A stretch of DNA of 64,000 nt from an uncultured Treponemataceae bacterium (GTDB lineage: Bacteria; Spirochaetota; Spirochaetia; Treponematales; UBA12059), in contig CAZNXK010000003.1 of NCBI GenBank assembly GCA_964576835.1, positions 2,044-66,043 on the forward strand. The letters are read 5' to 3'. Below are positions 1 through 64,000 of this stretch, one piece after another; position 1 is the first letter of the stretch; each line of letters starts with the position of its first letter. A program made the position numbers and the translations under genes. The notes beneath the pieces are model-generated. The model saw only the letters and a list, made by a program, of their open reading frames with translations, made no database searches and was not told the DNA's origin.

Positions 1-140
1 GAGATTAGTCATCATGGATCTGGAGTATAGATGGTTTTATCGATAAGTCAAGAGTCGGAGTGCATTTTTAATTAATCAATAAATACTGATTCCATAAATA
101 TATATAACAAATATAATAATTCCGATTATTTTTTCGATGC

Positions 141-169
141 TTGCGAAATGGCAGGCAATTGCGTATCAT
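141..169 (+). promoter_or_regulatory. Candidate sigma70-type promoter of the CBS-domain gene (TTGCGA-N17-TATCAT)
   Basis: TTGCGA at 141-146, a 17-nt spacer and TATCAT at 164-169. AGGAGG at 182-187 and ATG at 196 follow. It lies at the edge of an AT-rich stretch (1-140). Confidence 0.4.
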
Positions 170-195
170 TGTAATTGACCCAGGAGGTATCAACA

Positions 196-654
196 ATGGA
201 AACAGTACAGAGCATCCTCGCGAGCAAGGGAAGGGAAGTCGTCAGCGTTGGGCCCGAGGCTACCATAATAGAAGCGCTGGAAATCATGGCCGAGCACAAT
301 ATCGGCGCCATCCTCGTCATGGACGAGAAAGGCGAAGTGGCAGGCATATTTTCCGAAAGGGATTTCGCACGGAAGATAATCATCAAGGGACGCAGCTGTG
401 ATGAAACCAGAGTCAAGGAAATCATGACGACCAAGATAACCTGGGCCGAACCGAAATCGTCCATCGCCGATTGCATGAATTTGATGACCACCAACAAGTT
501 CCGTCATCTTCCCATCAAGGAAAATGGCAAGGTCGTGGGCGTCATATCGATAGGAGACGTGGTCAAGGCGCTCATCAAGGACCAGGAAAAGGTCATAGCG
601 CAACAGTCCTTTGAAATTGGACAGAACGAGCGGCTGGCTTCTGGCGCTGTCTAG
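196..654 (+). CDS. CBS-domain pair protein
   Basis: ORF 175..654. The likely start is ATG 196, 8 nt after AGGAGG. Two CBS-type repeats are visible (IMAEHNIGAILVMDEKGEVAGIFSERD and LMTTNKFRHLPIKENGKVVGVISIGD). Confidence 0.85.
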   Translation: METVQSILASKGREVVSVGPEATIIEALEIMAEHNIGAILVMDEKGEVAGIFSERDFARKIIIKGRSCDETRVKEIMTTKITWAEPKSSIADCMNLMTTNKFRHLPIKENGKVVGVISIGDVVKALIKDQEKVIAQQSFEIGQNERLASGAV

Positions 655-672
655 CAGCCACAAAGCGATGAG

Positions 673-711
673 GCGGCCAGCCTCGGGGATGCTGGCTGCA
701 TTGCATTTTTA
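673..711 (+). terminator. Probable intrinsic terminator after the CBS gene
   Basis: GCGGCCAGC (673-681) pairs with GCTGGCTGC (691-699) with one mismatch and a 9-nt loop. The T-rich tail ATTGCATTTTT follows. Confidence 0.45.
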
Positions 712-814
712 CTCGATGTGAAGGGTCTTCATTATCGAGAGCAGAAAGCGTTTTTCCGGTATATACTGTCTGAAACAGCGGCCTTGATGCCGCCGATCAT
801 GAAACCGGAGAACC

Positions 815-2764
815 ATGATGGACAGCCACACCGTACTCGCCATGCTCGACAAGGCAGCCGTAACATACGCCGACGAGCCGTATTCGCTCAGAAAAACCGA
901 TTCTGGATGGGAAGCGGTGACGTATTCCCAGACAAGATCCCGCGCGCGGGCTTTCGGCGCCTGGCTCCTGGGGCGCGGTTACAGGAAGGGTGACACCGCC
1001 GCGATCCTCGCGGAAGGTTCCCCTGAATGGATCATCGGCGAGCTGGGGCTTCTGTCCGCGGGCCTGGTTTCAGTACCCCTTTCCATAAAGCTCCTCGCGG
1101 ACGAGATACCGTTCAGGGTGGAACATTCGGGAGCCGTGGCCTTCCTGACGACCAGGAACCAGCTGGACAAGGTGTTCTCGGCGCTCATGAGCGCGTCGCT
1201 CAAGCCTCTGGTCGTGCTGCTCGATGACGACGAGCCGGGACTCTCGGCCGCCTGCGCGGCGGTCGGCTATCCCCGCGGCAAAGCGGTGCTCCTGCGCGAC
1301 GCACTGTCCGAAGGCGCTGCCGCAATCGCCGCTCCCGGGTCCAGCCGCGGTACAGAACTCGACGCGATGGCCGCCTCCGTAAGCGACGACGACGTGGTGA
1401 CCATCAGCTACACGAGCGGTACCACGGGCGACCCCAAGGGAATCATGCTTACACACCGCAACTACTACGTCAACTGCCACGATGGCGTGGAGTTGTTCGG
1501 CGACATATACCATTATTCGACGCTCATCATACTGCCGCTCGACCATTCATTCGCGCACACCGTCGGCATCTACGCCGGCTTAGTCTGCGGCCTGGCCCTC
1601 TACTTCGTCGACGCGCGCGGGGGCGGCATGGGAATCCTCCGCAACATTCCCATCAACCTGCGCGAGGCCGAGCCGAAATTCCTTTTGACGGTGCCTGCCC
1701 TGTCTGGAAACTTCATGAAGAAGATAATCGCCGGCGTCGAGGAGAAGGGCGGCTTCATAGAGCGGCTGTTCAAGGCCGGCATACGGGCGGGCGTCGAACT
1801 TAACGGCGACGGATTCCACAAGGCCGGCCCAGGCAGGATGCTACGCTACGGACCTGTCCACGCCCTTGCCAAGACCCTCATCTTCGACAAGGTCAGGACC
1901 ATGGTGTTCGGCAGGAACATCGAGTTCTGCGTCGGCGGCGGGGCCCTCCTCGACGTCAAGCAGCAAGAGTTCTTCGCGTCGTTCGGCGTGCCCATTTTCC
2001 AGGGCTATGGACTGACCGAGGCCGCCCCGATCATAAGCTCCAACTCGCCGTTGTCGTACAAGTTCGGCACCTCCGGCCGCGTCGCTGCTTCGGTGGAATG
2101 CACGATTCGGAAACCCGACGGGTCGATATGCCCGACCGGTACGACCGGGGAGATAGTCATTCGCGGCGGCAACGTGATGAAGGGCTACTACCGCAACCCC
2201 GAGGCGTCAGCCAGGGCCCTGCGCGACGGCTGGCTGTGGACCGGCGACCTCGCGTACATGGACGGGGACGGATTCCTCGTCGTCGTAGGCAGGGAGAAGG
2301 CCTTGCTCATCGCGGAGGACGGCGAGAAGTACAGCCCCGAGGAGATCGAGGAAGCTGTGGGCTGCTCGACCGACGCCTTCAGCGCCATCATGGCCTGGAA
2401 CGAGCAGCGTAAATACACGGTTGCCCTGGTGACCCTCGACGATGACAAGGTAAAGAAGCTCGCCTCCGCGAGGGGCGCCGCGACTCCGGAGGAGGTTCTC
2501 GCCCTGCTGCGCGAGGAATTCTACCGCTTCAGGACCGACCACAAGGCCAAGAAAGTCCAGCCTGCCTGGATCCCCGCCACCTTCATGATAGTGCCCGGAC
2601 AATTCTCCGAGAAAGACGGTACCATCAACTCGACGATGAAGCTGGTCCGCCACCGCGTTACGACGGTTTACCGTGATTTGCTGGACTATGCGTACAGCCA
2701 CGATGGCGAAAAGCCCGAGAACGAACGAAATCTCGAAGTCGTCGCCGCGATGCTTGCGAAGTAA
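815..2764 (+). CDS. Long-chain fatty acid-CoA ligase (AMP-dependent synthetase/ligase family)
   Basis: 649-aa ORF with the AMP-binding signature YTSGTTGDPKGIMLTHRN, then GYGLTE and the WLWTGDLAYMDGDGFLVVVGREK motif typical of acyl-CoA synthetases. Confidence 0.9.
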   Translation: MMDSHTVLAMLDKAAVTYADEPYSLRKTDSGWEAVTYSQTRSRARAFGAWLLGRGYRKGDTAAILAEGSPEWIIGELGLLSAGLVSVPLSIKLLADEIPFRVEHSGAVAFLTTRNQLDKVFSALMSASLKPLVVLLDDDEPGLSAACAAVGYPRGKAVLLRDALSEGAAAIAAPGSSRGTELDAMAASVSDDDVVTISYTSGTTGDPKGIMLTHRNYYVNCHDGVELFGDIYHYSTLIILPLDHSFAHTVGIYAGLVCGLALYFVDARGGGMGILRNIPINLREAEPKFLLTVPALSGNFMKKIIAGVEEKGGFIERLFKAGIRAGVELNGDGFHKAGPGRMLRYGPVHALAKTLIFDKVRTMVFGRNIEFCVGGGALLDVKQQEFFASFGVPIFQGYGLTEAAPIISSNSPLSYKFGTSGRVAASVECTIRKPDGSICPTGTTGEIVIRGGNVMKGYYRNPEASARALRDGWLWTGDLAYMDGDGFLVVVGREKALLIAEDGEKYSPEEIEEAVGCSTDAFSAIMAWNEQRKYTVALVTLDDDKVKKLASARGAATPEEVLALLREEFYRFRTDHKAKKVQPAWIPATFMIVPGQFSEKDGTINSTMKLVRHRVTTVYRDLLDYAYSHDGEKPENERNLEVVAAMLAK

Positions 2765-2768
2765 AGGT

Positions 2769-3560
2769 TCAGTCCGTCGTCATCTCGGTCAGCTGGCTCC
2801 AGTATTTCTTCGGCACGTGCGACATCTGCAGCCGCGGGTTGCGCCGCGGCTCTATGGCTATGGTCCTGAAGTAGAGCCGCCACAACCCGCGGATCTCCAG
2901 TTCGCGCGGCGATAGGGCTGAATAGGGATCCGGCATTCCACCCGCCTGCCCGCCTGCCGCATCGAGGCGGAAGCCCTCGACCAGGCAGCAGGGACGGCCA
3001 GGCTCGTGGATGATGGCCTGGCCACGCGCCAGGTCGTGTATGGCGAAGCGCATCGACTGAAAGCGGGCGGAGAAGTGCTCGGCTATCAGCGGCAGCACGT
3101 CGCAGGTCGGCTCGAGCGGGGCGTACCATGAGCCGTCAGACAGCTCCGAGAAGCGCACGAGGCCGCAGATCTTGTGGCCTTCCTGCCTGGCCTTGAGCGC
3201 TGCTTTCTCGACCGCGAGCACGTCGCCGTCCGCCAGGTCGTCGAGGGCCCTGGCGCCTTCGTTCCAGAGCCTGCGCACTACCGCGGCAAGCATGGCGTCC
3301 GTGCCGGCTGTTCCCGAAAGAAAGGCCTCCAGCACGGTGCGCATCGCCTGCGGCCCGGCCCGCTTCGACAGCCTGTCCCACAGTGCGGCTGCCCGCTCGT
3401 CGTCCCGCGTCGCTTCGAATCGCTCCTCGAACAGGGTTGGCGCCACGCAGGCGCCCAGAACGCGGGGAGCGGGCACTCTGGCGTTGAGCGCCTCGGCACA
3501 GGCGCAGAGGAATCCAGGGAAACTTCCATCGTACGCTACTGTACTCTCAGCTTCATGCAT
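2769..3560 (-). CDS. TIGR03915-like putative DNA metabolism/repair protein (partner of the radical-SAM protein)
   Basis: 263 aa. The N-terminal YDGSFPGFLCA and C-terminal LWRLYFRTIAIEPRRNPRLQMSHVPKKYWSQLTE motifs match my memory of this family. It lies directly downstream of the cognate radical-SAM gene. Confidence 0.75.
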   Translation of the reverse strand: MHEAESTVAYDGSFPGFLCACAEALNARVPAPRVLGACVAPTLFEERFEATRDDERAAALWDRLSKRAGPQAMRTVLEAFLSGTAGTDAMLAAVVRRLWNEGARALDDLADGDVLAVEKAALKARQEGHKICGLVRFSELSDGSWYAPLEPTCDVLPLIAEHFSARFQSMRFAIHDLARGQAIIHEPGRPCCLVEGFRLDAAGGQAGGMPDPYSALSPRELEIRGLWRLYFRTIAIEPRRNPRLQMSHVPKKYWSQLTEMTTD

Positions 3561-3586
3561 GCTTCACCGCCGAGTATAGGGAATTT

Positions 3587-3689
3587 GAACCACAGAGACA
3601 CCGGGAATCTGGAACGCGATCAGAAAAGTTATATTCGTTTTTTTCATTGCTCTCTCTCTTGAACTCCGTGTCGCAGTGTCTCCGTGGTC
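3587..3689. repeat. Degenerate copy of the CACGGAGN palindromic repeat family
   Basis: Left arm GAACCACAGAGACACCGGG (3587-3605). Right arm CTCCGTGTCGCAGTGTCTCCGTGGTC (3664-3689). The AT-richer core shares TTGCTCTCTCTT-like sequence with the 41855 copy. Confidence 0.6.
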
Positions 3690-3696
3690 TGACTTT

Positions 3697-5100
3697 TTAT
3701 TCAGTCATATTCCAGTCGAATTCGAGTTGAGCGCTGCGCAGTTTGTCTCGGGCTCCGTCTATGAGGGCGGCGCGGGCACAGGAGGCATCGGGATTTGCCG
3801 ACTTCATCGAACTCCAGGGCCTCGGGACTTTCCCCGAGCAGGTGACGAAAAAGGCCGCTCGCTTCATCACCACGCCGAGCGTCCGCAGCGCTTCGGGTTT
3901 CAGGCGGGAAGCGGACCGGGCGCGTAGTATACGCGCCGCCGAGCGCGGGCCGATGCCGGGCACACGGAGCAGTTCCAGGTACTCTGCCCTGTTCACGTCG
4001 ACGGGAAAGCGGTCGAGGTTGCGCAGCGCCCATGCGCATTTGGGGTCAAGGTCGGCGTCGAGGAAGGGGTGGTCGGCCGAGAGTATCTCGTCGGCCCTGA
4101 AGCCATAGAAGCGGAACAGCCAGTCGGCCTGGTACAATCGGTGTTCGCGGAGCAGCGGAGGGCCGGGGAGGGCGGGGACCCGAGGGTCGGAACCGGTGGG
4201 TACGAAGGCGGAGTAGTACACCCGGCGGACGTCGTACGCCAGGTACAGGTTTTCGGCAAGTCCGAGGATTGTCGCGTCCGATTCCGGGCTTGCGCCGACG
4301 ACGAGCTGGGTGCTCTGGCCCGCGGGCAAAACAGTCGCTTCAGGATTCCTGCGGCGGTCCTTTCGCGCCGCCATTACCGACGGACGGACGGTCACGGCTG
4401 GTCGCGCCTCGTAGACAGGCGATTGCTCGGCGGCAGCGCCGTAGACCGCGGGGAGATTACCGGAGCTTGCCGGCCCCGCGGGCGGAAGCAGGCGCCTGGG
4501 TTCGAAGCCACCGGCTCGCGCGAGGGTGCGCATCACCGAAAATATTGCGCGGGGGCTTTTATCGGGTGCCACGGAACCGAGGCTGTCGGCGCTCGGCAGC
4601 TCGATGTTCACCGATACGCGGTCCGCCCAGCGGGCTGCCTCGGTGACGAGCTCTGGCGAAGCGCCGGGGATGGCCTTGAGGTGGAGGTAGCCGTTCCAGC
4701 GTTCGCGCAAGCGGAGCGTCCGCGCGACCGATATCAGCCGCTCCATCGTCGTATCCGGACAGCCGGTGACGCCTGAAGACAAGAAGGCGCCTTCGATGTA
4801 GTTGCGCTTGTAGAAGTCGATGACGAGGCGGACGAGTTCCTCGGGCTCGAAACCCGCCCGGCTCACATCGTTGGAGCGGCGGTTGACGCAATAGGCGCAG
4901 TCCCATGCGCAGGCGTTTGACAGCAGCACCTTGAGAAGCGACACGCAGCGGCCGTCAGCTGCCCAGGTATGGCATATGCCGCCGACCGCGCCATTGCCCA
5001 GCCCGCCGGGTACCGCCGGCCGCGCGCTTCCCGACGATGAACACGACGCGTCGTACTTGGCGGCATCGGACAGAATCTCGAGCTTCCGTATAGTATCCAC
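3697..5100 (-). CDS. Putative DNA modification/repair radical SAM protein (TIGR03916-like)
   Basis: 467 aa with a GTG start 5 nt after AAGAGG. It carries the CxxxCxxC cluster motif (CAWDCAYC), the N-terminal LSDAAKYDASC motif and a C-terminal helix-hairpin-helix (LLRVPGIGPRSAARIL). Confidence 0.85.
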   Translation of the reverse strand: MDTIRKLEILSDAAKYDASCSSSGSARPAVPGGLGNGAVGGICHTWAADGRCVSLLKVLLSNACAWDCAYCVNRRSNDVSRAGFEPEELVRLVIDFYKRNYIEGAFLSSGVTGCPDTTMERLISVARTLRLRERWNGYLHLKAIPGASPELVTEAARWADRVSVNIELPSADSLGSVAPDKSPRAIFSVMRTLARAGGFEPRRLLPPAGPASSGNLPAVYGAAAEQSPVYEARPAVTVRPSVMAARKDRRRNPEATVLPAGQSTQLVVGASPESDATILGLAENLYLAYDVRRVYYSAFVPTGSDPRVPALPGPPLLREHRLYQADWLFRFYGFRADEILSADHPFLDADLDPKCAWALRNLDRFPVDVNRAEYLELLRVPGIGPRSAARILRARSASRLKPEALRTLGVVMKRAAFFVTCSGKVPRPWSSMKSANPDASCARAALIDGARDKLRSAQLEFDWNMTE

Positions 5101-5163
5101 GTCGACCTCTTGATCGATGCTACTATACGGGCGTTAAGCGGTCAAGCCTGAATGGCCTGGTTT

Positions 5164-6726
5164 TCAGTTCGATCCAAGCGTTTGACTGTACTTTGCGAAA
5201 TCGGCAGCGGGCATGCCCATGGAAGGCAGGGCGTGCAGCAATCGACCTTCTACTATCCTGGCGATGTGGGAGGCTATTGCGCTGAAGGCGAAGAAGCCCA
5301 GATCAGCCCAGGCGTACGGCACGCGGATACGGTAACGGTCGGCATCCTTGTGTATCGTCTCGTAGCGGAAATCCTTGGGAAACAGGACGAGGTCCTGGGC
5401 GCGGCCTTCCATCAGCCTGTCCGTCGCGTGCGCGGTGATGCGTTCGCGAAGCATGCGGTATTGTCTGGCCTCGCTGGGCTTGAGCAGTCCCCCTTCGAGG
5501 ACCATGGCGTCGAAGTCGTTTCGGAAGCTGTCGCCCCCTATCTCCACGAGGCGCCCGAAACGCGTTCCCGACATCCAGGAATAGTCCACCAGAAAACCGT
5601 ACGCGCCTATCCGGGTCTGGATCAAGCCCTGGAGATGAAGCATGAGCTTGTGCGCGTTGCGCAGATACCTGAAGTCGGGATCCACGCCGTCCTGTTTCTT
5701 CGGAGCGTCGAAGCCGATGGCTTCGAGGCTGTGGCCATGGGTGCGCATGGCGCAGACATAGTCGTACGCGCGGTTCACGAAGTATTTCATTGAGAAGAAC
5801 CATTCAGGCGGCGAGACGAAGAGTCCCAGGGGGTACAGCTTGCGGTAGAATACCCCGAAAGACCTGCTGCCTATGACGGTCCGGACCTTGACGCGGTCGC
5901 AGGTTCCGTCGAGTCCGATTGAAAGCGGCGTCGCATCGCTGCGTATCTTGGCGAAGGTCGCGTGCTCGCTGCCGAGGCCGAGGAAGTGCTCGAAGAGCAC
6001 CGCGTCAGGAAGGCAGCGCACGGGGGAGAAGACGCGTTCCCGTATTTCCGGGTGGTCCTTGAGTACGCGGATGCTGCGTTCGTTCGTACGGTAGAAAAGG
6101 GCGGCTTCGAAGCGCCGTCTCTCGTCCTTGTCGCGCAGCGCTCCCAGCACCGTCGCTTCCCGCTGCAGCGTGTACTGCGGGTGCAGCTCGAGCACGATGC
6201 CAAAACGCCGGTGCAGCTCTCCCTGCAGGTCCGCAAGGCCGCTTGAGAGCCCCGCCACATCCTTCTCCGACAGGTTGTCTTCGACGATTATGTTGAGGTC
6301 TATGTCGGTGGCGTGCTGCGCGCCCAGATCGTTATAGGTCGAGAACAGCCGGCCGAGGCCGAATACGAAGATCTTGTCCACGATCCGCCGCTCCATGCCT
6401 CCGAGGAAGATGCGCCGTATCCAGTTTTCCACGGCGAACCTGTTGAGATCCTTGCGGGGGTACAGATAGTCGTCTTCCACCGATGCTGGATCGAGACGAT
6501 GGAAAGCGACATCACTGATGGTGCGGTTGCGCTTGACGAAGGCCTTCTCGATGATGGCCGACAGCTCGTCCCGGCTGGCTCCGCCGGAACTGCGGGCATC
6601 GAGATCGTTTTCAAGCTCGTGGTACGACCTGTCGCGGTAATTCTGGGTGTTGACTTGACGTGCTGACATTGATGCGGAACCCCCGGAACCAGGATGAAGA
6701 ACGCAGTCTGCCTTTTTTCCCGGCAA
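5164..6726 (-). CDS. Uncharacterised protein with a GlnE/GlnD-like (pol-beta fold) nucleotidyltransferase motif
   Basis: 520-codon ORF with strong GC3 bias. The motif FGLGRLFSTYNDLGAQHATDIDLNIIVED (nt ~6277-6360) fits G-x-G...D-x-D of minimal nucleotidyltransferases. I recognise no other domain. The real start may be ATG 6669 rather than TTG 6726. Confidence 0.6.
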   Translation of the reverse strand: MPGKKADCVLHPGSGGSASMSARQVNTQNYRDRSYHELENDLDARSSGGASRDELSAIIEKAFVKRNRTISDVAFHRLDPASVEDDYLYPRKDLNRFAVENWIRRIFLGGMERRIVDKIFVFGLGRLFSTYNDLGAQHATDIDLNIIVEDNLSEKDVAGLSSGLADLQGELHRRFGIVLELHPQYTLQREATVLGALRDKDERRRFEAALFYRTNERSIRVLKDHPEIRERVFSPVRCLPDAVLFEHFLGLGSEHATFAKIRSDATPLSIGLDGTCDRVKVRTVIGSRSFGVFYRKLYPLGLFVSPPEWFFSMKYFVNRAYDYVCAMRTHGHSLEAIGFDAPKKQDGVDPDFRYLRNAHKLMLHLQGLIQTRIGAYGFLVDYSWMSGTRFGRLVEIGGDSFRNDFDAMVLEGGLLKPSEARQYRMLRERITAHATDRLMEGRAQDLVLFPKDFRYETIHKDADRYRIRVPYAWADLGFFAFSAIASHIARIVEGRLLHALPSMGMPAADFAKYSQTLGSN

Positions 6727-7042
6727 CGGTCAAGAAGGTACTTGACGTTTGCGAGCGATTGCTGTTACGGTCCAGAGTAACAAGCTCGATGGAGGATGTA
6801 CCATGCAATCGGTACCTGTAATGGCTTCGCCGCAAGGCGTGTGTTGTAGTCCAATCGTTTCATTCACCACCGCTATCATCTCTCCCCGCCTCCGTCTACG
6901 CCTTCGTCGTCGCTGATCCACCGACACCCCCCCGCATCCATGATTTTGTGATCGGTCCCTTTCGGGTCTCGATTCGTCATTGTTTTATCGTGCGTTCCGC
7001 GCCAAAGGCGTGGACCATCAGCATTCCCGCGAGGAGATAGAC

Positions 7043-8362
7043 ATGAAGAAGATAGCGCTGGCATATTCAGGCGGACTCGATACCACCGTCATTGTTCCGT
7101 GGCTCAAGGAAAACTACGACTGCGAAGTCATAGCCGTCTGCGGCGACGTGGGACAGGCTTGCGACTGGGGCAGCCTCGAGAAGAAGGCCCTGTCGTCCGG
7201 AGCGATGAAGCTGATTGTAGCCGACCTCAAGAAGCAGTTCGTCGAGGAGACGCTGTGGTCGCTTGTCAAGGCGGGTGCGCTTTACGAAGGCGTGTACCTG
7301 CTCGGCACAGCGGCGGCCAGGCCAGTGATAGCGAGGAGCCTGGCGAGGATCGCGCTGGCCGAGGGTTGCACCGCGGTAGCCCACGGCTGCACCGGCAAGG
7401 GAAATGACCAGGTGCGCTTCGAAATGGGCATCAAGGCATTCGCTCCCGAGCTCGAGGTGCTGGCGCCGTGGCGGATATGGGACATCGCCAGCAGGGAGGA
7501 GGAAGTGGCGTATCTCCAGGCACGCGGCATCCCGGTGCCGTTCAGGAGCGGTGATTCGTACAGCCGCGACGACAACCTCTGGCATGTGAGCCACGAGGGG
7601 CTCGACCTGGAAAATCCCTCCAACGAGCCCAGGCTCGAGGGTATGCTCAAGATGTGCGTACCGCCCGAGCAGGCTCCCGATACGCCTGAATACGTGGAGC
7701 TTGGCTTCGAGAACGGCATCCCCGTCTCGGTCAACGGCATGAAGATGGACGGCGTCTCGCTTATCGGCTGGCTCAACGAGACTGGCGGCAGGCACGGGAT
7801 AGGAATTGTCGACATGGTCGAGAACCGCGTCGTCGGCATGAAGAGCCGCGGCGTGTACGAGACGCCGGCTGGATCGATCATCATGGAGGCGCACCGGAAA
7901 CTCGAGCAGCTGTGCCTTGACAGGAAGTCGATGTCGTTCAAGTTGACGGTCGCACAGCGCTACGCCGAACTCCTGTACGAGGGCGAGTGGTTCTCTCCCT
8001 TGATGGAGGCAGTCAACGCCTTCGTCGATTCCACGCAGTCCACCGTCACCGGAACGGTCACACTCAAGCTGTGGAAGGGCCAGCTCGCGAACGCCGGAGC
8101 AAGCTCGCCGTACTCGCTCTACGACAATTCGCTCGCAAGTTTCGCTACCGGCCCGCTGTTCGATCACCGGGACGCCACCGGATTCCTGAACCTGTACTCG
8201 CTTCCTGTCAAGGCTCGTGGTATCATGATGGCGAGACATGCTTCCGGAACGGCTTCCGCAGGTACGGGGCAAGCCAAGTCCACGAAAACCGAGGAGCCCA
8301 AGTATGCGCATGGCTCGGGAGGCTCCAGCCTCTCCTCGCCAAAAACCGCGGCGGCCTACTGA
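7043..8362 (+). CDS. argG: Argininosuccinate synthase
   Basis: MKKIALAYSGGLDTTV (N-type ATP pyrophosphatase SGGLDT loop) with GAGGAG 6 nt upstream. Homology runs the full length and is followed by a ~45-aa low-complexity C-terminal tail. Confidence 0.93.
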   Translation: MKKIALAYSGGLDTTVIVPWLKENYDCEVIAVCGDVGQACDWGSLEKKALSSGAMKLIVADLKKQFVEETLWSLVKAGALYEGVYLLGTAAARPVIARSLARIALAEGCTAVAHGCTGKGNDQVRFEMGIKAFAPELEVLAPWRIWDIASREEEVAYLQARGIPVPFRSGDSYSRDDNLWHVSHEGLDLENPSNEPRLEGMLKMCVPPEQAPDTPEYVELGFENGIPVSVNGMKMDGVSLIGWLNETGGRHGIGIVDMVENRVVGMKSRGVYETPAGSIIMEAHRKLEQLCLDRKSMSFKLTVAQRYAELLYEGEWFSPLMEAVNAFVDSTQSTVTGTVTLKLWKGQLANAGASSPYSLYDNSLASFATGPLFDHRDATGFLNLYSLPVKARGIMMARHASGTASAGTGQAKSTKTEEPKYAHGSGGSSLSSPKTAAAY

Positions 8363-8363
8363 G

Positions 8364-9776
8364 ATGCCCGGCGTACTCAGGCTCTGGGAAACCTCGCCGT
8401 CGGGTCTCGATCCCCGTGTAGACGCTTTCCTTTCGTCTCTGGCGGTAGACTCGCGGCTGCTCGAGGTAGACCTCAAGGGATCCGCCGCCCATGCCGCCAT
8501 GCTAGGGAAGCAGGGCATAATACCGGACGCGAGTTCGAAAGCGCTGACGCAGGCGCTCGCCGCGATGCTCGCCGAGGCTGGGTCAGGCGCGCTGAAGGCC
8601 GATGGGGCGTCGGAGGACGTGCACTCGTTCATCGAACAGGAATTGACGAGGCGGCTCGGCGACTCGGGCAAGGCGGTCCATGCCGGGCGCAGCCGCAACG
8701 ACCAGGTGGCGCTCGACATGAGGCTTTACCTGCGCTCGGCCTTCGGCGAGGCTGTCGACGGGATACGCGATGTGCTTGGCGCGCTTTGCGACTTGGCTTC
8801 GGCCAACGTCGAGACCTGCATGCCGTCGTACACCCATATGCGGCGCGCCCAGCCATCGACGCTGGCTTTCCACCTGCTCGCGTGGTGCGCCGCCCTGGAA
8901 CGCGACCTGGGACGCTTTTCCGATGCCGCGGCCAGGGCTGACGAGTGCCCGCTGGGTTCGGCGGCCGTAGCGGGCTCGGGCCTGCCGCTTGACCGCGAGG
9001 CCGTGGCCAAGGCGCTCGGCTTTGCCCGGCCTTCGAGGAATGCCATGGACGCGACGGCAGACCGTGACGCATGCGTCGAGTATGCGGCGGCTTCGTCGAC
9101 ACTGCTCATGCACCTGTCGCGTTTCTGCGAGGAGATCATCCTCTGGTCGAGCGCGGAGTTCGGCTTTCTGGACATCAAGGACTCGTGCACCACAGGCTCG
9201 AGCATCATGCCGCAGAAGCGCAACCCTGACGTTGCCGAGTTGATACGCGGCAAGACGGGACGAGTCTTCGGTTCGCTCGTGTCGCTCCTGACCCTGCAGA
9301 AAGGCTTGCCGCTCGGCTACGACCGCGACCTGCAGGAGGACAAGGTCGCCGTCTTCGACCTGCGCGATACGATTGCCGGCGTGCTTCCGGCTTTTGCCGC
9401 CCTCGTGGAGGCCCTCGTGCCGAAGCCCGCGGCGATGGCGGCGGCCCTGGAATCGGGTCACCCTGAAGCGACCGACCTGGCCGAGTTGCTCGTAGTCAAG
9501 GGAGTCCCGTTCAGGGACGGCTACGCGGCCACCAAGTCCGCCGTCGCCGTGGCGACCGCCGCGGGACTCAGGCTGACGTCCTTAAGCGACGCTGATCTGG
9601 CCAAGGCGTCGGACGCATTCTCCCGCGCGGGAATCAAGGCAGCGGACCTTGCCACCTACCTCGCTCCGGCCGCCTGCGTAGCGCGGCGCAACCTGGTCGG
9701 GGGACCGGCGCCTGTCAGGACGGCCGAGGAGATAGCAAGGCTCAGGAAGTTCGTGGAAAGCACGATTGGTTCTTGA
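8364..9776 (+). CDS. argH: Argininosuccinate lyase
   Basis: ATG at 8364, 1 nt after the argG stop. It has the fumarate-lyase signature GSSIMPQKRNPD and the ArgH-type N-terminus (DLKGSAAHAAML). The upstream part of ORF 8238.. was judged non-coding. Confidence 0.93.
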   Translation: MPGVLRLWETSPSGLDPRVDAFLSSLAVDSRLLEVDLKGSAAHAAMLGKQGIIPDASSKALTQALAAMLAEAGSGALKADGASEDVHSFIEQELTRRLGDSGKAVHAGRSRNDQVALDMRLYLRSAFGEAVDGIRDVLGALCDLASANVETCMPSYTHMRRAQPSTLAFHLLAWCAALERDLGRFSDAAARADECPLGSAAVAGSGLPLDREAVAKALGFARPSRNAMDATADRDACVEYAAASSTLLMHLSRFCEEIILWSSAEFGFLDIKDSCTTGSSIMPQKRNPDVAELIRGKTGRVFGSLVSLLTLQKGLPLGYDRDLQEDKVAVFDLRDTIAGVLPAFAALVEALVPKPAAMAAALESGHPEATDLAELLVVKGVPFRDGYAATKSAVAVATAAGLRLTSLSDADLAKASDAFSRAGIKAADLATYLAPAACVARRNLVGGPAPVRTAEEIARLRKFVESTIGS

Positions 9777-9920
9777 TGGATCCGGGATGCCGTGTCCAAT
9801 TCCGGCCGGTATCCTGGATCCGGACTTCCCGCCGCGTGTTTATTCCATCCAATCGAAAGAAATCTCCATTCACGTTTCCCGAGAACCGTTCAAGAATGAA
9901 TCGTACCGGAAGGGGATTGC

Positions 9921-11363
9921 ATGGGACGGGAAGCACGGATAGGATTGTTCGGAATAGGCTTGGATACGTACTGGCCGCAGTTCACGGGGCTGGAGTCCCG
10001 GTTGCTCGGGTACCAGTCGCTCATAGCCGACGGGCTTTGCGAACGCGGCGTCGATCTCGTCGATGCCGGCCTCGTTGACAACGCCGACAAGTCGCTTGCC
10101 GCCGCGAAACTCTTCGTCGAATCCGGCGTCGAGGCCATTTTTCTGTACGTTTCCACGTACGCGCTCTCGAGTACCGTTCTCCCCATAGTCCAGCGCCTGG
10201 GCGTACCCATAATCGTCCTCAATCTCCAGCCCGTTTCTTCCATCGATTACGCCGCGTTCAACGCTCTCGGCGACCGCGGGCTCATGACCGGCGAGTGGCT
10301 GGCCCACTGCCAGGCCTGTTCGGTACCCGAACTCGGCAACGTCTTCAACAACTGCGGCATCGACTGGCACCTCGTGACCGGATATCTGCGCGAGGAGCGT
10401 GCCTGGTCCGAAATCGACGCGTGGGTCAAGGCGATAAATACCCGGGCTTCACTCCGTGATTCGCGCGTGGGCATACTTGGCCATTACTATGAAGGCATGC
10501 TCGACGTGTATACCGATGTGTCGCGGCTGGCCGCTGTCTTCGGTTGCAGTTTTCCGCTCATCGAGATGGACTCCCTGAGGGGACTCCGCGACGGGGTAAG
10601 CCCTACCGCGGTCATTGCCAAGCTGGCCCAGTTCGACGATGAATTCTCCGTTTCTCCCGAATGCGGAACCTTGGAACTCGAGCGGGCTGCGCGCACGTCC
10701 TGCGCGCTCGACCAGCTTGTCCAGAAGGAACGCCTTGGCGCACTTGCGTATTACTATGAAGGAAGTCCAGGTGGCGAGCACGAAGACATAGTCATCTCGA
10801 TAATCGCGGGAAACACCCTGCTCACGGGCCATCATGTTCCGGTAGCCGGCGAGTGCGAGGTCAAGAACGCCGTCGCGATGAAGATACTGGATTGCCTCGA
10901 AGCGGGCGGCTCTTTTTCCGAGTTCTACCTCATGGATTTCGATGATGACGTGGTTTATCTCGGCCATGACGGCCCTGCCCACCCGCGCATCGCCGAGGGC
11001 GCCGTCTCGCTCGTGCCGCTTCCGGTCTACCACGGCAAGCCCGGCAAGGGCTTGTCCATCCAGATGGCCGTCCGGAACGGTCCGGTAACCCTCCTGTCTA
11101 TCGTGCAGGGAAAGGGCGGCTCGACCTTCCTTCTCGTCGCCGAAGCCGAGTCGGTACCTGGCCCGACCCTCGCGATAGGCAATACCAACAGTCGCTATCG
11201 CTTCGGCATCCCGGCGCGGGCTTTCGTCGACCTTTGGTCCAAGGCCGGGCCCGCGCACCATTGCGCAATCGGCGTCGGCCACATCGCCCCTACAATAGAG
11301 AAGCTGGCGTTGCTCCTCGGAATCGAATGCAGGATAGTCTGCGGTGCGGGGGGGCAAGCATGA
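9921..11363 (+). CDS. L-arabinose isomerase (AraA)-family sugar isomerase, substrate unknown
   Basis: 480 aa. The overall layout and C-terminal region (GPAHHCAIGVGH) resemble the E. coli AraA AGGAHHTVFS region. It is the first gene of the ABC-transporter operon and its stop overlaps the next start (ATGA). Confidence 0.7.
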   Translation: MGREARIGLFGIGLDTYWPQFTGLESRLLGYQSLIADGLCERGVDLVDAGLVDNADKSLAAAKLFVESGVEAIFLYVSTYALSSTVLPIVQRLGVPIIVLNLQPVSSIDYAAFNALGDRGLMTGEWLAHCQACSVPELGNVFNNCGIDWHLVTGYLREERAWSEIDAWVKAINTRASLRDSRVGILGHYYEGMLDVYTDVSRLAAVFGCSFPLIEMDSLRGLRDGVSPTAVIAKLAQFDDEFSVSPECGTLELERAARTSCALDQLVQKERLGALAYYYEGSPGGEHEDIVISIIAGNTLLTGHHVPVAGECEVKNAVAMKILDCLEAGGSFSEFYLMDFDDDVVYLGHDGPAHPRIAEGAVSLVPLPVYHGKPGKGLSIQMAVRNGPVTLLSIVQGKGGSTFLLVAEAESVPGPTLAIGNTNSRYRFGIPARAFVDLWSKAGPAHHCAIGVGHIAPTIEKLALLLGIECRIVCGAGGQA

Positions 11364-12862
11364 GCGACACCATCCTGGAACTGAGTCACATTACCAAGAC
11401 CTTTCCTGGCGTCCGTGCCCTCGACGACGTTCACTTCGAGCTGGGCAGGGGGGAGATACACGCTCTGATGGGTGAGAATGGGGCGGGCAAGTCCACGCTT
11501 ATCAAGATCGTGACCGGTGTGCACCGACCGGATTCCGGTGACATCGTCCTTGACGGCAAGAAGATGGATTTCCGTTCTCCACTTGATTCACAACGAATGG
11601 GCATCGCGGCCATCTACCAGCACGTCACCTGTTATCCCGACCTTTCCGTTACCGAAAACATTTTCATCGGACACGAGAGCTTCAATCCCGTCACTCGCAG
11701 GATCGACTGGAAGCAGTTGCACGCGAAGGCCGAGGAACTCCTGTACAGCCTGGACGCGGATTTCGATCCGCGTACCCCGATGGGCACGCTCTCGGTGGCT
11801 CGCCAGCAGACTGTCGAGATTGCCAAGGCGCTCTCCACGAACGCCCGCGTCATCATCATGGACGAACCGACCGCACCCCTCACCAAGCGGGAGTGCGAGG
11901 ATCTGTACCGGATAACGGAAGGACTCAGGGACAACGGCGTTTCCATTATTTTCATTTCACATCGCCTCGAGGACATGTACCGCCTCGCCAGCCGCGTCAC
12001 GATATTCCGCGACTCACGCTACATCGGCACCTGGAAGGCCGACGAGATAGGCAAAGACGACCTCATCACGGCCATGGTCGGCCGCTCCATCACGCAACTC
12101 TTTCCCAAGAAGGCCGTGCCGATAGGAGACGAAATACTGCGGGTCGAAGGCCTCTCGAGGACCGGTTTTTTCAAGGATGTTTCCTTCAACCTGCACAAGG
12201 GCGAGATACTCGCGCTGACCGGACTCGTCGGCGCGGGCCGCACCGAGATATGCGAGGCGATCTACGGAATCACCCGCGCCGACTCGGGGCGTGTCGTGCT
12301 GGCGGGCGAGGAACTCCGCGTCTCGGGACCGGACGAGGCCATAGCCAAAGGCATCGGCTACCTGCCTGAAGACAGGCTCAGGCAGGGACTCGTACTCGAC
12401 TGGGACCTGTCCAGGAACGTCACCCTTCCGGCTCTTGAAAAATTCTGCAAAGCGGGCCTGTTGCGGCGGAAGATGGAAAACTCGGTATCCGGAGGCCTGC
12501 TCGAGAAGCTCGAGGTAAAGGCCCACAGCGTATTCGCCGTGGCTTCGACGCTCTCCGGAGGCAACCAGCAGAAGGTCATAGTCGCAAAGCTGCTCAATAC
12601 CGAAATGAAGATGATAATTCTCGACGAACCGACGAAGGGCGTCGACGTAGGCGCCAAGACGGCAATTTTCCGTATCATGACCGACCTCGCGAGCCAGGGC
12701 TACGGTATCATCATGGTGTCTTCCGAGATGCCCGAAGTGCTGGGTATGAGCGACCGCATCGTCGTGATGCGCGAAGGTTGCGTCAGCGCCATCCTCGTTA
12801 CGTCCGCTGCGACGCAGGAAACGATACTCGAGGCCGCGATGACGGCAGGAGCGGCGTCATGA
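11360..12862 (+). CDS. Sugar ABC transporter ATP-binding protein (two ABC domains, RbsA/RhaT-like)
   Basis: MSDTILEL start with ATGA overlap to the upstream gene. Walker A GENGAGKST, signature LSVARQQ / LSGGNQQK, and a duplicated ATPase domain. Confidence 0.92.
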   Translation: MSDTILELSHITKTFPGVRALDDVHFELGRGEIHALMGENGAGKSTLIKIVTGVHRPDSGDIVLDGKKMDFRSPLDSQRMGIAAIYQHVTCYPDLSVTENIFIGHESFNPVTRRIDWKQLHAKAEELLYSLDADFDPRTPMGTLSVARQQTVEIAKALSTNARVIIMDEPTAPLTKRECEDLYRITEGLRDNGVSIIFISHRLEDMYRLASRVTIFRDSRYIGTWKADEIGKDDLITAMVGRSITQLFPKKAVPIGDEILRVEGLSRTGFFKDVSFNLHKGEILALTGLVGAGRTEICEAIYGITRADSGRVVLAGEELRVSGPDEAIAKGIGYLPEDRLRQGLVLDWDLSRNVTLPALEKFCKAGLLRRKMENSVSGGLLEKLEVKAHSVFAVASTLSGGNQQKVIVAKLLNTEMKMIILDEPTKGVDVGAKTAIFRIMTDLASQGYGIIMVSSEMPEVLGMSDRIVVMREGCVSAILVTSAATQETILEAAMTAGAAS

Positions 12863-13884
12863 GCGCAACCACGTTCCCGGTCGGCGAAGGCGCGTCGCCT
12901 AAGCGCATCGTACGCTTCAACGAGCGCTTCAGGGAGTTCGGCCTCCTCGTCTTCATCGTAATCCTGTGCGCGCTGTTCCAGCTCAGGAACCAGAGCTTCC
13001 TGAGCCTGGAAAACATCGCAGACCTCCTGACCAATACCGCCATACTCGGCATCCTGTCGGTCGGCATGATGATGGTCATCCTGACTCGTGGCATAGACCT
13101 CTCCATAGGCGCGACGATCGCGCTCTCGGGCATGGTAAGCGCCCTCACGGTAACAGCCGTACCGACGCTGCATCCGCTGCTCTCCATCCTTGAAGGAATG
13201 CTCGTAGGACTCGCGGTGGGCAGTCTCATAGGCTTGCTCGTCGCCCGGTTCGCGGTGCTTCCCATCATCGCCACCCTGGGCATAATGAACATCGTCCGGG
13301 GCGTCACCTTCCTCGTCAGCAAAGGCGCCTGGGTCAGCTCCTACCAGATGTCCGAGGGTTTCACGTCGATCTCGACGGGCAAGCTTCTCGGCGTCAACAA
13401 CCTCATAGTACTCGCTGTCATCGTCTTTGCGGGTTTCTGGTACTTCATAACCCAGACGAGGATGGGCAGGCGAATCTACGCTGTAGGCTCCAACCCGGAG
13501 GCTGCGGACATCTCCGGCATTCCGAGGCGCACGATCATCTGGTTCGTGTATGCCGTCATGGGAACGCTGTCCGGACTCGCCGGCGTCCTGTGGGTAAGCA
13601 AGTTCGCCTCGGCTCAAGGCGACACCGCAAGCGGCTACGAGCTCAACGTCATCGCCGCGGCCGTGCTCGGAGGCGTCAGCATCTCGGGAGGCTCGGGCAC
13701 GGTATCGGGACTCATACTCGGCACCATACTCCTCGGTATCCTCAACAACGCCCTTCCGCTCGTCAATATCTCGCCGTTCTGGCAGCAGGCCATCCAGGGG
13801 CTCGTCATACTGGCAGCCATCCTGACCAACGTATTCGTCAAGCGGAGCAACCTCAGGCAGGCCCTCCGGAAGAGGGCGCTATGA
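12859..13884 (+). CDS. Sugar ABC transporter permease (RbsC/RhaP-like)
   Basis: 341 aa, multi-pass hydrophobic, with ATGA overlap to the ATPase gene. Belongs to the RbsC-type branched permease family. Confidence 0.88.
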   Translation: MSATTFPVGEGASPKRIVRFNERFREFGLLVFIVILCALFQLRNQSFLSLENIADLLTNTAILGILSVGMMMVILTRGIDLSIGATIALSGMVSALTVTAVPTLHPLLSILEGMLVGLAVGSLIGLLVARFAVLPIIATLGIMNIVRGVTFLVSKGAWVSSYQMSEGFTSISTGKLLGVNNLIVLAVIVFAGFWYFITQTRMGRRIYAVGSNPEAADISGIPRRTIIWFVYAVMGTLSGLAGVLWVSKFASAQGDTASGYELNVIAAAVLGGVSISGGSGTVSGLILGTILLGILNNALPLVNISPFWQQAIQGLVILAAILTNVFVKRSNLRQALRKRAL

Positions 13885-14891
13885 CCGACGTGAACCTGTC
13901 CGGGCGACGGACTATCGATATCGAGAGGAAAGGCGGACTTGGGCGCTTCTTCCTCCGCTGGGAGTGGCTCCTCGTACTCATCTTCCTCGCGATCAATGTC
14001 ATCAACACCAGCCTGTCCGAGTATTACCTCAACCTCGACACCTTCCTCCAGATGCCCATGAGTTTTTTGGACAAGGCCTTCCTCGTGCTTCCGATGACGT
14101 TCGTTATAATTCTGGGCAACATCGACATTTCCATCGCGTCGAACGTGGCGCTGTCCGCAGTGGTCATGGCGACGACTTACAACCTCGGCCTGCCGATGCC
14201 CGCGGCGATGGCGCTCTGTCTCGTCGTCAGCACGGCATGCGGCCTCTTGAACGGCCTGATCATGACCAGGTTCAAAGAGCTCTCGGCGGTCATCGTCACC
14301 CTGTCGACCATGATCATCTACCGGGGTATTGCCTACATTATCCTCGAGAACCGCTCCGCCGGAAAATTTCCGGAATGGTTTTCGTGGCTGGGCTGGGGCA
14401 GCATAGGCCCGATCCCGTTCATCGTCATAATATTCGCCGTATGCGCCGCGTTGTTCGCGGTGCTGCTTCATGGCACTCCCTTCGGCCGCAAGGTTTTCGG
14501 CATGGGCAACAATCTTCTGGCAGCCCGCTATTCCGGCGTGCGGACCGATTCAATAATCATTGCCGTCAGCGCTCTCACCGGGCTGATGGCTGGCTTCACC
14601 GCCATTTTCCTTTCATCCCGCATGGGCAGCACGCGGCCCAACGTTGCGATGGGTTACGAGCTGGAGGTGATCGCGATGGTAGTACTCGGAGGCGTCAGCA
14701 CCTCCGGCGGCAAGGGCACGATGATTGGCCCGCTCCTGGCGATATTCATCGTCGGTTTCCTGAATTACGGGCTCGGACTGGTCAATGTCCAGGCACAGGT
14801 CCTGCTGATCATAATCGGATTGCTGCTGATCCTTTCAGTGCTTGCCCTCAATGTCCGGTTCAAGAAACGGTCTCGACACCCGGATGCCTAG
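13881..14891 (+). CDS. Sugar ABC transporter permease (RbsC/RhaQ-like)
   Basis: 336 aa, ATG 13881 overlapping the previous stop. A second RbsC-type permease. Confidence 0.88.
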   Translation: MTDVNLSGRRTIDIERKGGLGRFFLRWEWLLVLIFLAINVINTSLSEYYLNLDTFLQMPMSFLDKAFLVLPMTFVIILGNIDISIASNVALSAVVMATTYNLGLPMPAAMALCLVVSTACGLLNGLIMTRFKELSAVIVTLSTMIIYRGIAYIILENRSAGKFPEWFSWLGWGSIGPIPFIVIIFAVCAALFAVLLHGTPFGRKVFGMGNNLLAARYSGVRTDSIIIAVSALTGLMAGFTAIFLSSRMGSTRPNVAMGYELEVIAMVVLGGVSTSGGKGTMIGPLLAIFIVGFLNYGLGLVNVQAQVLLIIIGLLLILSVLALNVRFKKRSRHPDA

Positions 14892-14921
14892 CTCGGGTTA
14901 TTTCTGTAAGGAGGAGATGCG

Positions 14922-15926
14922 ATGAAAAAGTTCATCAACAAGGGAATCCTGGTCATGGTGATGATGATGCTCGTGGTGTCGTTCGTCGGCGCCCAGGCAA
15001 AATACGCCATCGTATTCAAGAACACGGGCAATCCGTACGGCGAAAAGCAGATGGCAGGCTTCAAGGCCGGCATCGAGGCTCAAGGTTTCGAGGCCATCCT
15101 GCGCGCTCCCGACCAGCCCACGGCAGAGGCCCAGATCCAGATCATCGAGCAGCTGATCGCCCAGAAGGTCGCCTCTATCTGCATCGTCGGCAATGACTTC
15201 GACGCGCTCCAGCCAGTACTCAAGAAGGCTACCGCCGCGGGGATAAAAGTCTTGTCTCTCGATTCTTCGGTCAACCCGGCCGCGCGCCTGACCCACATCA
15301 ACCAGGCAGACTCCGTCAAGATCGGCCAGACCTTGGTCCAGGCTGCCTACGATATGATCGGCGGAAAAGGAGAGATCGCCATCCTGTCCGCGACCAGCCA
15401 GGCCTCGAACCAGAACCTCTGGATCGATTACATGAAGGCCGAGCTCAAGCTCCCCAAGTATGCCAATGTCAAGCTGGTCAAGATCGCATACGGCGATGAC
15501 CTCCGCGACAAGTCGGTCTCCGAGACCGAAGCCCTCCTCAAGGCATACCCGAACCTCAAGTGCATAATCGCCCCGACGACCGTCGGCATCGCCGCCGCCG
15601 GCAAAGTCATAACCGACAAGAAACTGATTGGCAAGGTTTTCATAACCGGCCTCGGGCTTCCGTCGGAAATGGCTTCCTACATCGAAAACGGCGCCTGCCC
15701 CTACATGTTCCTGTGGAATCCGATTGACGTCGGCTATCTTGGCGCATACGCCGCCACCGCCCTCGTCAAGGGAACCATCAAGGGAGCCATAGGCGACAAG
15801 TTCGCCGCCGGCCGGCTCGGCAACTACGTCATCACCAAGGCCCCGGACGGTGGTACGGAAGTCCTGCTTGGGCCACCCTTCAAGTTCGAGAAGTCCAACA
15901 TCGCCGACTGGAAGACCGTCTACTGA
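14922..15926 (+). CDS. Periplasmic sugar-binding protein (rhamnose/AI-2 type SBP)
   Basis: 334 aa with a signal peptide (MKKFINKGILVMVMMMLVVSFVGAQA). It has a type I periplasmic binding fold and closes the transporter operon. Confidence 0.85.
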   Translation: MKKFINKGILVMVMMMLVVSFVGAQAKYAIVFKNTGNPYGEKQMAGFKAGIEAQGFEAILRAPDQPTAEAQIQIIEQLIAQKVASICIVGNDFDALQPVLKKATAAGIKVLSLDSSVNPAARLTHINQADSVKIGQTLVQAAYDMIGGKGEIAILSATSQASNQNLWIDYMKAELKLPKYANVKLVKIAYGDDLRDKSVSETEALLKAYPNLKCIIAPTTVGIAAAGKVITDKKLIGKVFITGLGLPSEMASYIENGACPYMFLWNPIDVGYLGAYAATALVKGTIKGAIGDKFAAGRLGNYVITKAPDGGTEVLLGPPFKFEKSNIADWKTVY

Positions 15927-15990
15927 CAAAATATCCATGAACGTGCCGCCCGGGATAAAATTCCCGGGCGGTTTTTCCGTGTGCGTCGAA

Positions 15991-16887
15991 TTATTGTCCG
16001 GTGTACAATTTCCAGTGCGACGGGGAGATGCCGGTCTTGTTCTTGAAAAGCCGGGAGAAATAGTATTCGTCGCTGAAACCGAGGCGCCATGCTACTTCCT
16101 TGACGGAGAGTTCGTGTTCGAGGAGTTCCTTCGCTCTGTGGAGCTTGATGCTTATAAAATACTGGTACGGCGTCATCGCGGTGTAGGACTTGAACGCTTC
16201 GTTCAGGTACGAGGTGCTGACCCCGAGCGACTCCGCAATGCCGTTGAGGTTGATGTCGCCATCGACGTTGGCTTCCATCTGGAACCGGGCCTTTGCCACC
16301 AGACTTTCCGCCTGAGTCGGTTGTGTCGATTTTCGTTCGCAGGAGAGTACCTCGGCTAGGAGGCCCATGATCAGGGCTCCCGCTTTTGGCTGATACAGCG
16401 GTTCCTGGCTTCTGACGAGGTCGAATATCTGCGTGTAATGGGCAAGAATGCCGTTCCGGAGGCCGGTGGCGAAGAATGGCTTCGATGTGGACAGGAATCC
16501 GTCGCGGCAGAGCGCGTCGATGTTGTCCCCCTTGAATCCAACCCAGTATTCCGTCCAGCCCGTATCGAAGTCTGGCTTGTAGAAGTGCCTGACGCCGGGG
16601 AATACGAGAATGATCGACCCTGGCAGCACCTCGAAACGCTGTCCCATCGTTTCAAAGACACCATGCCCCTTGGTCACATAGACGCACTGGTACTCATTCA
16701 GCATACGTCCTTCAGCCACCGATTTGAAGGCCAGCGGATGTTCATCTTTCAGGGGCGGATAGGGGAAACCAGGATCTATTTCGCTATAGCCGGCGTCGGT
16801 GCATACGATGTGCCAACGCTCGTCCTCGTCGCTCCACGTCAGGTAGCGGAAGAAGGCGTTTTTGTTGTCCGAGGATCCGATCGACAT
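15991..16887 (-). CDS. AraC-family transcriptional regulator
   Basis: 298 aa with an N-terminal cupin-like sensor and a C-terminal double-HTH AraC signature (GFSDEYYFSRLFKNKTGISP). It is divergent from rhaA. Confidence 0.9.
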   Translation of the reverse strand: MSIGSSDNKNAFFRYLTWSDEDERWHIVCTDAGYSEIDPGFPYPPLKDEHPLAFKSVAEGRMLNEYQCVYVTKGHGVFETMGQRFEVLPGSIILVFPGVRHFYKPDFDTGWTEYWVGFKGDNIDALCRDGFLSTSKPFFATGLRNGILAHYTQIFDLVRSQEPLYQPKAGALIMGLLAEVLSCERKSTQPTQAESLVAKARFQMEANVDGDINLNGIAESLGVSTSYLNEAFKSYTAMTPYQYFISIKLHRAKELLEHELSVKEVAWRLGFSDEYYFSRLFKNKTGISPSHWKLYTGQ

Positions 16888-17067
16888 ATACGCCGACTAT
16901 AGATGTGGCCATCCTTGCTGTCAAGTTTGCGCGGCTCCCGCAGTATTTTCCATCAGCATAGGAGAATTATCCATTCACAGCATATGATCGCGGTTCTATT
17001 ATCTCGAAAGGCGCGGGTTCCACTCGGGAAAGTGGCGCATCGATCGACATGGAGTGGAGGAGAGAAC

Positions 17068-18336
17068 ATGCCCCAGAAAAAGCCGGGAACGATCTGGGCC
17101 GATTCGGTTGGTCGCTATGCCGAACTCGGCGTCGATGTCGAGGCTGCCCTTGCCGCCGTCGACAGTCTTCCTATATCGATACATTGCTGGCAGGGAGACG
17201 ACGTCGGAGGTTTCGAGCATGAAGGCGCCGCCCTTTCCGGAGGAGGAATTCAGGTAACGGGCAATCAGCCCGGCCGTGCCAGGAATCCGGGAGAACTCCG
17301 GGCCGATATCGAGAAGGTCGCTTCACTGTGCCCGGGCTCCAAGCGCTTGTCGCTCCATGCCAGCTACGGCGAGTTCTGTGGCAAGGCCGTCGACCGCGAT
17401 GCCATCGAACCAGGCCATTTCGCCGGATGGATGGACTGGTCCCGTAGCAGGGGTATTCCGCTGGACTTCAACGCGACCATGTTCTCGCATCCGCTGGCTG
17501 GCGATGGCTGGACCCTTGCGCATCGGGACCACAGGATACGCGCCTTCTGGATCGAGCATGTCGAGCGCGCGCGACGGATAGCCGCAGCGATGGGCCGCGC
17601 GCAAGGCTCTCCATGCATGCACAACCTCTGGATACCGGACGGCGCAAAAGACAGCCCGGTCGACCGCACCGGCTATCGCGCCCGCCTTCTTGAATCCCTC
17701 GATGCCATATTCGCAGAACGCATACCGGCGCATGTCATCGAGGACGCCGTAGAAGGAAAGCTGTTCGGGATAGGGAGCGAGTCGTTCGTCGCCGGTTCCC
17801 ATGAGTTCTACCTGGGCTACGCCGCGACGCGCCACATGTTCCTTACCCTCGACATGGGCCACTATCATCCTACTGAAAACGTTGCCGACAAAATCAGTTC
17901 GATTCTACCCTTCGTGCCCGGCCTCCTTTTGCATGTGAGCCGCGGTGTCCGCTGGGATTCCGACCATGTGGTTACCCTTAACGATGACCTGCTGGAACTA
18001 TGCCGCGAGCTCGTGCGGTCGGGACAACTCGGGCGCATTCGTTTCGGGCTCGACTATTTCGATGCCTCGATCAACCGTATCGGCGCATGGTCCCTTGGTT
18101 TCCGCTCGGCGCGAAAGGCGTTGCTCTCCGCGTATCTGGAACCGCGCGCGGCCCTGCTCGCCGCGGACGAGAGCGGGGATGGATTCGGGCGGCTCGCCCT
18201 GCTGGAAGAATGCAAGACCCTTCCGCTCGGCGCGGTGTGGGAAGAGTACTGCCAGCGCTCCGGCGTGCCCGGCGACAGGGCTTTCGCCATGGACGTAGGA
18301 GACTATGGACGAGACGTCCTGGCGAAACGGGGTTGA
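17068..18336 (+). CDS. rhaA: L-rhamnose isomerase
   Basis: ATG 17068 after GGAGGAGAG. The IHCWQGDDVGGFE motif matches E. coli RhaA HCWQGDDVSGFE. 422 aa. Confidence 0.88.
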   Translation: MPQKKPGTIWADSVGRYAELGVDVEAALAAVDSLPISIHCWQGDDVGGFEHEGAALSGGGIQVTGNQPGRARNPGELRADIEKVASLCPGSKRLSLHASYGEFCGKAVDRDAIEPGHFAGWMDWSRSRGIPLDFNATMFSHPLAGDGWTLAHRDHRIRAFWIEHVERARRIAAAMGRAQGSPCMHNLWIPDGAKDSPVDRTGYRARLLESLDAIFAERIPAHVIEDAVEGKLFGIGSESFVAGSHEFYLGYAATRHMFLTLDMGHYHPTENVADKISSILPFVPGLLLHVSRGVRWDSDHVVTLNDDLLELCRELVRSGQLGRIRFGLDYFDASINRIGAWSLGFRSARKALLSAYLEPRAALLAADESGDGFGRLALLEECKTLPLGAVWEEYCQRSGVPGDRAFAMDVGDYGRDVLAKRG

Positions 18337-18340
18337 TGCG

Positions 18341-19486
18341 ATGACCGGGGATTCGATGCATTGCGCTTCGATTGACGCACTTGTTGCTCTGTCGCGCCGC
18401 TACGGAGGCGATCCGTCCTGGTTGCTCGCCGGAGGCGGCAACACGTCGTACAAGGATGGTTCGACGCTATGGATAAAGGCGTCCGGAAAGGCGCTGGCGA
18501 CTATCGGTCCCGACGGTTTCTGCGCCATGGACAGGACCAGGCTCGCCGCCATGCGGAGCCGCCAATATCCGGCTGATTACGACGCGCGCGAATCCGCGGT
18601 GCTGGCCGACCTCATGGCAGCGAGAGTTCCAGGGCAGTCGGGTCGGCCATCGGTCGAGACCCTCATGCACGATCTTTTCCCGCAGGCTTACGTCGTGCAT
18701 ACGCACCCGGCCCTCGTCAACGGGCTGACCTGCGGCATGGACGGCGAGGAGCGCTTCAGGGAGCTCTTCGGCGATGAAGGCATATGGGTCTCCTATGTCG
18801 ATCCGGGCCTGGTGCTGGCGCGGGCGGTGCAGACGGCGGCAGAGGATTTTCTCCACCGCAAAGGCAGGCTTCCCGGCCTCATGTTCATGCAGAATCACGG
18901 TCTGCTGGTGGCGGCCGCTTCGCCTGAGGGCATCGATGAAATATCTGGCCGCGTGGTCGCGCGGCTCAAGTCGGAACTCGGGCGCTTGCCTGACCGCGGC
19001 ACCGTTGCCGTGCCGGTATCCATCCTCGCCGATTCAGCGACCCGCATCGCGGCGCTCGCGGCTACGGCAAGTTTTATCATCCATAAAGCCGATGTCGATA
19101 TAATGCGCTTCGCTGCTTCGCGGCAGGCCTTCGAGCCGCTTTCATCGTCCTTCAGCCCTGATCACATCGTATATGCCGGCCACGAATTCCTGTATGTCGG
19201 AGAACCGGCGGCCCTGGAGGCCGCCTGGAAGAACTATCGCGAGCGGAACGGATCCGACCCGCGCATTGTCGTCATCGCTTGTGTCGGAGCCTTCGCTCTT
19301 GCCGCGAGTCCCGGAGCCGCCGGGACCGCCATGGCATTCCTTCTGGATGCCTGTACGGTCGCCGTCTATGCGGAGAGCTTCGGCGGCACACTCCATATGG
19401 CCAGAGAGCGGATTGATTTCATACGTACCTGGGAAGTGGAACGATACCGTACCAAAGCCAGCCTTGGCGCCGGGGAGGTGCAGTGA
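18341..19486 (+). CDS. Class II aldolase/adducin-domain protein (RhaE-type rhamnulose-1-phosphate aldolase half)
   Basis: 381 aa with GGGNTS and VVHTHP metal-site motifs. It corresponds to the N-terminal half of bifunctional aldolase/short-chain dehydrogenase proteins of rhamnose clusters, here without the SDR half. Confidence 0.75.
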
Positions 19487-19800
19487 TGCAGAGAGTCGCC
19501 TTCAAGATGCAATTGAAAAAGGGTTTCGAAGCGGAGTACCGCAAGCGCCATGACGAGATATGGCCCGAACTGTCCGCTCTCCTCTCGAACGCTGGCGTTT
19601 CCGATTATTCCATTTTCCTGGATGAGGAAACGCTGACGCTTTTCGGCATCCAGAAGAGATCGGACGATTCGACAGCCGACGACCTCCCCCGGGAGGCTGT
19701 CATGCGCAGTTGGTGGGTTCATATGAAGGATATCATGGAGACAAATCCGGACGGCTCCCCCGTGGCGATCGTTCTGGATGAAGTCTTCCACATGGACTGA
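19483..19800 (+). CDS. rhaM: L-rhamnose mutarotase
   Basis: 105 aa. [29 protein letters not shown] is the typical RhaM N-terminus. There is a 4-nt overlap with the aldolase gene. Confidence 0.9.
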
Positions 19801-19837
19801 AACCTTCTGCGCCGAAAATCATGGCATCCATTCCTGC

Positions 19838-21100
19838 CTAGATCGCCGGCGCGTTGGCCAGCAGATAGTCTTCCGCCTCCTTGGACCACAACCCTCCGTT
19901 TTTCGCCGCTATGCGTCCGAGTTCCGCCCAGAAGGGCTCGGTCTTGCCGCGTTCGGCGAAATCAGCGATGGCTACGAGCGGCAGCCTCTTGTGGGTGTAG
20001 ATGAGCTTCTTGCCGCCGGGAATCTTGTCCAGTTCGATGGTGGTGGCCGGCACCGCGTCGAGGCCGCCTACGTGGGTAACCATGGTCACGGGATTGAGAC
20101 GTCCGTCGGCCATCATGGCCAGCGATTCCTTGATGTCGTCGGTATTGCCGCCGGAGGTCCCGACCAGGTGGCGGGCCTCGTAATGGACGTTGTAGAAGTT
20201 GAACGCGGCTGAAAAACCCGTGTCCGTAGGGCCGGCAAAGAAGTTGAGGCAGCCGTCGTTGCCAAGTAGCTTGTCAGCCATCTCCACCAGTTGCTTTACA
20301 GGAGCGAAGACGAAGGCGTCGTCGAAGAGTTTGCCGCCGTTCAGTTCCCTGAGTTTCGCTACCGGATCCGGGATGTCCTTCGTGTTGACGTAGACCAGTT
20401 CGACTCCATTGCGCCTCGCCTCGGCGACGGTGTAAATGGAGGCGGCGCGGGAGAGTCTCGCGTCGTCGATGTCGGTGACTACCACCCTTGAGGGTTTTCG
20501 GGGCGCGTGCATCGCGTAGTCGATGGCGCCCATGCCCATGGGGCCTACCGAGGCCAGAAGCGCCAACGACCCGCCTTCTTTGATACCCATATCGTGGACA
20601 TAGGATCCGCCCTTGGTGTGGTACTGGGCATGGTATGCGCCGACTATGCAGGAGACTGGCTCGGATAGCGAACCGGGAAAGAACGCTTCGGCCTCATAGG
20701 GCAGGAGGCAGTCCATCTCCATCACTTCCCTGGGGATGATGATGTAGGTGGCGTCGCCACCTATGTATTCGTAGGAGTAGCCAGGCGCCCAAAGCGTGCC
20801 TTCATAGTTGAGGGCTGGCTGGATGGCGAACTTGTCGCCGGCCTTGAAATCATGCGCCCATTTCTTGCCCACTTCTACGAGGACGCCGCAGAACTCGTGG
20901 CCGATGATTACCGGCCGCTTGGCAAGGTCGGATTTGACGCGTTTGTGGGCGTTGCCTTGCATTGCCAGCTTGTGGCTGGACATGCATATCGAATCGGACA
21001 CCACTCTGGCGAGTATTTCATCGTCCTTGATGGATGGCAGTTCGAATTCTTCGAGCCGCAGGTCGTTGACGCCGTATATCCTGACTGCCTTGGTTTTCAT
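19838..21100 (-). CDS. Zinc-dependent medium-chain dehydrogenase/reductase, SorE (sorbose-1-phosphate reductase)-like
   Basis: 420 aa. The MDR fold is visible (VVSDSICMSSHK, GHEFCG) and the long C-terminal extension is typical of the ~410-aa SorE group. Last gene of the 8-gene operon. Confidence 0.75.
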   Translation of the reverse strand: MKTKAVRIYGVNDLRLEEFELPSIKDDEILARVVSDSICMSSHKLAMQGNAHKRVKSDLAKRPVIIGHEFCGVLVEVGKKWAHDFKAGDKFAIQPALNYEGTLWAPGYSYEYIGGDATYIIIPREVMEMDCLLPYEAEAFFPGSLSEPVSCIVGAYHAQYHTKGGSYVHDMGIKEGGSLALLASVGPMGMGAIDYAMHAPRKPSRVVVTDIDDARLSRAASIYTVAEARRNGVELVYVNTKDIPDPVAKLRELNGGKLFDDAFVFAPVKQLVEMADKLLGNDGCLNFFAGPTDTGFSAAFNFYNVHYEARHLVGTSGGNTDDIKESLAMMADGRLNPVTMVTHVGGLDAVPATTIELDKIPGGKKLIYTHKRLPLVAIADFAERGKTEPFWAELGRIAAKNGGLWSKEAEDYLLANAPAI

Positions 21101-21101
21101 G

Positions 21102-22646
21102 TCATGCTCCTTGTGTTTCAGTCCCGTCTCGGGCCAGGCCCGGGCGGATCAATCGATGCCAGGCTTCGCGGTATGCGGCGAACCCTTCGGCGCCGACCAT
21201 AGGCGCTACGTCCGTATAAGATACTTCAAATCTCCCGCCAAGCGCGTTCGGTTCGCAGCCTTCCAGCGCCGCGACCGCTGTCATCGCGGCTCCGAAAGAA
21301 GTGGCCTCGGCGATGTCGGTGAGCCTGACTGGATTGTCCGGCAGCGCCGACGCGAGGAGGCTGTTGTAGTCGCCGTTTTTCCTGAAGCCGCCCTCGGTGA
21401 GGACCTCCGAGCCTAGCGCGAGCCCGGCCCTTTTCAGGGCGACAAGGGTCTGGATGACGAGGGACGCGTTGAGCACGGCCATCGCGCGCCTGGGATCCTT
21501 CATGAGTTCAGGCACGGCCTTTCCCGACTCTATGTCCTCGAACAGGCATGTCGTACCGCGCTCCGAGACCCGGGCCTTTGATCCAGGGAACTGCCCCGAG
21601 CCCGGCACCAGTTCCGGCAGGATGAACGCATCAAGGGTGCGGAATACAGCAGGATATGACGCCGCTCCGGGATCGGCAGGGTTGGCGCCAGAGATCTTGC
21701 CGATGAGCGTCGACCATTTTTCGTATTCCAGTCCCCCCAGGAATATCGCTGTCTTGACTGGACCCAGGTAGGCGGAACGGTTGAAGAACACCACCTTGCC
21801 GAGTTCTCCGGGTTCGAAGAAAAACCGCTTCTGCGGGTGCATCAGCACGCACCATGTGCCCGTGGAATTGAGTATGAAGTCCGTGCCCTGCCGTTTTGCG
21901 AGATGGGGCAGCAGCGACGCGTTGGAGTCGTGTATGCCCATGGTGACGATGGTGTCCGGGCGCAAGCCCAACCGCGAAACGAGCTCCGGTTTCAGGGTGC
22001 CAAGAACCTCCCATGATTTCCTGAGCGGGTATGGCATCCTGTCAGATACACCGAGGCGCTCGGCTACGGTCGAGTACCGGTCCTTGTTCCAGTCCCAGAG
22101 GTACGAATGGTTTGCGATGTAGGTGCCTTCGACGCCGTACGCTCCCGTGAAGCGGAATCCCCAGTACTGCGGCAGGTTGAGGACCTGCTCTGTCCTTTCC
22201 AAGGCGCCGGGAAAGTGTTCTGTCATGAACATCAGTGCCTTGGCAGGGTTGATCATCGCCGAGAGTCTGGGCGTACCGGTCGAAGCCTGCAGCTCCACCG
22301 GGTCGCCGACCTTCTCGTAGAATCGCCTCTGGAATTCGTCGCCGGGCTCGTAGGTGTACAGCACACACGGCGAGCACGGCAGTCCGTCAGCCCCGACGCA
22401 GACCAGGGTGGCTCCATGGGTCGTGATGGCTATCGCTCCTATCGCGTGTACCCTGGCGAAAGCGGCTATCGATTCAAGAAACCATTCCTCCATGCGGGCC
22501 AGGTCGTGGGTGGGAAGGCCGTCGACCATGACCGGTTCGAAGCTCCGCGAAATGGAGTCGAGCAGATGCAAGGCGCGGTCGTAGACGGAGACTTTCTTGT
22601 TGGTCATGCCGATGTCTATGACCGCGATCTTGGTGTGCACAGCCAC
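21102..22646 (-). CDS. FGGY-family carbohydrate kinase (candidate rhamnulose/ketose kinase)
   Basis: 514 aa with an N-terminal ATPase motif IAVIDIGMTNKK, then ITTHGAT and GIHDSNASLLP motifs. It is 1 nt from the downstream gene. Confidence 0.8.
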   Translation of the reverse strand: MAVHTKIAVIDIGMTNKKVSVYDRALHLLDSISRSFEPVMVDGLPTHDLARMEEWFLESIAAFARVHAIGAIAITTHGATLVCVGADGLPCSPCVLYTYEPGDEFQRRFYEKVGDPVELQASTGTPRLSAMINPAKALMFMTEHFPGALERTEQVLNLPQYWGFRFTGAYGVEGTYIANHSYLWDWNKDRYSTVAERLGVSDRMPYPLRKSWEVLGTLKPELVSRLGLRPDTIVTMGIHDSNASLLPHLAKRQGTDFILNSTGTWCVLMHPQKRFFFEPGELGKVVFFNRSAYLGPVKTAIFLGGLEYEKWSTLIGKISGANPADPGAASYPAVFRTLDAFILPELVPGSGQFPGSKARVSERGTTCLFEDIESGKAVPELMKDPRRAMAVLNASLVIQTLVALKRAGLALGSEVLTEGGFRKNGDYNSLLASALPDNPVRLTDIAEATSFGAAMTAVAALEGCEPNALGGRFEVSYTDVAPMVGAEGFAAYREAWHRLIRPGLARDGTETQGA

Positions 22647-22649
22647 CTC

Positions 22650-23882
22650 CTAGTTGAGCATGACCTGGCCACCGGTCACCGGGAGGGCCTGGCCGGTCTC
22701 GTAGCGCTGGTCGATGAGGTAATAGATAGCCTGCATCACGTCGCGCCCCTCGCAGCCGCGTCCCATTGGCACTTTGGCTTCGTAGAACGCCTTGACGTCG
22801 GATATGCTCTTTGCGCCCGGTACTTTGCCGGTTTGCAGGTACTGTACGAACAGACCCCTGTCGGGATCTGACCACAGCGGCCCATCGAAGAAGTTGCCTG
22901 GGCAGATGGCGTTCACCTTGATGCCATATTCGACCAGCTCGAGGGCGAAGCTCTGCACAAGGCCTATGCCACCGAATTTGGATCCCGCATACGCGCCGTT
23001 TTTATTCGAGCCTTCGAGTCCCGACTTGGAGTTGATCTGGACGATGTCGGCATGGTGGCGGGGAGCTCCCGCATGCTGGCGTTTCATCATGAGCCCCGCA
23101 TGCTTGGCCACCACGAAGAACGCCGTGTAGTTCACCCTGGTGACCAGCTCGAAATCTGACAGGCTCTGTTCGAGCACGCTGCCGGCCTTGAGCACGCCGG
23201 CGTTGCTGATGACCAGGTCAAGGCCACCAGTAGTCCTGGCGACCGAGTGGAACGCCTCGGCTACAGAGGCTTCGTTCGAGACGTCGATGGCCAACGCGAA
23301 GGCAGAAGACGCGCCGGTCTTCGCATTAAGCTCCGCGGCAAGGCGCTCGGCACCCGCAAGGTTGAGGTCGGCGATGAAGACCAGCGCGCCTGACGCTACG
23401 AGACCCCGTACGATTTCCTCTCCGAAGCCCTGTGCGCCGCCAGTGACCAAAGCCGTCTTGCCGCGTACGACCATGCTGCGGAATGTCGCCGCGCCGTCGT
23501 TGCCGGCCGTGCCTGCGGAATCCCCGCCAACGGCGGTAGCGGCCTGCCTGCACGGATTGCAGGTGCCAGCCAGCATCGCCCGGGCGTCGTCAAGGTTCGC
23601 GGCGGCGGCCAGGAGCAATCCCGTTCCTGACTGCCTCAATGCGTAGAGCCGGTCAAGGACGCCGGTACGGCCCGGTGTGGATGCCGGGAAGGCCGCGAGA
23701 CGAAAAATTGCCTGCATTTCCTGCTCATCGGCGTCTTCGGGCAGGTCTACGATGATGGCGTCGGCCGGAGGAATTCCTTCGAGCCTGGCGGTCGCCACGA
23801 TGGCTTGGGCTTTTCCGGCCAGGCCGGCCTCCTGCAGAGCAAGGCCGCGAAGGAAAGGCGCGGCGACTGTCAAATCCATCAT
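22650..23882 (-). CDS. Short-chain dehydrogenase, SrlD/SorD (hexitol-6-phosphate dehydrogenase)/RhaW-like, with ~150-aa N-terminal extension
   Basis: TALVTGGAQGFG cofactor loop, YAGSK catalytic motif, and a C-terminal KVPMGRGCEGRDV...TGQALPVTGGQVM closely resembling E. coli SrlD. I do not recognise residues 1-150. Confidence 0.8.
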   Translation of the reverse strand: MMDLTVAAPFLRGLALQEAGLAGKAQAIVATARLEGIPPADAIIVDLPEDADEQEMQAIFRLAAFPASTPGRTGVLDRLYALRQSGTGLLLAAAANLDDARAMLAGTCNPCRQAATAVGGDSAGTAGNDGAATFRSMVVRGKTALVTGGAQGFGEEIVRGLVASGALVFIADLNLAGAERLAAELNAKTGASSAFALAIDVSNEASVAEAFHSVARTTGGLDLVISNAGVLKAGSVLEQSLSDFELVTRVNYTAFFVVAKHAGLMMKRQHAGAPRHHADIVQINSKSGLEGSNKNGAYAGSKFGGIGLVQSFALELVEYGIKVNAICPGNFFDGPLWSDPDRGLFVQYLQTGKVPGAKSISDVKAFYEAKVPMGRGCEGRDVMQAIYYLIDQRYETGQALPVTGGQVMLN

Positions 23883-25291
23883 GGCCTCCAGTTCTGGACA
23901 AGCCGGGCGAGTGTTTCCGCGTCTTCAGGATTCCTGGAATCCAGGTTCCGGCCGATTTCCGCGTATCGATCCATGCGTTCCGTCAAAGTCAGCGCAGCCA
24001 GCGGGCTTGCGGTTGAGAAGAAGCCCAGCGCAGGATCGAGGCTCGAGAGTTTTTCGTGGGCGACGAGTGCCCAGGTGGTATCGATGAGGCGGGACATCGA
24101 CGGCTCCAGCACCTCGGGGCAGCTGAAGCTCTGCCGCGACGAGTTGATGTCGACGCCCGATATCTCCATGAGGCGGTAGCGCTCGCACAATCCCCTCACT
24201 CGTGCCAGCTGCATCATGGTGTTCCGCGGCGGCATGTAGGTAACCGCCTGGAATCCCGCATCCACCAGCCATGGCAGGAGTTCGTCCAGGAACTCGTCCT
24301 CGAACTTCTCCGCTTTCTTGTCGCCTGTCGGAGAGTCGGCAACGTCGCCCAGGTACGCGTAAGCCGGTATTGCCCCGATATTCCGCGCGAATGCTGTGGC
24401 TGTGGCGACAGGAACGCATTCATCGGGGCCGGGTTGTACGAAGACCTTGTCCAGAAAGCCTGACTTGAGGAAACCCAGCAAGTCGTAGGACAGATGGGGA
24501 TTAGCTGGATCGGATAGCAATGCTGCGACCGTTGGCGGAGGCTGCAGTCCCAGGTTCCCGGAGAGGCCACCGACCAGGTCAGGGCCACGGCCGTGCCGCC
24601 TGAGTATGGAGCCTGCCACTGCTGCCAGGATGTGCCGCTCGGTAACGCTTCCCCCCTCGGCCGCCTTGGACAGCGGCACGACGTCCACGTCGTAGTCCAG
24701 CGCGCCGTAACCCGCGCCGGCCATCAGTTCGGAAGCCGCGGCTGTTGTCTTGCGGTTCCTCGCAGCCCTGGCTACCCAGACAGGCGCAAGGAATTCGGCC
24801 GCCTTGGTGATGCTGCGCCTCGGGATACCCTGGATGGTCATGTAGGCTATGCCTGTTGAGTCGGGATTGTTGAGTTTTCTGTTCTCGAAGGGCGAACCGG
24901 GGCAGGCCACCCTGAGCTCGAAACCGATTGTGCTGCCCAGGCCCAGAATGGCGCATGCTTCCAGCATCTCCTCGGCGGCACCTACAGAGTCATGATCCAC
25001 TGAACCCGCCACGGAGAGCGCGGCCGCCCTCGCGCGCCAGGCTGCCATGGCCGGCGTGTACGGGCTGAAGGAGTATATCGTATGGATGTGGTTGTTTACC
25101 TCGCCCGTAGGAACGGGCACGTTGGCGCCACCCGCCGACTCCGCCGGAACGTTCCTGACCATGGCACGCAACGCGGCGAGGCGATGCACGCGGGAATCCC
25201 ATGGATCTCCTGCTATGGCCAGGAAGGGAAGGGCCGAGCCGTCCGTGCCCGGGGGGATGATCGCGGCAAGCGATTTTTCGCGTTCAGCCAT
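23879..25291 (-). CDS. PHP-domain metal-dependent phosphoesterase-like protein
   Basis: 470 aa with an NNHIHTIYSFSPY (HxH) PHP-type N-terminal motif. There is a 4-nt overlap with the SDR gene. Confidence 0.6.
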   Translation of the reverse strand: MAEREKSLAAIIPPGTDGSALPFLAIAGDPWDSRVHRLAALRAMVRNVPAESAGGANVPVPTGEVNNHIHTIYSFSPYTPAMAAWRARAAALSVAGSVDHDSVGAAEEMLEACAILGLGSTIGFELRVACPGSPFENRKLNNPDSTGIAYMTIQGIPRRSITKAAEFLAPVWVARAARNRKTTAAASELMAGAGYGALDYDVDVVPLSKAAEGGSVTERHILAAVAGSILRRHGRGPDLVGGLSGNLGLQPPPTVAALLSDPANPHLSYDLLGFLKSGFLDKVFVQPGPDECVPVATATAFARNIGAIPAYAYLGDVADSPTGDKKAEKFEDEFLDELLPWLVDAGFQAVTYMPPRNTMMQLARVRGLCERYRLMEISGVDINSSRQSFSCPEVLEPSMSRLIDTTWALVAHEKLSSLDPALGFFSTASPLAALTLTERMDRYAEIGRNLDSRNPEDAETLARLVQNWRP

Positions 25292-25299
25292 AGCGGGGC

Positions 25300-27777
25300 T
25301 CAGACGCCAAGCCTGGCTCGGCGGGCCAGCTCGAGCGTGCCCTGGTTTGTCGTCGGCGCGTGGCCGGGCAGCGGCAGGATGCGCTCATGCACCGCGTCTA
25401 CGATCCAGTCTTTTTGCGGGAAGTAGAGCTCTTCCATCTCGGCCGCCGGCGTTATCCAGTTGCGGCTGCCGACCACCGCGACAGGCGCGTCGAGCTTGTC
25501 GAAGGCCAGGCTCTGCACGTTTGATGCCACCGTGTGCAGGAACGAGCCGCGTTCGGCGGCGTCGCTCGCCAGCAGGAGCCGGCCGGTCTTGGCGACCGAA
25601 TCCAGGAGGATCGTGTAGTCCAGCGGCGCGATGAAGCGGAGGTCTATAACCTCGGTCGAGACGCCGTATTTCTCCTCGAGGACAATAGCGGCCTCGATGG
25701 CCCGGTACAGCGTGGCGCCGAGCGTCGCGATGGTCAGGTCCTTGCCGGAACGGCGTACCGCGCTCTGGCCTTCCGGAACTTCGTAGTAGCCTTCGGGAAC
25801 GCCCGCTTTTTCGAACTGCTCGCCAGAGTCGTACAGGAGCTGGCTTTCAAAGAACACCACCGGGTCGGTGCCGCGCAGGGCCAGGTTGAGCATGCCCTTT
25901 GCGTCGTACGGCGTGGCCGGGAAGTAGACCTTGAGGCCGGGAACGTGGGCCACGAGAGCGCTCCAGTCCTGGGAGTGCTGGGCGCCGTACTTGTTGCCCA
26001 CGGAGACGCGCATCACGAGCGGCATCGACAGGAGCCCCGCCGACATCGATTGCCACTTGCTCGCCTGGTTGAATATCTCGTCCCCGGCGCGACCCATGAA
26101 ATCGCAGTACATCAGCTCGACTACCGCACGGCCGCCCGAGAGCGCGTAACCCACGCCCGCGCCTATGATGGCCGCCTCGGAAATGGAACTGTTGAACAGC
26201 CTGTTGTAGGGCAGGAGCTCGGTCAGGCCTCGGTACACCGCGAATGCACCACCCCAGTCGCGGTTTTCTTCGCCCCATGCCGCCATCGTCGGATCGATCG
26301 CAAAACGGTGGACCATTGCCTCGAACAGCGCGTCGCGGTACTGGTACAGCTTGTTCTTTGAAACCGGCTTGCCCTGGGAATCGAAGGCGTAGCGCGCCTT
26401 GCCGGCGATGGCCTTGACCCTGGCGTTCTCGGCCAGGCTCTGCAGCAGTTCGGGCACCCGGGCCATGCCAGAGTCGGTATCGGCGTCAAAGCGCTCCACC
26501 TTGGCGTTTGACAGCATCACCGACTCGATGAAGGTGCCGTTGGAACGGGGGCAGAGTTCGTCGTTGACGGCGAGAGCGACTACAGCCTGGAGCTTTTCCA
26601 CGATACCCGCCCGGGCCGATGCGAGAGCGTCGGCCGTGATGGCCTTGTTGCCCACCAGATAGCGGCCATAATCCTCTATGGCGTCCGCATCCTGCCACAT
26701 CTTTATTTCTTCGGGTGTCCGGTAGCTCGACGCATCTGAAGGAGAATGCCCGGACACGCGGTAGGTGATGGTGTCGAGCAGCACGGGACCCTTGCCTGCC
26801 GCCAGAATATCCCGTTTCCTCTCCACGGCGTCGGCGACCGCTAGCGGATTGTAGCCGTCCACGCGCTCCGCGTGCATGTTGTCAGGATTGATGCCGGCGC
26901 CGATGCGGGCAAGGATCTTATAGCCCATGGTTTCGCCGCTGGTCTGACCGCCCATACCGTAGAAGTTGTTGAAGACGTTGAACAGTATGGGTGGCGCACC
27001 GCCTGCCGACTCGGGCCACAGCCCTCGGTACTGGTCCATAGATGCCAGGCACATCGCCTCCCATACCGGTCCGCAGCCCATTGACGCGTCGCCTATGTTG
27101 GCTATCACGATGCCGCTCTTGCGGTTGATGCGCTTGAACAGCGCCGAACCGACCGCAATGTCGGCAGAGCCGCCGACGATGGCGTTGTTGGGCATCGAAC
27201 CGAACGGCGTGAAGAACGCGTGCATCGAGCCGCCAAGCCCCCGGTTGACTCCGGCTTTCCTCGCGAAAATCTCGGCCAGGGTGCCGAAGAGCACGAAATT
27301 CTCCGCCAGGTCCCTGAGATTCTTGTACGGGATCTTCTCGGCTAACCTGAGAGTCTCGCCACCCAGGAAGCCCTTCATGATGGTTTCCAGCCTGCCCTCG
27401 TCCAGGGTGGTCACCGCCGAATAGCACTTGGCAAGGATCTCGCCGTGGCTGCGGTGCGAACCGAAGATGAAGTCGTCGACCCCGAGTGACAGGCTCTGAC
27501 CGACGGCCGCGGATTCCTGACCTATGGAAAGGTGGGCGGGACCCTTGTGGTTGTATTCTATGCCGTTCCACGACCCTTGGGTCTTGAACGAATTGAGCAT
27601 CAGCTCGAACTCGCGGATCGTCGCCATGTCGTACCAGGCCTTGACCAGCCGGTCCTGGCCCCATCGCGCCTTTTCCTTGGCGAATTCGCCTTTGTAGGCG
27701 TTGAGCGGAATATCGCTGATAACAAGTGTACCGGAGGCGCGCACTTTGGCGGGTTCTACCGTTATTGACTTGGGCAT
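25300..27777 (-). CDS. TPP-dependent 2-oxoacid/acetoin dehydrogenase E1 component, fused alpha-beta subunits
   Basis: 825 aa. The alpha part carries [11 protein letters not shown] and [10 protein letters not shown]. The beta part carries [12 protein letters not shown]...[16 protein letters not shown]. Both lie in one reading frame. Confidence 0.85.
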
Positions 27778-27847
27778 GTAACTATCTCCCCGGGCATGGC
27801 CCGCGCATGATGTTGATGTCGAGCGACGGCAAGTCGCCTGGATGCGG

Positions 27848-29230
27848 TCACTCGCTGAGTTGCCAAGCGGCGTCCCTTATCAGTTCCCAGACGGTCGGGT
27901 GGGGGAAAATCATTTCACGCAGGTCGGACGCGCGCATCTCCTGCTCTATCAGGACCGCGCCGCCCCATATCGTCTCTGCCGCATAGGCACCCACGCCATG
28001 GAGTCCCAGGATGAGTCCGGTCGCCTTGTCCGTGACCAGCTTGACCGACCCGTGGGCCAGGAATCCGTTCTCTGCAGCGAAGCGCCCCGAAGCCCGCAGC
28101 GGAATCTTGACGCAAGCAGGCTCGAGGCCCCGCGCCCTGGCATCCTTCTCGGTCATCCCGACGCCGGCGGCCTCGGGAATCGAGTAGACGGCCCATGGAA
28201 TCGCGTCCCAGCGCATACGCTCGGGACCCTCGGCCTTGCCTGAAATAACCGCGTCGATGTCGGCCGCGGCCACCTCGGCCATGCGGTAGGCCGAGTGCGC
28301 CAGGAGGCTCCTGCCCGTAAGGTCGCCCGCGGCCCAGATGCCTGGAGCGCTCGTGCGCAACCTTTCGTCCACCGTGACGCCCTTTGGTGACCGGTCCAGA
28401 CTCACTGTTTCGGCGCCCCAGCCGTCCACGTTGGCCTTGCGGCCTATGGCGGCCAGCACCAGGTCGGCCTCAACGGCCTCCGCGACGCCATCCCTGGTGA
28501 TGTAGTTCACAGTGGCTCCCGTTACCGAGGTGACCTTGCAGCCGAGCTTCCAGGTGACCTTGTCCATGGCGCGGCGCAGAACAGGCGCCTGGTCGGCGTC
28601 CATGAAGGGCACGATCTCGTCGAGCATCTCCACGATTGACACCTTGCAGCCCAGGCTGGAAAAGAGGCTGGCGAACTCCACTCCGATGACGCCGCCGCCG
28701 ATGACGCAGAGCCGTTCGGGAACTTCAGTTATTTCCAGGATGCCGGTGGAGTCGAGCACCTTGGGATTATCCCGCAGGCCGGGGATGGGAGGAATGGACG
28801 GGGACGAACCGGTGCACACCAGAATGGCTCTGGCTTCCTCGGTACGCGGAGAGCTGCCAGCCTCCGTCACGGCGACCTTGCCCGGACCTTCGACGCGGGC
28901 TTCGCCGGCAAGCACCGTGACCTTGGCCCTCTTCATCGAACCCACGATGCCTGAGCGCAGCTTCTCGACGACCTCGTTTTTCCATGCCATCATCACGCCC
29001 AGATCGTAGCGCACATTCTCGGCCGTGACGCCGAATTTTTCGCCTTCAAGCGCGTGCACATAGTACTTGGCCGAGTTGAGAAGCGTCTTGGTCGGCACGC
29101 AACCGACGTTGAGGCAGGTGCCACCTATGAGGCCTTTTTCGACCAGCAGCACCGAACGGCCCTTGCCTCCGAGATGCTCGGCGGCCCTGTAGCCGGCGGG
29201 GCCGCCGCCGATGATGATCACGTCGTACAT
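27848..29230 (-). CDS. lpdA: Dihydrolipoyl dehydrogenase (E3)
   Basis: [17 protein letters not shown] loop, the redox disulfide [13 protein letters not shown], and a C-terminal dimerisation domain ending in HPT. Confidence 0.92.
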
Positions 29231-29252
29231 GGTAGTCTCCTGTCCTTGGTAC

Positions 29253-30581
29253 TTATTTGGCTATCCACAGGTCTGCGTCCGCCAGGGCCGTACACAGATC
29301 CTTGAGCAGACGGGCCGCCGGCGCCCCATCGACGACTTGGTGATCCGAGGTCAGCGACAGGGCTATGGCTGGCGCCAGCGCAAACGAACCATCCTCGGCC
29401 GTGAATGGTTTGGGCAGGATGGCTCCGACTCCCAGCACGCAGACCTCGGGCGCGTTGATTACCGGAGTGAAGTAGTCCACCCCGAGCGCGCCAAGGTTGG
29501 ACACCGTGAACGTCGAACCCGACAGCTCGTCCGGGGTCGCCTTGCCTTCGATACAGGCTGCCGCGAGCCGCTTGGCTTCCGCAGATATCTGTTCAAGAGA
29601 CAACAGGTCGGCGTTGCGTATCACCGGCACCATTAGACCCCGCGGTGTATCGACCGCAAGCCCGAGATGCACCCTCTCGAAGGTTTTTATCGTATCGCCC
29701 ACCTTCAGCGAATTGCAGACGGAATGGCTTTTAAGCACCCTGGATGCGGTATACAGGACAATGTCGCCCACGGTCACGCCGCTCAGGCCCAGCGATGCCG
29801 GAGATGCCTTCATGCGGGCGCGCAAACCCTGCAGCCGCTCAGCCTGAGCCGATGCGTGGAGCGTGAACTGCGCCGTCGTGGCCAGCGATTCCCGCATGCG
29901 GTCGGCTATCACCTTGCGAATGCTCCGCATCGGCGTCTCGGCGAACGCTCCGGGGAACTCCGGACAACCTGCCGGGAGGCTCCCTGGCATCGCGCTGGAA
30001 ACAGAGGCAGAAGTGGCGATAGTGCCATCCGAAGCCCCGGCCGCGGCTTCCATATCGGCGAGAAGTATGCGGCCGCCCGGGCCCGATCCAGAAGCGGGGA
30101 CTTGTGCGCCTTCGGCCGCTGCGGCCCGAGCTGCGGCTGAAAGCGGGCCGCGCGCCGTGACGGCAGCCCTCACGTCGCGTTCGAGCACCCTTCCGCCAGG
30201 GCCGGAGCCGGGGAGCACGGCCGCGTCGATCGCCTCGTGGAAGGCCAAGTCCCTGGCGCGTGGTGAAACCCCTGGAACCGCACTGGAAGCGCTTGCGGCG
30301 GTTGCGGCGCAGCCACCGGGGACGGCGGAGGCCCAGTCTTCACCCGCATCGCCGAGGATGGCGATCGGAGCCAGGACCGGGACATCGTCGCCCTCGGCAA
30401 CCAGCAGCTTCAGCACGATGCCGTCGGAGCCGGCTGGCACCTCGAAGACGGCCTTGTCTGTCTCGACGTCGCAGAGGATGTCGGCCGCGGAGAGCCGCGC
30501 GCCTTCGGGGGCTCGCCATCCTACGAGAATGCACGATTCGACAGTGTTGCCCTGGCGGGGCATGGTAACAAGTTTGGCCAC
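29253..30581 (-). CDS. Dihydrolipoamide acyltransferase (E2)
   Basis: One lipoyl domain (VETDKAVFEVPA), Ala/Pro-rich linkers, a subunit-binding domain and a catalytic DHQVVDGA motif. Confidence 0.9.
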   Translation of the reverse strand: MAKLVTMPRQGNTVESCILVGWRAPEGARLSAADILCDVETDKAVFEVPAGSDGIVLKLLVAEGDDVPVLAPIAILGDAGEDWASAVPGGCAATAASASSAVPGVSPRARDLAFHEAIDAAVLPGSGPGGRVLERDVRAAVTARGPLSAAARAAAAEGAQVPASGSGPGGRILLADMEAAAGASDGTIATSASVSSAMPGSLPAGCPEFPGAFAETPMRSIRKVIADRMRESLATTAQFTLHASAQAERLQGLRARMKASPASLGLSGVTVGDIVLYTASRVLKSHSVCNSLKVGDTIKTFERVHLGLAVDTPRGLMVPVIRNADLLSLEQISAEAKRLAAACIEGKATPDELSGSTFTVSNLGALGVDYFTPVINAPEVCVLGVGAILPKPFTAEDGSFALAPAIALSLTSDHQVVDGAPAARLLKDLCTALADADLWIAK

Positions 30582-30591
30582 GGATGCTCTC

Positions 30592-31347
30592 CTATACCAG
30601 TATGAGGTCTATCGAAGCGGCTCGGAGCGCGTCCGCGGCTCCTGGCGCGAGCCCGTCATCCATGATGACGGTATCCACGTCCGAAAGCGGCAGCACCGAC
30701 ACGAAGCCGGAACGCCCGTATTTTGATGAATCTGCCAGCAGTACCGACCGTTCGGCCCTGCCGACCATTGCCTTGACTATCTCTGCGCCTTCAACCAAGT
30801 GGGTGGTCATGCCGCGCTCCACAGACAGGCCATCGGTACCTACGAAAGCCAGGCGCACGTTGTAGCGGCCGATGGCGTCCAGCGCCAGCGGCCCGACCAG
30901 CGATTCGGTGAGGCGGCGGTATTCGCCGCCGACCATGGTCACCGACAGCGAGGGATTGCTGCGGGCCCAGGTCAGGACCAGAGCGGAGTTGGTGACGATG
31001 TGGACGTCGCGCTTGCCGCCAAGGTGGCGCATCACGAGGGCGGTGGTGGTACCGGCTTCGATCATGATACGGTCGCCATCCCTCACGAGGGCGGCGGCAG
31101 CCTTGGCAATCCTGGCCTTTTCAGCGGGGCGTTCCCGCAGGCGGTCGAGCACGTTGGAATGGAAGCTGGGCGCTGCGCCACCGTGGGTACGTTCAAGATA
31201 GCCGAGGTCTTCCAGGTTCTTGAGGTCGCCTCGTATTGTCACGGCCGACACTCCCAATGCCTCGGAGAGGCGGGCTACCGACAGCGAGCCTTCCTCAGCC
31301 AGCGAGTCGATGATCTTGCGTTCGCGCGACGATAAGGTTTCGTTCAT
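30592..31347 (-). CDS. DeoR/GlpR-family transcriptional regulator
   Basis: 251 aa with an N-terminal HTH (SVARLSEALGVSAVTIRGDL) and a C-terminal DeoR sugar-phosphate sensor domain. It lies 10 nt upstream of E2. Confidence 0.9.
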   Translation of the reverse strand: MNETLSSRERKIIDSLAEEGSLSVARLSEALGVSAVTIRGDLKNLEDLGYLERTHGGAAPSFHSNVLDRLRERPAEKARIAKAAAALVRDGDRIMIEAGTTTALVMRHLGGKRDVHIVTNSALVLTWARSNPSLSVTMVGGEYRRLTESLVGPLALDAIGRYNVRLAFVGTDGLSVERGMTTHLVEGAEIVKAMVGRAERSVLLADSSKYGRSGFVSVLPLSDVDTVIMDDGLAPGAADALRAASIDLILV

Positions 31348-31831
31348 GCCTCAATTTACTTTCGTATAGCTTTCATATACTCATCAAGTTGGTTCCGATA
31401 TTAAATGGATTGCCAGCTGAAGTCAAGTGCCCATGAGCCGGTCATCACTCCCCGGATCGCTTCGGGAAGCGCTGGATTCGAGGCGCATGGGGAGGCGTTC
31501 ATGACACAGACGGTGACGGTTCCAGGGCGCGCGCTGGATGCTGCTTTATCCGCAAGGCACCTGTCTGCTCGTCCTGGGCTCGTTGCGGCTCTTCGTCACA
31601 GGCCTTCGCGACGAGCTCGGGAAATCGGGCCGCGTGTGCTACTGAGCGGCCCGATGCCTTGATGGCCAGTCGCCTGGTGGGGGCGAACTTGTAGAGCGGA
31701 TGGTCGCGAAGCCTTGGCTCGACCCTTGCGGGGTACAGTTTTTCGATGATGAGCGGCGCAATCACCATGTGAGGAGTCCCATGGCGCTTTCGAGGGTGTG
31801 AGCCACTGGCATAACCGACAGGACCCGGTCG

Positions 31832-32278
31832 TCATGCCGGAGGGGAAAGCCGCGGCCGTCGCCATGACACAGGAATAGTGTCAAATGACAGAAGGCGCAA
31901 GTGCTCAGGTACCTTGCCTGCTGACCCGGCGTAGGGTCCGCGGTATTTTTCCGGCATCAGGGCGGCTATCGAGCTCATGATCTCGTCGGCGACCTCCTGC
32001 CTTACCGTCCTGGTCATCGATCCTGCCGGTTCTATGATGTAGGGAGTGCCAACCCTCAGATGGATAGGCGTCCGCCTGAAGGATTTCAGGTTTTTCCAGA
32101 AATCCTCCGCACCCCAGTGGGCCGGCGGCCATACAGGAACGCCGGCCCGTTGGGCGAGCATGGCGACGCCGGCCTTTCCCTGCTGGAGTATCCCGTCCAT
32201 GCTCCTCGTACCCTCGGGCGCCAGCCCCAGGATGCAGTCGTATCGTTTCCTGCATGCACGTGGAGCTTGGCCGAGCAA
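31832..32278 (-). pseudogene. N-terminally truncated/frameshifted PlsC-type lysophospholipid acyltransferase remnant
   Basis: The 148-aa ORF keeps motif III (APEGTRS) and motif IV (GVPVWP) but lacks the HxxxxD motif I. A motif II-like FAGKNSSLF lies upstream in another frame (ORF 32086..32496), and the missing N-terminus would collide with the divergent transporter gene. Confidence 0.45.
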
Positions 32279-32455
32279 AAGAGGCTCGAGTTCTTGCCGG
32301 CGAATAGTAACCTGAAATGGACGGAGACTTGAATGCCCCCTTCGACGATCATCGCCGCGGCCGATGGCTTGCGCAGGGCGGACGTGGCACGTATTCTTGT
32401 AGCTGATCGCAAGTGTGGGGGGGCGGCGCGCTTCGGGCTGCCATTGGAGATTCGA

Positions 32456-33886
32456 TTGAAAGTTGAGCGCGCGATCACGGTGCCGGTGGCTGACAAGATG
32501 GCCTACGGCGTCGGCAATCTTGCAACCGGTGTCGCCATGCAGATACTCGGCACCTATCTGGTTTTCTACTCTACGGCAATCCTTCGCCTGCCTGGCCGTT
32601 TCATCGGCATGGTTATGGGCGTCAGCATCCTGTGGGATGCCATAACCGACCCGGTGATGGGATATGTGTCAGACAGGACCCGCTCGAAACGCCTGGGAAG
32701 GCGCCATCCCTACCTGATTGCCGGTGCCGCCGGCATAGCGTTGACGAACTACCTCATCTGGAACGTTGCGCCGGCGTTGAGCCCAGGTGCCAAGCTAGTA
32801 TTGATCACCGTGTATATACTGTTTTTCAAGACCTTCATGACGGTCTACGTCACTCCCTATACGGCTCTGGGCGCCGAGCTGTCGGTCGACTATTACGAAC
32901 GGACGTCGATCCAGGGAATCAAGTCCGTCTTCTTCATCCTCGGCCTCGCCTTTGTCTCGGTCGCCGGCATGTACGTGTTTTTCAGGCCGTCCGAGGCTTT
33001 TCCCGTCGGCCAGCTCAACCCCCGCGCCTATTCGTCGATGGGACTGTGGTCGTCGATCATCGTCTTGCTGGCAGCGGTATCGTGCTTCTTCGCGACCCTC
33101 AAGTATGTGCCCCTTATCCAGGACCGTGACCGCGTCCCCGAAGGCGCCATCGCTCCAGGCTTCCGCGAATCGATGTCCCACGCCTTTGCCAACAAGCCGT
33201 TCCGCAAGGTCGTGTTTTCCTACACGTTCAGCAATCTCGCGTCAGCCCTGCTTGCCAACCTCGGGATGATTGTCTTCACCTACACCTTCGGCCTAGGGGG
33301 CGACAGGATAGCCGCGATCCTGGCCGTGCAGTTCCTGTTCGCCATCCTGTCGCAGCCGGTATGGATGGCCGTGGCCACGCGCTTCGGCAAGATGCCCGCC
33401 CTGGTGCTGGGCTTCTGCCTCGGCATAGCCGGCAGCGTCTGGTTTTCATTCCTGGTGATTATCCACGATTCGGTGCAGGACAACGTGCTCGCCTTCATGC
33501 CCTTTGCGCTGTGCGCAGGTTCGGGAATAGGTGCCTTGCTCACCCTGCCCCTGTCGATGGTGGCGGACACGGTCGACCTCGACGAGGCCGGCGGGGGAAG
33601 CAGGAACGAAGGCGTCTACTTCGGCACCCTTACCCTCGTGTACAAGTTGTCGCAGGCGGTAGCCATCGTCGCGATAGGGATCCTGCTCGACTTGAGCGGC
33701 TTCGATTCGTCCCTGTCTTTGCAGGAAACAAGTACTCTGGTTTTGCTCGGCATGATACTTGGACTGGGTGCCATCGCCAGCTTCGTGACAGCCATCCTGT
33801 GCCTGCGCGGCTATGATCTCACCGAGGAAGCGGTTGAAGGCTGCCGGATTCGCATAGCAGAACGGAAAGGAACCGGCGCCGTCTAG
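32456..33886 (+). CDS. GPH-family (MelB/glycoside-pentoside-hexuronide) MFS sugar:cation symporter
   Basis: ORF 32333..33886 with multi-pass hydrophobic sequence and the GPH signature WDAITDPVMGYVSDRTRSKRLGRRHPY. The start is uncertain: TTG 32456 or ATG 32498. Confidence 0.8.
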   Translation: MKVERAITVPVADKMAYGVGNLATGVAMQILGTYLVFYSTAILRLPGRFIGMVMGVSILWDAITDPVMGYVSDRTRSKRLGRRHPYLIAGAAGIALTNYLIWNVAPALSPGAKLVLITVYILFFKTFMTVYVTPYTALGAELSVDYYERTSIQGIKSVFFILGLAFVSVAGMYVFFRPSEAFPVGQLNPRAYSSMGLWSSIIVLLAAVSCFFATLKYVPLIQDRDRVPEGAIAPGFRESMSHAFANKPFRKVVFSYTFSNLASALLANLGMIVFTYTFGLGGDRIAAILAVQFLFAILSQPVWMAVATRFGKMPALVLGFCLGIAGSVWFSFLVIIHDSVQDNVLAFMPFALCAGSGIGALLTLPLSMVADTVDLDEAGGGSRNEGVYFGTLTLVYKLSQAVAIVAIGILLDLSGFDSSLSLQETSTLVLLGMILGLGAIASFVTAILCLRGYDLTEEAVEGCRIRIAERKGTGAV

Positions 33887-33904
33887 CCGCCAGCCCTGAA
33901 CAGG

Positions 33905-33968
33905 GCAGGGGCGACGGGAAACCATCGCAGATTGCCCGTCGTCCCTGCCTCCGCCCGCTCCTTTTTTT
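33905..33968. terminator. Hairpin terminator between the convergent transporter and ygeW genes
   Basis: GCAGGGGCGACGGG (33905-33918) pairs with CCCGTCGTCCCTGC (33935-33948) with one mismatch. A T7 run sits at 33962-33968. Confidence 0.5.
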
Positions 33969-34002
33969 ACATCAGCACTCTACATTCCTCAAGGTGAGAA
34001 CA

Positions 34003-35229
34003 TTACATGACTTCGCGGATGGTGCCGCGCTCGAGCAGGGCCTTGAGCGTCGCGGCGGGGTTCTTGCGCTTGCCCAGGAGTATCATCGCGGCGATGATGT
34101 ACGGCTTGTAGCTGGCCTCCCGGTAGGTGTCGTCACGGTAGCGGTCGAACACGGAATCGGCGACTTCGCCGGCCTTGCACGAGACGCCGGTTATGTCTGC
34201 GGGCAGGCAGTGCATGTACAGTGCCTGCGCCACCTTAGTGGCGGCACCCTTCGTCAGCTTCATCTTCTGCTCGGTGCACTCCCAGTCCTTGAACTTGGCG
34301 TTGTTGGCGAGGCACTGTTTCTCAAGTTCCTTGAGGCCGCCCTGGTCGCCGGCGTGGAGGAGGGGTACCCGCTGCAGCATGACGTCGTAGGGCGCCCAGC
34401 TCTTGGGATAGACGATGTCGGCGTCCTTGAAGGCCTCGTCCATCGAGTTGACGTGCCTGAAACTACCGCCTGACTCCTTGGCCTGCCTCTTTGACAGCTC
34501 GACGACTTCCGGGATCAGGTCGTAGCCTTCGGGGTGGGCAAGGGAGACTTCCATGCCGAAGCGGCTGGCCAGCCCGATGATGCCCTGGGGTACCGACAGG
34601 GGCTTGCCGTAGGATGGGGAGTATGCCCAGGTCATCGCCAGTTTCTTGCCCTTGAGCTTGTCGACGCCGCCGAAATGGTGAGCCAGGTGCAGGAGGTCGG
34701 CCATGGCCTGGGTGGGATGGTCGATGTCGCTCTGAAGGTTGACGACGGTCGGCCTGTCGGGAAGGACGCCTGCGGCTACGCCTTCGTCCAGTGACTTGGC
34801 CACCTCGCGCTGGTACTTGTCGCCCTCGCCCAGGTACATGTCGTCGCGGATGCCTATGGCCTCGGACAGGAAGCTTATCATGTTGGCCGTTTCGCGGACG
34901 GTCTCTCCGTGGGCGATCTGGCTCTTGCCCTCGTCCAGGTCCTGCACGTAGAGCCCGAGGAGATCGGCCGCGCTCGCGTAGGAGAAGCGCGTGCGGGTCG
35001 AGTTGTCCCTGAAGTTCGAGACGGCTATGCCGGTGTCCCATATCCTGGGGCTGATGTTGGCCTCGCGCATTGCGCGGAGCGCGTCGGCGACGAGGAAGGT
35101 CGCGTCGAGTTCGTCGCGGCTCTTCTCCCAGGTCAGGAGAAAGTCCTTGTGGTACATGCCGATCTTCTTCTTCGACAACTGGTCGATCATCGCCTTGATT
35201 TCATTGACGCCCATATCAGTAACCTCCAT
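34003..35229 (-). CDS. ygeW: YgeW-type knotted carbamoyltransferase
   Basis: 408 aa, near-collinear with E. coli YgeW as I recall it (FRDNSTRTRFSYASA, KSQIAHGETVRETANMISF, DIDHPTQ, TWAYSPSYGKPLSVPQGIIGL, YMHCLPAD). Confidence 0.92.
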   Translation of the reverse strand: MEVTDMGVNEIKAMIDQLSKKKIGMYHKDFLLTWEKSRDELDATFLVADALRAMREANISPRIWDTGIAVSNFRDNSTRTRFSYASAADLLGLYVQDLDEGKSQIAHGETVRETANMISFLSEAIGIRDDMYLGEGDKYQREVAKSLDEGVAAGVLPDRPTVVNLQSDIDHPTQAMADLLHLAHHFGGVDKLKGKKLAMTWAYSPSYGKPLSVPQGIIGLASRFGMEVSLAHPEGYDLIPEVVELSKRQAKESGGSFRHVNSMDEAFKDADIVYPKSWAPYDVMLQRVPLLHAGDQGGLKELEKQCLANNAKFKDWECTEQKMKLTKGAATKVAQALYMHCLPADITGVSCKAGEVADSVFDRYRDDTYREASYKPYIIAAMILLGKRKNPAATLKALLERGTIREVM

Positions 35230-35279
35230 ACGATTTCATCGCGGCCCGCACCGGGCCGTTTTTTCTTGTTTGCTTTTCG

Positions 35280-38147
35280 TTACAACTTGCCCATGGCGCG
35301 AAGGACGCGCTCGGGGGTAAAGGGCCAGACGCGGCACCAGGCGCCGACAGCGTCGTGTATCGCGATTGAAATGGCCGGCGCGGCGCTGTTGAGCGATATC
35401 TCCGAGACGCTCTTGCCGCCGAACGGTCCGACCTCGTCCTCCACCGGCACGAATTCCACATGGAAGTCGTCCGGCACCTCGAAGATCGACGGTATTTTGT
35501 AATCAGTGAAGCCAAGGTTGAGCGGCCGCCCCAGCCCGTCGTACAGCATCTCCTCGTACAGTGAATGGCCGACCGCCTTCATCACGCCTCCGTAGATCTG
35601 GCCCATGGCCAGGCCTGGATTGATCGGCGTGCCGCAGTCCTGGTACGCATGGAAGCGCCTGAGCCTGACCTCCCCCGTGCGGACGTTGACCGCCGCCTCG
35701 ACGAAGTGCGCGCCATACGGGAAGGCGGCGTGCTCGGTCTTGAAGTTGCCGAAGCCGACGAGGTCGCCGTGGCCCTCGCCCTGCGTGGACATGTGCGCCA
35801 GCTTGGCCAGGCTGATCTCGCCCGACTTGCCGCGCACCATGCCGCGCGGGACTATCCTCAGGTCCGCTTCCGCCTCTCCCAGGATGCCCGAGGCCACCTT
35901 GATGCACTTGTCGCGCAGGTCCTCGGCCGCCCTGACCGCGGCGTTGCCCGAGAAATACGTGCCCGAGCTGGCGTAGGCGCCCTTGTCGAATGGAGTGGCG
36001 TCGGTATCGCCTGAGACGACCGTAACATCTGCCATGTCCAGCCCGAGGATCTCGGCGGCTGCCTTGGCGGTTACCGTGTCCAGGCCGGTGCCGAGGTCCG
36101 CGCCGCCCGACAGCATGAGGAGGGTTCCGTCGGTCAGGAGCCTGAGCTCGGCGTTGGCCGAGTCGAGGCCCGGCAGGCCCGAACCCTGCTGGATAATAAC
36201 CGCGCCGCGGCCGGCCTTCCAGTCCGCTCCGGTCGAGGCGGGCTTTGGCTTGTCCCAGGAAAAGGCCTTGCGGCCTCGGGCTATCATCTCGCCGAGTCCG
36301 CACTCGCCCAGGGTGACTGGCGTTCCGGGCCTTCCCTCGCCGAGGCTCCTCAGTATCTCGATGCGGGAACCCGAGCGCACCCGGTTCTTCTCTATGAGGT
36401 CGAGCTGGTCAATGCCGAGTTCCGCGGCCAGTTCGGCAAGCGCGGTCTGGAGACCGAAGGAACCCTTTGGCGCTCCGTAGCCCTGGTAGGCGCCGGCCGG
36501 CGAAAGGTTGGTATAATACGTCTTGACCTCGAAACGGGCGTTGTCGCAGAGGATGAGGGGCAGGCTCTTTGATACCGCGTTCATCGGCACGGTCAGGCAG
36601 TGCTGGCCGTAAGGACCGGTGTCGGCGTCGACTTTCATCTCGATGGCGGTCAGCGTGCCGTCGCGCCTGGCGCCTAGCTTGACGGTGACCTCCATGCCGT
36701 GCCTCGTGCGGCTCGTCATGAATTCCATCCGGCGGTCGTAGCGGAAGAATACCGGCCTGCCCGTGGTCCAGGCCATGTATCCGGCCACGTCCTCGAGGAC
36801 GATGTCCTGTTTTGCGCCGAAACCGCCTCCGACGCGCTCCTTTATGACGCGGACCTTGTTCTCCGGTATGCCTATCGCGCGAGAGACGATTCGGCGCACG
36901 TGCCATGGCACCTGGGTGGAAGCGTGTATGATGAGGCGGCCCGAATCGACCTTGGCGTAGACGACGTGGGGTTCGAGCGGCGTGCACTGCACCCGCGTGC
37001 CTATGTAGGTGCGCTCGATGACGACATCCGCCTCCGAGAATCCCCGATCGACGTCGCCTATGCCGTCGGCAACGCTTGCCGCGAGGTTGCGGTGAGGATC
37101 GGCGTGCAGCGGAAACTGGTAGATGACCGGGTCGTCCCTGCCGTCGCCCTTGACAGAGCTGCCGGCGGGTGGCTCCCCGACGACGTAGCTCACGTCGCCG
37201 TGATGGACTATCGGCGCGCCTGGAGCCTTAGCGTCGGCTATCGACAGCACCGGCTCCAGCACCTCGTACTCGACGACGATGGCCGCGAGCGCGGCTTCGG
37301 CCTCCTCCGGCGTCTCGGCGAGCACGGCCGCCACCCGGTCGCCGACGTGCCGCACCTTGCGCGGGAACATTCGCTGGTCGTAGGGACTTGGCTCGGGAAA
37401 GCCCTGGCCGGCGGTCGTATAGACCCGGTCGGGGCAATTCTCGTGGGTGAGTATCTCCACGACTCCGGGCATCGAGCGAGCCTTGGCTGTGTCCATGCTC
37501 TGTATCCACGCGTGGGCGTGAGGCGACATGAGGAGCCTGAGGTGGCAGGCGCCTTCGTCGACGCGGTCCTCGACGAAGGCGCGCTCGCCGCGTACGAGAG
37601 CCGGAGCGTCGACTTTCTCGCGGTCCTTGCCGACGTGGCGGAGGTCCGGCCTGAATTCCGGCCCTGCCGGCTCGACGTAGGCGGGGTCGGCAAGTCGGCT
37701 GGCCGCGATCCTGGCTGCGTCGTAGAACTGCTCGTAACCGGTGCATCGGCACAGGGTTCCCGACAAGGCGTCCCGCACTTCGACGCGGCCAGGGTTCGGG
37801 CTGCGCTCAAGGAGCTCGTGCAGGGCCAGGACGACAGCGGGCGTGCAGTAACCGCACTGGACGCACGACGCGTCGATGAGGGCCTGCTGCACTATGGACA
37901 GCTTGCGGTTTTTTGAATAGAAGTCGACCGTCAGGACCGCGCTGCCGTCTGCCTGCGCCGCGAGCACCTGGCAGGAATTGACGAGATGCCCGTCGAGGAG
38001 GACAGAGCAGAGGCCGCATGAACCCTCGCCGTCGCAGCCGTTGCGTACCGATACGATGCCTTTTCGCCTCAGGGCGTCGCGGAGGCTCTCCCCGGGCTCG
38101 CATTCCCACGAGACCCTGCGTTGGTTGAGCGTGAAATTGACCTTCAT
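35280..38147 (-). CDS. xdhD: XdhD-type molybdopterin hydroxylase with fused N-terminal [2Fe-2S] domains
   Basis: ATG 38147 after GGAGGA, giving 955 aa (I recall about 956 aa for E. coli XdhD). It has 2Fe-2S cysteine motifs (GCDGEGSCGLC; CRCTGY) followed by aldehyde-oxidase/xanthine-dehydrogenase Moco domains. Confidence 0.88.
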   Translation of the reverse strand: MKVNFTLNQRRVSWECEPGESLRDALRRKGIVSVRNGCDGEGSCGLCSVLLDGHLVNSCQVLAAQADGSAVLTVDFYSKNRKLSIVQQALIDASCVQCGYCTPAVVLALHELLERSPNPGRVEVRDALSGTLCRCTGYEQFYDAARIAASRLADPAYVEPAGPEFRPDLRHVGKDREKVDAPALVRGERAFVEDRVDEGACHLRLLMSPHAHAWIQSMDTAKARSMPGVVEILTHENCPDRVYTTAGQGFPEPSPYDQRMFPRKVRHVGDRVAAVLAETPEEAEAALAAIVVEYEVLEPVLSIADAKAPGAPIVHHGDVSYVVGEPPAGSSVKGDGRDDPVIYQFPLHADPHRNLAASVADGIGDVDRGFSEADVVIERTYIGTRVQCTPLEPHVVYAKVDSGRLIIHASTQVPWHVRRIVSRAIGIPENKVRVIKERVGGGFGAKQDIVLEDVAGYMAWTTGRPVFFRYDRRMEFMTSRTRHGMEVTVKLGARRDGTLTAIEMKVDADTGPYGQHCLTVPMNAVSKSLPLILCDNARFEVKTYYTNLSPAGAYQGYGAPKGSFGLQTALAELAAELGIDQLDLIEKNRVRSGSRIEILRSLGEGRPGTPVTLGECGLGEMIARGRKAFSWDKPKPASTGADWKAGRGAVIIQQGSGLPGLDSANAELRLLTDGTLLMLSGGADLGTGLDTVTAKAAAEILGLDMADVTVVSGDTDATPFDKGAYASSGTYFSGNAAVRAAEDLRDKCIKVASGILGEAEADLRIVPRGMVRGKSGEISLAKLAHMSTQGEGHGDLVGFGNFKTEHAAFPYGAHFVEAAVNVRTGEVRLRRFHAYQDCGTPINPGLAMGQIYGGVMKAVGHSLYEEMLYDGLGRPLNLGFTDYKIPSIFEVPDDFHVEFVPVEDEVGPFGGKSVSEISLNSAAPAISIAIHDAVGAWCRVWPFTPERVLRAMGKL

Positions 38148-38962
38148 ACGATTTCCTCCGCGGAGTGCAAGGTATCCGCCAAGAGGGCTGCGCCGCGCAG
38201 GCACTTGTATTCGGCGCTGCCCCGCTGGTCGCCGATCGCGAGCAGCAGGGGTAGGGCGGCATTTTCGATGTCGGCCTTCGGTGGAAGCGGCTTGCCCTCG
38301 AACAGAGCGGCCAGGTCAGCCCTGAGCGACGCGTGGGGGCCGAAGCCTCCGATGGCCACCCTGAGCCCTGTCACTCGGCCGCCATCGAGTGAGAATGCGC
38401 AGGCCGCCGTAGCCGTGGCGATGTCGCAGGCGGTGCGGCTTGCCCTGAGACTCGCCGCCCGAATGCCCGCGCCATCCGCAGGCTTGGCGCCGAGAGCCAC
38501 GGCGACCGAAAGCACGAGCCCACCCGGTTTCTCGAGCCATTCAACCAGCGGGATGGAGGCGGCCGATTGCCCGCGTTCCTGATATTCGACCGATGCTCCG
38601 AGTACCAGGAGGATAGGGGCCAGGCTCGAGCACGATTTGTTCGCGCCAAGGTTGCCGCCGACCGTGGCCCGGTTGCGCGTGTTGCGGTTGGCCATGGATG
38701 CGGCGGCTGCCTTGAGAACCGCCGGTACCGATCCTGACTCGATCAATTCCTGGAACCGGACGCCAGCGCCGATGCGGAGCGTTCCGCCCAGCCGTTCTAT
38801 GGCGCAGGGCACGGCCCGGGAAATATCCACCATACGTTCGGGCTTGTCGCGCGCGTCGAAAGCGAGCGCGAAGGTACCGCCGGCAAGTGCGCCTGCTCCG
38901 GGAAAAGCCAGCAACTCAAGCGCCTCGTCGACGCTGGCCGGTCTGAAATATTCTTTTACCAT
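38144..38962 (-). CDS. ygfM: FAD-binding subunit of molybdopterin dehydrogenase (YgfM-like)
   Basis: The true start is MVKEYFRPASVDEA at 38962. The upstream 155 codons of ORF 38144..39427 are an Arg-rich out-of-frame shadow of the amidohydrolase gene. It has CO-dehydrogenase flavoprotein-like motifs and an ATGA overlap with xdhD. Confidence 0.8.
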   Translation of the reverse strand: MVKEYFRPASVDEALELLAFPGAGALAGGTFALAFDARDKPERMVDISRAVPCAIERLGGTLRIGAGVRFQELIESGSVPAVLKAAAASMANRNTRNRATVGGNLGANKSCSSLAPILLVLGASVEYQERGQSAASIPLVEWLEKPGGLVLSVAVALGAKPADGAGIRAASLRASRTACDIATATAACAFSLDGGRVTGLRVAIGGFGPHASLRADLAALFEGKPLPPKADIENAALPLLLAIGDQRGSAEYKCLRGAALLADTLHSAEEIV

Positions 38963-40368
38963 GCGGCTTGTATCCCCGCTTTCGTTAAGAGGCGCTTGGC
39001 GCAGCGATTGGCTTCGTCGCGTATGCGCTCCTCGTTGGCGCCCGCAAGGCGGCCGCCCTTGACGACGAACTTTCCGTTGACTATCAGATGGTCGACGCCA
39101 TGGTTGTACCCGGAGAACAGGAGCGCGGCGGCAGGATCGGAGAGAGCGCCCGCGTACTCGAGCTTCATTACGTCGAACATGGCTATGTCGGCGAGGGCGC
39201 CTGACTCCATCGTGCCGGCGTCGTCGTAGCCCAGAATGCGGGCGCCGCCGACCGTCGCCAGCCCGAGCACCTCGCGGGCGTTGATGCCCGCGGAGCCGTA
39301 GCGCACACGCTGCAGGAGCAGCGCCTGTCTGGCCTCGCCGAGCATGTCGGAGGCGTCGTTCGAAGCCGACCCGTCCACCGCCAGTCCGACCGAGACGCCT
39401 CGGTCGAGCATTTCGCGCACCCGGCATATGCCGGAGCCCAGTCTCATGTTCGAGGAAGGGCAGTGGGCGACACCCGTTCCGGTGCGGGCCAGCAAGTCGA
39501 GTTCCTCGTCGTTGAAGTGTATGCCGTGGGCGTACCAGACGTCAGGGCCAATGAACCCGCAGTCTTCCATTACCTTGAGCGGCCTGCGGCCGAGCGTTTT
39601 CACGCAGAAGTCAGTCTCGTCTGCGGTCTCCGCGAGGTGCGTGTGGAGCCTGGCTCCGTATTTCCGCGCCAGGTCGGCCGCGTCGCGCATCGAGCGTTCC
39701 GATACGGAGAACGGCGAGCATGGGGCCAGGGCAACGCGCCGCATCGAATCAGGCGCCCGGTCGTGGTACTTCCGGAGGGCTTCCTCGCTCTGGGCCAGGA
39801 TCTCGTCCTCGTCCTGCACAACGCTGTCGGGCGGAAGACCGCCGTCCTTCTTCGAAAGCGACATGGAGCCGCGGGTCGGCGCGAATCGGAGGCCTATCTC
39901 GGCGGCCGCCTTGAACTGGATGCCGGGCAGGTCGCCAGTGAAGCTGCGGGGGTACAGGTAGTGGTGGTCGGTGGACAGCGTGCAGCCTGTCTTGGCGAGT
40001 TCCGCCATCGCGAGCATGCTTGACCAGTAGACCGCTTCCTCGTCGATGCCTTTCCAGACTTCGTAGAGGTAGACGAGCCAGTCGAAGAGCTTGGCGTCCT
40101 GGACTGCCGGCACGTTCCGTGTCAGCGTCTGGTAGAAATGGTGGTGCGTGTTCACCAGCCCGGGCATGACGACGTGGGCGCTTGCGTCGACGACTTCGCA
40201 GCTATCCTGCAAGCCGGCTGGTACGGCTAGGTTCTTGCCGATCTTCTTGATGCGCTTGCCTTCAATCAGCACGTCGACGCCCGCCAGGTCCTCGCTTGCG
40301 GAGCCGGCATTGGCGCCTGCCCCGCAGCGAGGTCGGACCACCCTGAAGCAGTCCTTGAGCAATATCAC
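38956..40368 (-). CDS. Amidohydrolase-superfamily deaminase (8-oxoguanine deaminase / AtzB-like, COG0402)
   Basis: 470 aa with a GTG start. It carries NTHHHFYQTLTR and HTHLAET metal-ligand motifs and AVDGSASND. It is a paralogue of SsnA. Confidence 0.7.
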   Translation of the reverse strand: MILLKDCFRVVRPRCGAGANAGSASEDLAGVDVLIEGKRIKKIGKNLAVPAGLQDSCEVVDASAHVVMPGLVNTHHHFYQTLTRNVPAVQDAKLFDWLVYLYEVWKGIDEEAVYWSSMLAMAELAKTGCTLSTDHHYLYPRSFTGDLPGIQFKAAAEIGLRFAPTRGSMSLSKKDGGLPPDSVVQDEDEILAQSEEALRKYHDRAPDSMRRVALAPCSPFSVSERSMRDAADLARKYGARLHTHLAETADETDFCVKTLGRRPLKVMEDCGFIGPDVWYAHGIHFNDEELDLLARTGTGVAHCPSSNMRLGSGICRVREMLDRGVSVGLAVDGSASNDASDMLGEARQALLLQRVRYGSAGINAREVLGLATVGGARILGYDDAGTMESGALADIAMFDVMKLEYAGALSDPAAALLFSGYNHGVDHLIVNGKFVVKGGRLAGANEERIRDEANRCAKRLLTKAGIQAAW

Positions 40369-41822
40369 CTGAGTACCTCGGCGTTGAATTCGTTGATAAT
40401 GACGTCCAGGTCAGCTGCCTGGGCGCGGAGTCCGCCCCAGTAATTGCGGTGGTCGTCCCACTGGGCGCGCAGTTCGTCCACGCCCTTGCCCAGCTGCTCC
40501 ACCCAGCTGAAGTACTTGAGCTGGTGTATCCGGCGTTTGTCGACCTGTGACAATTCCATGACATGGTCGACGGATTGGCCCTGGATGCGGTCAAAGTCCT
40601 TGTCGGCCTGGCGCTGGGTATACGCGCCGCGCTCGGCGTTCATCTCCGCGATCCGGCTGCCGTACATGTCCATGGAATCGGTGAACATGGTGAACACCAC
40701 GTCCGTCTCGTCCATTTCGTAGTACTTGGCCATTTTAATGGCGGCGACGAGGTTGCCGACGCCGGATATGCCCATCAGGTTCAGGCGGGCGATGGTTGCT
40801 GCGTCGACGCCCATCTCGGCCAGTACCTTGTGGCCGGCTGGTTCGTTGAACAGGCGGATAAAGCGGATCGGCAGCTCGTCATCCACGCCTATCGCTGCGT
40901 CGGTCTCGCGCATGTTGTGGATCCACGGGATGTGCTTGTCGCCGATGCCTTCGATGCGGTGGTCGCCGAAACCGTTTTCCAGGATGGTGGGGCACTGCAG
41001 GGCCTCGGCTACGCCGACCTTTGAACCGGGAAAGTGGTCGCGGATGTAGCTGCCCGAGCCCATGGTTCCCGCAGAGCCTGATGACAAGACTGCGCCGCCG
41101 ACATGGTCGCCGGGTTTGGCGATTTTCTTGAAGACTTCGGCCATGGCAGGGCCGGTGACGTTATAGTGCCACAGGTGGTTGGGCAGCTGGTCGAACTGGT
41201 TGAAAATCACGCATTCTGGCCGGTTTTTCTCGATGTCTATGCACTTGTCGAAAATTTCCTTGACGTTGGACTCGCAGCCCGGTGTTGCGATGACTTCCTC
41301 GGCCATGGTCTTGAGCCAGGTGAAGCGCTCCTTGCTCATGCCGGCGGGGAGGATGGCCACCGACGGGCAGGACAGGAGGCGGGAGATGTATGCTCCGCCA
41401 CGGCAGTAATTGCCGGTGCTCGGCCAGACGGCCTTCTTGCTCGTCGGATCAAAACGGCCGGTCACCAATTCGGGGAGGAGGCAAGACAGCGCCGCGCCGA
41501 CCTTGTGAGCGCCGGTGGGGAACCACTTGCCGACGAGGCCGACGATGCGGGCCTTGGTGCCGGTGATGGAGCGCGGAATCTCGAAGTAGTTGACGTCGCC
41601 AAAGGTGCCACCCTTTTCCTTGGGCTCGTTGTGCCAGTTGACGCGGAACAGATTGCGGCTGTGTACATCCCACAGTCCTATGCTCTTGAGTTCGTCCTTG
41701 TATTTCTGGGGAATCTTGGACGGGTCGCGCATCTGCTCGTAGGTCGGAAGGATGATGCCCTTCTCCTTGCAGCGCTGTATGTTCTTCTTGCGTGCCTTCT
41801 CGTCAATCCTTAAATCGATCAT
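40365..41822 (-). CDS. Fold-type II PLP-dependent enzyme (CysK/TrpB-like) with long C-terminal extension, function unknown
   Basis: Start MIDLRIDEK at 41822, 485 aa. The candidate PLP lysine is in FPTGAHKVGAA and the glycine loop in SSGSAGTMGSG. The ~130-aa C-terminal helical region is not recognised. Confidence 0.65.
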   Translation of the reverse strand: MIDLRIDEKARKKNIQRCKEKGIILPTYEQMRDPSKIPQKYKDELKSIGLWDVHSRNLFRVNWHNEPKEKGGTFGDVNYFEIPRSITGTKARIVGLVGKWFPTGAHKVGAALSCLLPELVTGRFDPTSKKAVWPSTGNYCRGGAYISRLLSCPSVAILPAGMSKERFTWLKTMAEEVIATPGCESNVKEIFDKCIDIEKNRPECVIFNQFDQLPNHLWHYNVTGPAMAEVFKKIAKPGDHVGGAVLSSGSAGTMGSGSYIRDHFPGSKVGVAEALQCPTILENGFGDHRIEGIGDKHIPWIHNMRETDAAIGVDDELPIRFIRLFNEPAGHKVLAEMGVDAATIARLNLMGISGVGNLVAAIKMAKYYEMDETDVVFTMFTDSMDMYGSRIAEMNAERGAYTQRQADKDFDRIQGQSVDHVMELSQVDKRRIHQLKYFSWVEQLGKGVDELRAQWDDHRNYWGGLRAQAADLDVIINEFNAEVLR

Positions 41823-41854
41823 GTGTCGCTCCTTATTAGTCGAGAAAAAAATTT

Positions 41855-41969
41855 GCCACGGAGGCACGGAGTCACGGAGCAAGAGAAAGAGGGCAAGGAT
41901 AGAGAAAGATATACTTTATCTACCATTTTTCTGCTCTCTTCATCTCCGTGTCTCCGTGCCTCCGTGGTC
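41855..41969. repeat. CACGGAGN palindromic repeat element (best-preserved copy)
   Basis: Left arm GCCACGGAGGCACGGAGTCACGGAG (41855-41879). Right arm CTCCGTGTCTCCGTGCCTCCGTGGTC (41944-41969). The core is 64 nt and A/T-richer. Confidence 0.8.
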
Positions 41970-41979
41970 TGATTCATCA

Positions 41980-43182
41980 TTACAGGCCTAAGCCTTTCAT
42001 GGCGCCGGCTACGTCTTTCAGGCCCGAACCGGTAAGCATCACGACGATGGTTTCGTCGGGGCGCAGGCCGGATTTGACCTTCTGGAAGCCTGCCCATGCC
42101 GCGCACGAACTCGGCTCCGAGAAGAGGCCAGCCTTGGAGGCCAGCTCCCGCTGGGCATCGAGTATCTGCGCGTCGGTGACGACGACCGCCTTGCCCTGGT
42201 GAGCCCTGAGCTTGGACAGGGCGTGGCTGCCGTTGCGCGGCACGTCGACCGCTATCGAATCGGCTATAGTGTCGCTCGACACCGGCTTGCCGAAGCTGCC
42301 GGCTGCCAACGCCCGGGCAATGGCGCTCGAGCCTTCCGCCTGGCAGGCCCAGACGGTCGGAACCTTCTGGATGCGCCCGAGCCTGACCAGGTCCTCGAAG
42401 CCCTTGTAGACTCCGGCGATTATGACGCCGTCGCCTACCGGCACGAAGACATGGTCAGGAGCGACGTAGTCCTTCTTCGCCAGCTCGGCAAGATGCCCGG
42501 CGCGTTTGGCTTCGCCCTCCCTCGCGCGCGCAAGGTCCCGCACCATCTCGAAGCTGACCGTCTTCTTGCCCTCGATTGTCAGCGGGTTGTACGCTGTGTT
42601 CCGCGACAGCACTCCTGTGGCCTTGCTGTAGGCCAGAGACTGGTCGAAGGCGACGTCGTATGTTCCGTCGACCTCCCTGAGTTCCGCCCCGTACTGCAGC
42701 ACCTGGACGCGCTTGGCGACCGGGGCTTTTTTGGGGAGGAATACGGTGATCTTGAGGCCGGCCGCGGCTCCGACGCCGGACATGCTCGAGGCGGCGTTGC
42801 CGGTGCTCGCGAGCGCGATTTCGGTGATGCCGCGTTCCTTGGCGAAGCCCGCCACGAGGTAGGAGGCGCGATCCTTGAACGAACCGGTCGGCTCGCAGGT
42901 GTCGTCCTTCAGGAACAGCCTCGGGAAGCCTGTTTCGTCGCGAAGGCGCCGGGGTTCCCACATCGGCGTGTTGCCGACCGGCAGGGGAGGAAGGAATTCC
43001 TTCGATACCGGAAGGGGCACGTCATCCGGGCCCCCGTCGAACGTACCGTCCCATGCGCACTCGAGGACGCCCTCCAGCGGTCTTTCAGCCTGTTGCTTTG
43101 CCGAACAGGCGTCGCAGAGGTAGCGACCCGGCTCGATATCGTACTCGGCCCCACACTCGGGGCATTTATAAAACCACCTCAC
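41980..43182 (-). CDS. Threonine-synthase-family PLP enzyme with N-terminal zinc ribbon
   Basis: 400 aa. It has CPECG...CDAC zinc-ribbon cysteines and the PLP-lysine motif EPTGSFKDRAS typical of the ThrC family. It is embedded in the purine island and flanked on both sides by repeat elements. Confidence 0.75.
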   Translation of the reverse strand: MRWFYKCPECGAEYDIEPGRYLCDACSAKQQAERPLEGVLECAWDGTFDGGPDDVPLPVSKEFLPPLPVGNTPMWEPRRLRDETGFPRLFLKDDTCEPTGSFKDRASYLVAGFAKERGITEIALASTGNAASSMSGVGAAAGLKITVFLPKKAPVAKRVQVLQYGAELREVDGTYDVAFDQSLAYSKATGVLSRNTAYNPLTIEGKKTVSFEMVRDLARAREGEAKRAGHLAELAKKDYVAPDHVFVPVGDGVIIAGVYKGFEDLVRLGRIQKVPTVWACQAEGSSAIARALAAGSFGKPVSSDTIADSIAVDVPRNGSHALSKLRAHQGKAVVVTDAQILDAQRELASKAGLFSEPSSCAAWAGFQKVKSGLRPDETIVVMLTGSGLKDVAGAMKGLGL

Positions 43183-43241
43183 CAGTTACTCCTTCGCCTA
43201 AAGCATCCTTGGAACTACGGAAAAGAAAGACAAGAAAATCA

Positions 43242-43415
43242 GACCACGGAGACACGGTGTGCCGCGAGACTCGCAGCGCCGCAAGGGGGCTCTGGGGGAT
43301 CGCGTACGTTTACGTACGAGCCCCAAGCGGCTACCGTTAGGGGGGATACCCCCCTAATACCCCCTGTGATTCTGCGCACTGCTCGAATCACACCGTGTCT
43401 CCGTGCCTCCGTGGC
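43242..43415. repeat. CACGGAGN palindromic repeat element with a long structured core
   Basis: Left arm GACCACGGAGACACGGTGT (43242-43260). Right arm ACACCGTGTCTCCGTGCCTCCGTGGC (43390-43415). The core holds nested hairpins (GGGGCTC...GAGCCCC, CGTACGTTTACGTACG, GGGGGGATACCCCCC, GTGATTC...GAATCAC). Confidence 0.8.
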
Positions 43416-43441
43416 ACGCTTCATTCCGTAGCCTCTTCCTC

Positions 43442-44662
43442 TTAAAGTTTGGCTGCTTCTAGCGCATAGGGAAGGGCGGCATAGAAGGCGGCGGCCTTCC
43501 AGAGATCGTCCACCCGCGTGGTCTCATTGGGAGCATGTGCCTGGTTCTCGTCCCCCGGGCCGAAGCCAATGCTCGGTATGCCGTGCCTTCCCGCGACGGC
43601 GACGGCGTTGGTCGAAAACGTCCACTTGTCGACGACCGGTGCCTTTTCGAACACGGCTTCGTGTGCGGCTATGCCCGCCTTGACGAAGGGATGGTCGGCG
43701 GGGAACTTCCAGGTCGGGAAGTACAGCTCCTGACGGTAGTCCTTGCCGGTCCAGCTCGGGATGGCGTATTCGGGCATCTTTACTTCCACGGCATCGACAC
43801 CGGCGGCAAGTACGGCATCCTTGACTTGCTTCATCGCCATATCGGCGGTCTCTCCCCAGGTCAGGCGGCGGTCCAGGTAGAGCATCGCCTGGTCCGGTAC
43901 CGCGCACTGCGATGGGCCGTGTACGTTGATCTGGGAAACGACGACGGTGCCCTTGCCGAGGAAGCCGTCATCGTCCGGTTTCAGCGCGGCATTCAGTTTT
44001 TCGATGGCCAGCGCGGCCTTGGCAGCCTTGTAAGCTGCCGACACTCCTCGTTCGGGAGCGGAGCCATGGCAGGAAACACCTTTCATGTGCACTTCCATCT
44101 CCATGCGTCCACGGTGTCCTCGATAGAGGCGAAGTGTCGTCGGCTCGGTGGAGACGAAGAAGTCGGGGACGAATTTTTCTTCCTCGATCAGGTACTTCCA
44201 GCACATGCCATCGCAGTCTTCTTCAATTATAGAGAAGACGAACCACACGCTGTAGTCGCCCGAGTACTTGAGTTCCTTGAGTATGCGACCCGCGGTGATC
44301 ATTGCCGCCGCTCCGCCGGTCTGGTCGCTGGTGCCGCGTCCGTAGATGAGGCCGCCTTCTATGTCTCCTGAGAAAGGGTCGCGCTTCCATTGGGAACGAT
44401 CGCCCACGCCGACGGTGTCGATATGGGCATCGATGACGAGTTTCTTCGGGCCATTCCCGACGCGGGCGAGCAGGTTTCCAAGGCCGTCGATGCGGACTTC
44501 ATCGAAACCGGCCTTCTCGCACATGCTCTTGAGCAGCATGATGCGATCCTTTTCCTTGTTGCTCATCGCCGGCACCTTGATGATGCTCGAGAGGTTCTGC
44601 GCGGTCCAGTCCTTGTACGACTCGGCCTTGGCCCTGATTTCCTTGCCGTTCTGCATGCTCAT
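43442..44662 (-). CDS. ygeY: YgeY-type M20 family peptidase/deacylase
   Basis: Start MSMQNG at 44662, 6 nt after GGAGGA, with an ATGA overlap with the ssnA stop. It is strongly collinear with E. coli YgeY (DAHIDTVG, GRGTSDQ, VSCHGSAPERG, DRRLTWGE, KWTFSTN, GFGPG...AHAPNE). Confidence 0.9.
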   Translation of the reverse strand: MSMQNGKEIRAKAESYKDWTAQNLSSIIKVPAMSNKEKDRIMLLKSMCEKAGFDEVRIDGLGNLLARVGNGPKKLVIDAHIDTVGVGDRSQWKRDPFSGDIEGGLIYGRGTSDQTGGAAAMITAGRILKELKYSGDYSVWFVFSIIEEDCDGMCWKYLIEEEKFVPDFFVSTEPTTLRLYRGHRGRMEMEVHMKGVSCHGSAPERGVSAAYKAAKAALAIEKLNAALKPDDDGFLGKGTVVVSQINVHGPSQCAVPDQAMLYLDRRLTWGETADMAMKQVKDAVLAAGVDAVEVKMPEYAIPSWTGKDYRQELYFPTWKFPADHPFVKAGIAAHEAVFEKAPVVDKWTFSTNAVAVAGRHGIPSIGFGPGDENQAHAPNETTRVDDLWKAAAFYAALPYALEAAKL

Positions 44663-45981
44663 TTCGTTTCCTCCATACGCTGCCATAATCTGCGCGTCTC
44701 GGACCTGCCCATGGCCGCGATGGCCCTGGTGTCAAAGAGCGGTTTCCTGTTCTTGACGATATATTTTCCGCCGACCATGGTCGAAGCGACCATGCGCGAA
44801 CTCATGCCGAATGCCGCGTGACCCGCGACGTTGCCGCTCTCGAGCGGAGTCGGCGGATCGTAGTCCCAGAACGCGATGTCGGCCTCGTAGCCTGCTTCGA
44901 TCCTGCCAAAACGCTTGCCGGGGAAATAGCGTTCCAGGAGTCGGTTGCCGTTCTGGAGCATTGCCAGGAAGGAATCCATCCACATCGTTCCGCCAGCGTC
45001 GTGGTGTTTGAAGAACGCGAAATTCGCTTCTTCGAGCATGTCGGAGCCGATGCCGTCGGTGCCCAGGACGGCGTTCCTGTACAACCCTATCTTGTCATTG
45101 TAACCCACGAAGTTGTTCATGTTCGATCGGGCGTTGTGGGCTATGAACGAGTCACGTTCGTTGACCAGTTCGACTTCGCTCGCCGACAGGAAGAGCCCGT
45201 GCCCCAGTATAGTCCTGGGGCCAAGCAACCCGGCCTCGTCGAGCCTGACGCATATGTCCTTGCCGTAGCGGTAGCGGGAATCGACGGCGTCGAATTTGTC
45301 CTCGGCGACGTGGATGTGGAGTCCCCTGCCGGTCGATTTGCACGCGGCCGAGAGAGCGGCCATGGTCCTGTCGTCGACAGTAAATGGCGCGTGTGCGCCG
45401 ATCGCCGCCTCGACCATGGGCTCGCCGCCTGCCTTCCGCTCGGCATCGACGGCGTTCGCGAAGCGCACGTTCTCACGGACGCCTGAATCCGCCCCGGAGC
45501 GGCCGTTGCGGTCGGTCACCTCGTAGCACAGCACGCCGCGGATGCCCACCGTGTCGAAGCCCTCCCGCAGCACGTCGAGCGAGCCGTCGATGAATTCGGG
45601 GCTGGCGTGGTGGTCGACGACTGCCGTGACGCCCATGGCCGCCGCGTCGGCCGCTCCGGCCAGGCCGCTCGCGCGGACTATGCCCTCGTCCAGTGCGCGG
45701 TCGAGCCGCCACCACAGGTTGACGAGCTGCTGGGCAAAATCCTTGCTCGGCGCTATGGCTACCGACAGGCCGCGGGCCAAAGCCGAGTAGAAATGGTTGT
45801 GCGAGCACACGAGGCCGGGACTCGCGTAGCCGCCGGGAGACTCCCGCGAGGCGCCGGGGTATTTTGCCGCCAGGCTCTTGCCTGTTTCGACGATGGTCCG
45901 GCCGTCGATGGCTATGTCCATCGGCTCGGAAACCGAACCGGGGTGGAAATGGAGAACGCGTACGTTCTCGATGATCATCAT
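44659..45981 (-). CDS. ssnA: SsnA-type putative aminohydrolase
   Basis: 440 aa, amidohydrolase fold (CSHNHFYSALARG, HIHVAED, GTDGIGSDM). Size and position between ygfK and ygeY match the E. coli-type cluster. Confidence 0.85.
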   Translation of the reverse strand: MMIIENVRVLHFHPGSVSEPMDIAIDGRTIVETGKSLAAKYPGASRESPGGYASPGLVCSHNHFYSALARGLSVAIAPSKDFAQQLVNLWWRLDRALDEGIVRASGLAGAADAAAMGVTAVVDHHASPEFIDGSLDVLREGFDTVGIRGVLCYEVTDRNGRSGADSGVRENVRFANAVDAERKAGGEPMVEAAIGAHAPFTVDDRTMAALSAACKSTGRGLHIHVAEDKFDAVDSRYRYGKDICVRLDEAGLLGPRTILGHGLFLSASEVELVNERDSFIAHNARSNMNNFVGYNDKIGLYRNAVLGTDGIGSDMLEEANFAFFKHHDAGGTMWMDSFLAMLQNGNRLLERYFPGKRFGRIEAGYEADIAFWDYDPPTPLESGNVAGHAAFGMSSRMVASTMVGGKYIVKNRKPLFDTRAIAAMGRSETRRLWQRMEETK

Positions 45982-48900
45982 ACCCTGCCTCCGGCTACCA
46001 GGTAGCGGTGGGAATCGTAGACCGTCTGCGCGATGGTCAGTAGCGGCGCACCGGATGACGACTTGGTCCAGTCTGCCCAGGCGAGCGTCGAGACTGCTTC
46101 ATCGGCGCCCGGAAAGTTGCGCACGACCAGGGCCGGTGTTGCCGCGTTGCCCGTGAAGGCGAAACCGGCGTTGGCGCTTGCGCGGAGCGATGCCTCGTTA
46201 CCGAACAGCGTTGGCTTGCCTGCATAGGGTTTGCCGTCCCAGGGGCAGAAAAAGCCGCAGTTGCCGCACTCGTTGCACAGGTCGTCGACGTGGAGTATCT
46301 GGATGGCCTGGGTCAGGCTGCCATTCGGGGCTACCGGCAGGGCGAAGTTGGCCCTGTTCGGACACACCTCGACGCAGCGGAGGCAGGCTGATCCGCACGA
46401 CAGGCAGCGCTGGGCTTCTCGCTGGACAAAGCCGGGGTGCTCGGGCGGCAGACCCGGAAGGGGCTCGCCACGCCTTGCCAGCTCGGCCTGGTCGGGAAGA
46501 CCTGGTGCCATCCGCATGATAGTCGGTTCGATGCCGGCGGCCCTGAGGATGGCGTAGGCGGCAAGTCGTCCGTCTGCCTCGGCCGCTATGATGCTGGCGG
46601 GCCCGCGTCTGGCGTCGCCAGCGGCGTAGAGCCCGGGCTTGCTCGTCGCCATCGACGATGGATCGACGACGGGCAGACCATTCTTGCCTATCGCTGCGCC
46701 CAGTTCCTCGAACAGTCGGCGGTCGGGACTCTCGCCGACTGCCGCAATCACGAGATCGCAGGGCATGTCGCGGACGCGGTCCGACGGGACTGGCGACCGC
46801 CTGCCGGACGCGTCGGGCTCGCCGAGCGTCATTTCTCGAACGCGGAGCACTGGAAGGCTGCCGGCCGCGGCAGGCGACATGCGCTCTGGAAGGGAAAGCT
46901 CGGCATAGCTCGCGCCGTCAGCAAGCGCGGCTTCGAACTCCTCGCGGTCAGCCGGCATTTCGACCAGGGACCTTCGGTACAGGATGCTGACGGCCGGTTT
47001 CCCCGGCAGCCGGGCGGCGACGCGTGCGGCGTCCATGGCCGTGTTGCCGCCGCCGGTGACTACCACGGCCTTGTAGCCGTCGAAACCGCCAGAGTCGGAG
47101 GCTCCGTCATGTGCCGCCGCAAGGAATTCCAGCGCATCGACGACGCGGATTCCGGAACCTTCGAGCGGCAGTTCCCGGGGCACCGGAGCGCCTGTGGCCA
47201 CGACCATGGCGGTGAAGCCGTCCCTGGAAAGCGCGTCCCGGTCGACCACGCCCGGGCGTCCCAGGCTGAATTCGGCGCCGAGCGCCCGTATCCTGTCGGT
47301 ATCTGCGGTGATGTCTTCCCGCGAGATGCGGAAGGCGGGAATTACGTTGGCGGGAACGCCTCCCGGATGCCTGTCCTCGTCGAACACGGTCACCGGGTAG
47401 CCCTCAAGGGCGAGGTAGTGGGCGCATGACAGGCCCGCCGGACCCGCGCCTATCACTGCGGCCTTGCCCTTGCCGGTGATGGCCGGCTTCCTGACGGGCG
47501 GAATTGAGGCCGCTCGGGCGCAGGCCAATTTCATGGAGCGGATCTCCACCGGGCCTTCGTAGTCGACGCGGGAACAGGCGTACATGCACTGGTGGTCGCA
47601 GAGCACGCCGGTGATGTGCGGCAGGGGGTTGTCCGCGAGCACTATCGACAAGGCCTTTTTAGCGTCGCCGGATGCAAGCGCCTTCATGTAGGCAGGCGGC
47701 TTCTGGCCGGCCGGGCAGGCCTCGACGCAAGGCGCGGCGAAGCAGTCGGTAAACGGAAGGCTTTTCTTGATGGAGGCTTCGCCCTTCTTCCAGTCGCCGC
47801 GGTAGGTCTCGTCGTGGAGGGCCGCGTCGGCAAGCCTTGCGAGCCTGGCCGCGTCGGGCCTGGCTGGAACGCCTGCCAGGACTGCCCTGACAGCCTCCCT
47901 GGCCATCGGTTCCAGGCGGAGGTATCCGCCCGGTTTGAGTATGTCGGTGGCGACGGTCAGCGGCCCCAGGCCCGCGGCCATGCAGTCGAATGCGTTGTGG
48001 GCGCTCGCGCCGCCGCAGTACGAGAATGCGGGCGGCTCGGGCATCTCCGCGGCCATGCGGGCGGCCAGCCTGGCGGTTATCGGGAACAGAGCGCGGCCAG
48101 ACATGTAGCGTTCGCCGCCGGGCATCCTGACCCCGTCGTTGACGTTGGCGAGGGTATTCGACAGCTTGACTCCGAAGCGGACGCCCTTGGCCGCGGCCTT
48201 GAGCCGAAGCGAGGCGACGAGGCCGAGCGCCGCGTCGAACTGCAGGTCGTGCTCGAAGGTGGGCCTCTTGACGATGATGCGCTGCCAGCCTGTCTCGTCA
48301 AGGATTCCCCTGACCTCGTCATAGCCCAGGAGGGTGGGATTGAGCTTCACGTAGGCGTCGAAGCCCTTTTCTTCTATTAAATAAGCGCCGATGCGTTCTA
48401 TCTCTTCGGGCGGGCAACCATGCATCGTCGAAAGCGTCACCGAGTGAATCGGGCGCGAAGGGATTGCCTTCAGCGCAGTGCGGGCCCGGGCAGTCCCGTC
48501 GGCGCCGAAGGCTCGCGCGAACGAAGGCTCGGCGATCGCGGCCCTGGCATCTGCCATGGCCGTTTCCCATATCGGCGTGCCCGCGGGAGAACGCATGCCC
48601 TCGATGAAGGCGTCCATCTTCGGTCCCTTGATGCCATCCAGCGTGTAGCCGACCGACATGTTGAACATCAGCGCGCCCGGCTTTTCACCGAGAGCGGCGC
48701 GGAGCGCATGAATCGCTATCCACGCGCGAAGATACTCGGCCCTCGCCTCGTCGAGGAGGAGTTCCGTTGACCACTCGACGTTGTGGCCCTCGTCAAGCGC
48801 GTCGATGCACGGCTTGGCGATGTCGAGCCTGTCGTTCTCCTGCACCGTCTTGAGCTCGAAGACGCGGGCGCCTGCCAGCCAGGCCGCGACGATGTTCGGC

Positions 48901-49121
48901 GCGATCTGCGTATGCGGACCGGCAGCCGGACCCACGGGCAGGCCTATCCGCAGGCCGTTGACCGGAAATCCTGGAGACCCGGCTTCCAGTTCGAGGACGC
49001 GCCTCACGAGGGCGCCGGGAATGTCGTAAGCGCTGTCGCGCGCTGCCCATTCGCCTGTGATCCTGGTTAAAAGCTCCCTCATGGGAAGAGACTTCATTAT
49101 CTTGCTCACCGGTACCCCCAT
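45978..49121 (-). CDS. ygfK: YgfK-type Fe-S/FAD oxidoreductase (annotated elsewhere as putative selenate reductase subunit)
   Basis: About 1040 aa. The N-terminus RELLTRITGEW...PVGPAAGPHTQIAPNIVAAWLAGARVFELKTVQ parallels E. coli YgfK. It also has a central GltD-like NAD/FAD domain (AVIGAGPAGLSCA) and C-terminal ferredoxin cysteines. The start is ATG 49121 or ATG 49097. Confidence 0.88.
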   Translation of the reverse strand: MGVPVSKIMKSLPMRELLTRITGEWAARDSAYDIPGALVRRVLELEAGSPGFPVNGLRIGLPVGPAAGPHTQIAPNIVAAWLAGARVFELKTVQENDRLDIAKPCIDALDEGHNVEWSTELLLDEARAEYLRAWIAIHALRAALGEKPGALMFNMSVGYTLDGIKGPKMDAFIEGMRSPAGTPIWETAMADARAAIAEPSFARAFGADGTARARTALKAIPSRPIHSVTLSTMHGCPPEEIERIGAYLIEEKGFDAYVKLNPTLLGYDEVRGILDETGWQRIIVKRPTFEHDLQFDAALGLVASLRLKAAAKGVRFGVKLSNTLANVNDGVRMPGGERYMSGRALFPITARLAARMAAEMPEPPAFSYCGGASAHNAFDCMAAGLGPLTVATDILKPGGYLRLEPMAREAVRAVLAGVPARPDAARLARLADAALHDETYRGDWKKGEASIKKSLPFTDCFAAPCVEACPAGQKPPAYMKALASGDAKKALSIVLADNPLPHITGVLCDHQCMYACSRVDYEGPVEIRSMKLACARAASIPPVRKPAITGKGKAAVIGAGPAGLSCAHYLALEGYPVTVFDEDRHPGGVPANVIPAFRISREDITADTDRIRALGAEFSLGRPGVVDRDALSRDGFTAMVVATGAPVPRELPLEGSGIRVVDALEFLAAAHDGASDSGGFDGYKAVVVTGGGNTAMDAARVAARLPGKPAVSILYRRSLVEMPADREEFEAALADGASYAELSLPERMSPAAAGSLPVLRVREMTLGEPDASGRRSPVPSDRVRDMPCDLVIAAVGESPDRRLFEELGAAIGKNGLPVVDPSSMATSKPGLYAAGDARRGPASIIAAEADGRLAAYAILRAAGIEPTIMRMAPGLPDQAELARRGEPLPGLPPEHPGFVQREAQRCLSCGSACLRCVEVCPNRANFALPVAPNGSLTQAIQILHVDDLCNECGNCGFFCPWDGKPYAGKPTLFGNEASLRASANAGFAFTGNAATPALVVRNFPGADEAVSTLAWADWTKSSSGAPLLTIAQTVYDSHRYLVAGGRV

Positions 49122-50500
49122 CGAAGATGTTTTCCGTATCCGGCCCTGGCCACTATGCCCGCGGCCGCGTTCCCGCCCTTGTCAGCTTCGTGCGCGTCCC
49201 ACACAGCCCGACCCCGTACAAACGTATGGAGTATCGAGCCTGCCAGGACCATCCCCTCGAACGGCGTAATGCTTCCCTTGCTCAACAGCCCGCTTCCCCT
49301 GACCAGATAGTCCCCGTGCGGATCGACAAGGACCAGGTCGGCATCCATGCCGACGGCTATCGATCCCTTGCGGCCCGACAGCCCGAATCTGGCTGCGGCC
49401 CCTCCGCCGGAGACCCGCAGGAAAGACTGGAGCGTCAGCCTGCCGGTCTTGTAGCCCCGCGCGTACAGGTAGGGAAAGAGCGTGCCCGTCCCGGGAATGC
49501 CGCCATAGTCGGTCCAGATGGAACCGGTGTTCTTTTCGGACTCCGGCGCAGGGGCGTGGTCGCTGGCACAGTACAGTATCGAGCCCGATGCGAGGAGATT
49601 CCACAACTGGTCGGCCTGGCCCCTGGATTTGACAGGCGGCGCCGTCTTGAGGGACGAACCCTTGGCTGCGAAATCGTCCCGGCAGAAAGCCAGGTAGTGG
49701 GGAGCGGTCTCGCAGCTCGCTCCCGATGCCGCCACGAGCCGGGCCGCCTCGGCGGTGCCGACGTGCACCACGTGAAGGCTCTCTTCATGGCCCTTCGCCG
49801 AAGCTATGGCCGCGGAGACAGCGGAGATTTCAGCGGATTCCGGCCGCGAGTCGACATAGTCGTCCCAGCTCGCACGCCTGCCTTCGGCCCCTGACCGCGC
49901 CTTCATGGCCTGTGTGGCGGGCACTACCATGGCTGGGTCTTCCGCGTGCAGGAGGAGCGGGCGCACCAGTCCGGATGCCTTGGCGATTGCACGACCGAGA
50001 TCCATGGTGTCAACAGCGGTGAAGGTATCCATGCCCGATATGAGGTAGCACTTGAAGCCGACCACGTCAGGCGCCAGCTCGGCCATGTCCCGATCGAGCG
50101 CTTCCTCGACGCGGTGTCCCGAGACGCCCCCGAACAGCGCATAGTCCACGACGCCGTGGTTGCCCATCGCCGCGAGCTTTTCACGGAGATTGGCAGCGGT
50201 GGTCACCGGAGGCAGGCTGGTGCACGGCATGTCTATGACAGTGGTGACGCCACCGCGGGCGGCCGCCATCGTGCCGTGATAAAAGTCTTCGCGGTGGGTG
50301 AAGCCGGGTTCGTCGAAGTGGACATGGGGATCGATGGCTCCGGGGAAAACCTCGAGGCCGCTCGCGTCGATGACGTCCTCACCCGGAGCTGCCGCGATCG
50401 AGGCGGCTATCTCGACGATAGTCTCGCCTTCGATGCGGATGTCGCGCCTTTCGAGGGCGTCCCGGCCAGGGAGGGCGCAGAGGCCGCTCTGGATGATCAT
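49106..50500 (-). CDS. Cyclic amidohydrolase (allantoinase/dihydroorotase/hydantoinase family), occupying the hyuA position
   Basis: 464 aa with GAIDPHVHFDEPG and GGVTTVIDMP motifs of the allantoinase/DHOase subgroup. Its start overlaps the xdhB stop by 4 nt. Confidence 0.8.
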   Translation of the reverse strand: MIIQSGLCALPGRDALERRDIRIEGETIVEIAASIAAAPGEDVIDASGLEVFPGAIDPHVHFDEPGFTHREDFYHGTMAAARGGVTTVIDMPCTSLPPVTTAANLREKLAAMGNHGVVDYALFGGVSGHRVEEALDRDMAELAPDVVGFKCYLISGMDTFTAVDTMDLGRAIAKASGLVRPLLLHAEDPAMVVPATQAMKARSGAEGRRASWDDYVDSRPESAEISAVSAAIASAKGHEESLHVVHVGTAEAARLVAASGASCETAPHYLAFCRDDFAAKGSSLKTAPPVKSRGQADQLWNLLASGSILYCASDHAPAPESEKNTGSIWTDYGGIPGTGTLFPYLYARGYKTGRLTLQSFLRVSGGGAAARFGLSGRKGSIAVGMDADLVLVDPHGDYLVRGSGLLSKGSITPFEGMVLAGSILHTFVRGRAVWDAHEADKGGNAAAGIVARAGYGKHLRWGYR

Positions 50501-52785
50501 CTGGCCGCCTCCTGATCCGTTCCCGCCGGCAGCGGCTCGGTCATGAAAAGCATGGCCTTCTCCGGAGTCATCGGCAGGTCGTGCACCGATGGCGCCTCAG
50601 GGCGGGCCGCCTTGAGCGCGTCGAGCACGGCAAAGTAGCCGGCGATTCCGTACATCAGTGGCGGCTCGCCTACCGCCTTGGAATTGGCGACAGCCTTGGG
50701 GTTTGGACGGGTGAAAAATTCGACGTCCATCGCCGGCATGAAGTGCGCGTCCGGAAGCTTGTAGGTGGACAGCGTATCGGACAGGAGCCGACCTTCGTCG
50801 TCGAACTTGAGTTCCTCGAGCGCCGCCCAGCCAAGACCCTGGGCAAAGGCGCCTTCTATCTGGCCCATGTCGACGAGCGGATCAAGCGACTCGGCTATGT
50901 CGTGGACGATGAAGGCGTCGTCGAAACGGTAGCTGCCGCGCAGCACGTCGAGCGTCGCGGTGACGACGGCGCATCCGTAGACGTGGTACAGGAACGGCGT
51001 GCCGTGTTCGGCCTTCAAGTCGTAGTGGAGGCCCGGCGTCGCGTAGAATCCGTGGGCCGAGAGGTCGACCCGCCTCTCGTACGCCATGCCTGCCAGGTCC
51101 GCGAACGTCAGCCCGCCTGACCCGGCGCCCCTTGTGACTACCAGGCCGTCGACGATGTCCAGAGACTCCGGGGATGCGCCGAGCTTCTCGGCCGCAAGTG
51201 CGACAAGACGCTTGCGAATCTCGAGGCAGGCGACGCGGGCGGCCATCGCGTTGATGTCCGCTCCGGAACTGGCCGCCGTCGCCACCGTGTTTGCCACGGT
51301 CGTCGTCCTCGTGCTCTCGATGCGCACCTTCCCGATAGGCGCGCCAAGCGTCCTGGCCGAGACGAGGGCGATTTTTCTGCCGACGCCCTGGCCCATCTCT
51401 ATGGCGCCGGTGCTCACCGACACCGAGCCGTCGTTGAACACGTGGACGAGCGCGCCGCCCTGGTTGAGCATGATTTTGGTGAAACTGATGCCGAAGCACA
51501 GGGGGAAGACGGCGGCTCCGCGCTTCTGCGCCTTGTTCGCGCGGTTGAAGGCCGCTATGCCTGCGCGGAGCTCCTTCCATCGGGCTTTCTCGAGGCAGCG
51601 ATCGAATGTCTCCCTGGCGCGGACGTCTTCCATCTTCATGCCGTAATGGGACATGTCTCCCTCCGACAGCAGGTTCTTGCGCTGTATGTCCACGGGGTCC
51701 ATCCCGAGTGCCCTGGCTGCCTTCTCTATGGCGCTTTCGATGACAAAGAGGCCCTGTGGCCCGCCAAAACCCCTGAACGCGGTGAAGGGCACGAGGTTTG
51801 TCCGGCACATCGTCCCGGTGGCGCGGACGTTGGGGATGTGGTAGGCGCCGGCCGCGTGGAAGAGGGTGCGCGGCAGTATCGCGGGCGACAGGTCGGTCGC
51901 GGCGCCCGCGTTCTGGTAATAGTCCGCCTCGAATGCCAGGATGGTGCCGTCCTTCTTGAGGCCTATCTTGTAGTCCGACGAGTACGGGTGGCGCTTGCCT
52001 GTGCTGACCATGTCGTCGCGTCGGTTGAGGTAGAGTTTGACGGGAAGGCCTGTCTTGACAGCACCGAGCGACGCGAGCGCCGCCCAGCCGGAAGCCTGGT
52101 CTTCCTTGCCGCCGAAGGCGCCGCCCAGGCGCCTTGTCTCCACCTCGACCAGATTCTTCGGCAGGCCGAGAACCCTGGCGATGATGGACTGCACTCCCGA
52201 GGGACTCTGGGTTCCGGAGAATACCCTGACGCCGCCCGAGTCCTCGGGGTAGGCGATGGCGCCCTGGGTCTCGAGGTAGACGTGTTCCTGGCCGCCCGAT
52301 TCGACGCGCCCGGATACGACGACGTCGCAGGAGGCGAAGGCGGCTTCAGGATCGCCTGTCACCTGGGTCCGCGGCGACAGGATGATGTCGCCCCGCCTGA
52401 ACGCGACGCGCGGGTCGACGACGACGGGCAGGTCCTGCCTCCCGGTAATGGCGACGCGGGCGGCCGAACGTCGGGCAACCGACCGTGACGGGGCGAGCAC
52501 GAGGGCGAGCACCTGTCCCCGGAAGTGCCACTCGCCTGTCGCGAGCATCTGCTCGTCTGCCACGGCGGTGCCCAGCTGGTTGTCGCCGGGTACGTCGGCC
52601 GCAGTCAGCACGTGGACGCCAGGCGCGTAGGCCAGCGCGGCCGACGTATCGAGGCCCGTGAAGCTGCCATGGGCCGACGGCGAGCAGACGATCGCCGCGT
52701 GGAGCATGCCGGAATTCTCGGGCATGTCGTCGATGTATGTCGTCTTGCCCATCACGTTGAGTACGGAATCGGGGTTGCGTTTCAT
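50497..52785 (-). CDS. xdhB: Xanthine dehydrogenase molybdopterin-binding large subunit
   Basis: The true start MKRNPDSVLNVMGKTTYIDDMP is at 52785 (ATGA overlap with xdhA), 762 aa. Moco hydroxylase motifs are present (GGAFGGKE, FRGFGGPQG). The upstream 383 codons of ORF 50497..53934 are a shadow frame. Confidence 0.88.
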   Translation of the reverse strand: MKRNPDSVLNVMGKTTYIDDMPENSGMLHAAIVCSPSAHGSFTGLDTSAALAYAPGVHVLTAADVPGDNQLGTAVADEQMLATGEWHFRGQVLALVLAPSRSVARRSAARVAITGRQDLPVVVDPRVAFRRGDIILSPRTQVTGDPEAAFASCDVVVSGRVESGGQEHVYLETQGAIAYPEDSGGVRVFSGTQSPSGVQSIIARVLGLPKNLVEVETRRLGGAFGGKEDQASGWAALASLGAVKTGLPVKLYLNRRDDMVSTGKRHPYSSDYKIGLKKDGTILAFEADYYQNAGAATDLSPAILPRTLFHAAGAYHIPNVRATGTMCRTNLVPFTAFRGFGGPQGLFVIESAIEKAARALGMDPVDIQRKNLLSEGDMSHYGMKMEDVRARETFDRCLEKARWKELRAGIAAFNRANKAQKRGAAVFPLCFGISFTKIMLNQGGALVHVFNDGSVSVSTGAIEMGQGVGRKIALVSARTLGAPIGKVRIESTRTTTVANTVATAASSGADINAMAARVACLEIRKRLVALAAEKLGASPESLDIVDGLVVTRGAGSGGLTFADLAGMAYERRVDLSAHGFYATPGLHYDLKAEHGTPFLYHVYGCAVVTATLDVLRGSYRFDDAFIVHDIAESLDPLVDMGQIEGAFAQGLGWAALEELKFDDEGRLLSDTLSTYKLPDAHFMPAMDVEFFTRPNPKAVANSKAVGEPPLMYGIAGYFAVLDALKAARPEAPSVHDLPMTPEKAMLFMTEPLPAGTDQEAAR

Positions 52786-54254
52786 GCGAGGAGCTCCTCC
52801 TCGAGCATGAGCCGGGGCCACAGCCTCGTGAATGCCGCCCACGCCAGCCTTTCGAGCAGGCGCTTGCGATACACCGACGAGCCGCGGACGTCGCTCATCG
52901 GGCTGCCCGCGGCGGAGGCCAGGGAGCCGACCTCGCGGGCGAGAGCCGCCGAGGGTTTCCTGCCTGCCATGGCCTTCTCCACGTCCAGGAGCCGCAACGG
53001 GGTCGCCGCCACGCCTCCGGCGGAATACCTGGCCGCGGCTATCGTCCCGTCCGCCGCCATGCGGACGGCTACGGCGCAATTGACGGTGGCGATGTCTAGC
53101 CGTTCCCTCTTGCTCGCCTTCTCGAAAGCGAAGCGGGTCCAGCCGCCTTCGAACTCTATCCCGACCACCCGCTCTCCCTGGCGCAGGTCTATCTTCTTGT
53201 AGCCAAGGAAAAAGTCCTCGAGCGGTACCGAGCGTCGCCCCTTTTCTCCACCCGACATCTCGACTATGGCGCCGAGGGCAATCAGCATGGCCGTCATGTC
53301 CGCTATCGGGGACGCGTTGACGATGTTGCCGGCAAGCGTAGCGCGGTTGCGTATCGGCGGCGACGCTATCGAGAGTTCGCTGTCCTCTATGCCAGGCGCG
53401 GCTCCTCGGACGATGGGCGAGCCGAAGAAGTCGGTGACGGTCGCCGCTGGCCCGACGCTCACGAAGGCGAACTTGCCGGGCCGCGTACTCTCTGGCGGCA
53501 GTTCGACTATCCTTCTGGCTTCCGATCCCGAGTCGGTGAACGACGGCGCAAGCCCGTCTTCGGGGTCTGGATTCCGTACGAAGTAATCGGTGCCGCCGCC
53601 CAGCACCGGACCGGCAGTGTCGCCGTGGCCGGAGGCGGCAAGAGCGGGCGTGGACGCTTTTCCGGCCGGTTTCGGGGGCTTGGCCATCGCGGCCGCGAGG
53701 CCGGCGGGCAGCACGCGCCTCGAAGCGAGGACCGCGAGCCTCGGACCGAGCCCGAGCGGCAGGTCTGCGAACTCGAGCGCGAGCCTGGATGCGGCGCGGC
53801 GGATCGAGCCGTAGCCCGTGCAGCGGCATAGGTTGCCCTCGACGGCTACCATGGCCGCGATCGGGTCGACCCTGGCACCCGCGACGAGGTAGCCGGTCAG
53901 CGCCAGAACGAAACCAGGCGAGCAGAAGCCGCACTGACTGGCACCTTCATCGAGCATCGCTTCCATCACTGGCGTCAGGCCGGCTGATGAGAGCCCCTCG
54001 ATGGTCACCAGGTGCCTGCCGTCCAGTTCGCCCATCGCCAGCGTGCACGAGGTGACGGATCGCCACTCGGTGTCGCCTGCCGGGCCTGAGCCGCCGAGGA
54101 GGACGAGGCATGCGCCGCAGTCGCCTTCGCGGCAACCTTCCTTGGTTCCCTTGAGTCCCGCCTCGTTGCGTATCCAGTCGAGGGACAGTGCTTCCTCCCG
54201 GACGGTGATTTCGAGGTCTGTCTCGTTGAGCCTGAACCTGATGTTTCGTGTCAT
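52782..54254 (-). CDS. xdhA: Xanthine dehydrogenase small subunit ([2Fe-2S] + FAD-binding domains)
   Basis: 490 aa with the plant-type ferredoxin motif CREGDCGACLV, the second cluster CGFCSPG...CRCTGY, and then an FAD-binding CODH-flavoprotein-like domain. Confidence 0.88.
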   Translation of the reverse strand: MTRNIRFRLNETDLEITVREEALSLDWIRNEAGLKGTKEGCREGDCGACLVLLGGSGPAGDTEWRSVTSCTLAMGELDGRHLVTIEGLSSAGLTPVMEAMLDEGASQCGFCSPGFVLALTGYLVAGARVDPIAAMVAVEGNLCRCTGYGSIRRAASRLALEFADLPLGLGPRLAVLASRRVLPAGLAAAMAKPPKPAGKASTPALAASGHGDTAGPVLGGGTDYFVRNPDPEDGLAPSFTDSGSEARRIVELPPESTRPGKFAFVSVGPAATVTDFFGSPIVRGAAPGIEDSELSIASPPIRNRATLAGNIVNASPIADMTAMLIALGAIVEMSGGEKGRRSVPLEDFFLGYKKIDLRQGERVVGIEFEGGWTRFAFEKASKRERLDIATVNCAVAVRMAADGTIAAARYSAGGVAATPLRLLDVEKAMAGRKPSAALAREVGSLASAAGSPMSDVRGSSVYRKRLLERLAWAAFTRLWPRLMLEEELLA

Positions 54255-54453
54255 GACCGGTCCTTTTCTGAAACAGTATCGACGACGAAATGCGGACCGC
54301 CCGATGCGGCCCGTACGTGCAGATGCCGCGTATGGTATTCGGTATGTATACCGGAATTGTACGACGTAGCCCTTTCAAAGGCAATGAGGAAGTGACTGTC
54401 TGTTGATTCGGGGGTGGAGTACCGGGGGCGCCGCCGGATTCGGCCTGAGAGCG

Positions 54454-56190
54454 TCAAGGCATTTTAAATAGTGATACCTGTTCGAACGTGTCAACGTCGA
54501 CGAGACCCTTGTCGGTGATCTTGAGCGAGGGGATCACCGGCAGGGCCATGAACGAGAGGGTCATGAGGGGTGAGGCTCCCGGCATGCCTTCCATCCTGAA
54601 AAAATCTTCGAATAGAGCCAGCTTGGCGATGACTTCGTCAGCCGGCCTGTCGCTCATGAGGCCCGCGACAGGCAAGGCCAGTTCTGCAAGGACCGCGTCG
54701 CCGTCGGTGATGACGAAACCGCCCTTCATGGCGTTGAGCCTTCGTGCTGCCTTGAATATAGACGCGTCGTCCACGCCGGCGATGATCATGTTGTGCGAGT
54801 CGTGGCTGACGGTGGAACCCATCGCTCCGCGTTTCATCCTGAGGCCACGGATGAAGCCTTTGCCGATTGACCCCGAGCCGGTATGCCGCTCTATCACGAA
54901 AATCTTGATGATGTCGCGTGTCGTGTCGGAGACGCAAAGCCTTTCGGCTACTTTCGGGCGTTCCAGCGATGCGCCCGTGATGATCGAACCTGGCTGTGCC
55001 TCTATCACCCTTGCCAGGCCGCCCTCGTCGGGGATGCGGAAGTCTTTCTCCTCGAGCCATTTGATGTTGACCGAGTCGCGGAGCGGAGGCACGAGTACCG
55101 AACCGCCCATCTTCTCGTAGCCGGCAGTCGGAACTCCGCCCTTGGCGATGATTTCGCCTGCCTTGAACACGATGTCCGCGCGGAAGTCAGCTGGATCGGA
55201 AAAAGCGACGAGGTCGGCCTTGTAGCCGGGCGCTATCGCTCCCGACCGCCTGAGGCCATAGTAGAGGGCGGGGTTGTGGCACGCCATCCTGAGAGCGTCG
55301 AGTAGCGGCACGCCGCCGGAGACGAGCGCCCGCAGCGCGGCGTCTATGTGGCCTTCGGTGGCTATGTCGTTCGGGTGGCGGTCGTCGGTGCACAGCATCA
55401 TGCGGCGGATTGTCTCGCCGTTCATCGCGGGTATAAGGTTTTCCAGGTCGCGGGCGCTCGATCCGAGTCGGGCCATGATCCACATGCCCTTGCCGAGTTT
55501 GGCGAGCGCTTCCTCGGGGGTGGTGGCTTCGTGGTCGCTGCGGATCCCCGAAAGGGCGTACGCCGACAGGTCGCGGCCGGACAGCCCCGGCGCGTGGCCG
55601 TCAATGGCTTTGCCCGCTTCCCAGAACAGGGAGATCTTGTCCATGATACGCGGGTCGGCGGCCAGGACGCCGGGGTAGTTCATCACCTCGCCGAGGCCCA
55701 GGACCCGCTCGTCCCGCGCGAAACGGGCCAGGTCGGAGGCGAAGAGCGAAGCCCCTGCCGTATCGAAGTGCGTCGCGGGCACGCAGGAAGGAACCATGAT
55801 GTAGACATCCAGGGGAATGCCGTCGGAAGCGCGGAGCATCCAGTTGATGCCATCGTGGCCGAGTACGTTCGCTATCTCGTGCGGGTCGGCGATGATTGCC
55901 GTGGTACCGCGGGGCGCGACCATCCTCGCGTATTCGACCGGGGACAGAAGGCTCGATTCTATGTGGACATGCGCGTCGACCAGGCCCGGGCAAAGGTACT
56001 TGCCTCCGAGGTCCAGAGTCCTTCTGGCCTCGAGCCCGTCATTGACGCCGACTATGTAGCCCCGGTACACCGACACCACGGCCCCGTCGACGATACGCCC
56101 GCGAAAAAAATCCACCATGCGGCAATCGATGAGGTTGATATCCGCGGGTGTCCGTCCCCGGGCAACGTCGATGTAGTCGGTTTTAAGCAT
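54454..56190 (-). CDS. ade: Adenine deaminase
   Basis: 578 aa. GLVDAHVHIESS and TAIIADPHEIANV motifs and the overall length are typical of Ade (AdeC). Confidence 0.9.
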   Translation of the reverse strand: MLKTDYIDVARGRTPADINLIDCRMVDFFRGRIVDGAVVSVYRGYIVGVNDGLEARRTLDLGGKYLCPGLVDAHVHIESSLLSPVEYARMVAPRGTTAIIADPHEIANVLGHDGINWMLRASDGIPLDVYIMVPSCVPATHFDTAGASLFASDLARFARDERVLGLGEVMNYPGVLAADPRIMDKISLFWEAGKAIDGHAPGLSGRDLSAYALSGIRSDHEATTPEEALAKLGKGMWIMARLGSSARDLENLIPAMNGETIRRMMLCTDDRHPNDIATEGHIDAALRALVSGGVPLLDALRMACHNPALYYGLRRSGAIAPGYKADLVAFSDPADFRADIVFKAGEIIAKGGVPTAGYEKMGGSVLVPPLRDSVNIKWLEEKDFRIPDEGGLARVIEAQPGSIITGASLERPKVAERLCVSDTTRDIIKIFVIERHTGSGSIGKGFIRGLRMKRGAMGSTVSHDSHNMIIAGVDDASIFKAARRLNAMKGGFVITDGDAVLAELALPVAGLMSDRPADEVIAKLALFEDFFRMEGMPGASPLMTLSFMALPVIPSLKITDKGLVDVDTFEQVSLFKMP

Positions 56191-56436
56191 TTCTTGTCAC
56201 TTCGAACCCGGGGAAGCCGGGTAGTTGGCATTGTTACCGGATTCTTGTTCTTTGTCAAATACCCAATTCCGGGGAGGCCGACGGGTTGCGTCCGCCGAAG
56301 GGCCAAATATTGAAGGAAAAAAAATCCATTGCCAAAATGGAAAAGGGAGCGTACGCTCACGACGATCATCGATCCTCCCCATTCTCAGTGTAGGATGGGG
56401 TAGGACGGACCAAAACCACCTTTAGGAGGCTGTAAG

Positions 56437-57723
56437 TTGGAACAGTTATTCAAGCTTAAAGCGCACGGCACGACGGTGCGGACAGAGATCATGGCCGGAA
56501 TCACGACGTTCATGACGATGGCCTACATCCTCGCCGTCAACCCCGGCATCCTGAGCGCGACGGGCATGCCCGCCGGCGGCGTCTTCACGGCGACAGCGCT
56601 CTCCGCCATGATCGCGACCATCATCATGGCCCTGATCGCCAACCTGCCGATCGCCCTGGCCCCGGGCATGGGACTCAACGCGTTCTTCGCGTTTACCGTC
56701 GTGCTCGGCATGGGCTATTCATGGCAGCTCGCCCTTACCGCGGTATTCGTAGAAGGCATCATCTTCATACTGATGTCGCTCTTCAACATCCGTGAGGCCA
56801 TCATCAATTCCATCCCGGCCAACATCAAGAAGGCTGTGGCGGTAGGCATCGGCCTGTTCATCGCGTTCATCGGCTTCCAGAACGCCGGCATCGTCGTCAA
56901 CAACGACGCCACCCTCGTCAGCCTCGGCAGCATCACCAAGGGCCCGGCCCTCGTGGCGCTCATCGGCCTCGTGATCATGGGCGTCCTGCTCGCGTTCAAG
57001 GTCAAGGGCGCCCTGCTCATCGGCATAATCGCCACAACGATAGTAGGCATACCCTTCGGCGTCACCACCGTTCCCCAGGGCTGGAACCCGATAAGCGCTC
57101 CCGCGGCGCCGATACTCTTCCAGTTCCAGTTCGACAAATTGCTGACGCTCGACTTCTTCGTCGTCATGTTCACGTTCCTCTTCGTCGACATCTTCGACAC
57201 TATCGGCACGCTGCTCGGCGTGGCCACCCAGGCTGGGCTTATCGACAAGAACGGCCAGATCCCGAAGGTCAAGCAGGCGCTTCTCGCCGACGCCATCGGC
57301 ACAGTCGCCGGCGCCTGCCTTGGCACCTCGACCGTGACTTCGTACGTCGAGAGCGCTTCCGGCGTCGCCGAGGGCGGACGCACGGGCCTCACGTCGCTGA
57401 CGACCGGCATACTGTTCGGTCTCGCGCTGTTCCTGTCGCCGCTGTTCCTGCTCGTTCCGGGCGCCGCTACCGCACCGGCACTCATAATCGTCGGCCTCTT
57501 CATGCTGAGCCCGGTCAAGGAACTGAACCTGACCGACTTCACTGAGGCGATACCCGCTTTCCTGACGATGATCATGATGCCGCTGACGTACAGCATAGCC
57601 GAGGGCCTCGTCTTCGGTATCCTGTCCTACATCCTGCTCAAGGCGCTTACGGGCAAGTACAAGGACATTTCCGTGGTCACCTGGATAGTCGGCGGATTCT
57701 TCATCCTGAAGCATTTGCTGTAA
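56437..57723 (+). CDS. NCS2/AzgA-family purine (adenine/guanine/hypoxanthine) permease
   Basis: 428 aa with a TTG start 7 nt after AGGAGG. The N-terminus EQLFKLKAHGTTVRTEIMAGITTFMTMAYI is the family hallmark. Confidence 0.9.
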   Translation: MEQLFKLKAHGTTVRTEIMAGITTFMTMAYILAVNPGILSATGMPAGGVFTATALSAMIATIIMALIANLPIALAPGMGLNAFFAFTVVLGMGYSWQLALTAVFVEGIIFILMSLFNIREAIINSIPANIKKAVAVGIGLFIAFIGFQNAGIVVNNDATLVSLGSITKGPALVALIGLVIMGVLLAFKVKGALLIGIIATTIVGIPFGVTTVPQGWNPISAPAAPILFQFQFDKLLTLDFFVVMFTFLFVDIFDTIGTLLGVATQAGLIDKNGQIPKVKQALLADAIGTVAGACLGTSTVTSYVESASGVAEGGRTGLTSLTTGILFGLALFLSPLFLLVPGAATAPALIIVGLFMLSPVKELNLTDFTEAIPAFLTMIMMPLTYSIAEGLVFGILSYILLKALTGKYKDISVVTWIVGGFFILKHLL

Positions 57724-57755
57724 ATATAAATATTATATAGAGTTACCAAGAATGT

Positions 57756-57864
57756 GCCACGGAGACACGGAGACACGGAGAAGGATATATTAAAGATGGG
57801 GTGAAAGGAAGAATCGGATTTCCCGAACTATTCCCTTCACCCTGTCCCCCTCTGTGTCTCTATG
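57756..57864. repeat. CACGGAGN repeat element with a degenerate right arm, between convergent genes
   Basis: Left arm GCCACGGAGACACGGAGACACGGAG (57756-57780). An internal hairpin GGGGTGAAAGG/CCCTTCACCC spans 57798-57842. The right arm is decayed to CTCTGTGTCTCTATG (57850-57864). Confidence 0.65.
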
Positions 57865-57884
57865 TTTAAAATTGTGTTGAAAGC

Positions 57885-58970
57885 TCATTCCTTGAGCTTG
57901 TGTTTCACGTCCTTGTACGAACCCATCATGATCGACACCGGTTCCAGCGCCGGGACGTTCTCGCAGATTATCTTGACTATCACCGTCATCGGTACGGCGA
58001 GCACGAGGCCCCAGAATCCCCAGAGCCAGCCCCAGGCCGACAGCGATACTATAATGATGAACGGAGACAGCCCCAGGTTCTGACCCTGCACGCGCGGCTC
58101 GACGATGTTGCCGAGTATCATGTTGACACCGAGCATGGTCGCGGCCGCCCCGATGATTGGTGCCGGCGTCGGCCAGAACTGGACGAGAGCGAATAGCGTC
58201 ACGCCGAACCCGGCAACGATCGACCCTATGTTAGGTATGAAGTTGAGGATGAATGATATCACTCCCCAGACGATGGGGAAGTCCACCCCGATCCAGGCAA
58301 GGAGCGACCCGACGAGAACGCCGGTCGCCAGGCTGATGAAGAACTTTGCGCTCAGGTACCTGGCCACCTGCTTTACGACGTCCGCGACTATCTTCTGTAT
58401 CCTCGTCGACATGATTCCGACGAACGCCAGTTCTATGCGCTTCCTGAAATGGCCTATCTCCAGGAGCAGGAAGACGACGAACAATATCACCATGACCGTG
58501 TCGGTGAGGAAGCCCAGGAACGATTCCGAGGTGGCGAGCGCTATCGCCTGGACCCGCTCGCGGATGCCGAGCTGGCCCCAGAGGTTCTGCATCAGGCTGA
58601 TGTGTTCGTTGTAGGGTAGGCTGAACGCCTTGGCCACCACGATGTAGAGGGCGGTGAAGCGTTCCTCGTACTTGGGGTACAATGTCAGAATCGTCCTGGC
58701 GCTGCTGAAGAGTATGACGCCGACCACATAGACGCCTACGCCGATGACCAGTACGACGATGACGGCTCCTATCGCCCGGGGAATCTTGATTTTCTCAAGC
58801 AGGATGACCACCGGCTCGAGCACGAAGGTCAGCAAGACCGCTATCATGAAGGGCAGGAACACCGACGCGGTGAGTTTCAGTGCCGCCACCGCCAGGCAAA
58901 GCGCCATGAATCCCAGGAGAAACAGGTTGAGCCTCGCGAAGCTGGCTCCTCGGTATCGTTCTTCGGTCAT
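57885..58970 (-). CDS. AI-2E family transporter (PerM/TqsA-like)
   Basis: 361 aa, multi-pass membrane protein with a family-typical C-terminal region (NFIPNIGSIVA...LSAWGWLWGFWGLVLAVP). Confidence 0.85.
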   Translation of the reverse strand: MTEERYRGASFARLNLFLLGFMALCLAVAALKLTASVFLPFMIAVLLTFVLEPVVILLEKIKIPRAIGAVIVVLVIGVGVYVVGVILFSSARTILTLYPKYEERFTALYIVVAKAFSLPYNEHISLMQNLWGQLGIRERVQAIALATSESFLGFLTDTVMVILFVVFLLLEIGHFRKRIELAFVGIMSTRIQKIVADVVKQVARYLSAKFFISLATGVLVGSLLAWIGVDFPIVWGVISFILNFIPNIGSIVAGFGVTLFALVQFWPTPAPIIGAAATMLGVNMILGNIVEPRVQGQNLGLSPFIIIVSLSAWGWLWGFWGLVLAVPMTVIVKIICENVPALEPVSIMMGSYKDVKHKLKE

Positions 58971-58982
58971 GATGCGGACCTC

Positions 58983-59669
58983 CTAGCTCGATCGCTGCAC
59001 GGTCTGTTTCGAGACGTAGGCTTCGCCGCAGCCCGCCACCTTGCGGATGTTCTCCAGCCAGCCTTTGGCTTCGCTCTCGGTCGGGTACGGGCCTATGCGC
59101 ACGCGGTACCAGGTAACCCCGTCAAGATCCTTGACGGTGATGAGCGTCGAAAGGCCCTTTGACGCAAGCTCTCGCTGGAGGTCGTCGGCGCGCGAGCGGC
59201 TGGCGAACGCGGCTGCCTGTATCCAGTATTCGGCAACGGTCCTCGGAGCCGCGGGCTTGGCCGCCAGCTTTGGCTGGGCCGAGCCGGCGCTCTGGGCTGC
59301 CGCGGGTTTTGGCGCGACCGGGGCGGATGCCGCTGGCGTATACGGCTTGGCCACCACGGCCGTCGTTGCCGGCTGGGCCGTGCCGGTCATCGCCGCCGGC
59401 GCGGGCTTGTCGCCGTAGACGATGATGATGTCGGAGCCGGCGCTCTGCGTGGCAGCGTCCGGCGGGACGGGAACGGGAGCCGGTACGACGGTCCTGACGT
59501 ACTCGTCTGGCGATGCGGAACGCGGCGGCGCCACGGCCGCCACCGTCGCCGGCGCTCCCGAGTCCGCGCCGCGCGGGTAGACCAGGGCCAGGGCGACGCC
59601 GGATGTGACGACGAGCACGATGACGACGGATAGCACCGTCCACAGAACTTTCTTCGTTTCCAACGGCAT
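58983..59669 (-). CDS. SPOR-domain (peptidoglycan-binding) membrane protein
   Basis: One N-terminal TM helix, an Ala/Pro-rich linker and a C-terminal SPOR-like fold (YWIQAAAFASRSRADDLQRELASKG...WYRVRIGPYPTESEA). Confidence 0.8.
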   Translation of the reverse strand: MPLETKKVLWTVLSVVIVLVVTSGVALALVYPRGADSGAPATVAAVAPPRSASPDEYVRTVVPAPVPVPPDAATQSAGSDIIIVYGDKPAPAAMTGTAQPATTAVVAKPYTPAASAPVAPKPAAAQSAGSAQPKLAAKPAAPRTVAEYWIQAAAFASRSRADDLQRELASKGLSTLITVKDLDGVTWYRVRIGPYPTESEAKGWLENIRKVAGCGEAYVSKQTVQRSS

Positions 59670-59730
59670 AGCCCCTCCACTGCGCAGCGTTCGACTACGC
59701 TACTCTTCGTATATCGGAATACGGAGCCGC

Positions 59731-60339
59731 CTAGTTGAGCCTTCGCGCCGAAATGATTGACCCGATGGACCGTCCAAGTTCGCGCTCCAGCCTGCCCGCG
59801 TTGCCCGAGTTTCCAACGATGATTCGCAGGCTATCATACCGGCGACCGGCCGCCCAGAGCGGGCGTTGCATGGCCATCCTGGCGAGAGCGGCCCGCGGCC
59901 CCAGTCCGTCACGGCGCCATGCCCGCAGGAGCCGGATCGGGAGAGCCGCCCGTATCTCGATGATGGCATCGCATTCTTTCGCCACCGGCAGACGGTAAAG
60001 CAGGGCAGCATCGACGCAGGCCAGCTCGCCAGCCATCACGACGGCCTCGGCCACCAGGGCGTTCATGGCTGGGTGGACCAGGGCTTCGTAGCTCTCGAGC
60101 AGGGCGTGATCCGAAAACACGATTGCGCCGATGGCGCGCCTGTCGGGCTTGCCATCGGCGCCCAGGACCCGCTGTCCGAACAGGTCAGCGACCGCCGCCG
60201 CCGACAGCTCGAGAGCGCGGTGACCCAAGTCATCGACATCGACGATGGCCCAGCCGGCGGCCCGGAGTATTGCCGCGGCCGTGCTCTTGCCCGTGCAGTA
60301 GCCGCCGGTCAGGCCGAGTATCAATGCATGTCTCCCCAC
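59731..60339 (-). CDS. coaE: Dephospho-CoA kinase
   Basis: ILGLTGGYCTGKST P-loop N-terminus. The start is GTG 60339 (overlapping the polA end) or TTG 60324. Confidence 0.88.
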   Translation of the reverse strand: MGRHALILGLTGGYCTGKSTAAAILRAAGWAIVDVDDLGHRALELSAAAVADLFGQRVLGADGKPDRRAIGAIVFSDHALLESYEALVHPAMNALVAEAVVMAGELACVDAALLYRLPVAKECDAIIEIRAALPIRLLRAWRRDGLGPRAALARMAMQRPLWAAGRRYDSLRIIVGNSGNAGRLERELGRSIGSIISARRLN

Positions 60340-63152
60340 GATCTGGCGGTCTCGACGCCGACCCGGAGCGGTACAGACAGCTGGACCGCGCTCGTCATCG
60401 CCGCCTCGACGGCCAGGGAGACCGCGGGAGCATCCGCCTCGTCCACTTCGATTATAAGCTCGTCGTGCACCTGCAGCAGCAGCCTGGCTGCCGGAAAGCG
60501 CTCGCGGAGGACGGCGTCGACCTTGAGCATGGCCAGCTTGACGACATCGGCAGCCGAACCCTGTATCGGCGTGTTTCCGCCGATACGCTCGGCTCCCTGG
60601 CGCCCGTTGGCGTTGCGGCTGTCAATGGCGCGTATCGGGCGGCGCCTGCCGAGCAGCGTCGTCACGTAGCCGTCGCGCCTGGCGGCCTCGACGGTGTCCC
60701 TGATGAAGGCGGCGATTCCTGCGTACCGTTCGAAGTAGGCGTCGATGAATTTCTGCGCCTCGCTTCGCGGAATTCCCAGCTCCCGCGCCAGCCGGAAGGC
60801 GCCCATGCCGTAGATGACGCCGAAGTTGATCGTCTTGGCCGCCCGCCGCTCGGCCTGGCTGACCTCCGCCTCGGCCTTGCCGAGAATCAGGGCGGCGGTG
60901 CGCCTGTGCACGTCGGAGCCGTCCAGGAAGGCCTTTGCAAGCTCGGGATCGCCCGACAGGTGGGCGAATACGACCAGTTCTATCTGTGAGTAGTCCGCGG
61001 ATACAAGGACCTTTCCCGGAGCGGCGACAAAGGCCTTGCGGATGCGGCGGCCCTCCTCCTCCCGCACCGGGATGTTCTGGAGGTTGGGGTCGCGGCTGGA
61101 AAGGCGTCCGGTGGCGGTCCCGGTCTGCACGTAATGCGTCCTTATGCGCGGATCGACCGCGGCGAGTTCGAGGAGGGCATCGACGTAGGTGCTCTTGAGC
61201 TTCTGCAAGGTCCGGTGCCTGAGGATGCGCTCCGGTACCGGATCCTCCCTTGCCAGCTCCTCGAGTACCGAGATGTCGGTTGAAAAGCCGGTCTTGGTCT
61301 TCTTGCCGGTCGAAAGCTTCCGCTCGACGAAGAGTATCTCCTGCAGCTGCTTGGGAGAGTTCATGTTGAATTCGTGGCCGACCATGGTCCAGGTCTCAGC
61401 CTGCACCCGGGCAAGCTCCTCGTCGAGCTCCTTGCCATAGGCGGACAGAGCCGCCGCGTCGACCAGGATGCCAAGGCGCTCCATCCTGGCCAGGAGCGAC
61501 AGTACGGGCATCTCGACTCCTGCGAACAGCTCGGAGAGCCCCTTTTCTTCGAGCTCGGCCTGGAGCAGAACCTTGAGCCTGAGCGCCATGAAGGCGTCCT
61601 CTGCGCCATAGGGTGCCGCTTTGGCTATAGGAACCCTGGAGAACGGCGTGTCCTTGGGGGCCAGCTCCGCGTACGGCGTGCCGGCAAAGCCCAGGTACGA
61701 AGCCCCGAGGCTCTCCAGCTTGAGCGAATCCCGCTCCGGGTCGACGAGCCATGCGGCTATCATCGTGTCCCACGGCGCGCAGAGGATGGGTGCGCCCCAG
61801 TTTTCCATGACGTGCATGTCGAATTTGAGGTTCTGTCCGACAACGACGATATCGGCGCGGGCCAGCAGCGGTGCGATGATGCGCCTGGCGGCCTCCGAAG
61901 ACAGGCAGGCAGCGTCGGGGGACGACAGCGGCACGAAGCAGGCCGAGTCGGTCGTCACCGCTATCGAAAATCCGACAGGCATCGTGCGCATCTCGTCCAG
62001 CGAATCGGTCTCGCAGTCGAAGGCGAAAATTCCCGCGCGTGTCGCCTCGTCGACCCAGCGGTGGAGGCCAGCCTCGTCAAGGACGAGTTCGTGCGTGCCG
62101 GCCCTGGAGAACGACTCGGGCACCTGCGGCCTGGGCTTCATCTCTGCCTGCGGCACAGCCGGAGGCGCTACCGACGGCGCTACCGACGGCGCTACCGACG
62201 GCGCCGCGGGTGGCAATGGTTGTGTCGCGAAAAGGTCCCCCGGCTCAGGCTGGAGAGCCCCCGATCCATCGGCGGCGCCGAGACCATCGGCGACTTTGCG
62301 GGTCGCCAGGCTCCTCATGCCTTCGCGCATGAAAACGACGCTGGCAGCGTCGCGGTCGAAGCGGGGCACGACCAGCTCGTCCAGGGAGGCTACCGACAGG
62401 GGCGCGTCGTAGGCGAGCGTTATGAGCTCGCGCGACAGCATGGCGCTGCCCCTGCCGCTCTCGAGCTTCTTGCGGAGGCTGTCGGGTTTGACCTCGGCCA
62501 GATGTTCCCATATAGCGTCGAACGACCCGAACTCGGACAGGAGCTTGAGAGCCGTCTTGTCGCCGACGCCGGGCACGCCGGGGACATTGTCGGAGGCATC
62601 GCCTGTCAGCGACAGGTAGTCGAGTATCCGTTCGGGCGGCACGCCCCATTCCTCTTCGACCTCGCCCGGCCCGATGAGGATGAAGCCCTGGTCGCGATCC
62701 GGCCTGAGCGCCCTCACCGTGCCGCCGACAAGCTGCAGGAGGTCCTTGTCGCTGGAGATGATGTAGCACTGCCTGCCCTCGGCGCGGCAGCGGGCTGCCA
62801 TGGTCGCTATGAGGTCGTCGGCCTCGTATCGGTCGGCGCGCAGCATAGGCACGCCCAGGAGTCCGAGTATCTCTTCGACCATCGGAATCTGGGAGAACAG
62901 GTCTTCGGGGGTCTTGGCCCTGGTCGCCTTGTAGGCGTCGAACATTTCGTGGCGGAAAGTAGGCACGCGCGAGTCGAATACCGCCGCGAAGGCTGTCGGC
63001 TTGTAGCGGTCCCATAGCTGGAACAGGCTGCGGTAAAAGCCGAATACGGCGGAGACGTTGTCTCCCCGGGGATTGCGCAGAGGCTTCGATATGAAGGCGA
63101 AATACGACCTGTATATGACGCCGTAGGCATCGAGGAGGAAGAGGGGTTCCAT
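60321..63152 (-). CDS. polA: DNA polymerase I
   Basis: 943 aa with a 5'-nuclease domain (LLDAYGVIYRSYFA), a 3'-5' exonuclease-like domain, and polymerase motifs A (LVSADYSQIELV), B (RRAAKTINFGVIYG) and C (LQVHDEL). Confidence 0.95.
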   Translation of the reverse strand: MEPLFLLDAYGVIYRSYFAFISKPLRNPRGDNVSAVFGFYRSLFQLWDRYKPTAFAAVFDSRVPTFRHEMFDAYKATRAKTPEDLFSQIPMVEEILGLLGVPMLRADRYEADDLIATMAARCRAEGRQCYIISSDKDLLQLVGGTVRALRPDRDQGFILIGPGEVEEEWGVPPERILDYLSLTGDASDNVPGVPGVGDKTALKLLSEFGSFDAIWEHLAEVKPDSLRKKLESGRGSAMLSRELITLAYDAPLSVASLDELVVPRFDRDAASVVFMREGMRSLATRKVADGLGAADGSGALQPEPGDLFATQPLPPAAPSVAPSVAPSVAPPAVPQAEMKPRPQVPESFSRAGTHELVLDEAGLHRWVDEATRAGIFAFDCETDSLDEMRTMPVGFSIAVTTDSACFVPLSSPDAACLSSEAARRIIAPLLARADIVVVGQNLKFDMHVMENWGAPILCAPWDTMIAAWLVDPERDSLKLESLGASYLGFAGTPYAELAPKDTPFSRVPIAKAAPYGAEDAFMALRLKVLLQAELEEKGLSELFAGVEMPVLSLLARMERLGILVDAAALSAYGKELDEELARVQAETWTMVGHEFNMNSPKQLQEILFVERKLSTGKKTKTGFSTDISVLEELAREDPVPERILRHRTLQKLKSTYVDALLELAAVDPRIRTHYVQTGTATGRLSSRDPNLQNIPVREEEGRRIRKAFVAAPGKVLVSADYSQIELVVFAHLSGDPELAKAFLDGSDVHRRTAALILGKAEAEVSQAERRAAKTINFGVIYGMGAFRLARELGIPRSEAQKFIDAYFERYAGIAAFIRDTVEAARRDGYVTTLLGRRRPIRAIDSRNANGRQGAERIGGNTPIQGSAADVVKLAMLKVDAVLRERFPAARLLLQVHDELIIEVDEADAPAVSLAVEAAMTSAVQLSVPLRVGVETARSWGDMH
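62164..62199. repeat. Perfect 12-bp tandem repeat x3 inside polA (encodes the PSVA repeats of the PSVAPSVAPSVAP tract)
   Basis: GGCGCTACCGAC is repeated three times head to tail at 62164-62199, followed by a partial fourth unit. It lies in the Pro/Ala-rich linker between the 5'-nuclease and exonuclease domains. Confidence 0.9.
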
Positions 63153-63204
63153 GGGCCGTAGGATACGCCCTGTCGCCCCGTTCCGGCAAGCGGGACTTGA
63201 GGGA

Positions 63205-63681
63205 TCAGCCCTTGATGTCGAGGGCCGTGGGCTCCGCCGCCGAAGCGTAGACGCTCTTGCGCTTGGCGTACGGATTGTTGACGCTCATGATCTCGTGACG
63301 GAGCATTTCCATCCTCTGCTTGAGGAGGGCACGGTTCTCCGTATTGCGGACAATGACCTCGTCCTTGAGTTCCGAGAGCGTTGACCGGAGTTCGGCTACT
63401 CCTTCGGGCTCCACGCCGGAGTAGGCTGCCCGGTACATGTCCTCGAGAGGATCGATTACCTTCTGGACGGCGAAGATATCGGAAACGATGCCCTGCTCCA
63501 GTTCGACGTGCGCGACAAGGGCGTCTACGTCGCCCGTTTCTATATCCGAGCGCTGGCTTTCGAGGAGAGCCATGTAGTCCTTGAATTTGTCGCGCTGCCT
63601 GACCAAGAGTTCGCGGAAACGCCTGAGAACCGCTACTCTTTCGTCGAGCTCTTCCCTGGACAGGCGGGCTTCTGGGGGCAT
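63205..63681 (-). CDS. Hypothetical coiled-coil protein, possibly FlgN-like flagellar chaperone
   Basis: 158 aa, helical heptad-like and acidic sequence, 10 nt downstream of fliS. Codon bias is coding-like. The function is suggested only by context and composition. Confidence 0.55.
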   Translation of the reverse strand: MPPEARLSREELDERVAVLRRFRELLVRQRDKFKDYMALLESQRSDIETGDVDALVAHVELEQGIVSDIFAVQKVIDPLEDMYRAAYSGVEPEGVAELRSTLSELKDEVIVRNTENRALLKQRMEMLRHEIMSVNNPYAKRKSVYASAAEPTALDIKG

Positions 63682-63691
63682 CGCAAGGATC

Positions 63692-64000
63692 CTAGCCGGC
63701 TATGTTGACGCCGGAGCGGTGCTCGTCGCCCGAACCCTGCGCCTTGGTCGCGGCCACGACCCATGCGCCTGCCAGTTCGGCAAGCATGGAGCGGATGGTC
63801 TTGACCCTGGACAGGTCCTTGACGATGTTGGACTCGGATAGTTCCCTGTTGAAATAGACGTACAAGGAAAAAAGATCACGGGCTATGTCGCCGCCCGCTT
63901 CGAAGTCGAGGCTCGCCATCAGCTCGGTTATGATGTCCTGGACCTTGCAGATGGCCTTGTTCACCTTTTCAATGTTGGCCGGCTTCTTCTTGAGGTCGGT
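63692..64000 (-). CDS. fliS: Flagellar export chaperone FliS (partial, N-terminus beyond window end)
   Basis: The frame stays open to nt 64000. KAICKVQDIITELMASLDFEAGGDIARDLFSLYVYFNRELSESN matches the FliS core (LdfekGGeiA..L..LY.Y). Confidence 0.8.
   Translation of the reverse strand, partial: TDLKKKPANIEKVNKAICKVQDIITELMASLDFEAGGDIARDLFSLYVYFNRELSESNIVKDLSRVKTIRSMLAELAGAWVVAATKAQGSGDEHRSGVNIAG

What the first reader, a model, noticed from the sequence alone, without database searches (positions are those of the whole stretch)
19838..31347. DeoR-headed 8-gene operon joins an acetoin/2-oxoacid-dehydrogenase-type complex to a kinase + SorE-like + SorD-like sugar-phosphate set: candidate undescribed 6-deoxyhexose cleavage pathway
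Seen: eight minus-strand CDSs (DeoR, E2, E3, fused E1 alpha-beta, PHP phosphoesterase, SDR, FGGY kinase, 420-aa Zn reductase) are separated by -4 to 70 nt, so they most likely form one transcription unit. The operon ends convergent with the rhaA-aldolase-rhaM operon. Established: in the L-sorbose pathway a SorE-type reductase and a SorD/SrlD-type SDR act in series (ketose-1-P -> hexitol-6-P -> ketose-6-P), which moves the carbonyl to the other end of the sugar. Acetoin-dehydrogenase E1 enzymes cleave CH3-CO-CHOH-R units into acetyl-lipoamide plus an aldehyde. Inference: applied to a kinase-made L-rhamnulose-1-P (or another 6-deoxyketose-P), the reductase/SDR pair would give a 1-deoxy-2-ketohexose-6-phosphate whose methyl-ketol end resembles acetoin. 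The E1/E2/E3 complex could then release acetyl-CoA plus a tetrose-4-phosphate and avoid lactaldehyde. I know of no described pathway with this gene architecture. The role of the PHP phosphoesterase is unexplained. Alternative: the complex is an ordinary pyruvate/acetoin dehydrogenase that is merely co-transcribed.
Basis: partly seen in the sequence, partly recalled or inferred. Interest (0 to 1): 0.72.

Follow-up and report, generated by a model that had tools for sequence, protein, structure and literature searches.

The report
Deoxysugar-linked lipoamide dehydrogenase operon
A spirochaete operon puts a pyruvate-dehydrogenase-like enzyme complex under a sugar-phosphate repressor together with a sugar kinase and two sugar-phosphate dehydrogenases; the same gene set recurs next to rhamnose and fucose genes in three phyla and may be an undescribed way to make acetyl-CoA from deoxy sugars, though no one has tested its function.

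Summary
Eight minus-strand genes lie at 19838-31347: DeoR, E2, E3, fused E1 alpha-beta, PHP phosphoesterase, SrlD/RhaW-type SDR, FGGY kinase and a SorE-family Zn reductase. The gaps are -4 to 70 nt, and the operon ends convergent with rhaA-aldolase-rhaM.

The module is conserved. All 40 related loci with long flanks keep E2. 34 keep DeoR, and 22 keep the SDR, a PHP-like gene and an MDR gene together. Loci from Spirochaetota and Actinomycetota place it beside L-fucose isomerase/FucU, RhaA, RhaB-like kinases or aldolase-SDR fusions.

A tandem CGAAAG repeat with 11-bp spacing precedes DeoR across phyla and is a likely operator.

The closest E1 relatives are fused E1s on rhizobial plasmids, which sit with sugar kinases and AcoC-type E2s. 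They are not housekeeping PDH.

The architecture is not unrecorded. The Caldicellulosiruptor rhamnose cluster (FucA, RhaD1, SrlD, SorE, LipB/A, E2, E3, E1, DeoR, RhaA) is published as unassigned and is rhamnose-induced.

By Fischer-projection reasoning its product would be D-threose-4-P, not erythrose-4-P. An adjacent or fused aldolase keeps a lactaldehyde route alive.

The parts
30592..31347 (-). DeoR-family repressor, first gene of the operon
   Evidence: Pfam HTH_DeoR 56 bits plus DeoRC 168 bits. It is below every NCBIfam equivalog cut-off; the best are GlpR_Halo 178/300 and AgaR 173/260. It is found directly upstream of E2 in 34 of 40 long-flank loci.
31359..31379 (-). Candidate DeoR operator: two direct repeats TATATGAAAG / TATACGAAAG, 11 bp apart, between the -10 box and the DeoR ATG
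   Evidence: This is the only exact YGWAAG-N5-YGWAAG site in the window. CGWAAG-N5-CGWAAG lies within 130 nt upstream of DeoR in 19 of 48 related loci (30 of 48 with a relaxed pattern). Background is 7e-5 and 8e-4 per equivalent stretch. Binding has not been tested.
31398..31426 (-). Sigma-70-like promoter (TTGACT-17-TAATAT) about 50 nt upstream of the DeoR start
   Evidence: The number of such sites in the region is no higher than in shuffles, so only its position supports it.
29253..30581 (-). E2 dihydrolipoamide acyltransferase (lipoyl, E3-binding and catalytic domains)
   Evidence: Pfam Biotin_lipoyl, E3_binding and 2-oxoacid_dh at 211 bits. The ETDKA lipoyl-lysine motif and the DHQVVDG catalytic motif are readable in the translation. 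It is below the PDH E2 cut-off (258.9/445).
27848..29230 (-). E3 dihydrolipoamide dehydrogenase
   Evidence: NCBIfam TIGR01350, 424.9 bits against a cut-off of 408.8.
25300..27777 (-). Fused E1 alpha-beta thiamine-diphosphate component
   Evidence: Pfam E1_dh, Transket_pyr and Transketolase_C in one 825-aa chain. The GDA...NN TPP motif and the [10 protein letters not shown] loop are present. It is below the PDH E1 cut-offs (161.8/393.85 alpha, 236.8/321 beta). Identity is 67-91% across Spirochaetota, Actinomycetota and others. It is 51-55% identical to fused E1s in rhizobial sugar clusters.
23879..25291 (-). PHP-fold (TrpH/YciV-like) metal-dependent phosphoesterase homologue with about 180 extra residues; substrate unknown
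   Evidence: No Pfam or NCBIfam hit. PDB 3e0f by sequence, E 0.04. Homologues are named 'PHP domain-containing protein'. AF2 pLDDT is 92.4. Foldseek gives 3e0f at E 6e-9 with target TM 0.74, then 2yb1 and 9etk. Invariant H68, H70, D99, H100, E125 and D381. It or the related C37 form (25% identical over 270 aa) is present in 28 of 40 loci.
22650..23882 (-). SrlD/RhaW-type short-chain dehydrogenase with a conserved N-terminal extension of about 135 aa
   Evidence: The best NCBIfam hit is sorbitol-6-P DH at 220.5 bits (cut-off 307); RhaD_aldol-ADH scores 154. The best PDB match is S6PDH 5o3z at 170 bits, with the next at 101. It is 36-39% identical to annotated SrlD and 58% to the SDR half of an aldolase-SDR fusion. 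The long form is also called in L001 and L002.
21102..22646 (-). Divergent FGGY carbohydrate kinase, the only sugar kinase in the region
   Evidence: Pfam FGGY_N and FGGY_C_2. It is far below the fuculokinase (52/471) and rhamnulokinase (26/528) cut-offs. PDB 3h6e scores 120 bits and FucK 32 bits. No RhaB-type homologue exists in the window. In other loci a RhaB-like FGGY takes its place.
19838..21100 (-). SorE/YggP-family Zn-dependent ketose-1-phosphate reductase homologue
   Evidence: Identity over 99-100% of its length is 56% to E. coli YggP, 49% to annotated SorE of Klebsiella and Citrobacter, and 47% to the MDR of an L. plantarum sorbose operon. It is 70-88% identical in spirochaete loci. 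It is distantly related to a 542-aa MDR that replaces it in Actinomycetota, sharing the C-terminal tail.
16903..19800 (+). Convergent rhamnose operon: rhaA (ORF 16903-18336, likely start 17068), RhaE-like class II aldolase (18305-19486) and rhaM (19483-19800)
   Evidence: RhaA and RhaM pass their equivalog cut-offs. The aldolase has Pfam Aldolase_II and aligns at 34% over residues 9-376 of an aldolase-SDR fusion. The start at 17068 is read from the sequence.
11234..15926 (+). Rhamnose ABC transporter (ATPase, two permeases, RhaS binding protein at 14922-15926), followed by an AraC-family regulator at 15991-16887 on the minus strand
   Evidence: RhaS scores 354.1 against a cut-off of 342.25.
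32333..33886 (+). GPH-family sugar:cation symporter, divergent from the operon; its membership of the system is uncertain
   Evidence: NCBIfam gph, 171.6 bits, below its cut-off of 231. It is not conserved in related loci.

Best explanation
This is a DeoR-autoregulated catabolic operon. It encodes a dedicated TPP- and lipoamide-dependent dehydrogenase complex (fused E1 alpha-beta, E2, E3) together with a ketose kinase, a SorE-family ketose-1-phosphate reductase, an SrlD/RhaW-family dehydrogenase and a PHP phosphoesterase. It acts as an accessory module of 6-deoxy-L-hexose (L-rhamnose, L-fucose) catabolism.

Proposed mechanism (all steps inferred):
1. RhaA here, or FucI in other genomes, makes the 6-deoxy-L-ketohexose.
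2. The FGGY kinase makes the 1-phosphate. This, or a later phospho-sugar, releases DeoR from the CGAAAG repeats.
3. The SorE-like enzyme reduces C2 and the SrlD-like enzyme oxidises C5. The pair is redox-neutral and gives a 1-deoxy-2-ketohexose-6-phosphate with a CH3-CO-CHOH end.
4. E1 cleaves this acyloin as acetoin dehydrogenase does, and E2 and E3 deliver acetyl-CoA plus one NADH.
5. The aldehyde product is a tetrose-4-phosphate. From the Fischer projections of both sugars I predict D-threose-4-P.
6. The role of the PHP enzyme (and of the HAD phosphatases found next to the module elsewhere) is not assigned. It may remove phosphate from a dead-end or product sugar phosphate.

Shown: the gene content, its conservation, the family memberships, the operator motif and the link to deoxyhexose genes.
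Inferred: every chemical step.
For: - Both dehydrogenases have phospho-sugar enzymes as their closest annotated relatives. The Zn enzyme is 49% identical over its full length to SorE and 56% to YggP, and family members sit in PTS ketose operons. For the SDR, S6PDH is by far the best solved and annotated match.
- SorE plus an S6P dehydrogenase is the established carbonyl-transposing pair of the L-sorbose pathway (established knowledge).
- The regulator has a DeoRC sensor domain; the characterised DeoR-family regulators I know of sense sugar phosphates (my own knowledge). It is autoregulatory through a motif conserved across phyla.
- The SDR, a PHP-like gene and an MDR travel together with E1/E2/E3 in 22 of 40 long-flank loci. 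The whole 8-gene order recurs in many spirochaetes.
- The module is linked to both deoxyhexoses. RhaA is adjacent in the window and in L026. FucI (passing its equivalog cut-off) is adjacent in L034, L064, L073, L075, L077 and L078, with FucU as well in L073. RhaB-like kinases are adjacent in L026, L046, L048, L057, L077 and L078.
- In Schaalia and Pauljensenia the cluster reads binding protein, FucI, kinase, DeoR, E2, E3, E1, PHP, SDR, MDR, with no aldolase or lactaldehyde reductase in the locus.
- Lipoylation genes are co-located in L026 (LplA) and in C. bescii (LipB/LipA).
- The nearest E1 relatives are fused E1s beside AcoC-type E2 parts, SorC regulators, FGGY/PfkB kinases, sugar ABC transporters and a polyol dehydrogenase on rhizobial plasmids. 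Their hosts are expected to have a chromosomal PDH (my own knowledge).
- The same set is in the rhamnose-induced Caldicellulosiruptor cluster.
- The route yields only one NADH per sugar and keeps all six carbons, which suits fermenters (inference).
Against: - No enzyme of the set has been assayed.
- A RhaE-like aldolase is adjacent here. It is fused to the orthologous SDR (58% identity) in six actinobacterial loci. RhaEW fusions were reported to give DHAP plus lactate.
- C. saccharolyticus converts rhamnose to 1,2-propanediol, acetate, H2 and CO2 at 1:1:1:1, which is the aldolase route.
- The predicted tetrose is not erythrose-4-P, and no isomerase for it is in the operon.
- E2 has the classical 2-oxoacid acyltransferase domain rather than the AcoC hydrolase fold.
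- Only 8 of 40 long-flank loci have a fuc/rha isomerase or aldolase within 10 kb, and 11 of 40 carry only DeoR-E2-E3-E1.
- In Actinomycetota the MDR is only about 25% identical to the SorE-like enzyme.
- The PHP enzyme has no role in the scheme.
Confidence: 0.4

Rival explanations
1. Lactaldehyde branch. The aldolase splits the ketose-1-phosphate into DHAP and L-lactaldehyde. The RhaW-like SDR oxidises lactaldehyde to L-lactate, and one of the two dehydrogenases may reduce part of it to 1,2-propanediol. The complex then either acts as a dedicated pyruvate dehydrogenase on lactate-derived pyruvate or takes lactaldehyde itself onto TPP and lipoamide. The second option is what Rodionov et al. proposed for Athe_0702-0704.
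For: - An aldolase is adjacent in the window and is fused to the orthologous SDR in six loci.
- RhaEW is published as an aldolase plus lactaldehyde dehydrogenase.
- A published prediction assigns the Caldicellulosiruptor complex to lactaldehyde use.
- L-lactaldehyde is the common product of the fucose and rhamnose routes, which matches the double linkage.
- E2 is of the PDH type.
Against: - It gives no role to a SorE-family ketose-1-P reductase that is 49-56% identical to family members, nor to a phospho-sugar-type regulator.
- Pyruvate is a central metabolite and needs no dedicated inducible complex.
- E1 and E2 fail the PDH equivalog cut-offs.
- The route makes three NADH per lactaldehyde, which is hard for fermenters (inference).
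- The RhaEW assay never used lactaldehyde as substrate, and no DHAP appeared without NAD+.
- No aldolase lies in the FucI-linked Schaalia, Pauljensenia, L073 or L075 loci.
Confidence: 0.28
2. Two unrelated functions share one transcript. The kinase, SorE-like and SrlD-like genes form a sorbose-type route from a ketohexose to fructose-6-phosphate, and the complex is an ordinary pyruvate or acetoin dehydrogenase that is merely co-transcribed.
For: - Rodionov et al. labelled the Caldicellulosiruptor SrlD and SorE genes 'Sorbose?'.
- 11 of 40 long-flank loci carry DeoR-E2-E3-E1 without the accessory genes.
- The E1 beta domain is 36-40% identical to generic E1-beta, AcoB and PdhB.
Against: - The accessory genes and the complex co-occur in three phyla in different gene orders, with one DeoR at the head and a conserved operator.
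- The linkage is to fucose and rhamnose genes, never to sorbose PTS genes.
- Related fused E1s sit in sugar clusters on accessory plasmids.
- E1 and E2 are below the PDH cut-offs.
Confidence: 0.1
3. The operon has the same overall logic but different chemistry or substrate. For example, the SDR may oxidise C5 of the ketose-1-phosphate directly, so that E1 cleaves a 6-deoxy-2,5-diketohexose phosphate. The aldolase-like protein may act as a decarboxylase or epimerase on a C4 product. Or the true substrate may be another ketose or polyol phosphate, in which case E1 would form a different acyl-CoA.
For: - The PHP and HAD phosphatases and the conserved N-terminal extension of the SDR have no role in either main scheme.
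- Most full 8-gene spirochaete loci have no fuc or rha gene within 10 kb.
- Rhizobial relatives of E1 sit with different upstream enzymes, such as mannitol-DH family, PfkB kinase and sugar-phosphate isomerase genes.
- The class II aldolase family also contains decarboxylases and epimerases (established knowledge).
Against: No positive evidence points to any one variant. The recurrent FucI, RhaA and RhaB linkage points to deoxyhexoses.
Confidence: 0.22

Closest known systems
Caldicellulosiruptor rhamnose-associated cluster Csac_0865-0876 / Athe_0695-0706 (van de Werken 2008 as cited in PMC4187192; Rodionov 2021, PMC8579813)
   Same: The gene set is the same: class II aldolases, SrlD-like SDR, SorE-like reductase, E2, E3, E1, DeoR regulator (RhaR2) and RhaA, plus lipoylation genes. 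The cluster is up-regulated on rhamnose, and the function of the non-canonical genes is stated to be unclear.
   Different: - I compared by published annotation only; I could not fetch the sequences.
- The gene order differs.
- The kinase (RhaB) lies elsewhere in that genome.
- LipA and LipB are inside the cluster.
- A 'hypothetical protein' (Athe_0697) sits where the PHP gene would be, but its homology is not verified.
- The authors propose lactaldehyde as the substrate of the complex and sorbose for SrlD and SorE.
Acetoin dehydrogenase enzyme system (AcoA/AcoB/AcoC/AcoL)
   Same: It is a TPP E1 plus lipoyl E2 plus E3 system that cleaves a CH3-CO-CHOH-R acyloin into acetyl-CoA and an aldehyde. 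This is the chemistry proposed here. The Caldicellulosiruptor E1 has AcoB as its closest characterised relative (41%).
   Different: - E1 is a single fused chain here.
- E2 has the 2-oxoacid acyltransferase domain, not the AcoC alpha/beta-hydrolase fold.
- The regulator is DeoR rather than a sigma-54 AcoR type (the latter from my own knowledge).
- The beta domain is only 39% identical to annotated AcoB, the same distance as to PDH E1-beta.
Pyruvate dehydrogenase complex with heterotetrameric-type E1
   Same: The domain content of E1, E2 and E3 is the same. E3 passes the lipoamide dehydrogenase equivalog cut-off.
   Different: - E1 alpha (161.8/393.85), E1 beta (236.8/321) and E2 (258.9/445) fail the equivalog cut-offs.
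- The alpha and beta parts are fused.
- The complex is controlled by a sugar-phosphate-type repressor.
- It is embedded among sugar genes.
L-sorbose pathway pair SorE (L-sorbose-1-P reductase) and SorD/SrlD (glucitol-6-P dehydrogenase)
   Same: The Zn enzyme is 47-56% identical to family members in ketose PTS operons. The SDR's closest annotated family is SrlD. Together these enzymes move the carbonyl of a ketose phosphate to the other end of the chain.
   Different: - No sorbose PTS genes are present; a kinase supplies the phosphate instead.
- The SDR is only 26% identical to the SorD type and 36-39% to SrlD.
- The neighbours are rhamnose and fucose genes.
RhaEW bifunctional rhamnulose-1-P aldolase / lactaldehyde dehydrogenase (Rodionova 2013, PMC3870299)
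   Same: The window's aldolase and SDR together align with an aldolase-SDR fusion: 34% over the aldolase half and 58% over the SDR half.
   Different: - The two halves are split between two convergent operons here.
- Both are far below the TIGR02632 cut-off (88.8 and 154 against 567.75).
- The SDR carries its own N-terminal extension.
Fused E1 alpha-beta clusters on Rhizobium pRL8, Agrobacterium pAt15955 and Pleomorphomonas pSM30-1
   Same: E1 is 51-55% identical over its full length. It sits beside a sugar-binding regulator, a sugar kinase and sugar transporters.
   Different: - E2 is split into a lipoyl protein plus an alpha/beta-hydrolase (AcoC type).
- The regulator is of the SorC type.
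- The upstream enzymes differ (sugar-phosphate isomerase, mannitol-DH family, PfkB kinase).
- I found no published function for these clusters.

Membership tests
Pyruvate dehydrogenase complex (alpha/beta-type E1) | E1 alpha and beta reach the curated NCBIfam equivalog or subfamily scores | tested here: not met
   TIGR03182 scores 161.8 against 393.85. PRK09212 scores 236.8 against 321. PRK11892 scores 231.7 against 454.
Pyruvate dehydrogenase complex (alpha/beta-type E1) | E2 has lipoyl, peripheral-subunit-binding and acyltransferase domains | tested here: met
   Pfam PF00364, PF02817 and PF00198 are all above their cut-offs. The PDH-specific E2 equivalog is not reached (258.9 against 445).
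Pyruvate dehydrogenase complex (alpha/beta-type E1) | Pyruvate is the substrate | not testable with these tools
   This needs an enzyme assay.
Acetoin dehydrogenase enzyme system (AcoABCL) | E2 (AcoC) combines a lipoyl domain with an alpha/beta-hydrolase-fold acetyltransferase | tested here: not met
   E2 carries PF00198. The AcoC model NF011457 matches only the lipoyl end (residues 2-143, 62 against 307).
Acetoin dehydrogenase enzyme system (AcoABCL) | E1 groups with AcoA/AcoB rather than with Pdh or Bkd | tested here: inconclusive
   The beta domain is 39.0% identical to annotated AcoB, 38.1% to annotated PDH E1-beta, and 59-62% to the fused subfamily. No curated tree could be built.
SorE / YggP ketose-1-phosphate reductase family | Full-length similarity to annotated SorE, with the long (about 410-420 aa) Zn-MDR architecture | tested here: met
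   49% identity over 100% of its length to sorE of Klebsiella and Citrobacter, and 56% to YggP.
SorE / YggP ketose-1-phosphate reductase family | Sits in a sorbose or ketose PTS operon, with L-sorbose-1-P as substrate | tested here: not met
   No PTS genes lie in the operon or its flanks. The substrate cannot be tested here.
Sorbitol-6-phosphate 2-dehydrogenase (SrlD) | Reaches the NCBIfam equivalog score | tested here: not met
   NF009050 scores 220.5 against 307. SrlD is still the closest family: PDB 5o3z at 170 bits with the next at 101, and 36-39% identity.
RhaEW (bifunctional aldolase / SDR) | Aldolase and SDR in one polypeptide that reaches the TIGR02632 score | tested here: not met
   The two genes are separate and on opposite strands. 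They score 88.8 and 154.4 against 567.75. Even the actinobacterial fusion reaches only 288.8.
PHP (polymerase and histidinol phosphatase) phosphoesterase superfamily | PHP barrel fold with the N-terminal HxH and following metal-ligand motifs | tested here: met
   Foldseek gives 3e0f at E 6e-9 and probability 1.00, then 2yb1 and 9etk. H68-x-H70, D99-H100 and E125 are invariant. The last motif reads D381-I-N383, which may lack the usual histidine; I did not check this on the structure.
PHP (polymerase and histidinol phosphatase) phosphoesterase superfamily | Phosphoesterase activity | not testable with these tools
   This needs an assay.
FGGY kinases: rhamnulokinase or L-fuculokinase | Reaches an equivalog score for RhaB or FucK | tested here: not met
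   Rhamnulokinase scores 26.3 against 527.95 and fuculokinase 52.1 against 470.9. Membership of the FGGY superfamily is met.
DeoR family of sugar-phosphate-responsive repressors | HTH_DeoR plus the DeoRC sensor domain | tested here: met
   56.4 and 168.1 bits. A direct-repeat operator with 11-bp period lies upstream, the pattern reported for DeoR-type RhaR regulators (PMC3870299). The effector is not testable here.

The most novel reading that the evidence does not exclude
The fused E1 alpha-beta / E2 / E3 complex is a deoxysugar-phosphate acyloin-cleaving dehydrogenase. A kinase and a SorE-like/SrlD-like carbonyl transposition turn L-rhamnulose or L-fuculose into a 1-deoxy-2-ketohexose-6-phosphate. 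The complex then converts this to acetyl-CoA, NADH and a tetrose-4-phosphate. That would be a third, lipoamide-dependent route of 6-deoxyhexose catabolism that bypasses lactaldehyde and 1,2-propanediol. The related rhizobial fused E1s would extend the same chemistry to other sugars.
Probability: 0.35. Interest if true: 0.85.

Novelty: new variant of a known kind. Interest (0 to 1): 0.62.

Why it matters
- Rhamnose and fucose are major sugars of plant pectin, algal polysaccharides and host mucin. Textbook anaerobic routes discard half of each molecule as 1,2-propanediol.
- A lipoamide-dependent cleavage that keeps all six carbons and yields acetyl-CoA would change carbon and ATP budgets for gut, oral, termite-gut and sediment fermenters such as Treponema relatives, Arachnia, Schaalia, Tessaracoccus and Caldicellulosiruptor.
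- It would give the 2-oxoacid/acetoin dehydrogenase superfamily a sugar-phosphate substrate.
- It would assign a function to a large unannotated family.
- It would also resolve a question left open since 2008: what the 'other genes' of the Caldicellulosiruptor rhamnose cluster do.
- If instead the complex proves to handle lactaldehyde or pyruvate, the result is still a new, conserved DeoR regulon of deoxyhexose catabolism.

Tried and rejected
- Pfam and NCBIfam on the 470-aa protein gave nothing, even at E = 1. Fold prediction was needed.
- My first length-greedy ORF caller produced many antisense artefacts in high-GC loci: clusters C6, C9, C13, C14, C16, C20, C27 and C28. I replaced it with a caller based on GC at the third codon position.
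- I looked for a shared operator between the DeoR operon and the rha operon and found none. The rha operon has its own AraC-type regulator, so co-regulation is not shown.
- I looked for a RhaB-type kinase, FucI or LplA in the window and found none.
- I considered that the SDR's N-terminal extension might be the linker of aldolase-SDR fusions. BLAST does not support this.
- Literature searches for a characterised pathway found only the unassigned Caldicellulosiruptor cluster. The terms were rhamnose or fucose with acetoin dehydrogenase, lactaldehyde, sorbose-1-P reductase and the Athe locus tags.
- The 2008 primary paper is not held.
- The Haloferax open-issues paper was irrelevant.
- I rejected 'housekeeping PDH' for three reasons: the scores are sub-threshold, the regulator is of the sugar-phosphate type, and related E1s sit on accessory plasmids.
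- I rejected erythrose-4-P as the product on stereochemical grounds. This is an inference, not a computation.

Full report
**What is in the window.** The window comes from a spirochaete of the Treponema/Rectinema group. The E1 protein has 75-92% identical homologues in Spirochaetota MAGs and isolates. Eight ORFs lie head to tail on the minus strand between 19838 and 31347, with junctions of 1, 3, -4, 8, 70, 22 and 10 nt.

- a DeoR repressor;
- an E2 with lipoyl, E3-binding and acyltransferase domains;
- an E3 that passes the lipoamide dehydrogenase equivalog cut-off;
- an 825-aa chain carrying both E1 alpha and E1 beta;
- an SDR;
- an FGGY kinase;
- a 420-aa Zn-dependent MDR.

The 470-aa protein has no Pfam or NCBIfam hit. 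Its homologues are annotated as PHP domain proteins. A high-confidence AF2 model (pLDDT 92.4) matches PHP phosphoesterases of the TrpH/YciV group (3e0f at E 6e-9, then 2yb1 and RNase AM).

The operon ends 37 nt from the end of rhaM. The plus-strand neighbours are a genuine rhamnose system. The RhaS binding protein, RhaA and RhaM pass their equivalog cut-offs, and a RhaE-like class II aldolase lies between RhaA and RhaM. The window holds no RhaB-type kinase, so the operon's FGGY gene is the only sugar kinase at hand.

**Conservation.** Scanning one genome per species with E1 returned 80 loci. E1 is 67-91% identical across Spirochaetota, Propionibacteriaceae (Tessaracoccus, Arachnia propionica, Propionicimonas), Actinomycetaceae (Schaalia, Pauljensenia), Anaeromyxobacter and other groups. 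That pattern suggests horizontal spread under strong constraint.

Counts in the 40 loci with at least 6 kb on both sides:

| Feature | Loci (of 40) |
|---|---|
| E2 | 40 |
| E3 | 38 |
| DeoR | 34 |
| SDR | 28 |
| PHP-like gene | 28 |
| MDR | 23 |
| SDR, PHP-like and MDR together | 22 |
| Regulator plus complex only | 11 |

The exact 8-gene order recurs in Gracilinema caldarium and many spirochaete MAGs. Actinomycetota carry a second version: a RhaB-like FGGY, a shorter PHP-like protein (25% identical), an aldolase-SDR fusion or a stand-alone SDR, and a 542-aa MDR that shares only the C-terminal half and tail with the spirochaete enzyme.

**Link to deoxyhexoses.** L-fucose isomerase lies within 10 kb of the complex in six loci (L034, L064, L073, L075, L077, L078). 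The one I scored passes its equivalog cut-off (1016.8 against 775). In L073 the isomerase is followed by a FucU mutarotase that sits directly upstream of DeoR. RhaA is adjacent in the window and in L026, where a lipoate-protein ligase is also in the string. RhaB-like kinases occur in six loci, and aldolase-SDR fusions in six.

In Schaalia turicensis and Pauljensenia the cluster reads binding protein, FucI, kinase, DeoR, E2, E3, E1, PHP, SDR, MDR. No aldolase or lactaldehyde reductase is in the locus.

The linkage is not universal. Only 8 of the 40 long-flank loci have such a gene within 10 kb.

**Regulation.** Between a promoter-like site and the DeoR start lie two direct repeats, TATATGAAAG and TATACGAAAG, 11 bp apart. 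They form the only exact site of this kind in the window.

The same arrangement, CGWAAG-N5-CGWAAG, lies upstream of DeoR in 19 of 48 related loci under a strict pattern and 30 of 48 under a relaxed one. Background is 7e-5 and 8e-4 per equivalent stretch. Almost all other occurrences fall in the same intergenic region on the other strand.

This looks like a conserved autoregulatory operator. It matches the direct repeats of 10-11 bp period reported for DeoR-type rhamnose regulators (PMC3870299). The rha operon of the window carries no such site and has its own AraC-type regulator.

**What the enzymes resemble.**
- **Zn enzyme.** It is 56% identical over its whole length to E. coli YggP, 49% to annotated L-sorbose-1-phosphate reductase SorE, and 47% to the MDR of a Lactiplantibacillus sorbose operon. 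The 'SorE-like' label is sound.
- **SDR.** Its closest solved and annotated relatives are sorbitol-6-phosphate dehydrogenases: 170 bits against 101 for the next, and 36-39% identity. It is below the equivalog cut-off. It is only 26% identical to the SorD type. It is also 58% identical to the SDR half of an actinobacterial aldolase-SDR fusion, whose aldolase half aligns with the window's separate aldolase at 34%. The window therefore carries a split RhaEW-like pair.
- **E1 and E2.** Both fail the PDH equivalog cut-offs. The E1 beta domain is 39% identical to annotated AcoB and 38% to annotated PDH E1-beta, but 59-62% identical to a fused-E1 subfamily. On Rhizobium pRL8, Agrobacterium pAt15955 and a Pleomorphomonas plasmid, that subfamily sits beside a lipoyl protein, an AcoC-type hydrolase, a SorC regulator, sugar kinases, sugar ABC transporters, an RbsD/FucU protein, a mannitol-DH-family gene and lipA.

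I conclude that the complex is not a housekeeping PDH. It belongs to a lineage tied to sugar catabolism.

**Literature.** The architecture has been seen before. In Caldicellulosiruptor bescii and C. saccharolyticus the cluster Athe_0695-0706 / Csac_0865-0876 encodes, in order:
- FucA and RhaD1;
- a hypothetical protein;
- SrlD (51% to E. coli SrlD);
- SorE (54% to a Klebsiella L-sorbose-1-P reductase);
- LipB and LipA;
- E2, E3 and E1, whose closest characterised relatives are the acetoin dehydrogenase components;
- a DeoR regulator (RhaR2);
- RhaA.

The authors label SrlD and SorE 'Sorbose?'. They propose that the 'novel three-subunit dehydrogenase homologous to acetoin dehydrogenase' performs the last step, lactaldehyde use.

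[quoted passage not shown] It also reports that rhamnose is fermented to 1,2-propanediol, acetate, H2 and CO2 at 1:1:1:1.

I found no paper that tests any of these enzymes.

The RhaEW work inferred lactaldehyde dehydrogenase activity from a coupled assay that started from rhamnose. The order of the oxidation and cleavage steps in that enzyme family is therefore less settled than its name suggests.

1. A kinase makes the 6-deoxy-L-ketohexose-1-phosphate.
2. The SorE-like and SrlD-like enzymes move the carbonyl from C2 to C5 without net redox change.
3. The resulting methyl-ketol end is an acetoin-like acyloin, which a TPP/lipoamide complex can convert to acetyl-CoA plus an aldehyde.

Three things fit this route: the phospho-sugar character of both dehydrogenases and of the regulator, the double linkage to fucose and rhamnose (C4 and C5 lose their configuration, so both sugars converge), and the needs of fermenters (one NADH, and no carbon lost as propanediol).

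I add one correction. From the Fischer projections, C3 of both L-ketoses becomes C2 of the tetrose with the threo relation to a D-configured C3. The product would therefore be D-threose-4-phosphate, or L-erythrose-4-P if the reductase has the opposite stereochemistry. It would not be erythrose-4-P. Nothing in the operon obviously handles that product. The PHP enzyme, and the HAD phosphatases that follow the operon in five spirochaete loci and flank E1 in L073 and L075, remain unexplained.

Against the route stand three points: the adjacent or fused aldolase, the Caldicellulosiruptor product ratio, and the PDH-type E2.

I put the route at about 0.4, the lactaldehyde/pyruvate reading at about 0.28, a different chemistry or substrate at about 0.22, and mere co-transcription of unrelated functions at about 0.1.

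**Verdict.** The deoxyhexose link, the non-housekeeping nature of the complex and the SorE/SrlD assignments hold. The claim of an undescribed architecture does not hold, and the chemistry is untested. This is a conserved, widespread and experimentally unassigned module. Simple isotope and reconstitution experiments would decide between a new lipoamide-dependent deoxysugar cleavage and a dedicated lactaldehyde or pyruvate branch.

Noticed in passing
window 9921-11363 (+): This 480-aa ORF heads the rhamnose transporter operon. It has no Pfam hit and only a 26-bit match to L-arabinose isomerase. A homologue lies near the module in L005 (cluster C42). In C. bescii a 'predicted L-arabinose isomerase', 25% identical to TM0951, sits next to rhaA. 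It may be an uncharacterised sugar isomerase of the same system.
   Followed up: partly
window 23478-23882 (-), N-terminus of the SDR; also L069, L034, L077, L065: The stand-alone SDRs carry a 70-135-aa N-terminal extension that starts with a conserved P-(L/F)-x-R-G-L motif. BLAST shows no similarity to the linker of aldolase-SDR fusions, and its function is unknown.
   Followed up: partly
window 24140-24149 (-), residues 381-383 of the PHP-like protein: The last PHP metal motif reads D-I-N, with an invariant Asn where TrpH-type enzymes usually have His. The Asp expected seven residues after the HxH motif also seems absent. The metal site may be reduced. I did not check this on the model.
   Followed up: no
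L002, L005, L009, L010, L020 (after the Zn reductase); L073 12467-13522 and L075 12555-13379: HAD-family phosphatases recur immediately downstream of the operon or next to E1. They are a second kind of phosphatase associated with the module.
   Followed up: partly
L083 (Rhizobium johnstonii pRL8), L084 (Agrobacterium pAt15955), L085 (Pleomorphomonas pSM30-1): A fused E1 alpha-beta that is 51-55% identical sits with a free lipoyl protein, an AcoC-type hydrolase, a SorC regulator, FGGY or PfkB kinases, sugar ABC transporters, RbsD/FucU, a mannitol-DH-family gene and lipA. This looks like another unassigned sugar-linked acetoin-dehydrogenase-like system.
   Followed up: partly
window 16903-17067 (+): The listed rhaA ORF starts 15 nt from the divergent AraC gene. 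The family alignment begins at residue 65, and an in-frame ATG at 17068 follows a GGAG-rich stretch. The real start is probably 17068.
   Followed up: partly
window 31348-32332: The spacer between DeoR and the divergent GPH symporter is unusually long, at 985 nt. It contains only weak ORFs (for example 31832-32278 on the minus strand, with a TTG start) and no conserved feature that I identified beyond the operator.
   Followed up: no
window 34003-38204 (-) and beyond: A carbamoyltransferase-like gene and a 974-aa molybdopterin/2Fe-2S xanthine-dehydrogenase-family gene follow the symporter. They probably belong to a purine or related catabolic cluster unrelated to the finding.
   Followed up: no
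L016 (Treponema primitia ZAS-10), L015, L017, L027, L030, L032 (Anaeromyxobacter), L041: These loci carry DeoR-E2-E3-E1, or only E2-E3-E1, with no SDR, PHP or MDR gene within 10 kb. The complex may therefore also work with partners encoded elsewhere, or on its own.
   Followed up: partly

Follow-up and report, generated by a model that had tools for sequence, protein, structure and literature searches.

A gene cluster of about 24 kb, from an uncultured spirochaete of groundwater known from metagenome contigs, represents a variant of the purine/uric-acid breakdown pathway that was solved in gut bacteria (E. coli and Clostridium) in 2025. It lies in a window of 64,000 nucleotides (the whole stretch of DNA that was analysed) and contains twelve consecutive, co-oriented genes on the minus strand, running from 54254 to 34003 (Table 1). 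Judged from its sequence, the island probably carries the genes of a complete route by which free purines become a C3 acid; a reductive urate core would here be combined with two variant steps, an allantoinase-like hydrolase for HyuA and a pair of PLP enzymes, PLP2 and PLP1, for YgeX. The main interest of the cluster lies in this pair, two uncharacterized vitamin-B6 enzymes found where the usual last enzyme, YgeX, would be expected.

Gene content was taken from the ORF list, family scans and an independent gene prediction for the source contig, all of which are concordant and agree with the twelve minus-strand genes, xdhA to ygeW, proposed in an earlier sequence-only reading of this DNA. Its identifications of ygeW, xdhD, ygfM, ssnA, ygfK and ygeY, its interpretation of the region as an anaerobic purine/urate catabolic island, and its list of added genes (an AtzB/8-oxoguanine-deaminase-like hydrolase, an allantoinase-like hydrolase and two PLP enzymes) were right. 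The six 4-nt start/stop overlaps it described, which support an operon structure, are present as plus-strand TCAT at 52782-85, 50497-500, 45978-81, 44659-62 and 38144-47 and TCAC at 40365-68. The GTGA overlap couples PLP1 to the 8-oxoguanine-deaminase-type gene, the adjacent ygfK and ssnA genes share the ATGA at 45978-81, and another ATGA couples the ygfM-like gene to xdhD. The spacer between xdhD and ygeW, given earlier as 50 nt, measures 50-65 nt, varying with the ygeW start that is chosen. Repeats were found, as had been reported, in the two larger gaps (41823-41979 and 43183-43441), where CACGGAG(N)CACGGAG units, matched 10 times in the window where 0.29 matches would be expected, build long inverted repeats. 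The predicted hairpin at 41850-41972 gives a terminator-like match as well as microRNA-family matches that are weak only and reflect its length; this PLP2/PLP1 hairpin was not found in related genomes. Family scores and the identity to GhxQ confirm the upstream adenine deaminase, which has a promoter-like site at 56258-56230, and the divergent purine permease.

Table 1. Features of the purine/urate gene cluster and its upstream genes, with positions counted from the first letter of the window.
Feature	Position	Strand	Evidence
xdhA-type fused [2Fe-2S]/FAD subunit of xanthine dehydrogenase	52782-54254	-	TIGR02963 288.8 bits (cut-off 467)
xdhB-type molybdopterin subunit, conventional xanthine dehydrogenase	50497-52785	-	TIGR02965 763.9 bits (cut-off 849.5)
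Allantoinase/dihydroorotase-like cyclic amidohydrolase	49106-50500	-	TIGR03178 338.1 bits (cut-off 357.85)
ygfK, Fe-S flavoenzyme	45978-49082 called; longest ORF to 49121	-	TIGR03315 989.3 bits (cut-off 835.3)
ssnA amidohydrolase	44659-45981	-	NF005540 510.7 bits (cut-off 444)
ygeY, M20 amidase	43442-44662	-	NF009555 495.6 bits (cut-off 321)
Intergenic repeat hairpin, ygeY/PLP2	43238-43420	-	dG -101 kcal/mol, z-score -7.3; repeats
PLP2, ThrC-like PLP enzyme	41980-43182	-	PF00291 225.8 bits
Intergenic CACGGAG hairpin then T-run, PLP2/PLP1	41850-41972	-	dG -66 kcal/mol, z-score -10.1
PLP1, 485-aa CysK-like fold-type-II PLP enzyme	40365-41822	-	distant CysK/CBS matches
8-oxoguanine-deaminase-type amidohydrolase	38956-40368	-	NF006055 609 bits (cut-off 532)
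ygfM-like FAD-binding subunit	38144-38962	-	PF00941 + PF03450; TIGR03312 72.8 bits (cut-off 241.5)
xdhD, Mo/Fe-S subunit	35280-38147	-	TIGR03313 1192.7 bits (cut-off 1101.9)
ygeW, knotted carbamoyltransferase	34003-35214 called; longest ORF to 35229	-	NF005538 679.5 bits (cut-off 453); TIGR03316 655.9 bits (cut-off 500)
Adenine deaminase	54454-56190	-	TIGR01178 574 bits (cut-off 472.5)
NCS2/AzgA-type purine permease, divergent	56437-57723	+	PF00860 166 bits; 36% identity to E. coli GhxQ

The pathway was reconstituted enzyme by enzyme in 2025 by Li et al. (bioRxiv 10.1101/2025.05.19.654654; PMC12507026) and Liu et al. (bioRxiv 10.1101/2025.04.24.650524). In the reconstituted order, XdhD/YgfM convert urate to 2,8-dioxopurine, and YgfK, SsnA, HyuA, YgeW (with YqeA), YgeY and YgeX then lead to pyruvate; YgeW catalyzes the phosphorolytic cleavage of one ureido group of 2,3-diureidopropionate to give carbamoyl phosphate (10.1101/2025.05.19.654654; 10.1101/2025.04.24.650524). 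The earlier view of the individual reactions as largely unassigned is outdated, and assignment of the core steps does not depend on this cluster any more. The XdhD, YgfK, SsnA, YgeW and YgeY proteins of the window all score above the NCBIfam equivalog cut-offs and, with 51%, 43%, 52%, 66% and 49% identity to their E. coli counterparts, are by sequence clear orthologues of the reconstituted enzymes. In the alignment, XdhD keeps the insertion bearing Glu606 (E. coli numbering), which Li et al. tied to 2,8-dioxopurine formation (10.1101/2025.05.19.654654). The YgfM-like protein, at 28% identity to E. coli YgfM and far below the TIGR03312 cut-off, has the domains of YgfM and its position next to xdhD, and may be regarded as a weak, positional counterpart. 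Its low family score counts against the complete-route explanation.

By orthology, XdhD/YgfM would reduce urate to 2,8-dioxopurine (DOPDH), the Fe-S flavoenzyme YgfK would reductively dearomatise this product, and SsnA would open the six-membered ring of the reduced 2,8-dioxopurine. A cyclic amidohydrolase would open the hydantoin to yield 2,3-diureidopropionate, from which YgeW would take off one carbamoyl group as carbamoyl phosphate, and YgeY would hydrolyse the remaining ureido group, leaving 2,3-diaminopropionate. If the route uses carbamate kinase and genes for Mo/Se-cofactor maturation, these would lie elsewhere in the genome.

The purine feeder genes comprise the permease, adenine deaminase, a true xanthine dehydrogenase and an 8-oxoguanine deaminase; both deaminases exceed curated family cut-offs. 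The permease would import purine bases, adenine deaminase would convert adenine to hypoxanthine, and the XdhAB-type xanthine dehydrogenase would carry hypoxanthine and xanthine on to urate by oxidation. An amino-oxopurine is the predicted substrate of the 8-oxoguanine-deaminase-type enzyme, which would deaminate it to the urate or xanthine pool; at 17-18 of the 80 surveyed PLP1 loci, a homologue of this enzyme directly follows PLP1. The xdhA-type subunit has the domains Fer2, Fer2_2, FAD_binding_5 and CO_deh_flav_C, and the best PDB matches of XdhB are mammalian xanthine oxidoreductase (XOR) and chain B of Rhodobacter capsulatus xanthine dehydrogenase (XDH). The catalytic and substrate residues of XOR are E802, R880, F914, F1009, T1010 and E1261 (bovine/rat numbering); in an alignment to rat XOR, the corresponding XdhB residues are all conserved. 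The enzyme thus resembles the R. capsulatus and mammalian XDHs in its conserved substrate-binding and catalytic residues and in its two-subunit layout (FeS+FAD, 490 aa; Mo, 762 aa), but both subunits score below the NCBIfam equivalog cut-offs (TIGR02963 and TIGR02965) and no XdhC-type chaperone gene lies nearby. The clostridial "xanthinase" purine fermentation (Rabinowitz) is likewise oxygen-independent and XDH-using; however, it proceeds by hydrolysis of the xanthine ring to glycine, whereas SsnA, YgfK, YgeW and YgeY mark the window's route as the reductive 2,8-dioxopurine one.

The E. coli ygeW-ygeX-ygeY-hyuA-yqeA / ygfK-ssnA-ygfM-xdhD cluster, one of the closest known systems, is like the window in having ygfM (a ygfM-like gene in the window) directly before xdhD, ygfK directly before ssnA, and purine permease and deaminase genes adjacent. 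In contrast to E. coli, the window has its genes in a single co-oriented 12-gene array in a free-living groundwater spirochaete of ~63% G+C, its XDH is of the two-subunit Rhodobacter/eukaryote type rather than XdhABC, and an 8-oxoguanine-deaminase type replaces GuaD. It lacks YgeX and a HyuA orthologue, having instead a ThrC-like plus CysK-like PLP pair and the allantoinase-like hydrolase, respectively, and yqeA, yqeB, yqeC, mocA and ygeV are missing within ~84 kb. A tblastn search of the window and its 10-kb flanks (~84 kb) with the E. coli proteins YgeX, YqeA, YqeB, YqeC, MocA, SelD, YgeV, UacT and XanQ gave no match at E<=1e-3. This bears out the earlier observation that ygeX, yqeA and yqeB/yqeC/selD are absent from the window, and it bears on the concern that the cluster might be canonical with these genes just outside: because the 10 kb on either side hold none of them, the variant is a real one within the limits of the sequence at hand. 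A YgeX orthologue could lie beyond the ~84 kb searched. With no carbamate kinase in this region, the ATP-yielding step is without a local account.

The sole cyclic amidohydrolase candidate for a HyuA (D-hydantoinase) orthologue is the allantoinase-like protein, which was rejected as such at 204 bits against TIGR02033 (cut-off 393) and 27% identity to HyuA. We infer that HyuA has been replaced by this hydrolase, which would perform the HyuA step by opening the ring of 5-ureidomethyl-hydantoin; it occupies the same position in three related loci (L007, L008 and L012). The presumed substrate is one methylene apart from allantoin. So low an identity to HyuA counts against the complete-route explanation. 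A precedent for exchangeable steps exists in the uricolytic clusters of Clostridioides difficile and Clostridium sporogenes, with non-orthologous swaps at YgfK/UacX and YgeW+YqeA/UacY; the window differs in that its swaps fall at other steps, HyuA and YgeX. A UacX-like PydA homologue also occurs in some PLP1 clusters (Acetomicrobium, L023).

PLP1 belongs to an uncharacterized, highly conserved family, is distantly CysK/CBS-like (best PDB E-value 2.7e-18), and yields an AF2 model of poor quality (pLDDT 63.7). Its identification as a cysteine synthase (CysK/CysM) was rejected, as it scores 77 bits against the TIGR01139 cut-off of 351, though the PLP lysine (GAHK107) and the Asn-containing STGN loop are conserved. 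PLP2 has an N-terminal Cys-rich segment (a possible zinc ribbon) and a conserved PLP-binding lysine, Lys103, and its AF2 model (pLDDT 87.5) matches the ThrC fold in Foldseek (TM ~0.8). In ThrC the Arg of the NPxR(L/I)EGQKT motif has a phosphate-binding role; in PLP2 it is replaced by an invariant Thr202, and threonine synthase was rejected on this ground and on score (best 186 bits against a cut-off of 303; TIGR00260 138 against 167). Both proteins share with the fold-type-II enzyme YgeX/DpaL the PF00291 superfamily, the PLP lysine and a neighbourhood beside YgeW and YgeY, but there is no orthology: neither gave a blastp match to YgeX at 1e-5, the hhalign probabilities are 7% for PLP1 and 19% for PLP2, two genes stand against one, and PLP1 carries extra N- and C-terminal segments of ~75 and ~100 residues. 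The gene order differs as well, since ygeX lies between ygeW and ygeY in E. coli, whereas PLP2 and PLP1 here come after ygeY. Against a replacement of YgeX by the pair stand this remote relationship, with sequence alone fixing no substrate, and the use of two PLP enzymes where YgeX needs no partner.

Among species-representative genomes, at least 594 stretches match PLP1 relatives; they come from the Spirochaetota, Betaproteobacteria, Chloroflexota, Bipolaricaulota, Synergistota, Halanaerobiales, Acidobacteriota and Actinomycetota. Neighbourhoods were surveyed at 80 PLP1 loci, with PLP1 as the search query; 44 of these have at least 8 kb of sequence on both sides. PLP1 usually adjoins ureide and purine genes, which are present at 34 of the 44 loci (PLP2 at 23, YgeW-like at 20, XDH at 17, hydantoinase-like at 15, YgeY at 10 and carbamate kinase at 9), and many Chloroflexota have PLP1 with no recognisable purine neighbour, which speaks against the proposed role. 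At 37 of the 80 loci PLP2 is no more than 10 kb from PLP1 and in most cases is its immediate neighbour. A YgeX orthologue was found at none of the 80, the only YgeX matches being partial ones of 21-37% to PLP2 or PLP1 themselves. Among proteobacterial SsnA/YgfK pairs (71-72% and 63-70% identity to E. coli), PLP2+PLP1 occur at three loci (L092-L094) and YgeX at two (L095 and L099), never both, a contrast that comprises few independent loci. The two PLP enzymes that the sequence-only reading listed as additions are not incidental; they form a conserved two-gene module that stands in for ygeX across many phyla. The window's order of 11 genes recurs in L007 (HGW-Spirochaetae-3), L008 and L012 at protein identities of 58-94%, and a related order is found in Marispirochaeta (L041 and L043). 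The removal of carbamoyl groups varies by phylum, involving YgeW+YgeY, two YgeW-like proteins with YqeA, or two carbamoylases; PLP1 is the constant partner across these variants, but it was also the search query. These distributions lead us to infer that PLP2+PLP1 are a non-orthologous replacement for YgeX in the last step, and would convert diaminopropionate to pyruvate and ammonia, directly or via serine or a racemisation step. PLP1 would take 2,3-diaminopropionate to pyruvate or serine, with PLP2 as its partner.

It is possible, though unlikely, that the core pathway is as described but a YgeX encoded elsewhere performs the last step, the PLP pair serving, for example, sulfur/selenium chemistry for the molybdenum hydroxylases, with a CysK-like enzyme forming or mobilising the Se/S donor of the cofactor. 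Such a role would suit the CysK/CBS likeness of PLP1, and at L026, L036, L055 and L076 PLP1 directly follows an XDH operon and accessory genes, namely YqeB/XdhC-like and DUF364/DUF4213 "heavy-metal chelation" genes (neither found in L055) and an NTPase, with MocA further upstream in L036, L055 and L076; with yqeB, yqeC and selD absent from ~84 kb, a maturation function might also come another way. However, any XDH subunit is present at only the 17 of 44 loci given above, and the betaproteobacterial PLP2-PLP1 cassettes, with no XDH within 10 kb, contain a TRAP transporter and an L-serine ammonia-lyase in addition to two carbamoylases. YgeW-like and carbamate-kinase genes are the neighbours of PLP1 in Chloroflexota, Actinomycetota and Bipolaricaulota, joined by PLP2 in the first two, and the mutual exclusion of YgeX and PLP2+PLP1 in close SsnA clusters is better fitted by replacement. 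Somewhat less likely again, PLP1 and/or PLP2 could act one step before YgeX, by beta-elimination or replacement on albizziin or 3-amino-2-ureidopropionate to give urea/carbamate and aminoacrylate/serine, so that the order of the lower pathway would differ from that of E. coli. CysK-type enzymes typically catalyze beta-replacement, several PLP1 clusters of Chloroflexota and Actinomycetota have YgeW-like and carbamate kinase genes without YgeY, leaving one ureido group with no obvious hydrolase, and the L-serine ammonia-lyase adjoining PLP1 in the betaproteobacterial cassettes hints at a serine intermediate. Yet YgeW and YgeY, whose combined action is enough to reach diaminopropionate, are both retained in the window and in its spirochaete relatives, and the two YgeW-like genes of Bipolaricaulota suffice for both ureido groups.

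It is very improbable that the island is no working purine pathway but a remnant, incomplete or in decay, or that it has the function once proposed for these genes in "selenium metabolism" or selenate reduction. The local absence of ygeX, yqeA, yqeB, yqeC, mocA and selD would fit this, as would family names in which "selenium metabolism-linked" and "putative selenate reductase subunit" persist, but the selenate-reductase label is older than the 2025 reconstitutions and the cluster is flanked by genes that feed purines into it. None of the twelve genes is disrupted, they are tightly coupled, and their order is kept in several genomes at the identities given above, which also argues against a remnant.

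Returning to the replacement of YgeX, we put the chances at about even that PLP2+PLP1 constitute a previously unrecognised, widespread terminal module of anaerobic purine/ureide catabolism that replaces YgeX non-orthologously, possibly by different chemistry. If so, this chemistry may run via serine, through a racemisation step, or by direct cleavage of a ureido-amino acid.

The window, with a G+C content of about 63%, comes from a groundwater metagenome, where it sits on a contig of 108 kb (ENA ERZ909574, PRJNA292723). Close relatives of its proteins carry the names Spirochaetales, Spirochaetae bacterium HGW-3 and HGW-7, Rectinemataceae and Treponema sp. GWB1_62_6, and the host is an uncultured free-living spirochaete. 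All twelve co-oriented genes of the catabolic array are intact, both in the ORF list and in independent gene calls, and the adenine deaminase gene (ade) and a divergent NCS2/AzgA permease gene are present upstream. The six 4-nt start/stop overlaps listed in the sequence-only reading were all found, and the 8-oxoguanine deaminase/ygfM and allantoinase-like gene/ygfK junctions overlap or are separated by very short gaps. Real gaps are limited to three: 50–65 nt before ygeW, 157 nt between the genes for PLP2 (a ThrC-like PLP enzyme) and PLP1 (a CysK-like PLP enzyme), and 259 nt between ygeY and the PLP2 gene. What that reading observed of the island is thus confirmed in every detail.

Around the island lie genes for the use of rhamnose and arabinose, for a 2-oxoacid dehydrogenase complex and Nqr, and for housekeeping; a fliS gene is found just outside the window. 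In the 2-oxoacid (pyruvate/acetoin-type) dehydrogenase complex, E1 alpha and beta are fused in one 825-aa ORF. The E3 and E2 genes beside it share its strand, and a gene for a DeoR regulator adjoins E2. A 158-aa ORF between polA and fliS is conserved on nine contigs and is without an NCBIfam or Pfam match. Horizontal acquisition of the whole island was considered and rejected, as its G+C and GC3 are the same as those of its surroundings.

Coordinates of features in the window, with NCBIfam scores of the five proteins exceeding equivalog cut-offs
Feature	Position	Strand	Score / cut-off (bits)
Twelve-gene array, xdhA to ygeW	54254-34003	minus	
XdhAB (two-subunit XDH)	50497-54254	minus	
Allantoinase-like gene	49106-50500	minus	
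YgfK		minus	989 / 835
SsnA		minus	511 / 444
YgeY		minus	496 / 321
PLP2	41980-43182	minus	
PLP1	40365-41822	minus	
8-oxoguanine-deaminase-type gene	38956-40368	minus	
XdhD		minus	1193 / 1102
YgeW		minus	679 / 453
2-oxoacid dehydrogenase complex	25300-30581		
E3	27848-29230		
E2	29253-30581		
DeoR regulator	30592-31347		
158-aa ORF	63205-63681		
CACGGAG(N)CACGGAG repeat	41857-41966		
CACGGAG(N)CACGGAG repeat	43245-43413		
CACGGAG(N)CACGGAG repeat	57758-57780		
CACGGAG(N)CACGGAG, weaker match	6391-6405		

The five proteins scored in the table are 43–66% identical to their E. coli counterparts, the reference being the annotated MG1655 locus. The FAD protein before xdhD fits YgfM in domains and position, although the match is weak (73 bits against a cut-off of 241, 28% identity). 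The 8-oxoguanine-deaminase-type protein exceeds the cut-off for that family (609 against 532 bits). For the allantoinase-like protein, allantoinase is the nearest family, just under its cut-off (338 against 358 bits), and identity to HyuA is only 27%. XdhAB is of the Rhodobacter/eukaryote type and scores under the equivalog cut-offs. Its Mo subunit conserves all residues aligned to mammalian XOR E802, R880, F914, F1009, T1010 and E1261, which are catalytic or substrate-binding positions, and judged from these residues the enzyme is very likely a genuine xanthine dehydrogenase.

Two studies of 2025, from Li et al. (bioRxiv 10.1101/2025.05.19.654654, PMC12507026) and Liu et al. (bioRxiv 10.1101/2025.04.24.650524), worked out the reductive urate pathway. 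[quoted passage not shown] The accounts disagree solely on which ureido group leaves first. Liu et al. give the intermediates the R configuration (bioRxiv 10.1101/2025.04.24.650524), and Li et al. point to XdhD Glu606 as a determinant of 2,8-dioxopurine formation (PMC12507026). The sequence-only reading mentioned only a genetic link and took the individual reactions to be largely unassigned, a statement now outdated, and its suggestion that the island could help to assign core steps has been overtaken by the same papers. In our alignment, the window protein and its spirochaete orthologues retain Glu606 together with the insertion around it, and XdhA-type subunits lack both. Because this insertion is kept and the proteins are orthologous to reconstituted enzymes, the core can be read by orthology with good confidence; it is a known pathway, not a new one.

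The island differs from that pathway in part of its gene content. E. coli YgeX, YqeA, YqeB, YqeC, MocA, SelD, YgeV, UacT and XanQ gave no tblastn match across the window and its two 10-kb flanks on the contig, which bears out the claimed local absence of ygeX, yqeA and yqeB/yqeC/selD; the variant topology also survives, since the missing genes do not lie just outside the window. The order xdhB, allantoinase-like gene, ygfK, ssnA, ygeY, PLP2, PLP1, 8-oxoguanine deaminase, ygfM, xdhD, ygeW is identical in three other loci (L007, Spirochaetae bacterium HGW-3; L008; L012) at 58–94% protein identity, and two Marispirochaeta genomes have a form of it into which a three-subunit XDH is inserted. Our literature searches found no published description of a PLP2/PLP1 or allantoinase-like variant. 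The combination of an allantoinase-like enzyme for HyuA, PLP2 and PLP1 for YgeX, and kinase and maturation genes that are not local, in free-living spirochaetes, is therefore not described in the literature searched.

PLP1 (485 aa) is only distantly similar to CysK/CBS (77 bits against a cut-off of 351; best PDB E-value 2.7e-18) and retains the PLP lysine and the substrate-carboxylate loop. Its AF2 model is poor (pLDDT 63.7), since the alignment could draw on close homologues only, and Foldseek matches of this model to CysK/CBS (TM about 0.4–0.6) add little to the sequence search. Assignment of PLP1 as an OrtB-type thiolase or an SbnA-type enzyme was rejected (no OrtB match in NCBIfam; SbnA weak, 34 bits). 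The family is tight and strongly conserved, with the best 120 database clusters listed 76–100% identical, 291 representative clusters at E<=1e-30 in a 50%-identity library, and at least 594 matching stretches in species-representative genomes. PLP2 (400 aa) resembles ThrC in sequence, and a confident model (pLDDT 87.5) that aligns with threonine synthases at TM about 0.8 only confirms that the fold is ThrC-like. PLP2 scores under every ThrC cut-off and has an invariant Thr at the position of the phosphate-binding Arg of the ThrC motif NPxR(L/I)EGQKT. Neither protein is a YgeX orthologue by sequence comparison: blastp gave no match at 1e-5, and hhalign probabilities were 7% (PLP1) and 19% (PLP2).

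We examined 80 PLP1 loci with 10 kb on each side, labelling them by tblastn with window and E. coli proteins and clustering all ORFs. In 44 of these loci the sequence extends 8 kb or more to either side of PLP1, and 34 of the 44 contain purine or ureide genes: PLP2 in 23, YgeW-like genes in 20, XDH subunits in 17, hydantoinase-like genes in 15, YgeY in 10, carbamate kinase and 8-oxoguanine-deaminase-like genes in 9 each, and SsnA and YgfK in 8 each. A YgeX orthologue was found by tblastn within 10 kb in none of the 80, the only YgeX matches being partial (21–37% identity) and located on PLP2 or PLP1 themselves. The candidate carbamoyl-removing enzymes vary by lineage: YgeW and YgeY in Spirochaetes, Halanaerobiales and Acetomicrobium; two YgeW-like genes and carbamate kinase in Bipolaricaulota; a YgeW-like gene and carbamate kinase, with PLP2, in Chloroflexota and Actinomycetota; and an AmaB/allantoate-amidohydrolase-type carbamoylase with a CN-hydrolase in Betaproteobacteria, where an L-serine ammonia-lyase and a TRAP transporter are also found. 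PLP1 is the fixed partner in all these clusters, a constancy partly built in because it was the search query. As an independent check, an SsnA-anchored profile search was followed by inspection of the surrounding loci, a small sample; the proteobacterial SsnAs it returned were all 71–72% identical to E. coli SsnA. Three loci (L092–L094) carry YqeC, an M20 peptidase, PLP2 and PLP1, one (L095) carries YgeW-YgeX-YgeY and another (L099) YgeW-YgeX-HyuA-YqeA; YgeX was never found together with PLP2 and PLP1 in one SsnA locus of this small sample. Such either-or endings, few as they are, are the pattern expected if the last step had undergone non-orthologous replacement.

Several of these neighbourhoods are of interest in themselves. 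PLP1 of the window is 76–80% identical to that of Betaproteobacteria (Rhodoferax, Rhodocyclaceae; L009, L011, L014–L018, L092–L094) and only 59% identical to that of Marispirochaeta (L041/L043), which suggests that the PLP module may have been transferred between groundwater spirochaetes and Betaproteobacteria. A compact cassette in Betaproteobacteria and a bin labelled Enterobacteriaceae (L011, L015, L016, L017) comprises a hydantoinase/carbamoylase-family amidase, CN-hydrolase, PLP2, PLP1, Fe-S L-serine ammonia-lyase and TRAP transporter, with no XDH, SsnA or YgfK within 10 kb. Its carriers could use it to take up a diureido or ureido acid that other microbes release. In Bipolaricaulota (L039, L063, L071, L077), two adjacent YgeW-like carbamoyltransferase genes and carbamate kinase adjoin PLP1, without YgeY or PLP2, and both ureido groups might be cleaved by phosphorolysis, doubling the ATP yield. 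The cultured Halanaerobium kushneri ATCC 700103 (L073) has PLP1, PLP2, a PuuR-like regulator, YgeY (70% identical to E. coli YgeY), a YgeW-like gene, a TRAP transporter and a xanthine-type permease, and is a tractable organism for the PLP module.

Taken by orthology, the island would convert urate via 2,8-dioxopurine and a reduced purine to ureidomethyl-hydantoin, and 2,3-diureidopropionate via a mono-ureido acid to diaminopropionate, while the permease, adenine deaminase, XDH and amino-oxopurine deaminase would fit ahead of this core as feeders. The allantoinase-like enzyme may open the hydantoin. The chemistry makes this plausible, as the pathway intermediate, 5-ureidomethyl-hydantoin, differs from allantoin (5-ureidohydantoin) by a single methylene. 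Carbamoyl phosphate would be consumed by a kinase or transferase encoded elsewhere, and PLP2 and PLP1 would jointly convert diaminopropionate to pyruvate or serine. CysK-type enzymes usually act on L-amino acids. Given this preference and the R configuration of the intermediates, one PLP enzyme may racemise or carry out beta-replacement and the other eliminate, and the L-serine ammonia-lyase adjoining PLP1 in Betaproteobacteria hints that serine may be an intermediate. The main rival to this two-enzyme ending is that PLP1 acts in sulfur or selenium chemistry for molybdenum enzymes, as its position after YqeB-like, DUF364 and NTPase genes in some phyla could suggest; however, many PLP1 contexts are free of XDH, which argues against such a role.

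A further cluster type (L026, L036, L055, L076; L055 and L026 being partial sets) contains YgeY, YgeW-like, PLP2, MocA, three-subunit XDH, membrane protein, DUF364/DUF4213, YqeB-like, NTPase, PLP1 and 8-oxoguanine-deaminase-like genes, and no SsnA, YgfK or HyuA within 10 kb. It could represent either a different purine route or a clue tying PLP1 to XDH maturation.

An Rfam search of 31–59 kb found no purine, xanthine or other riboswitch; its sole output was weak microRNA-family matches reflecting a long hairpin at 41.9 kb. Promoter and terminator scans were at chance level within the operon, with weak promoter-like sites before ade and xdhA only. The CACGGAG(N)CACGGAG unit has 10 matches, with 0.29 expected, and its copies build long inverted repeats within three intergenic gaps. 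With dG values of -66 and -101 kcal/mol (z-scores -10.1 and -7.3), their hairpins are predicted to be very stable, and T-runs follow two of them inside the operon. The repeat is confined to contigs of this strain; related genomes that share the gene order lack it, and it thus has the look of a lineage-specific REP/MITE-like element.

Urate removal in the gut and engineered probiotics give the reductive urate pathway its current medical interest. In their neighbourhood survey, Li et al. coloured any PF00291 neighbour 'YgeX' (PMC12507026), a practice that would mask PLP2 and PLP1, so a two-enzyme ending would be overlooked in such surveys and the variant may stay hidden. If the reading of PLP2 and PLP1 is wrong, the island is a correctly recognised member of a known pathway and no more. 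If they do close the pathway, annotation rules and metagenomic censuses requiring ygeX (or ygeX, hyuA and yqeA) miss many urate degraders outside Bacillota and Enterobacteria. In that case the variant would also be evidence for an environmental origin in the question raised by Percudani (PMC12990295), who weighs an ancient pathway against one that arose recently as an adaptation to the gut. A function would also be gained for a large, strongly conserved PLP family now named 'cysteine synthase' or 'pyridoxal-phosphate dependent enzyme'.
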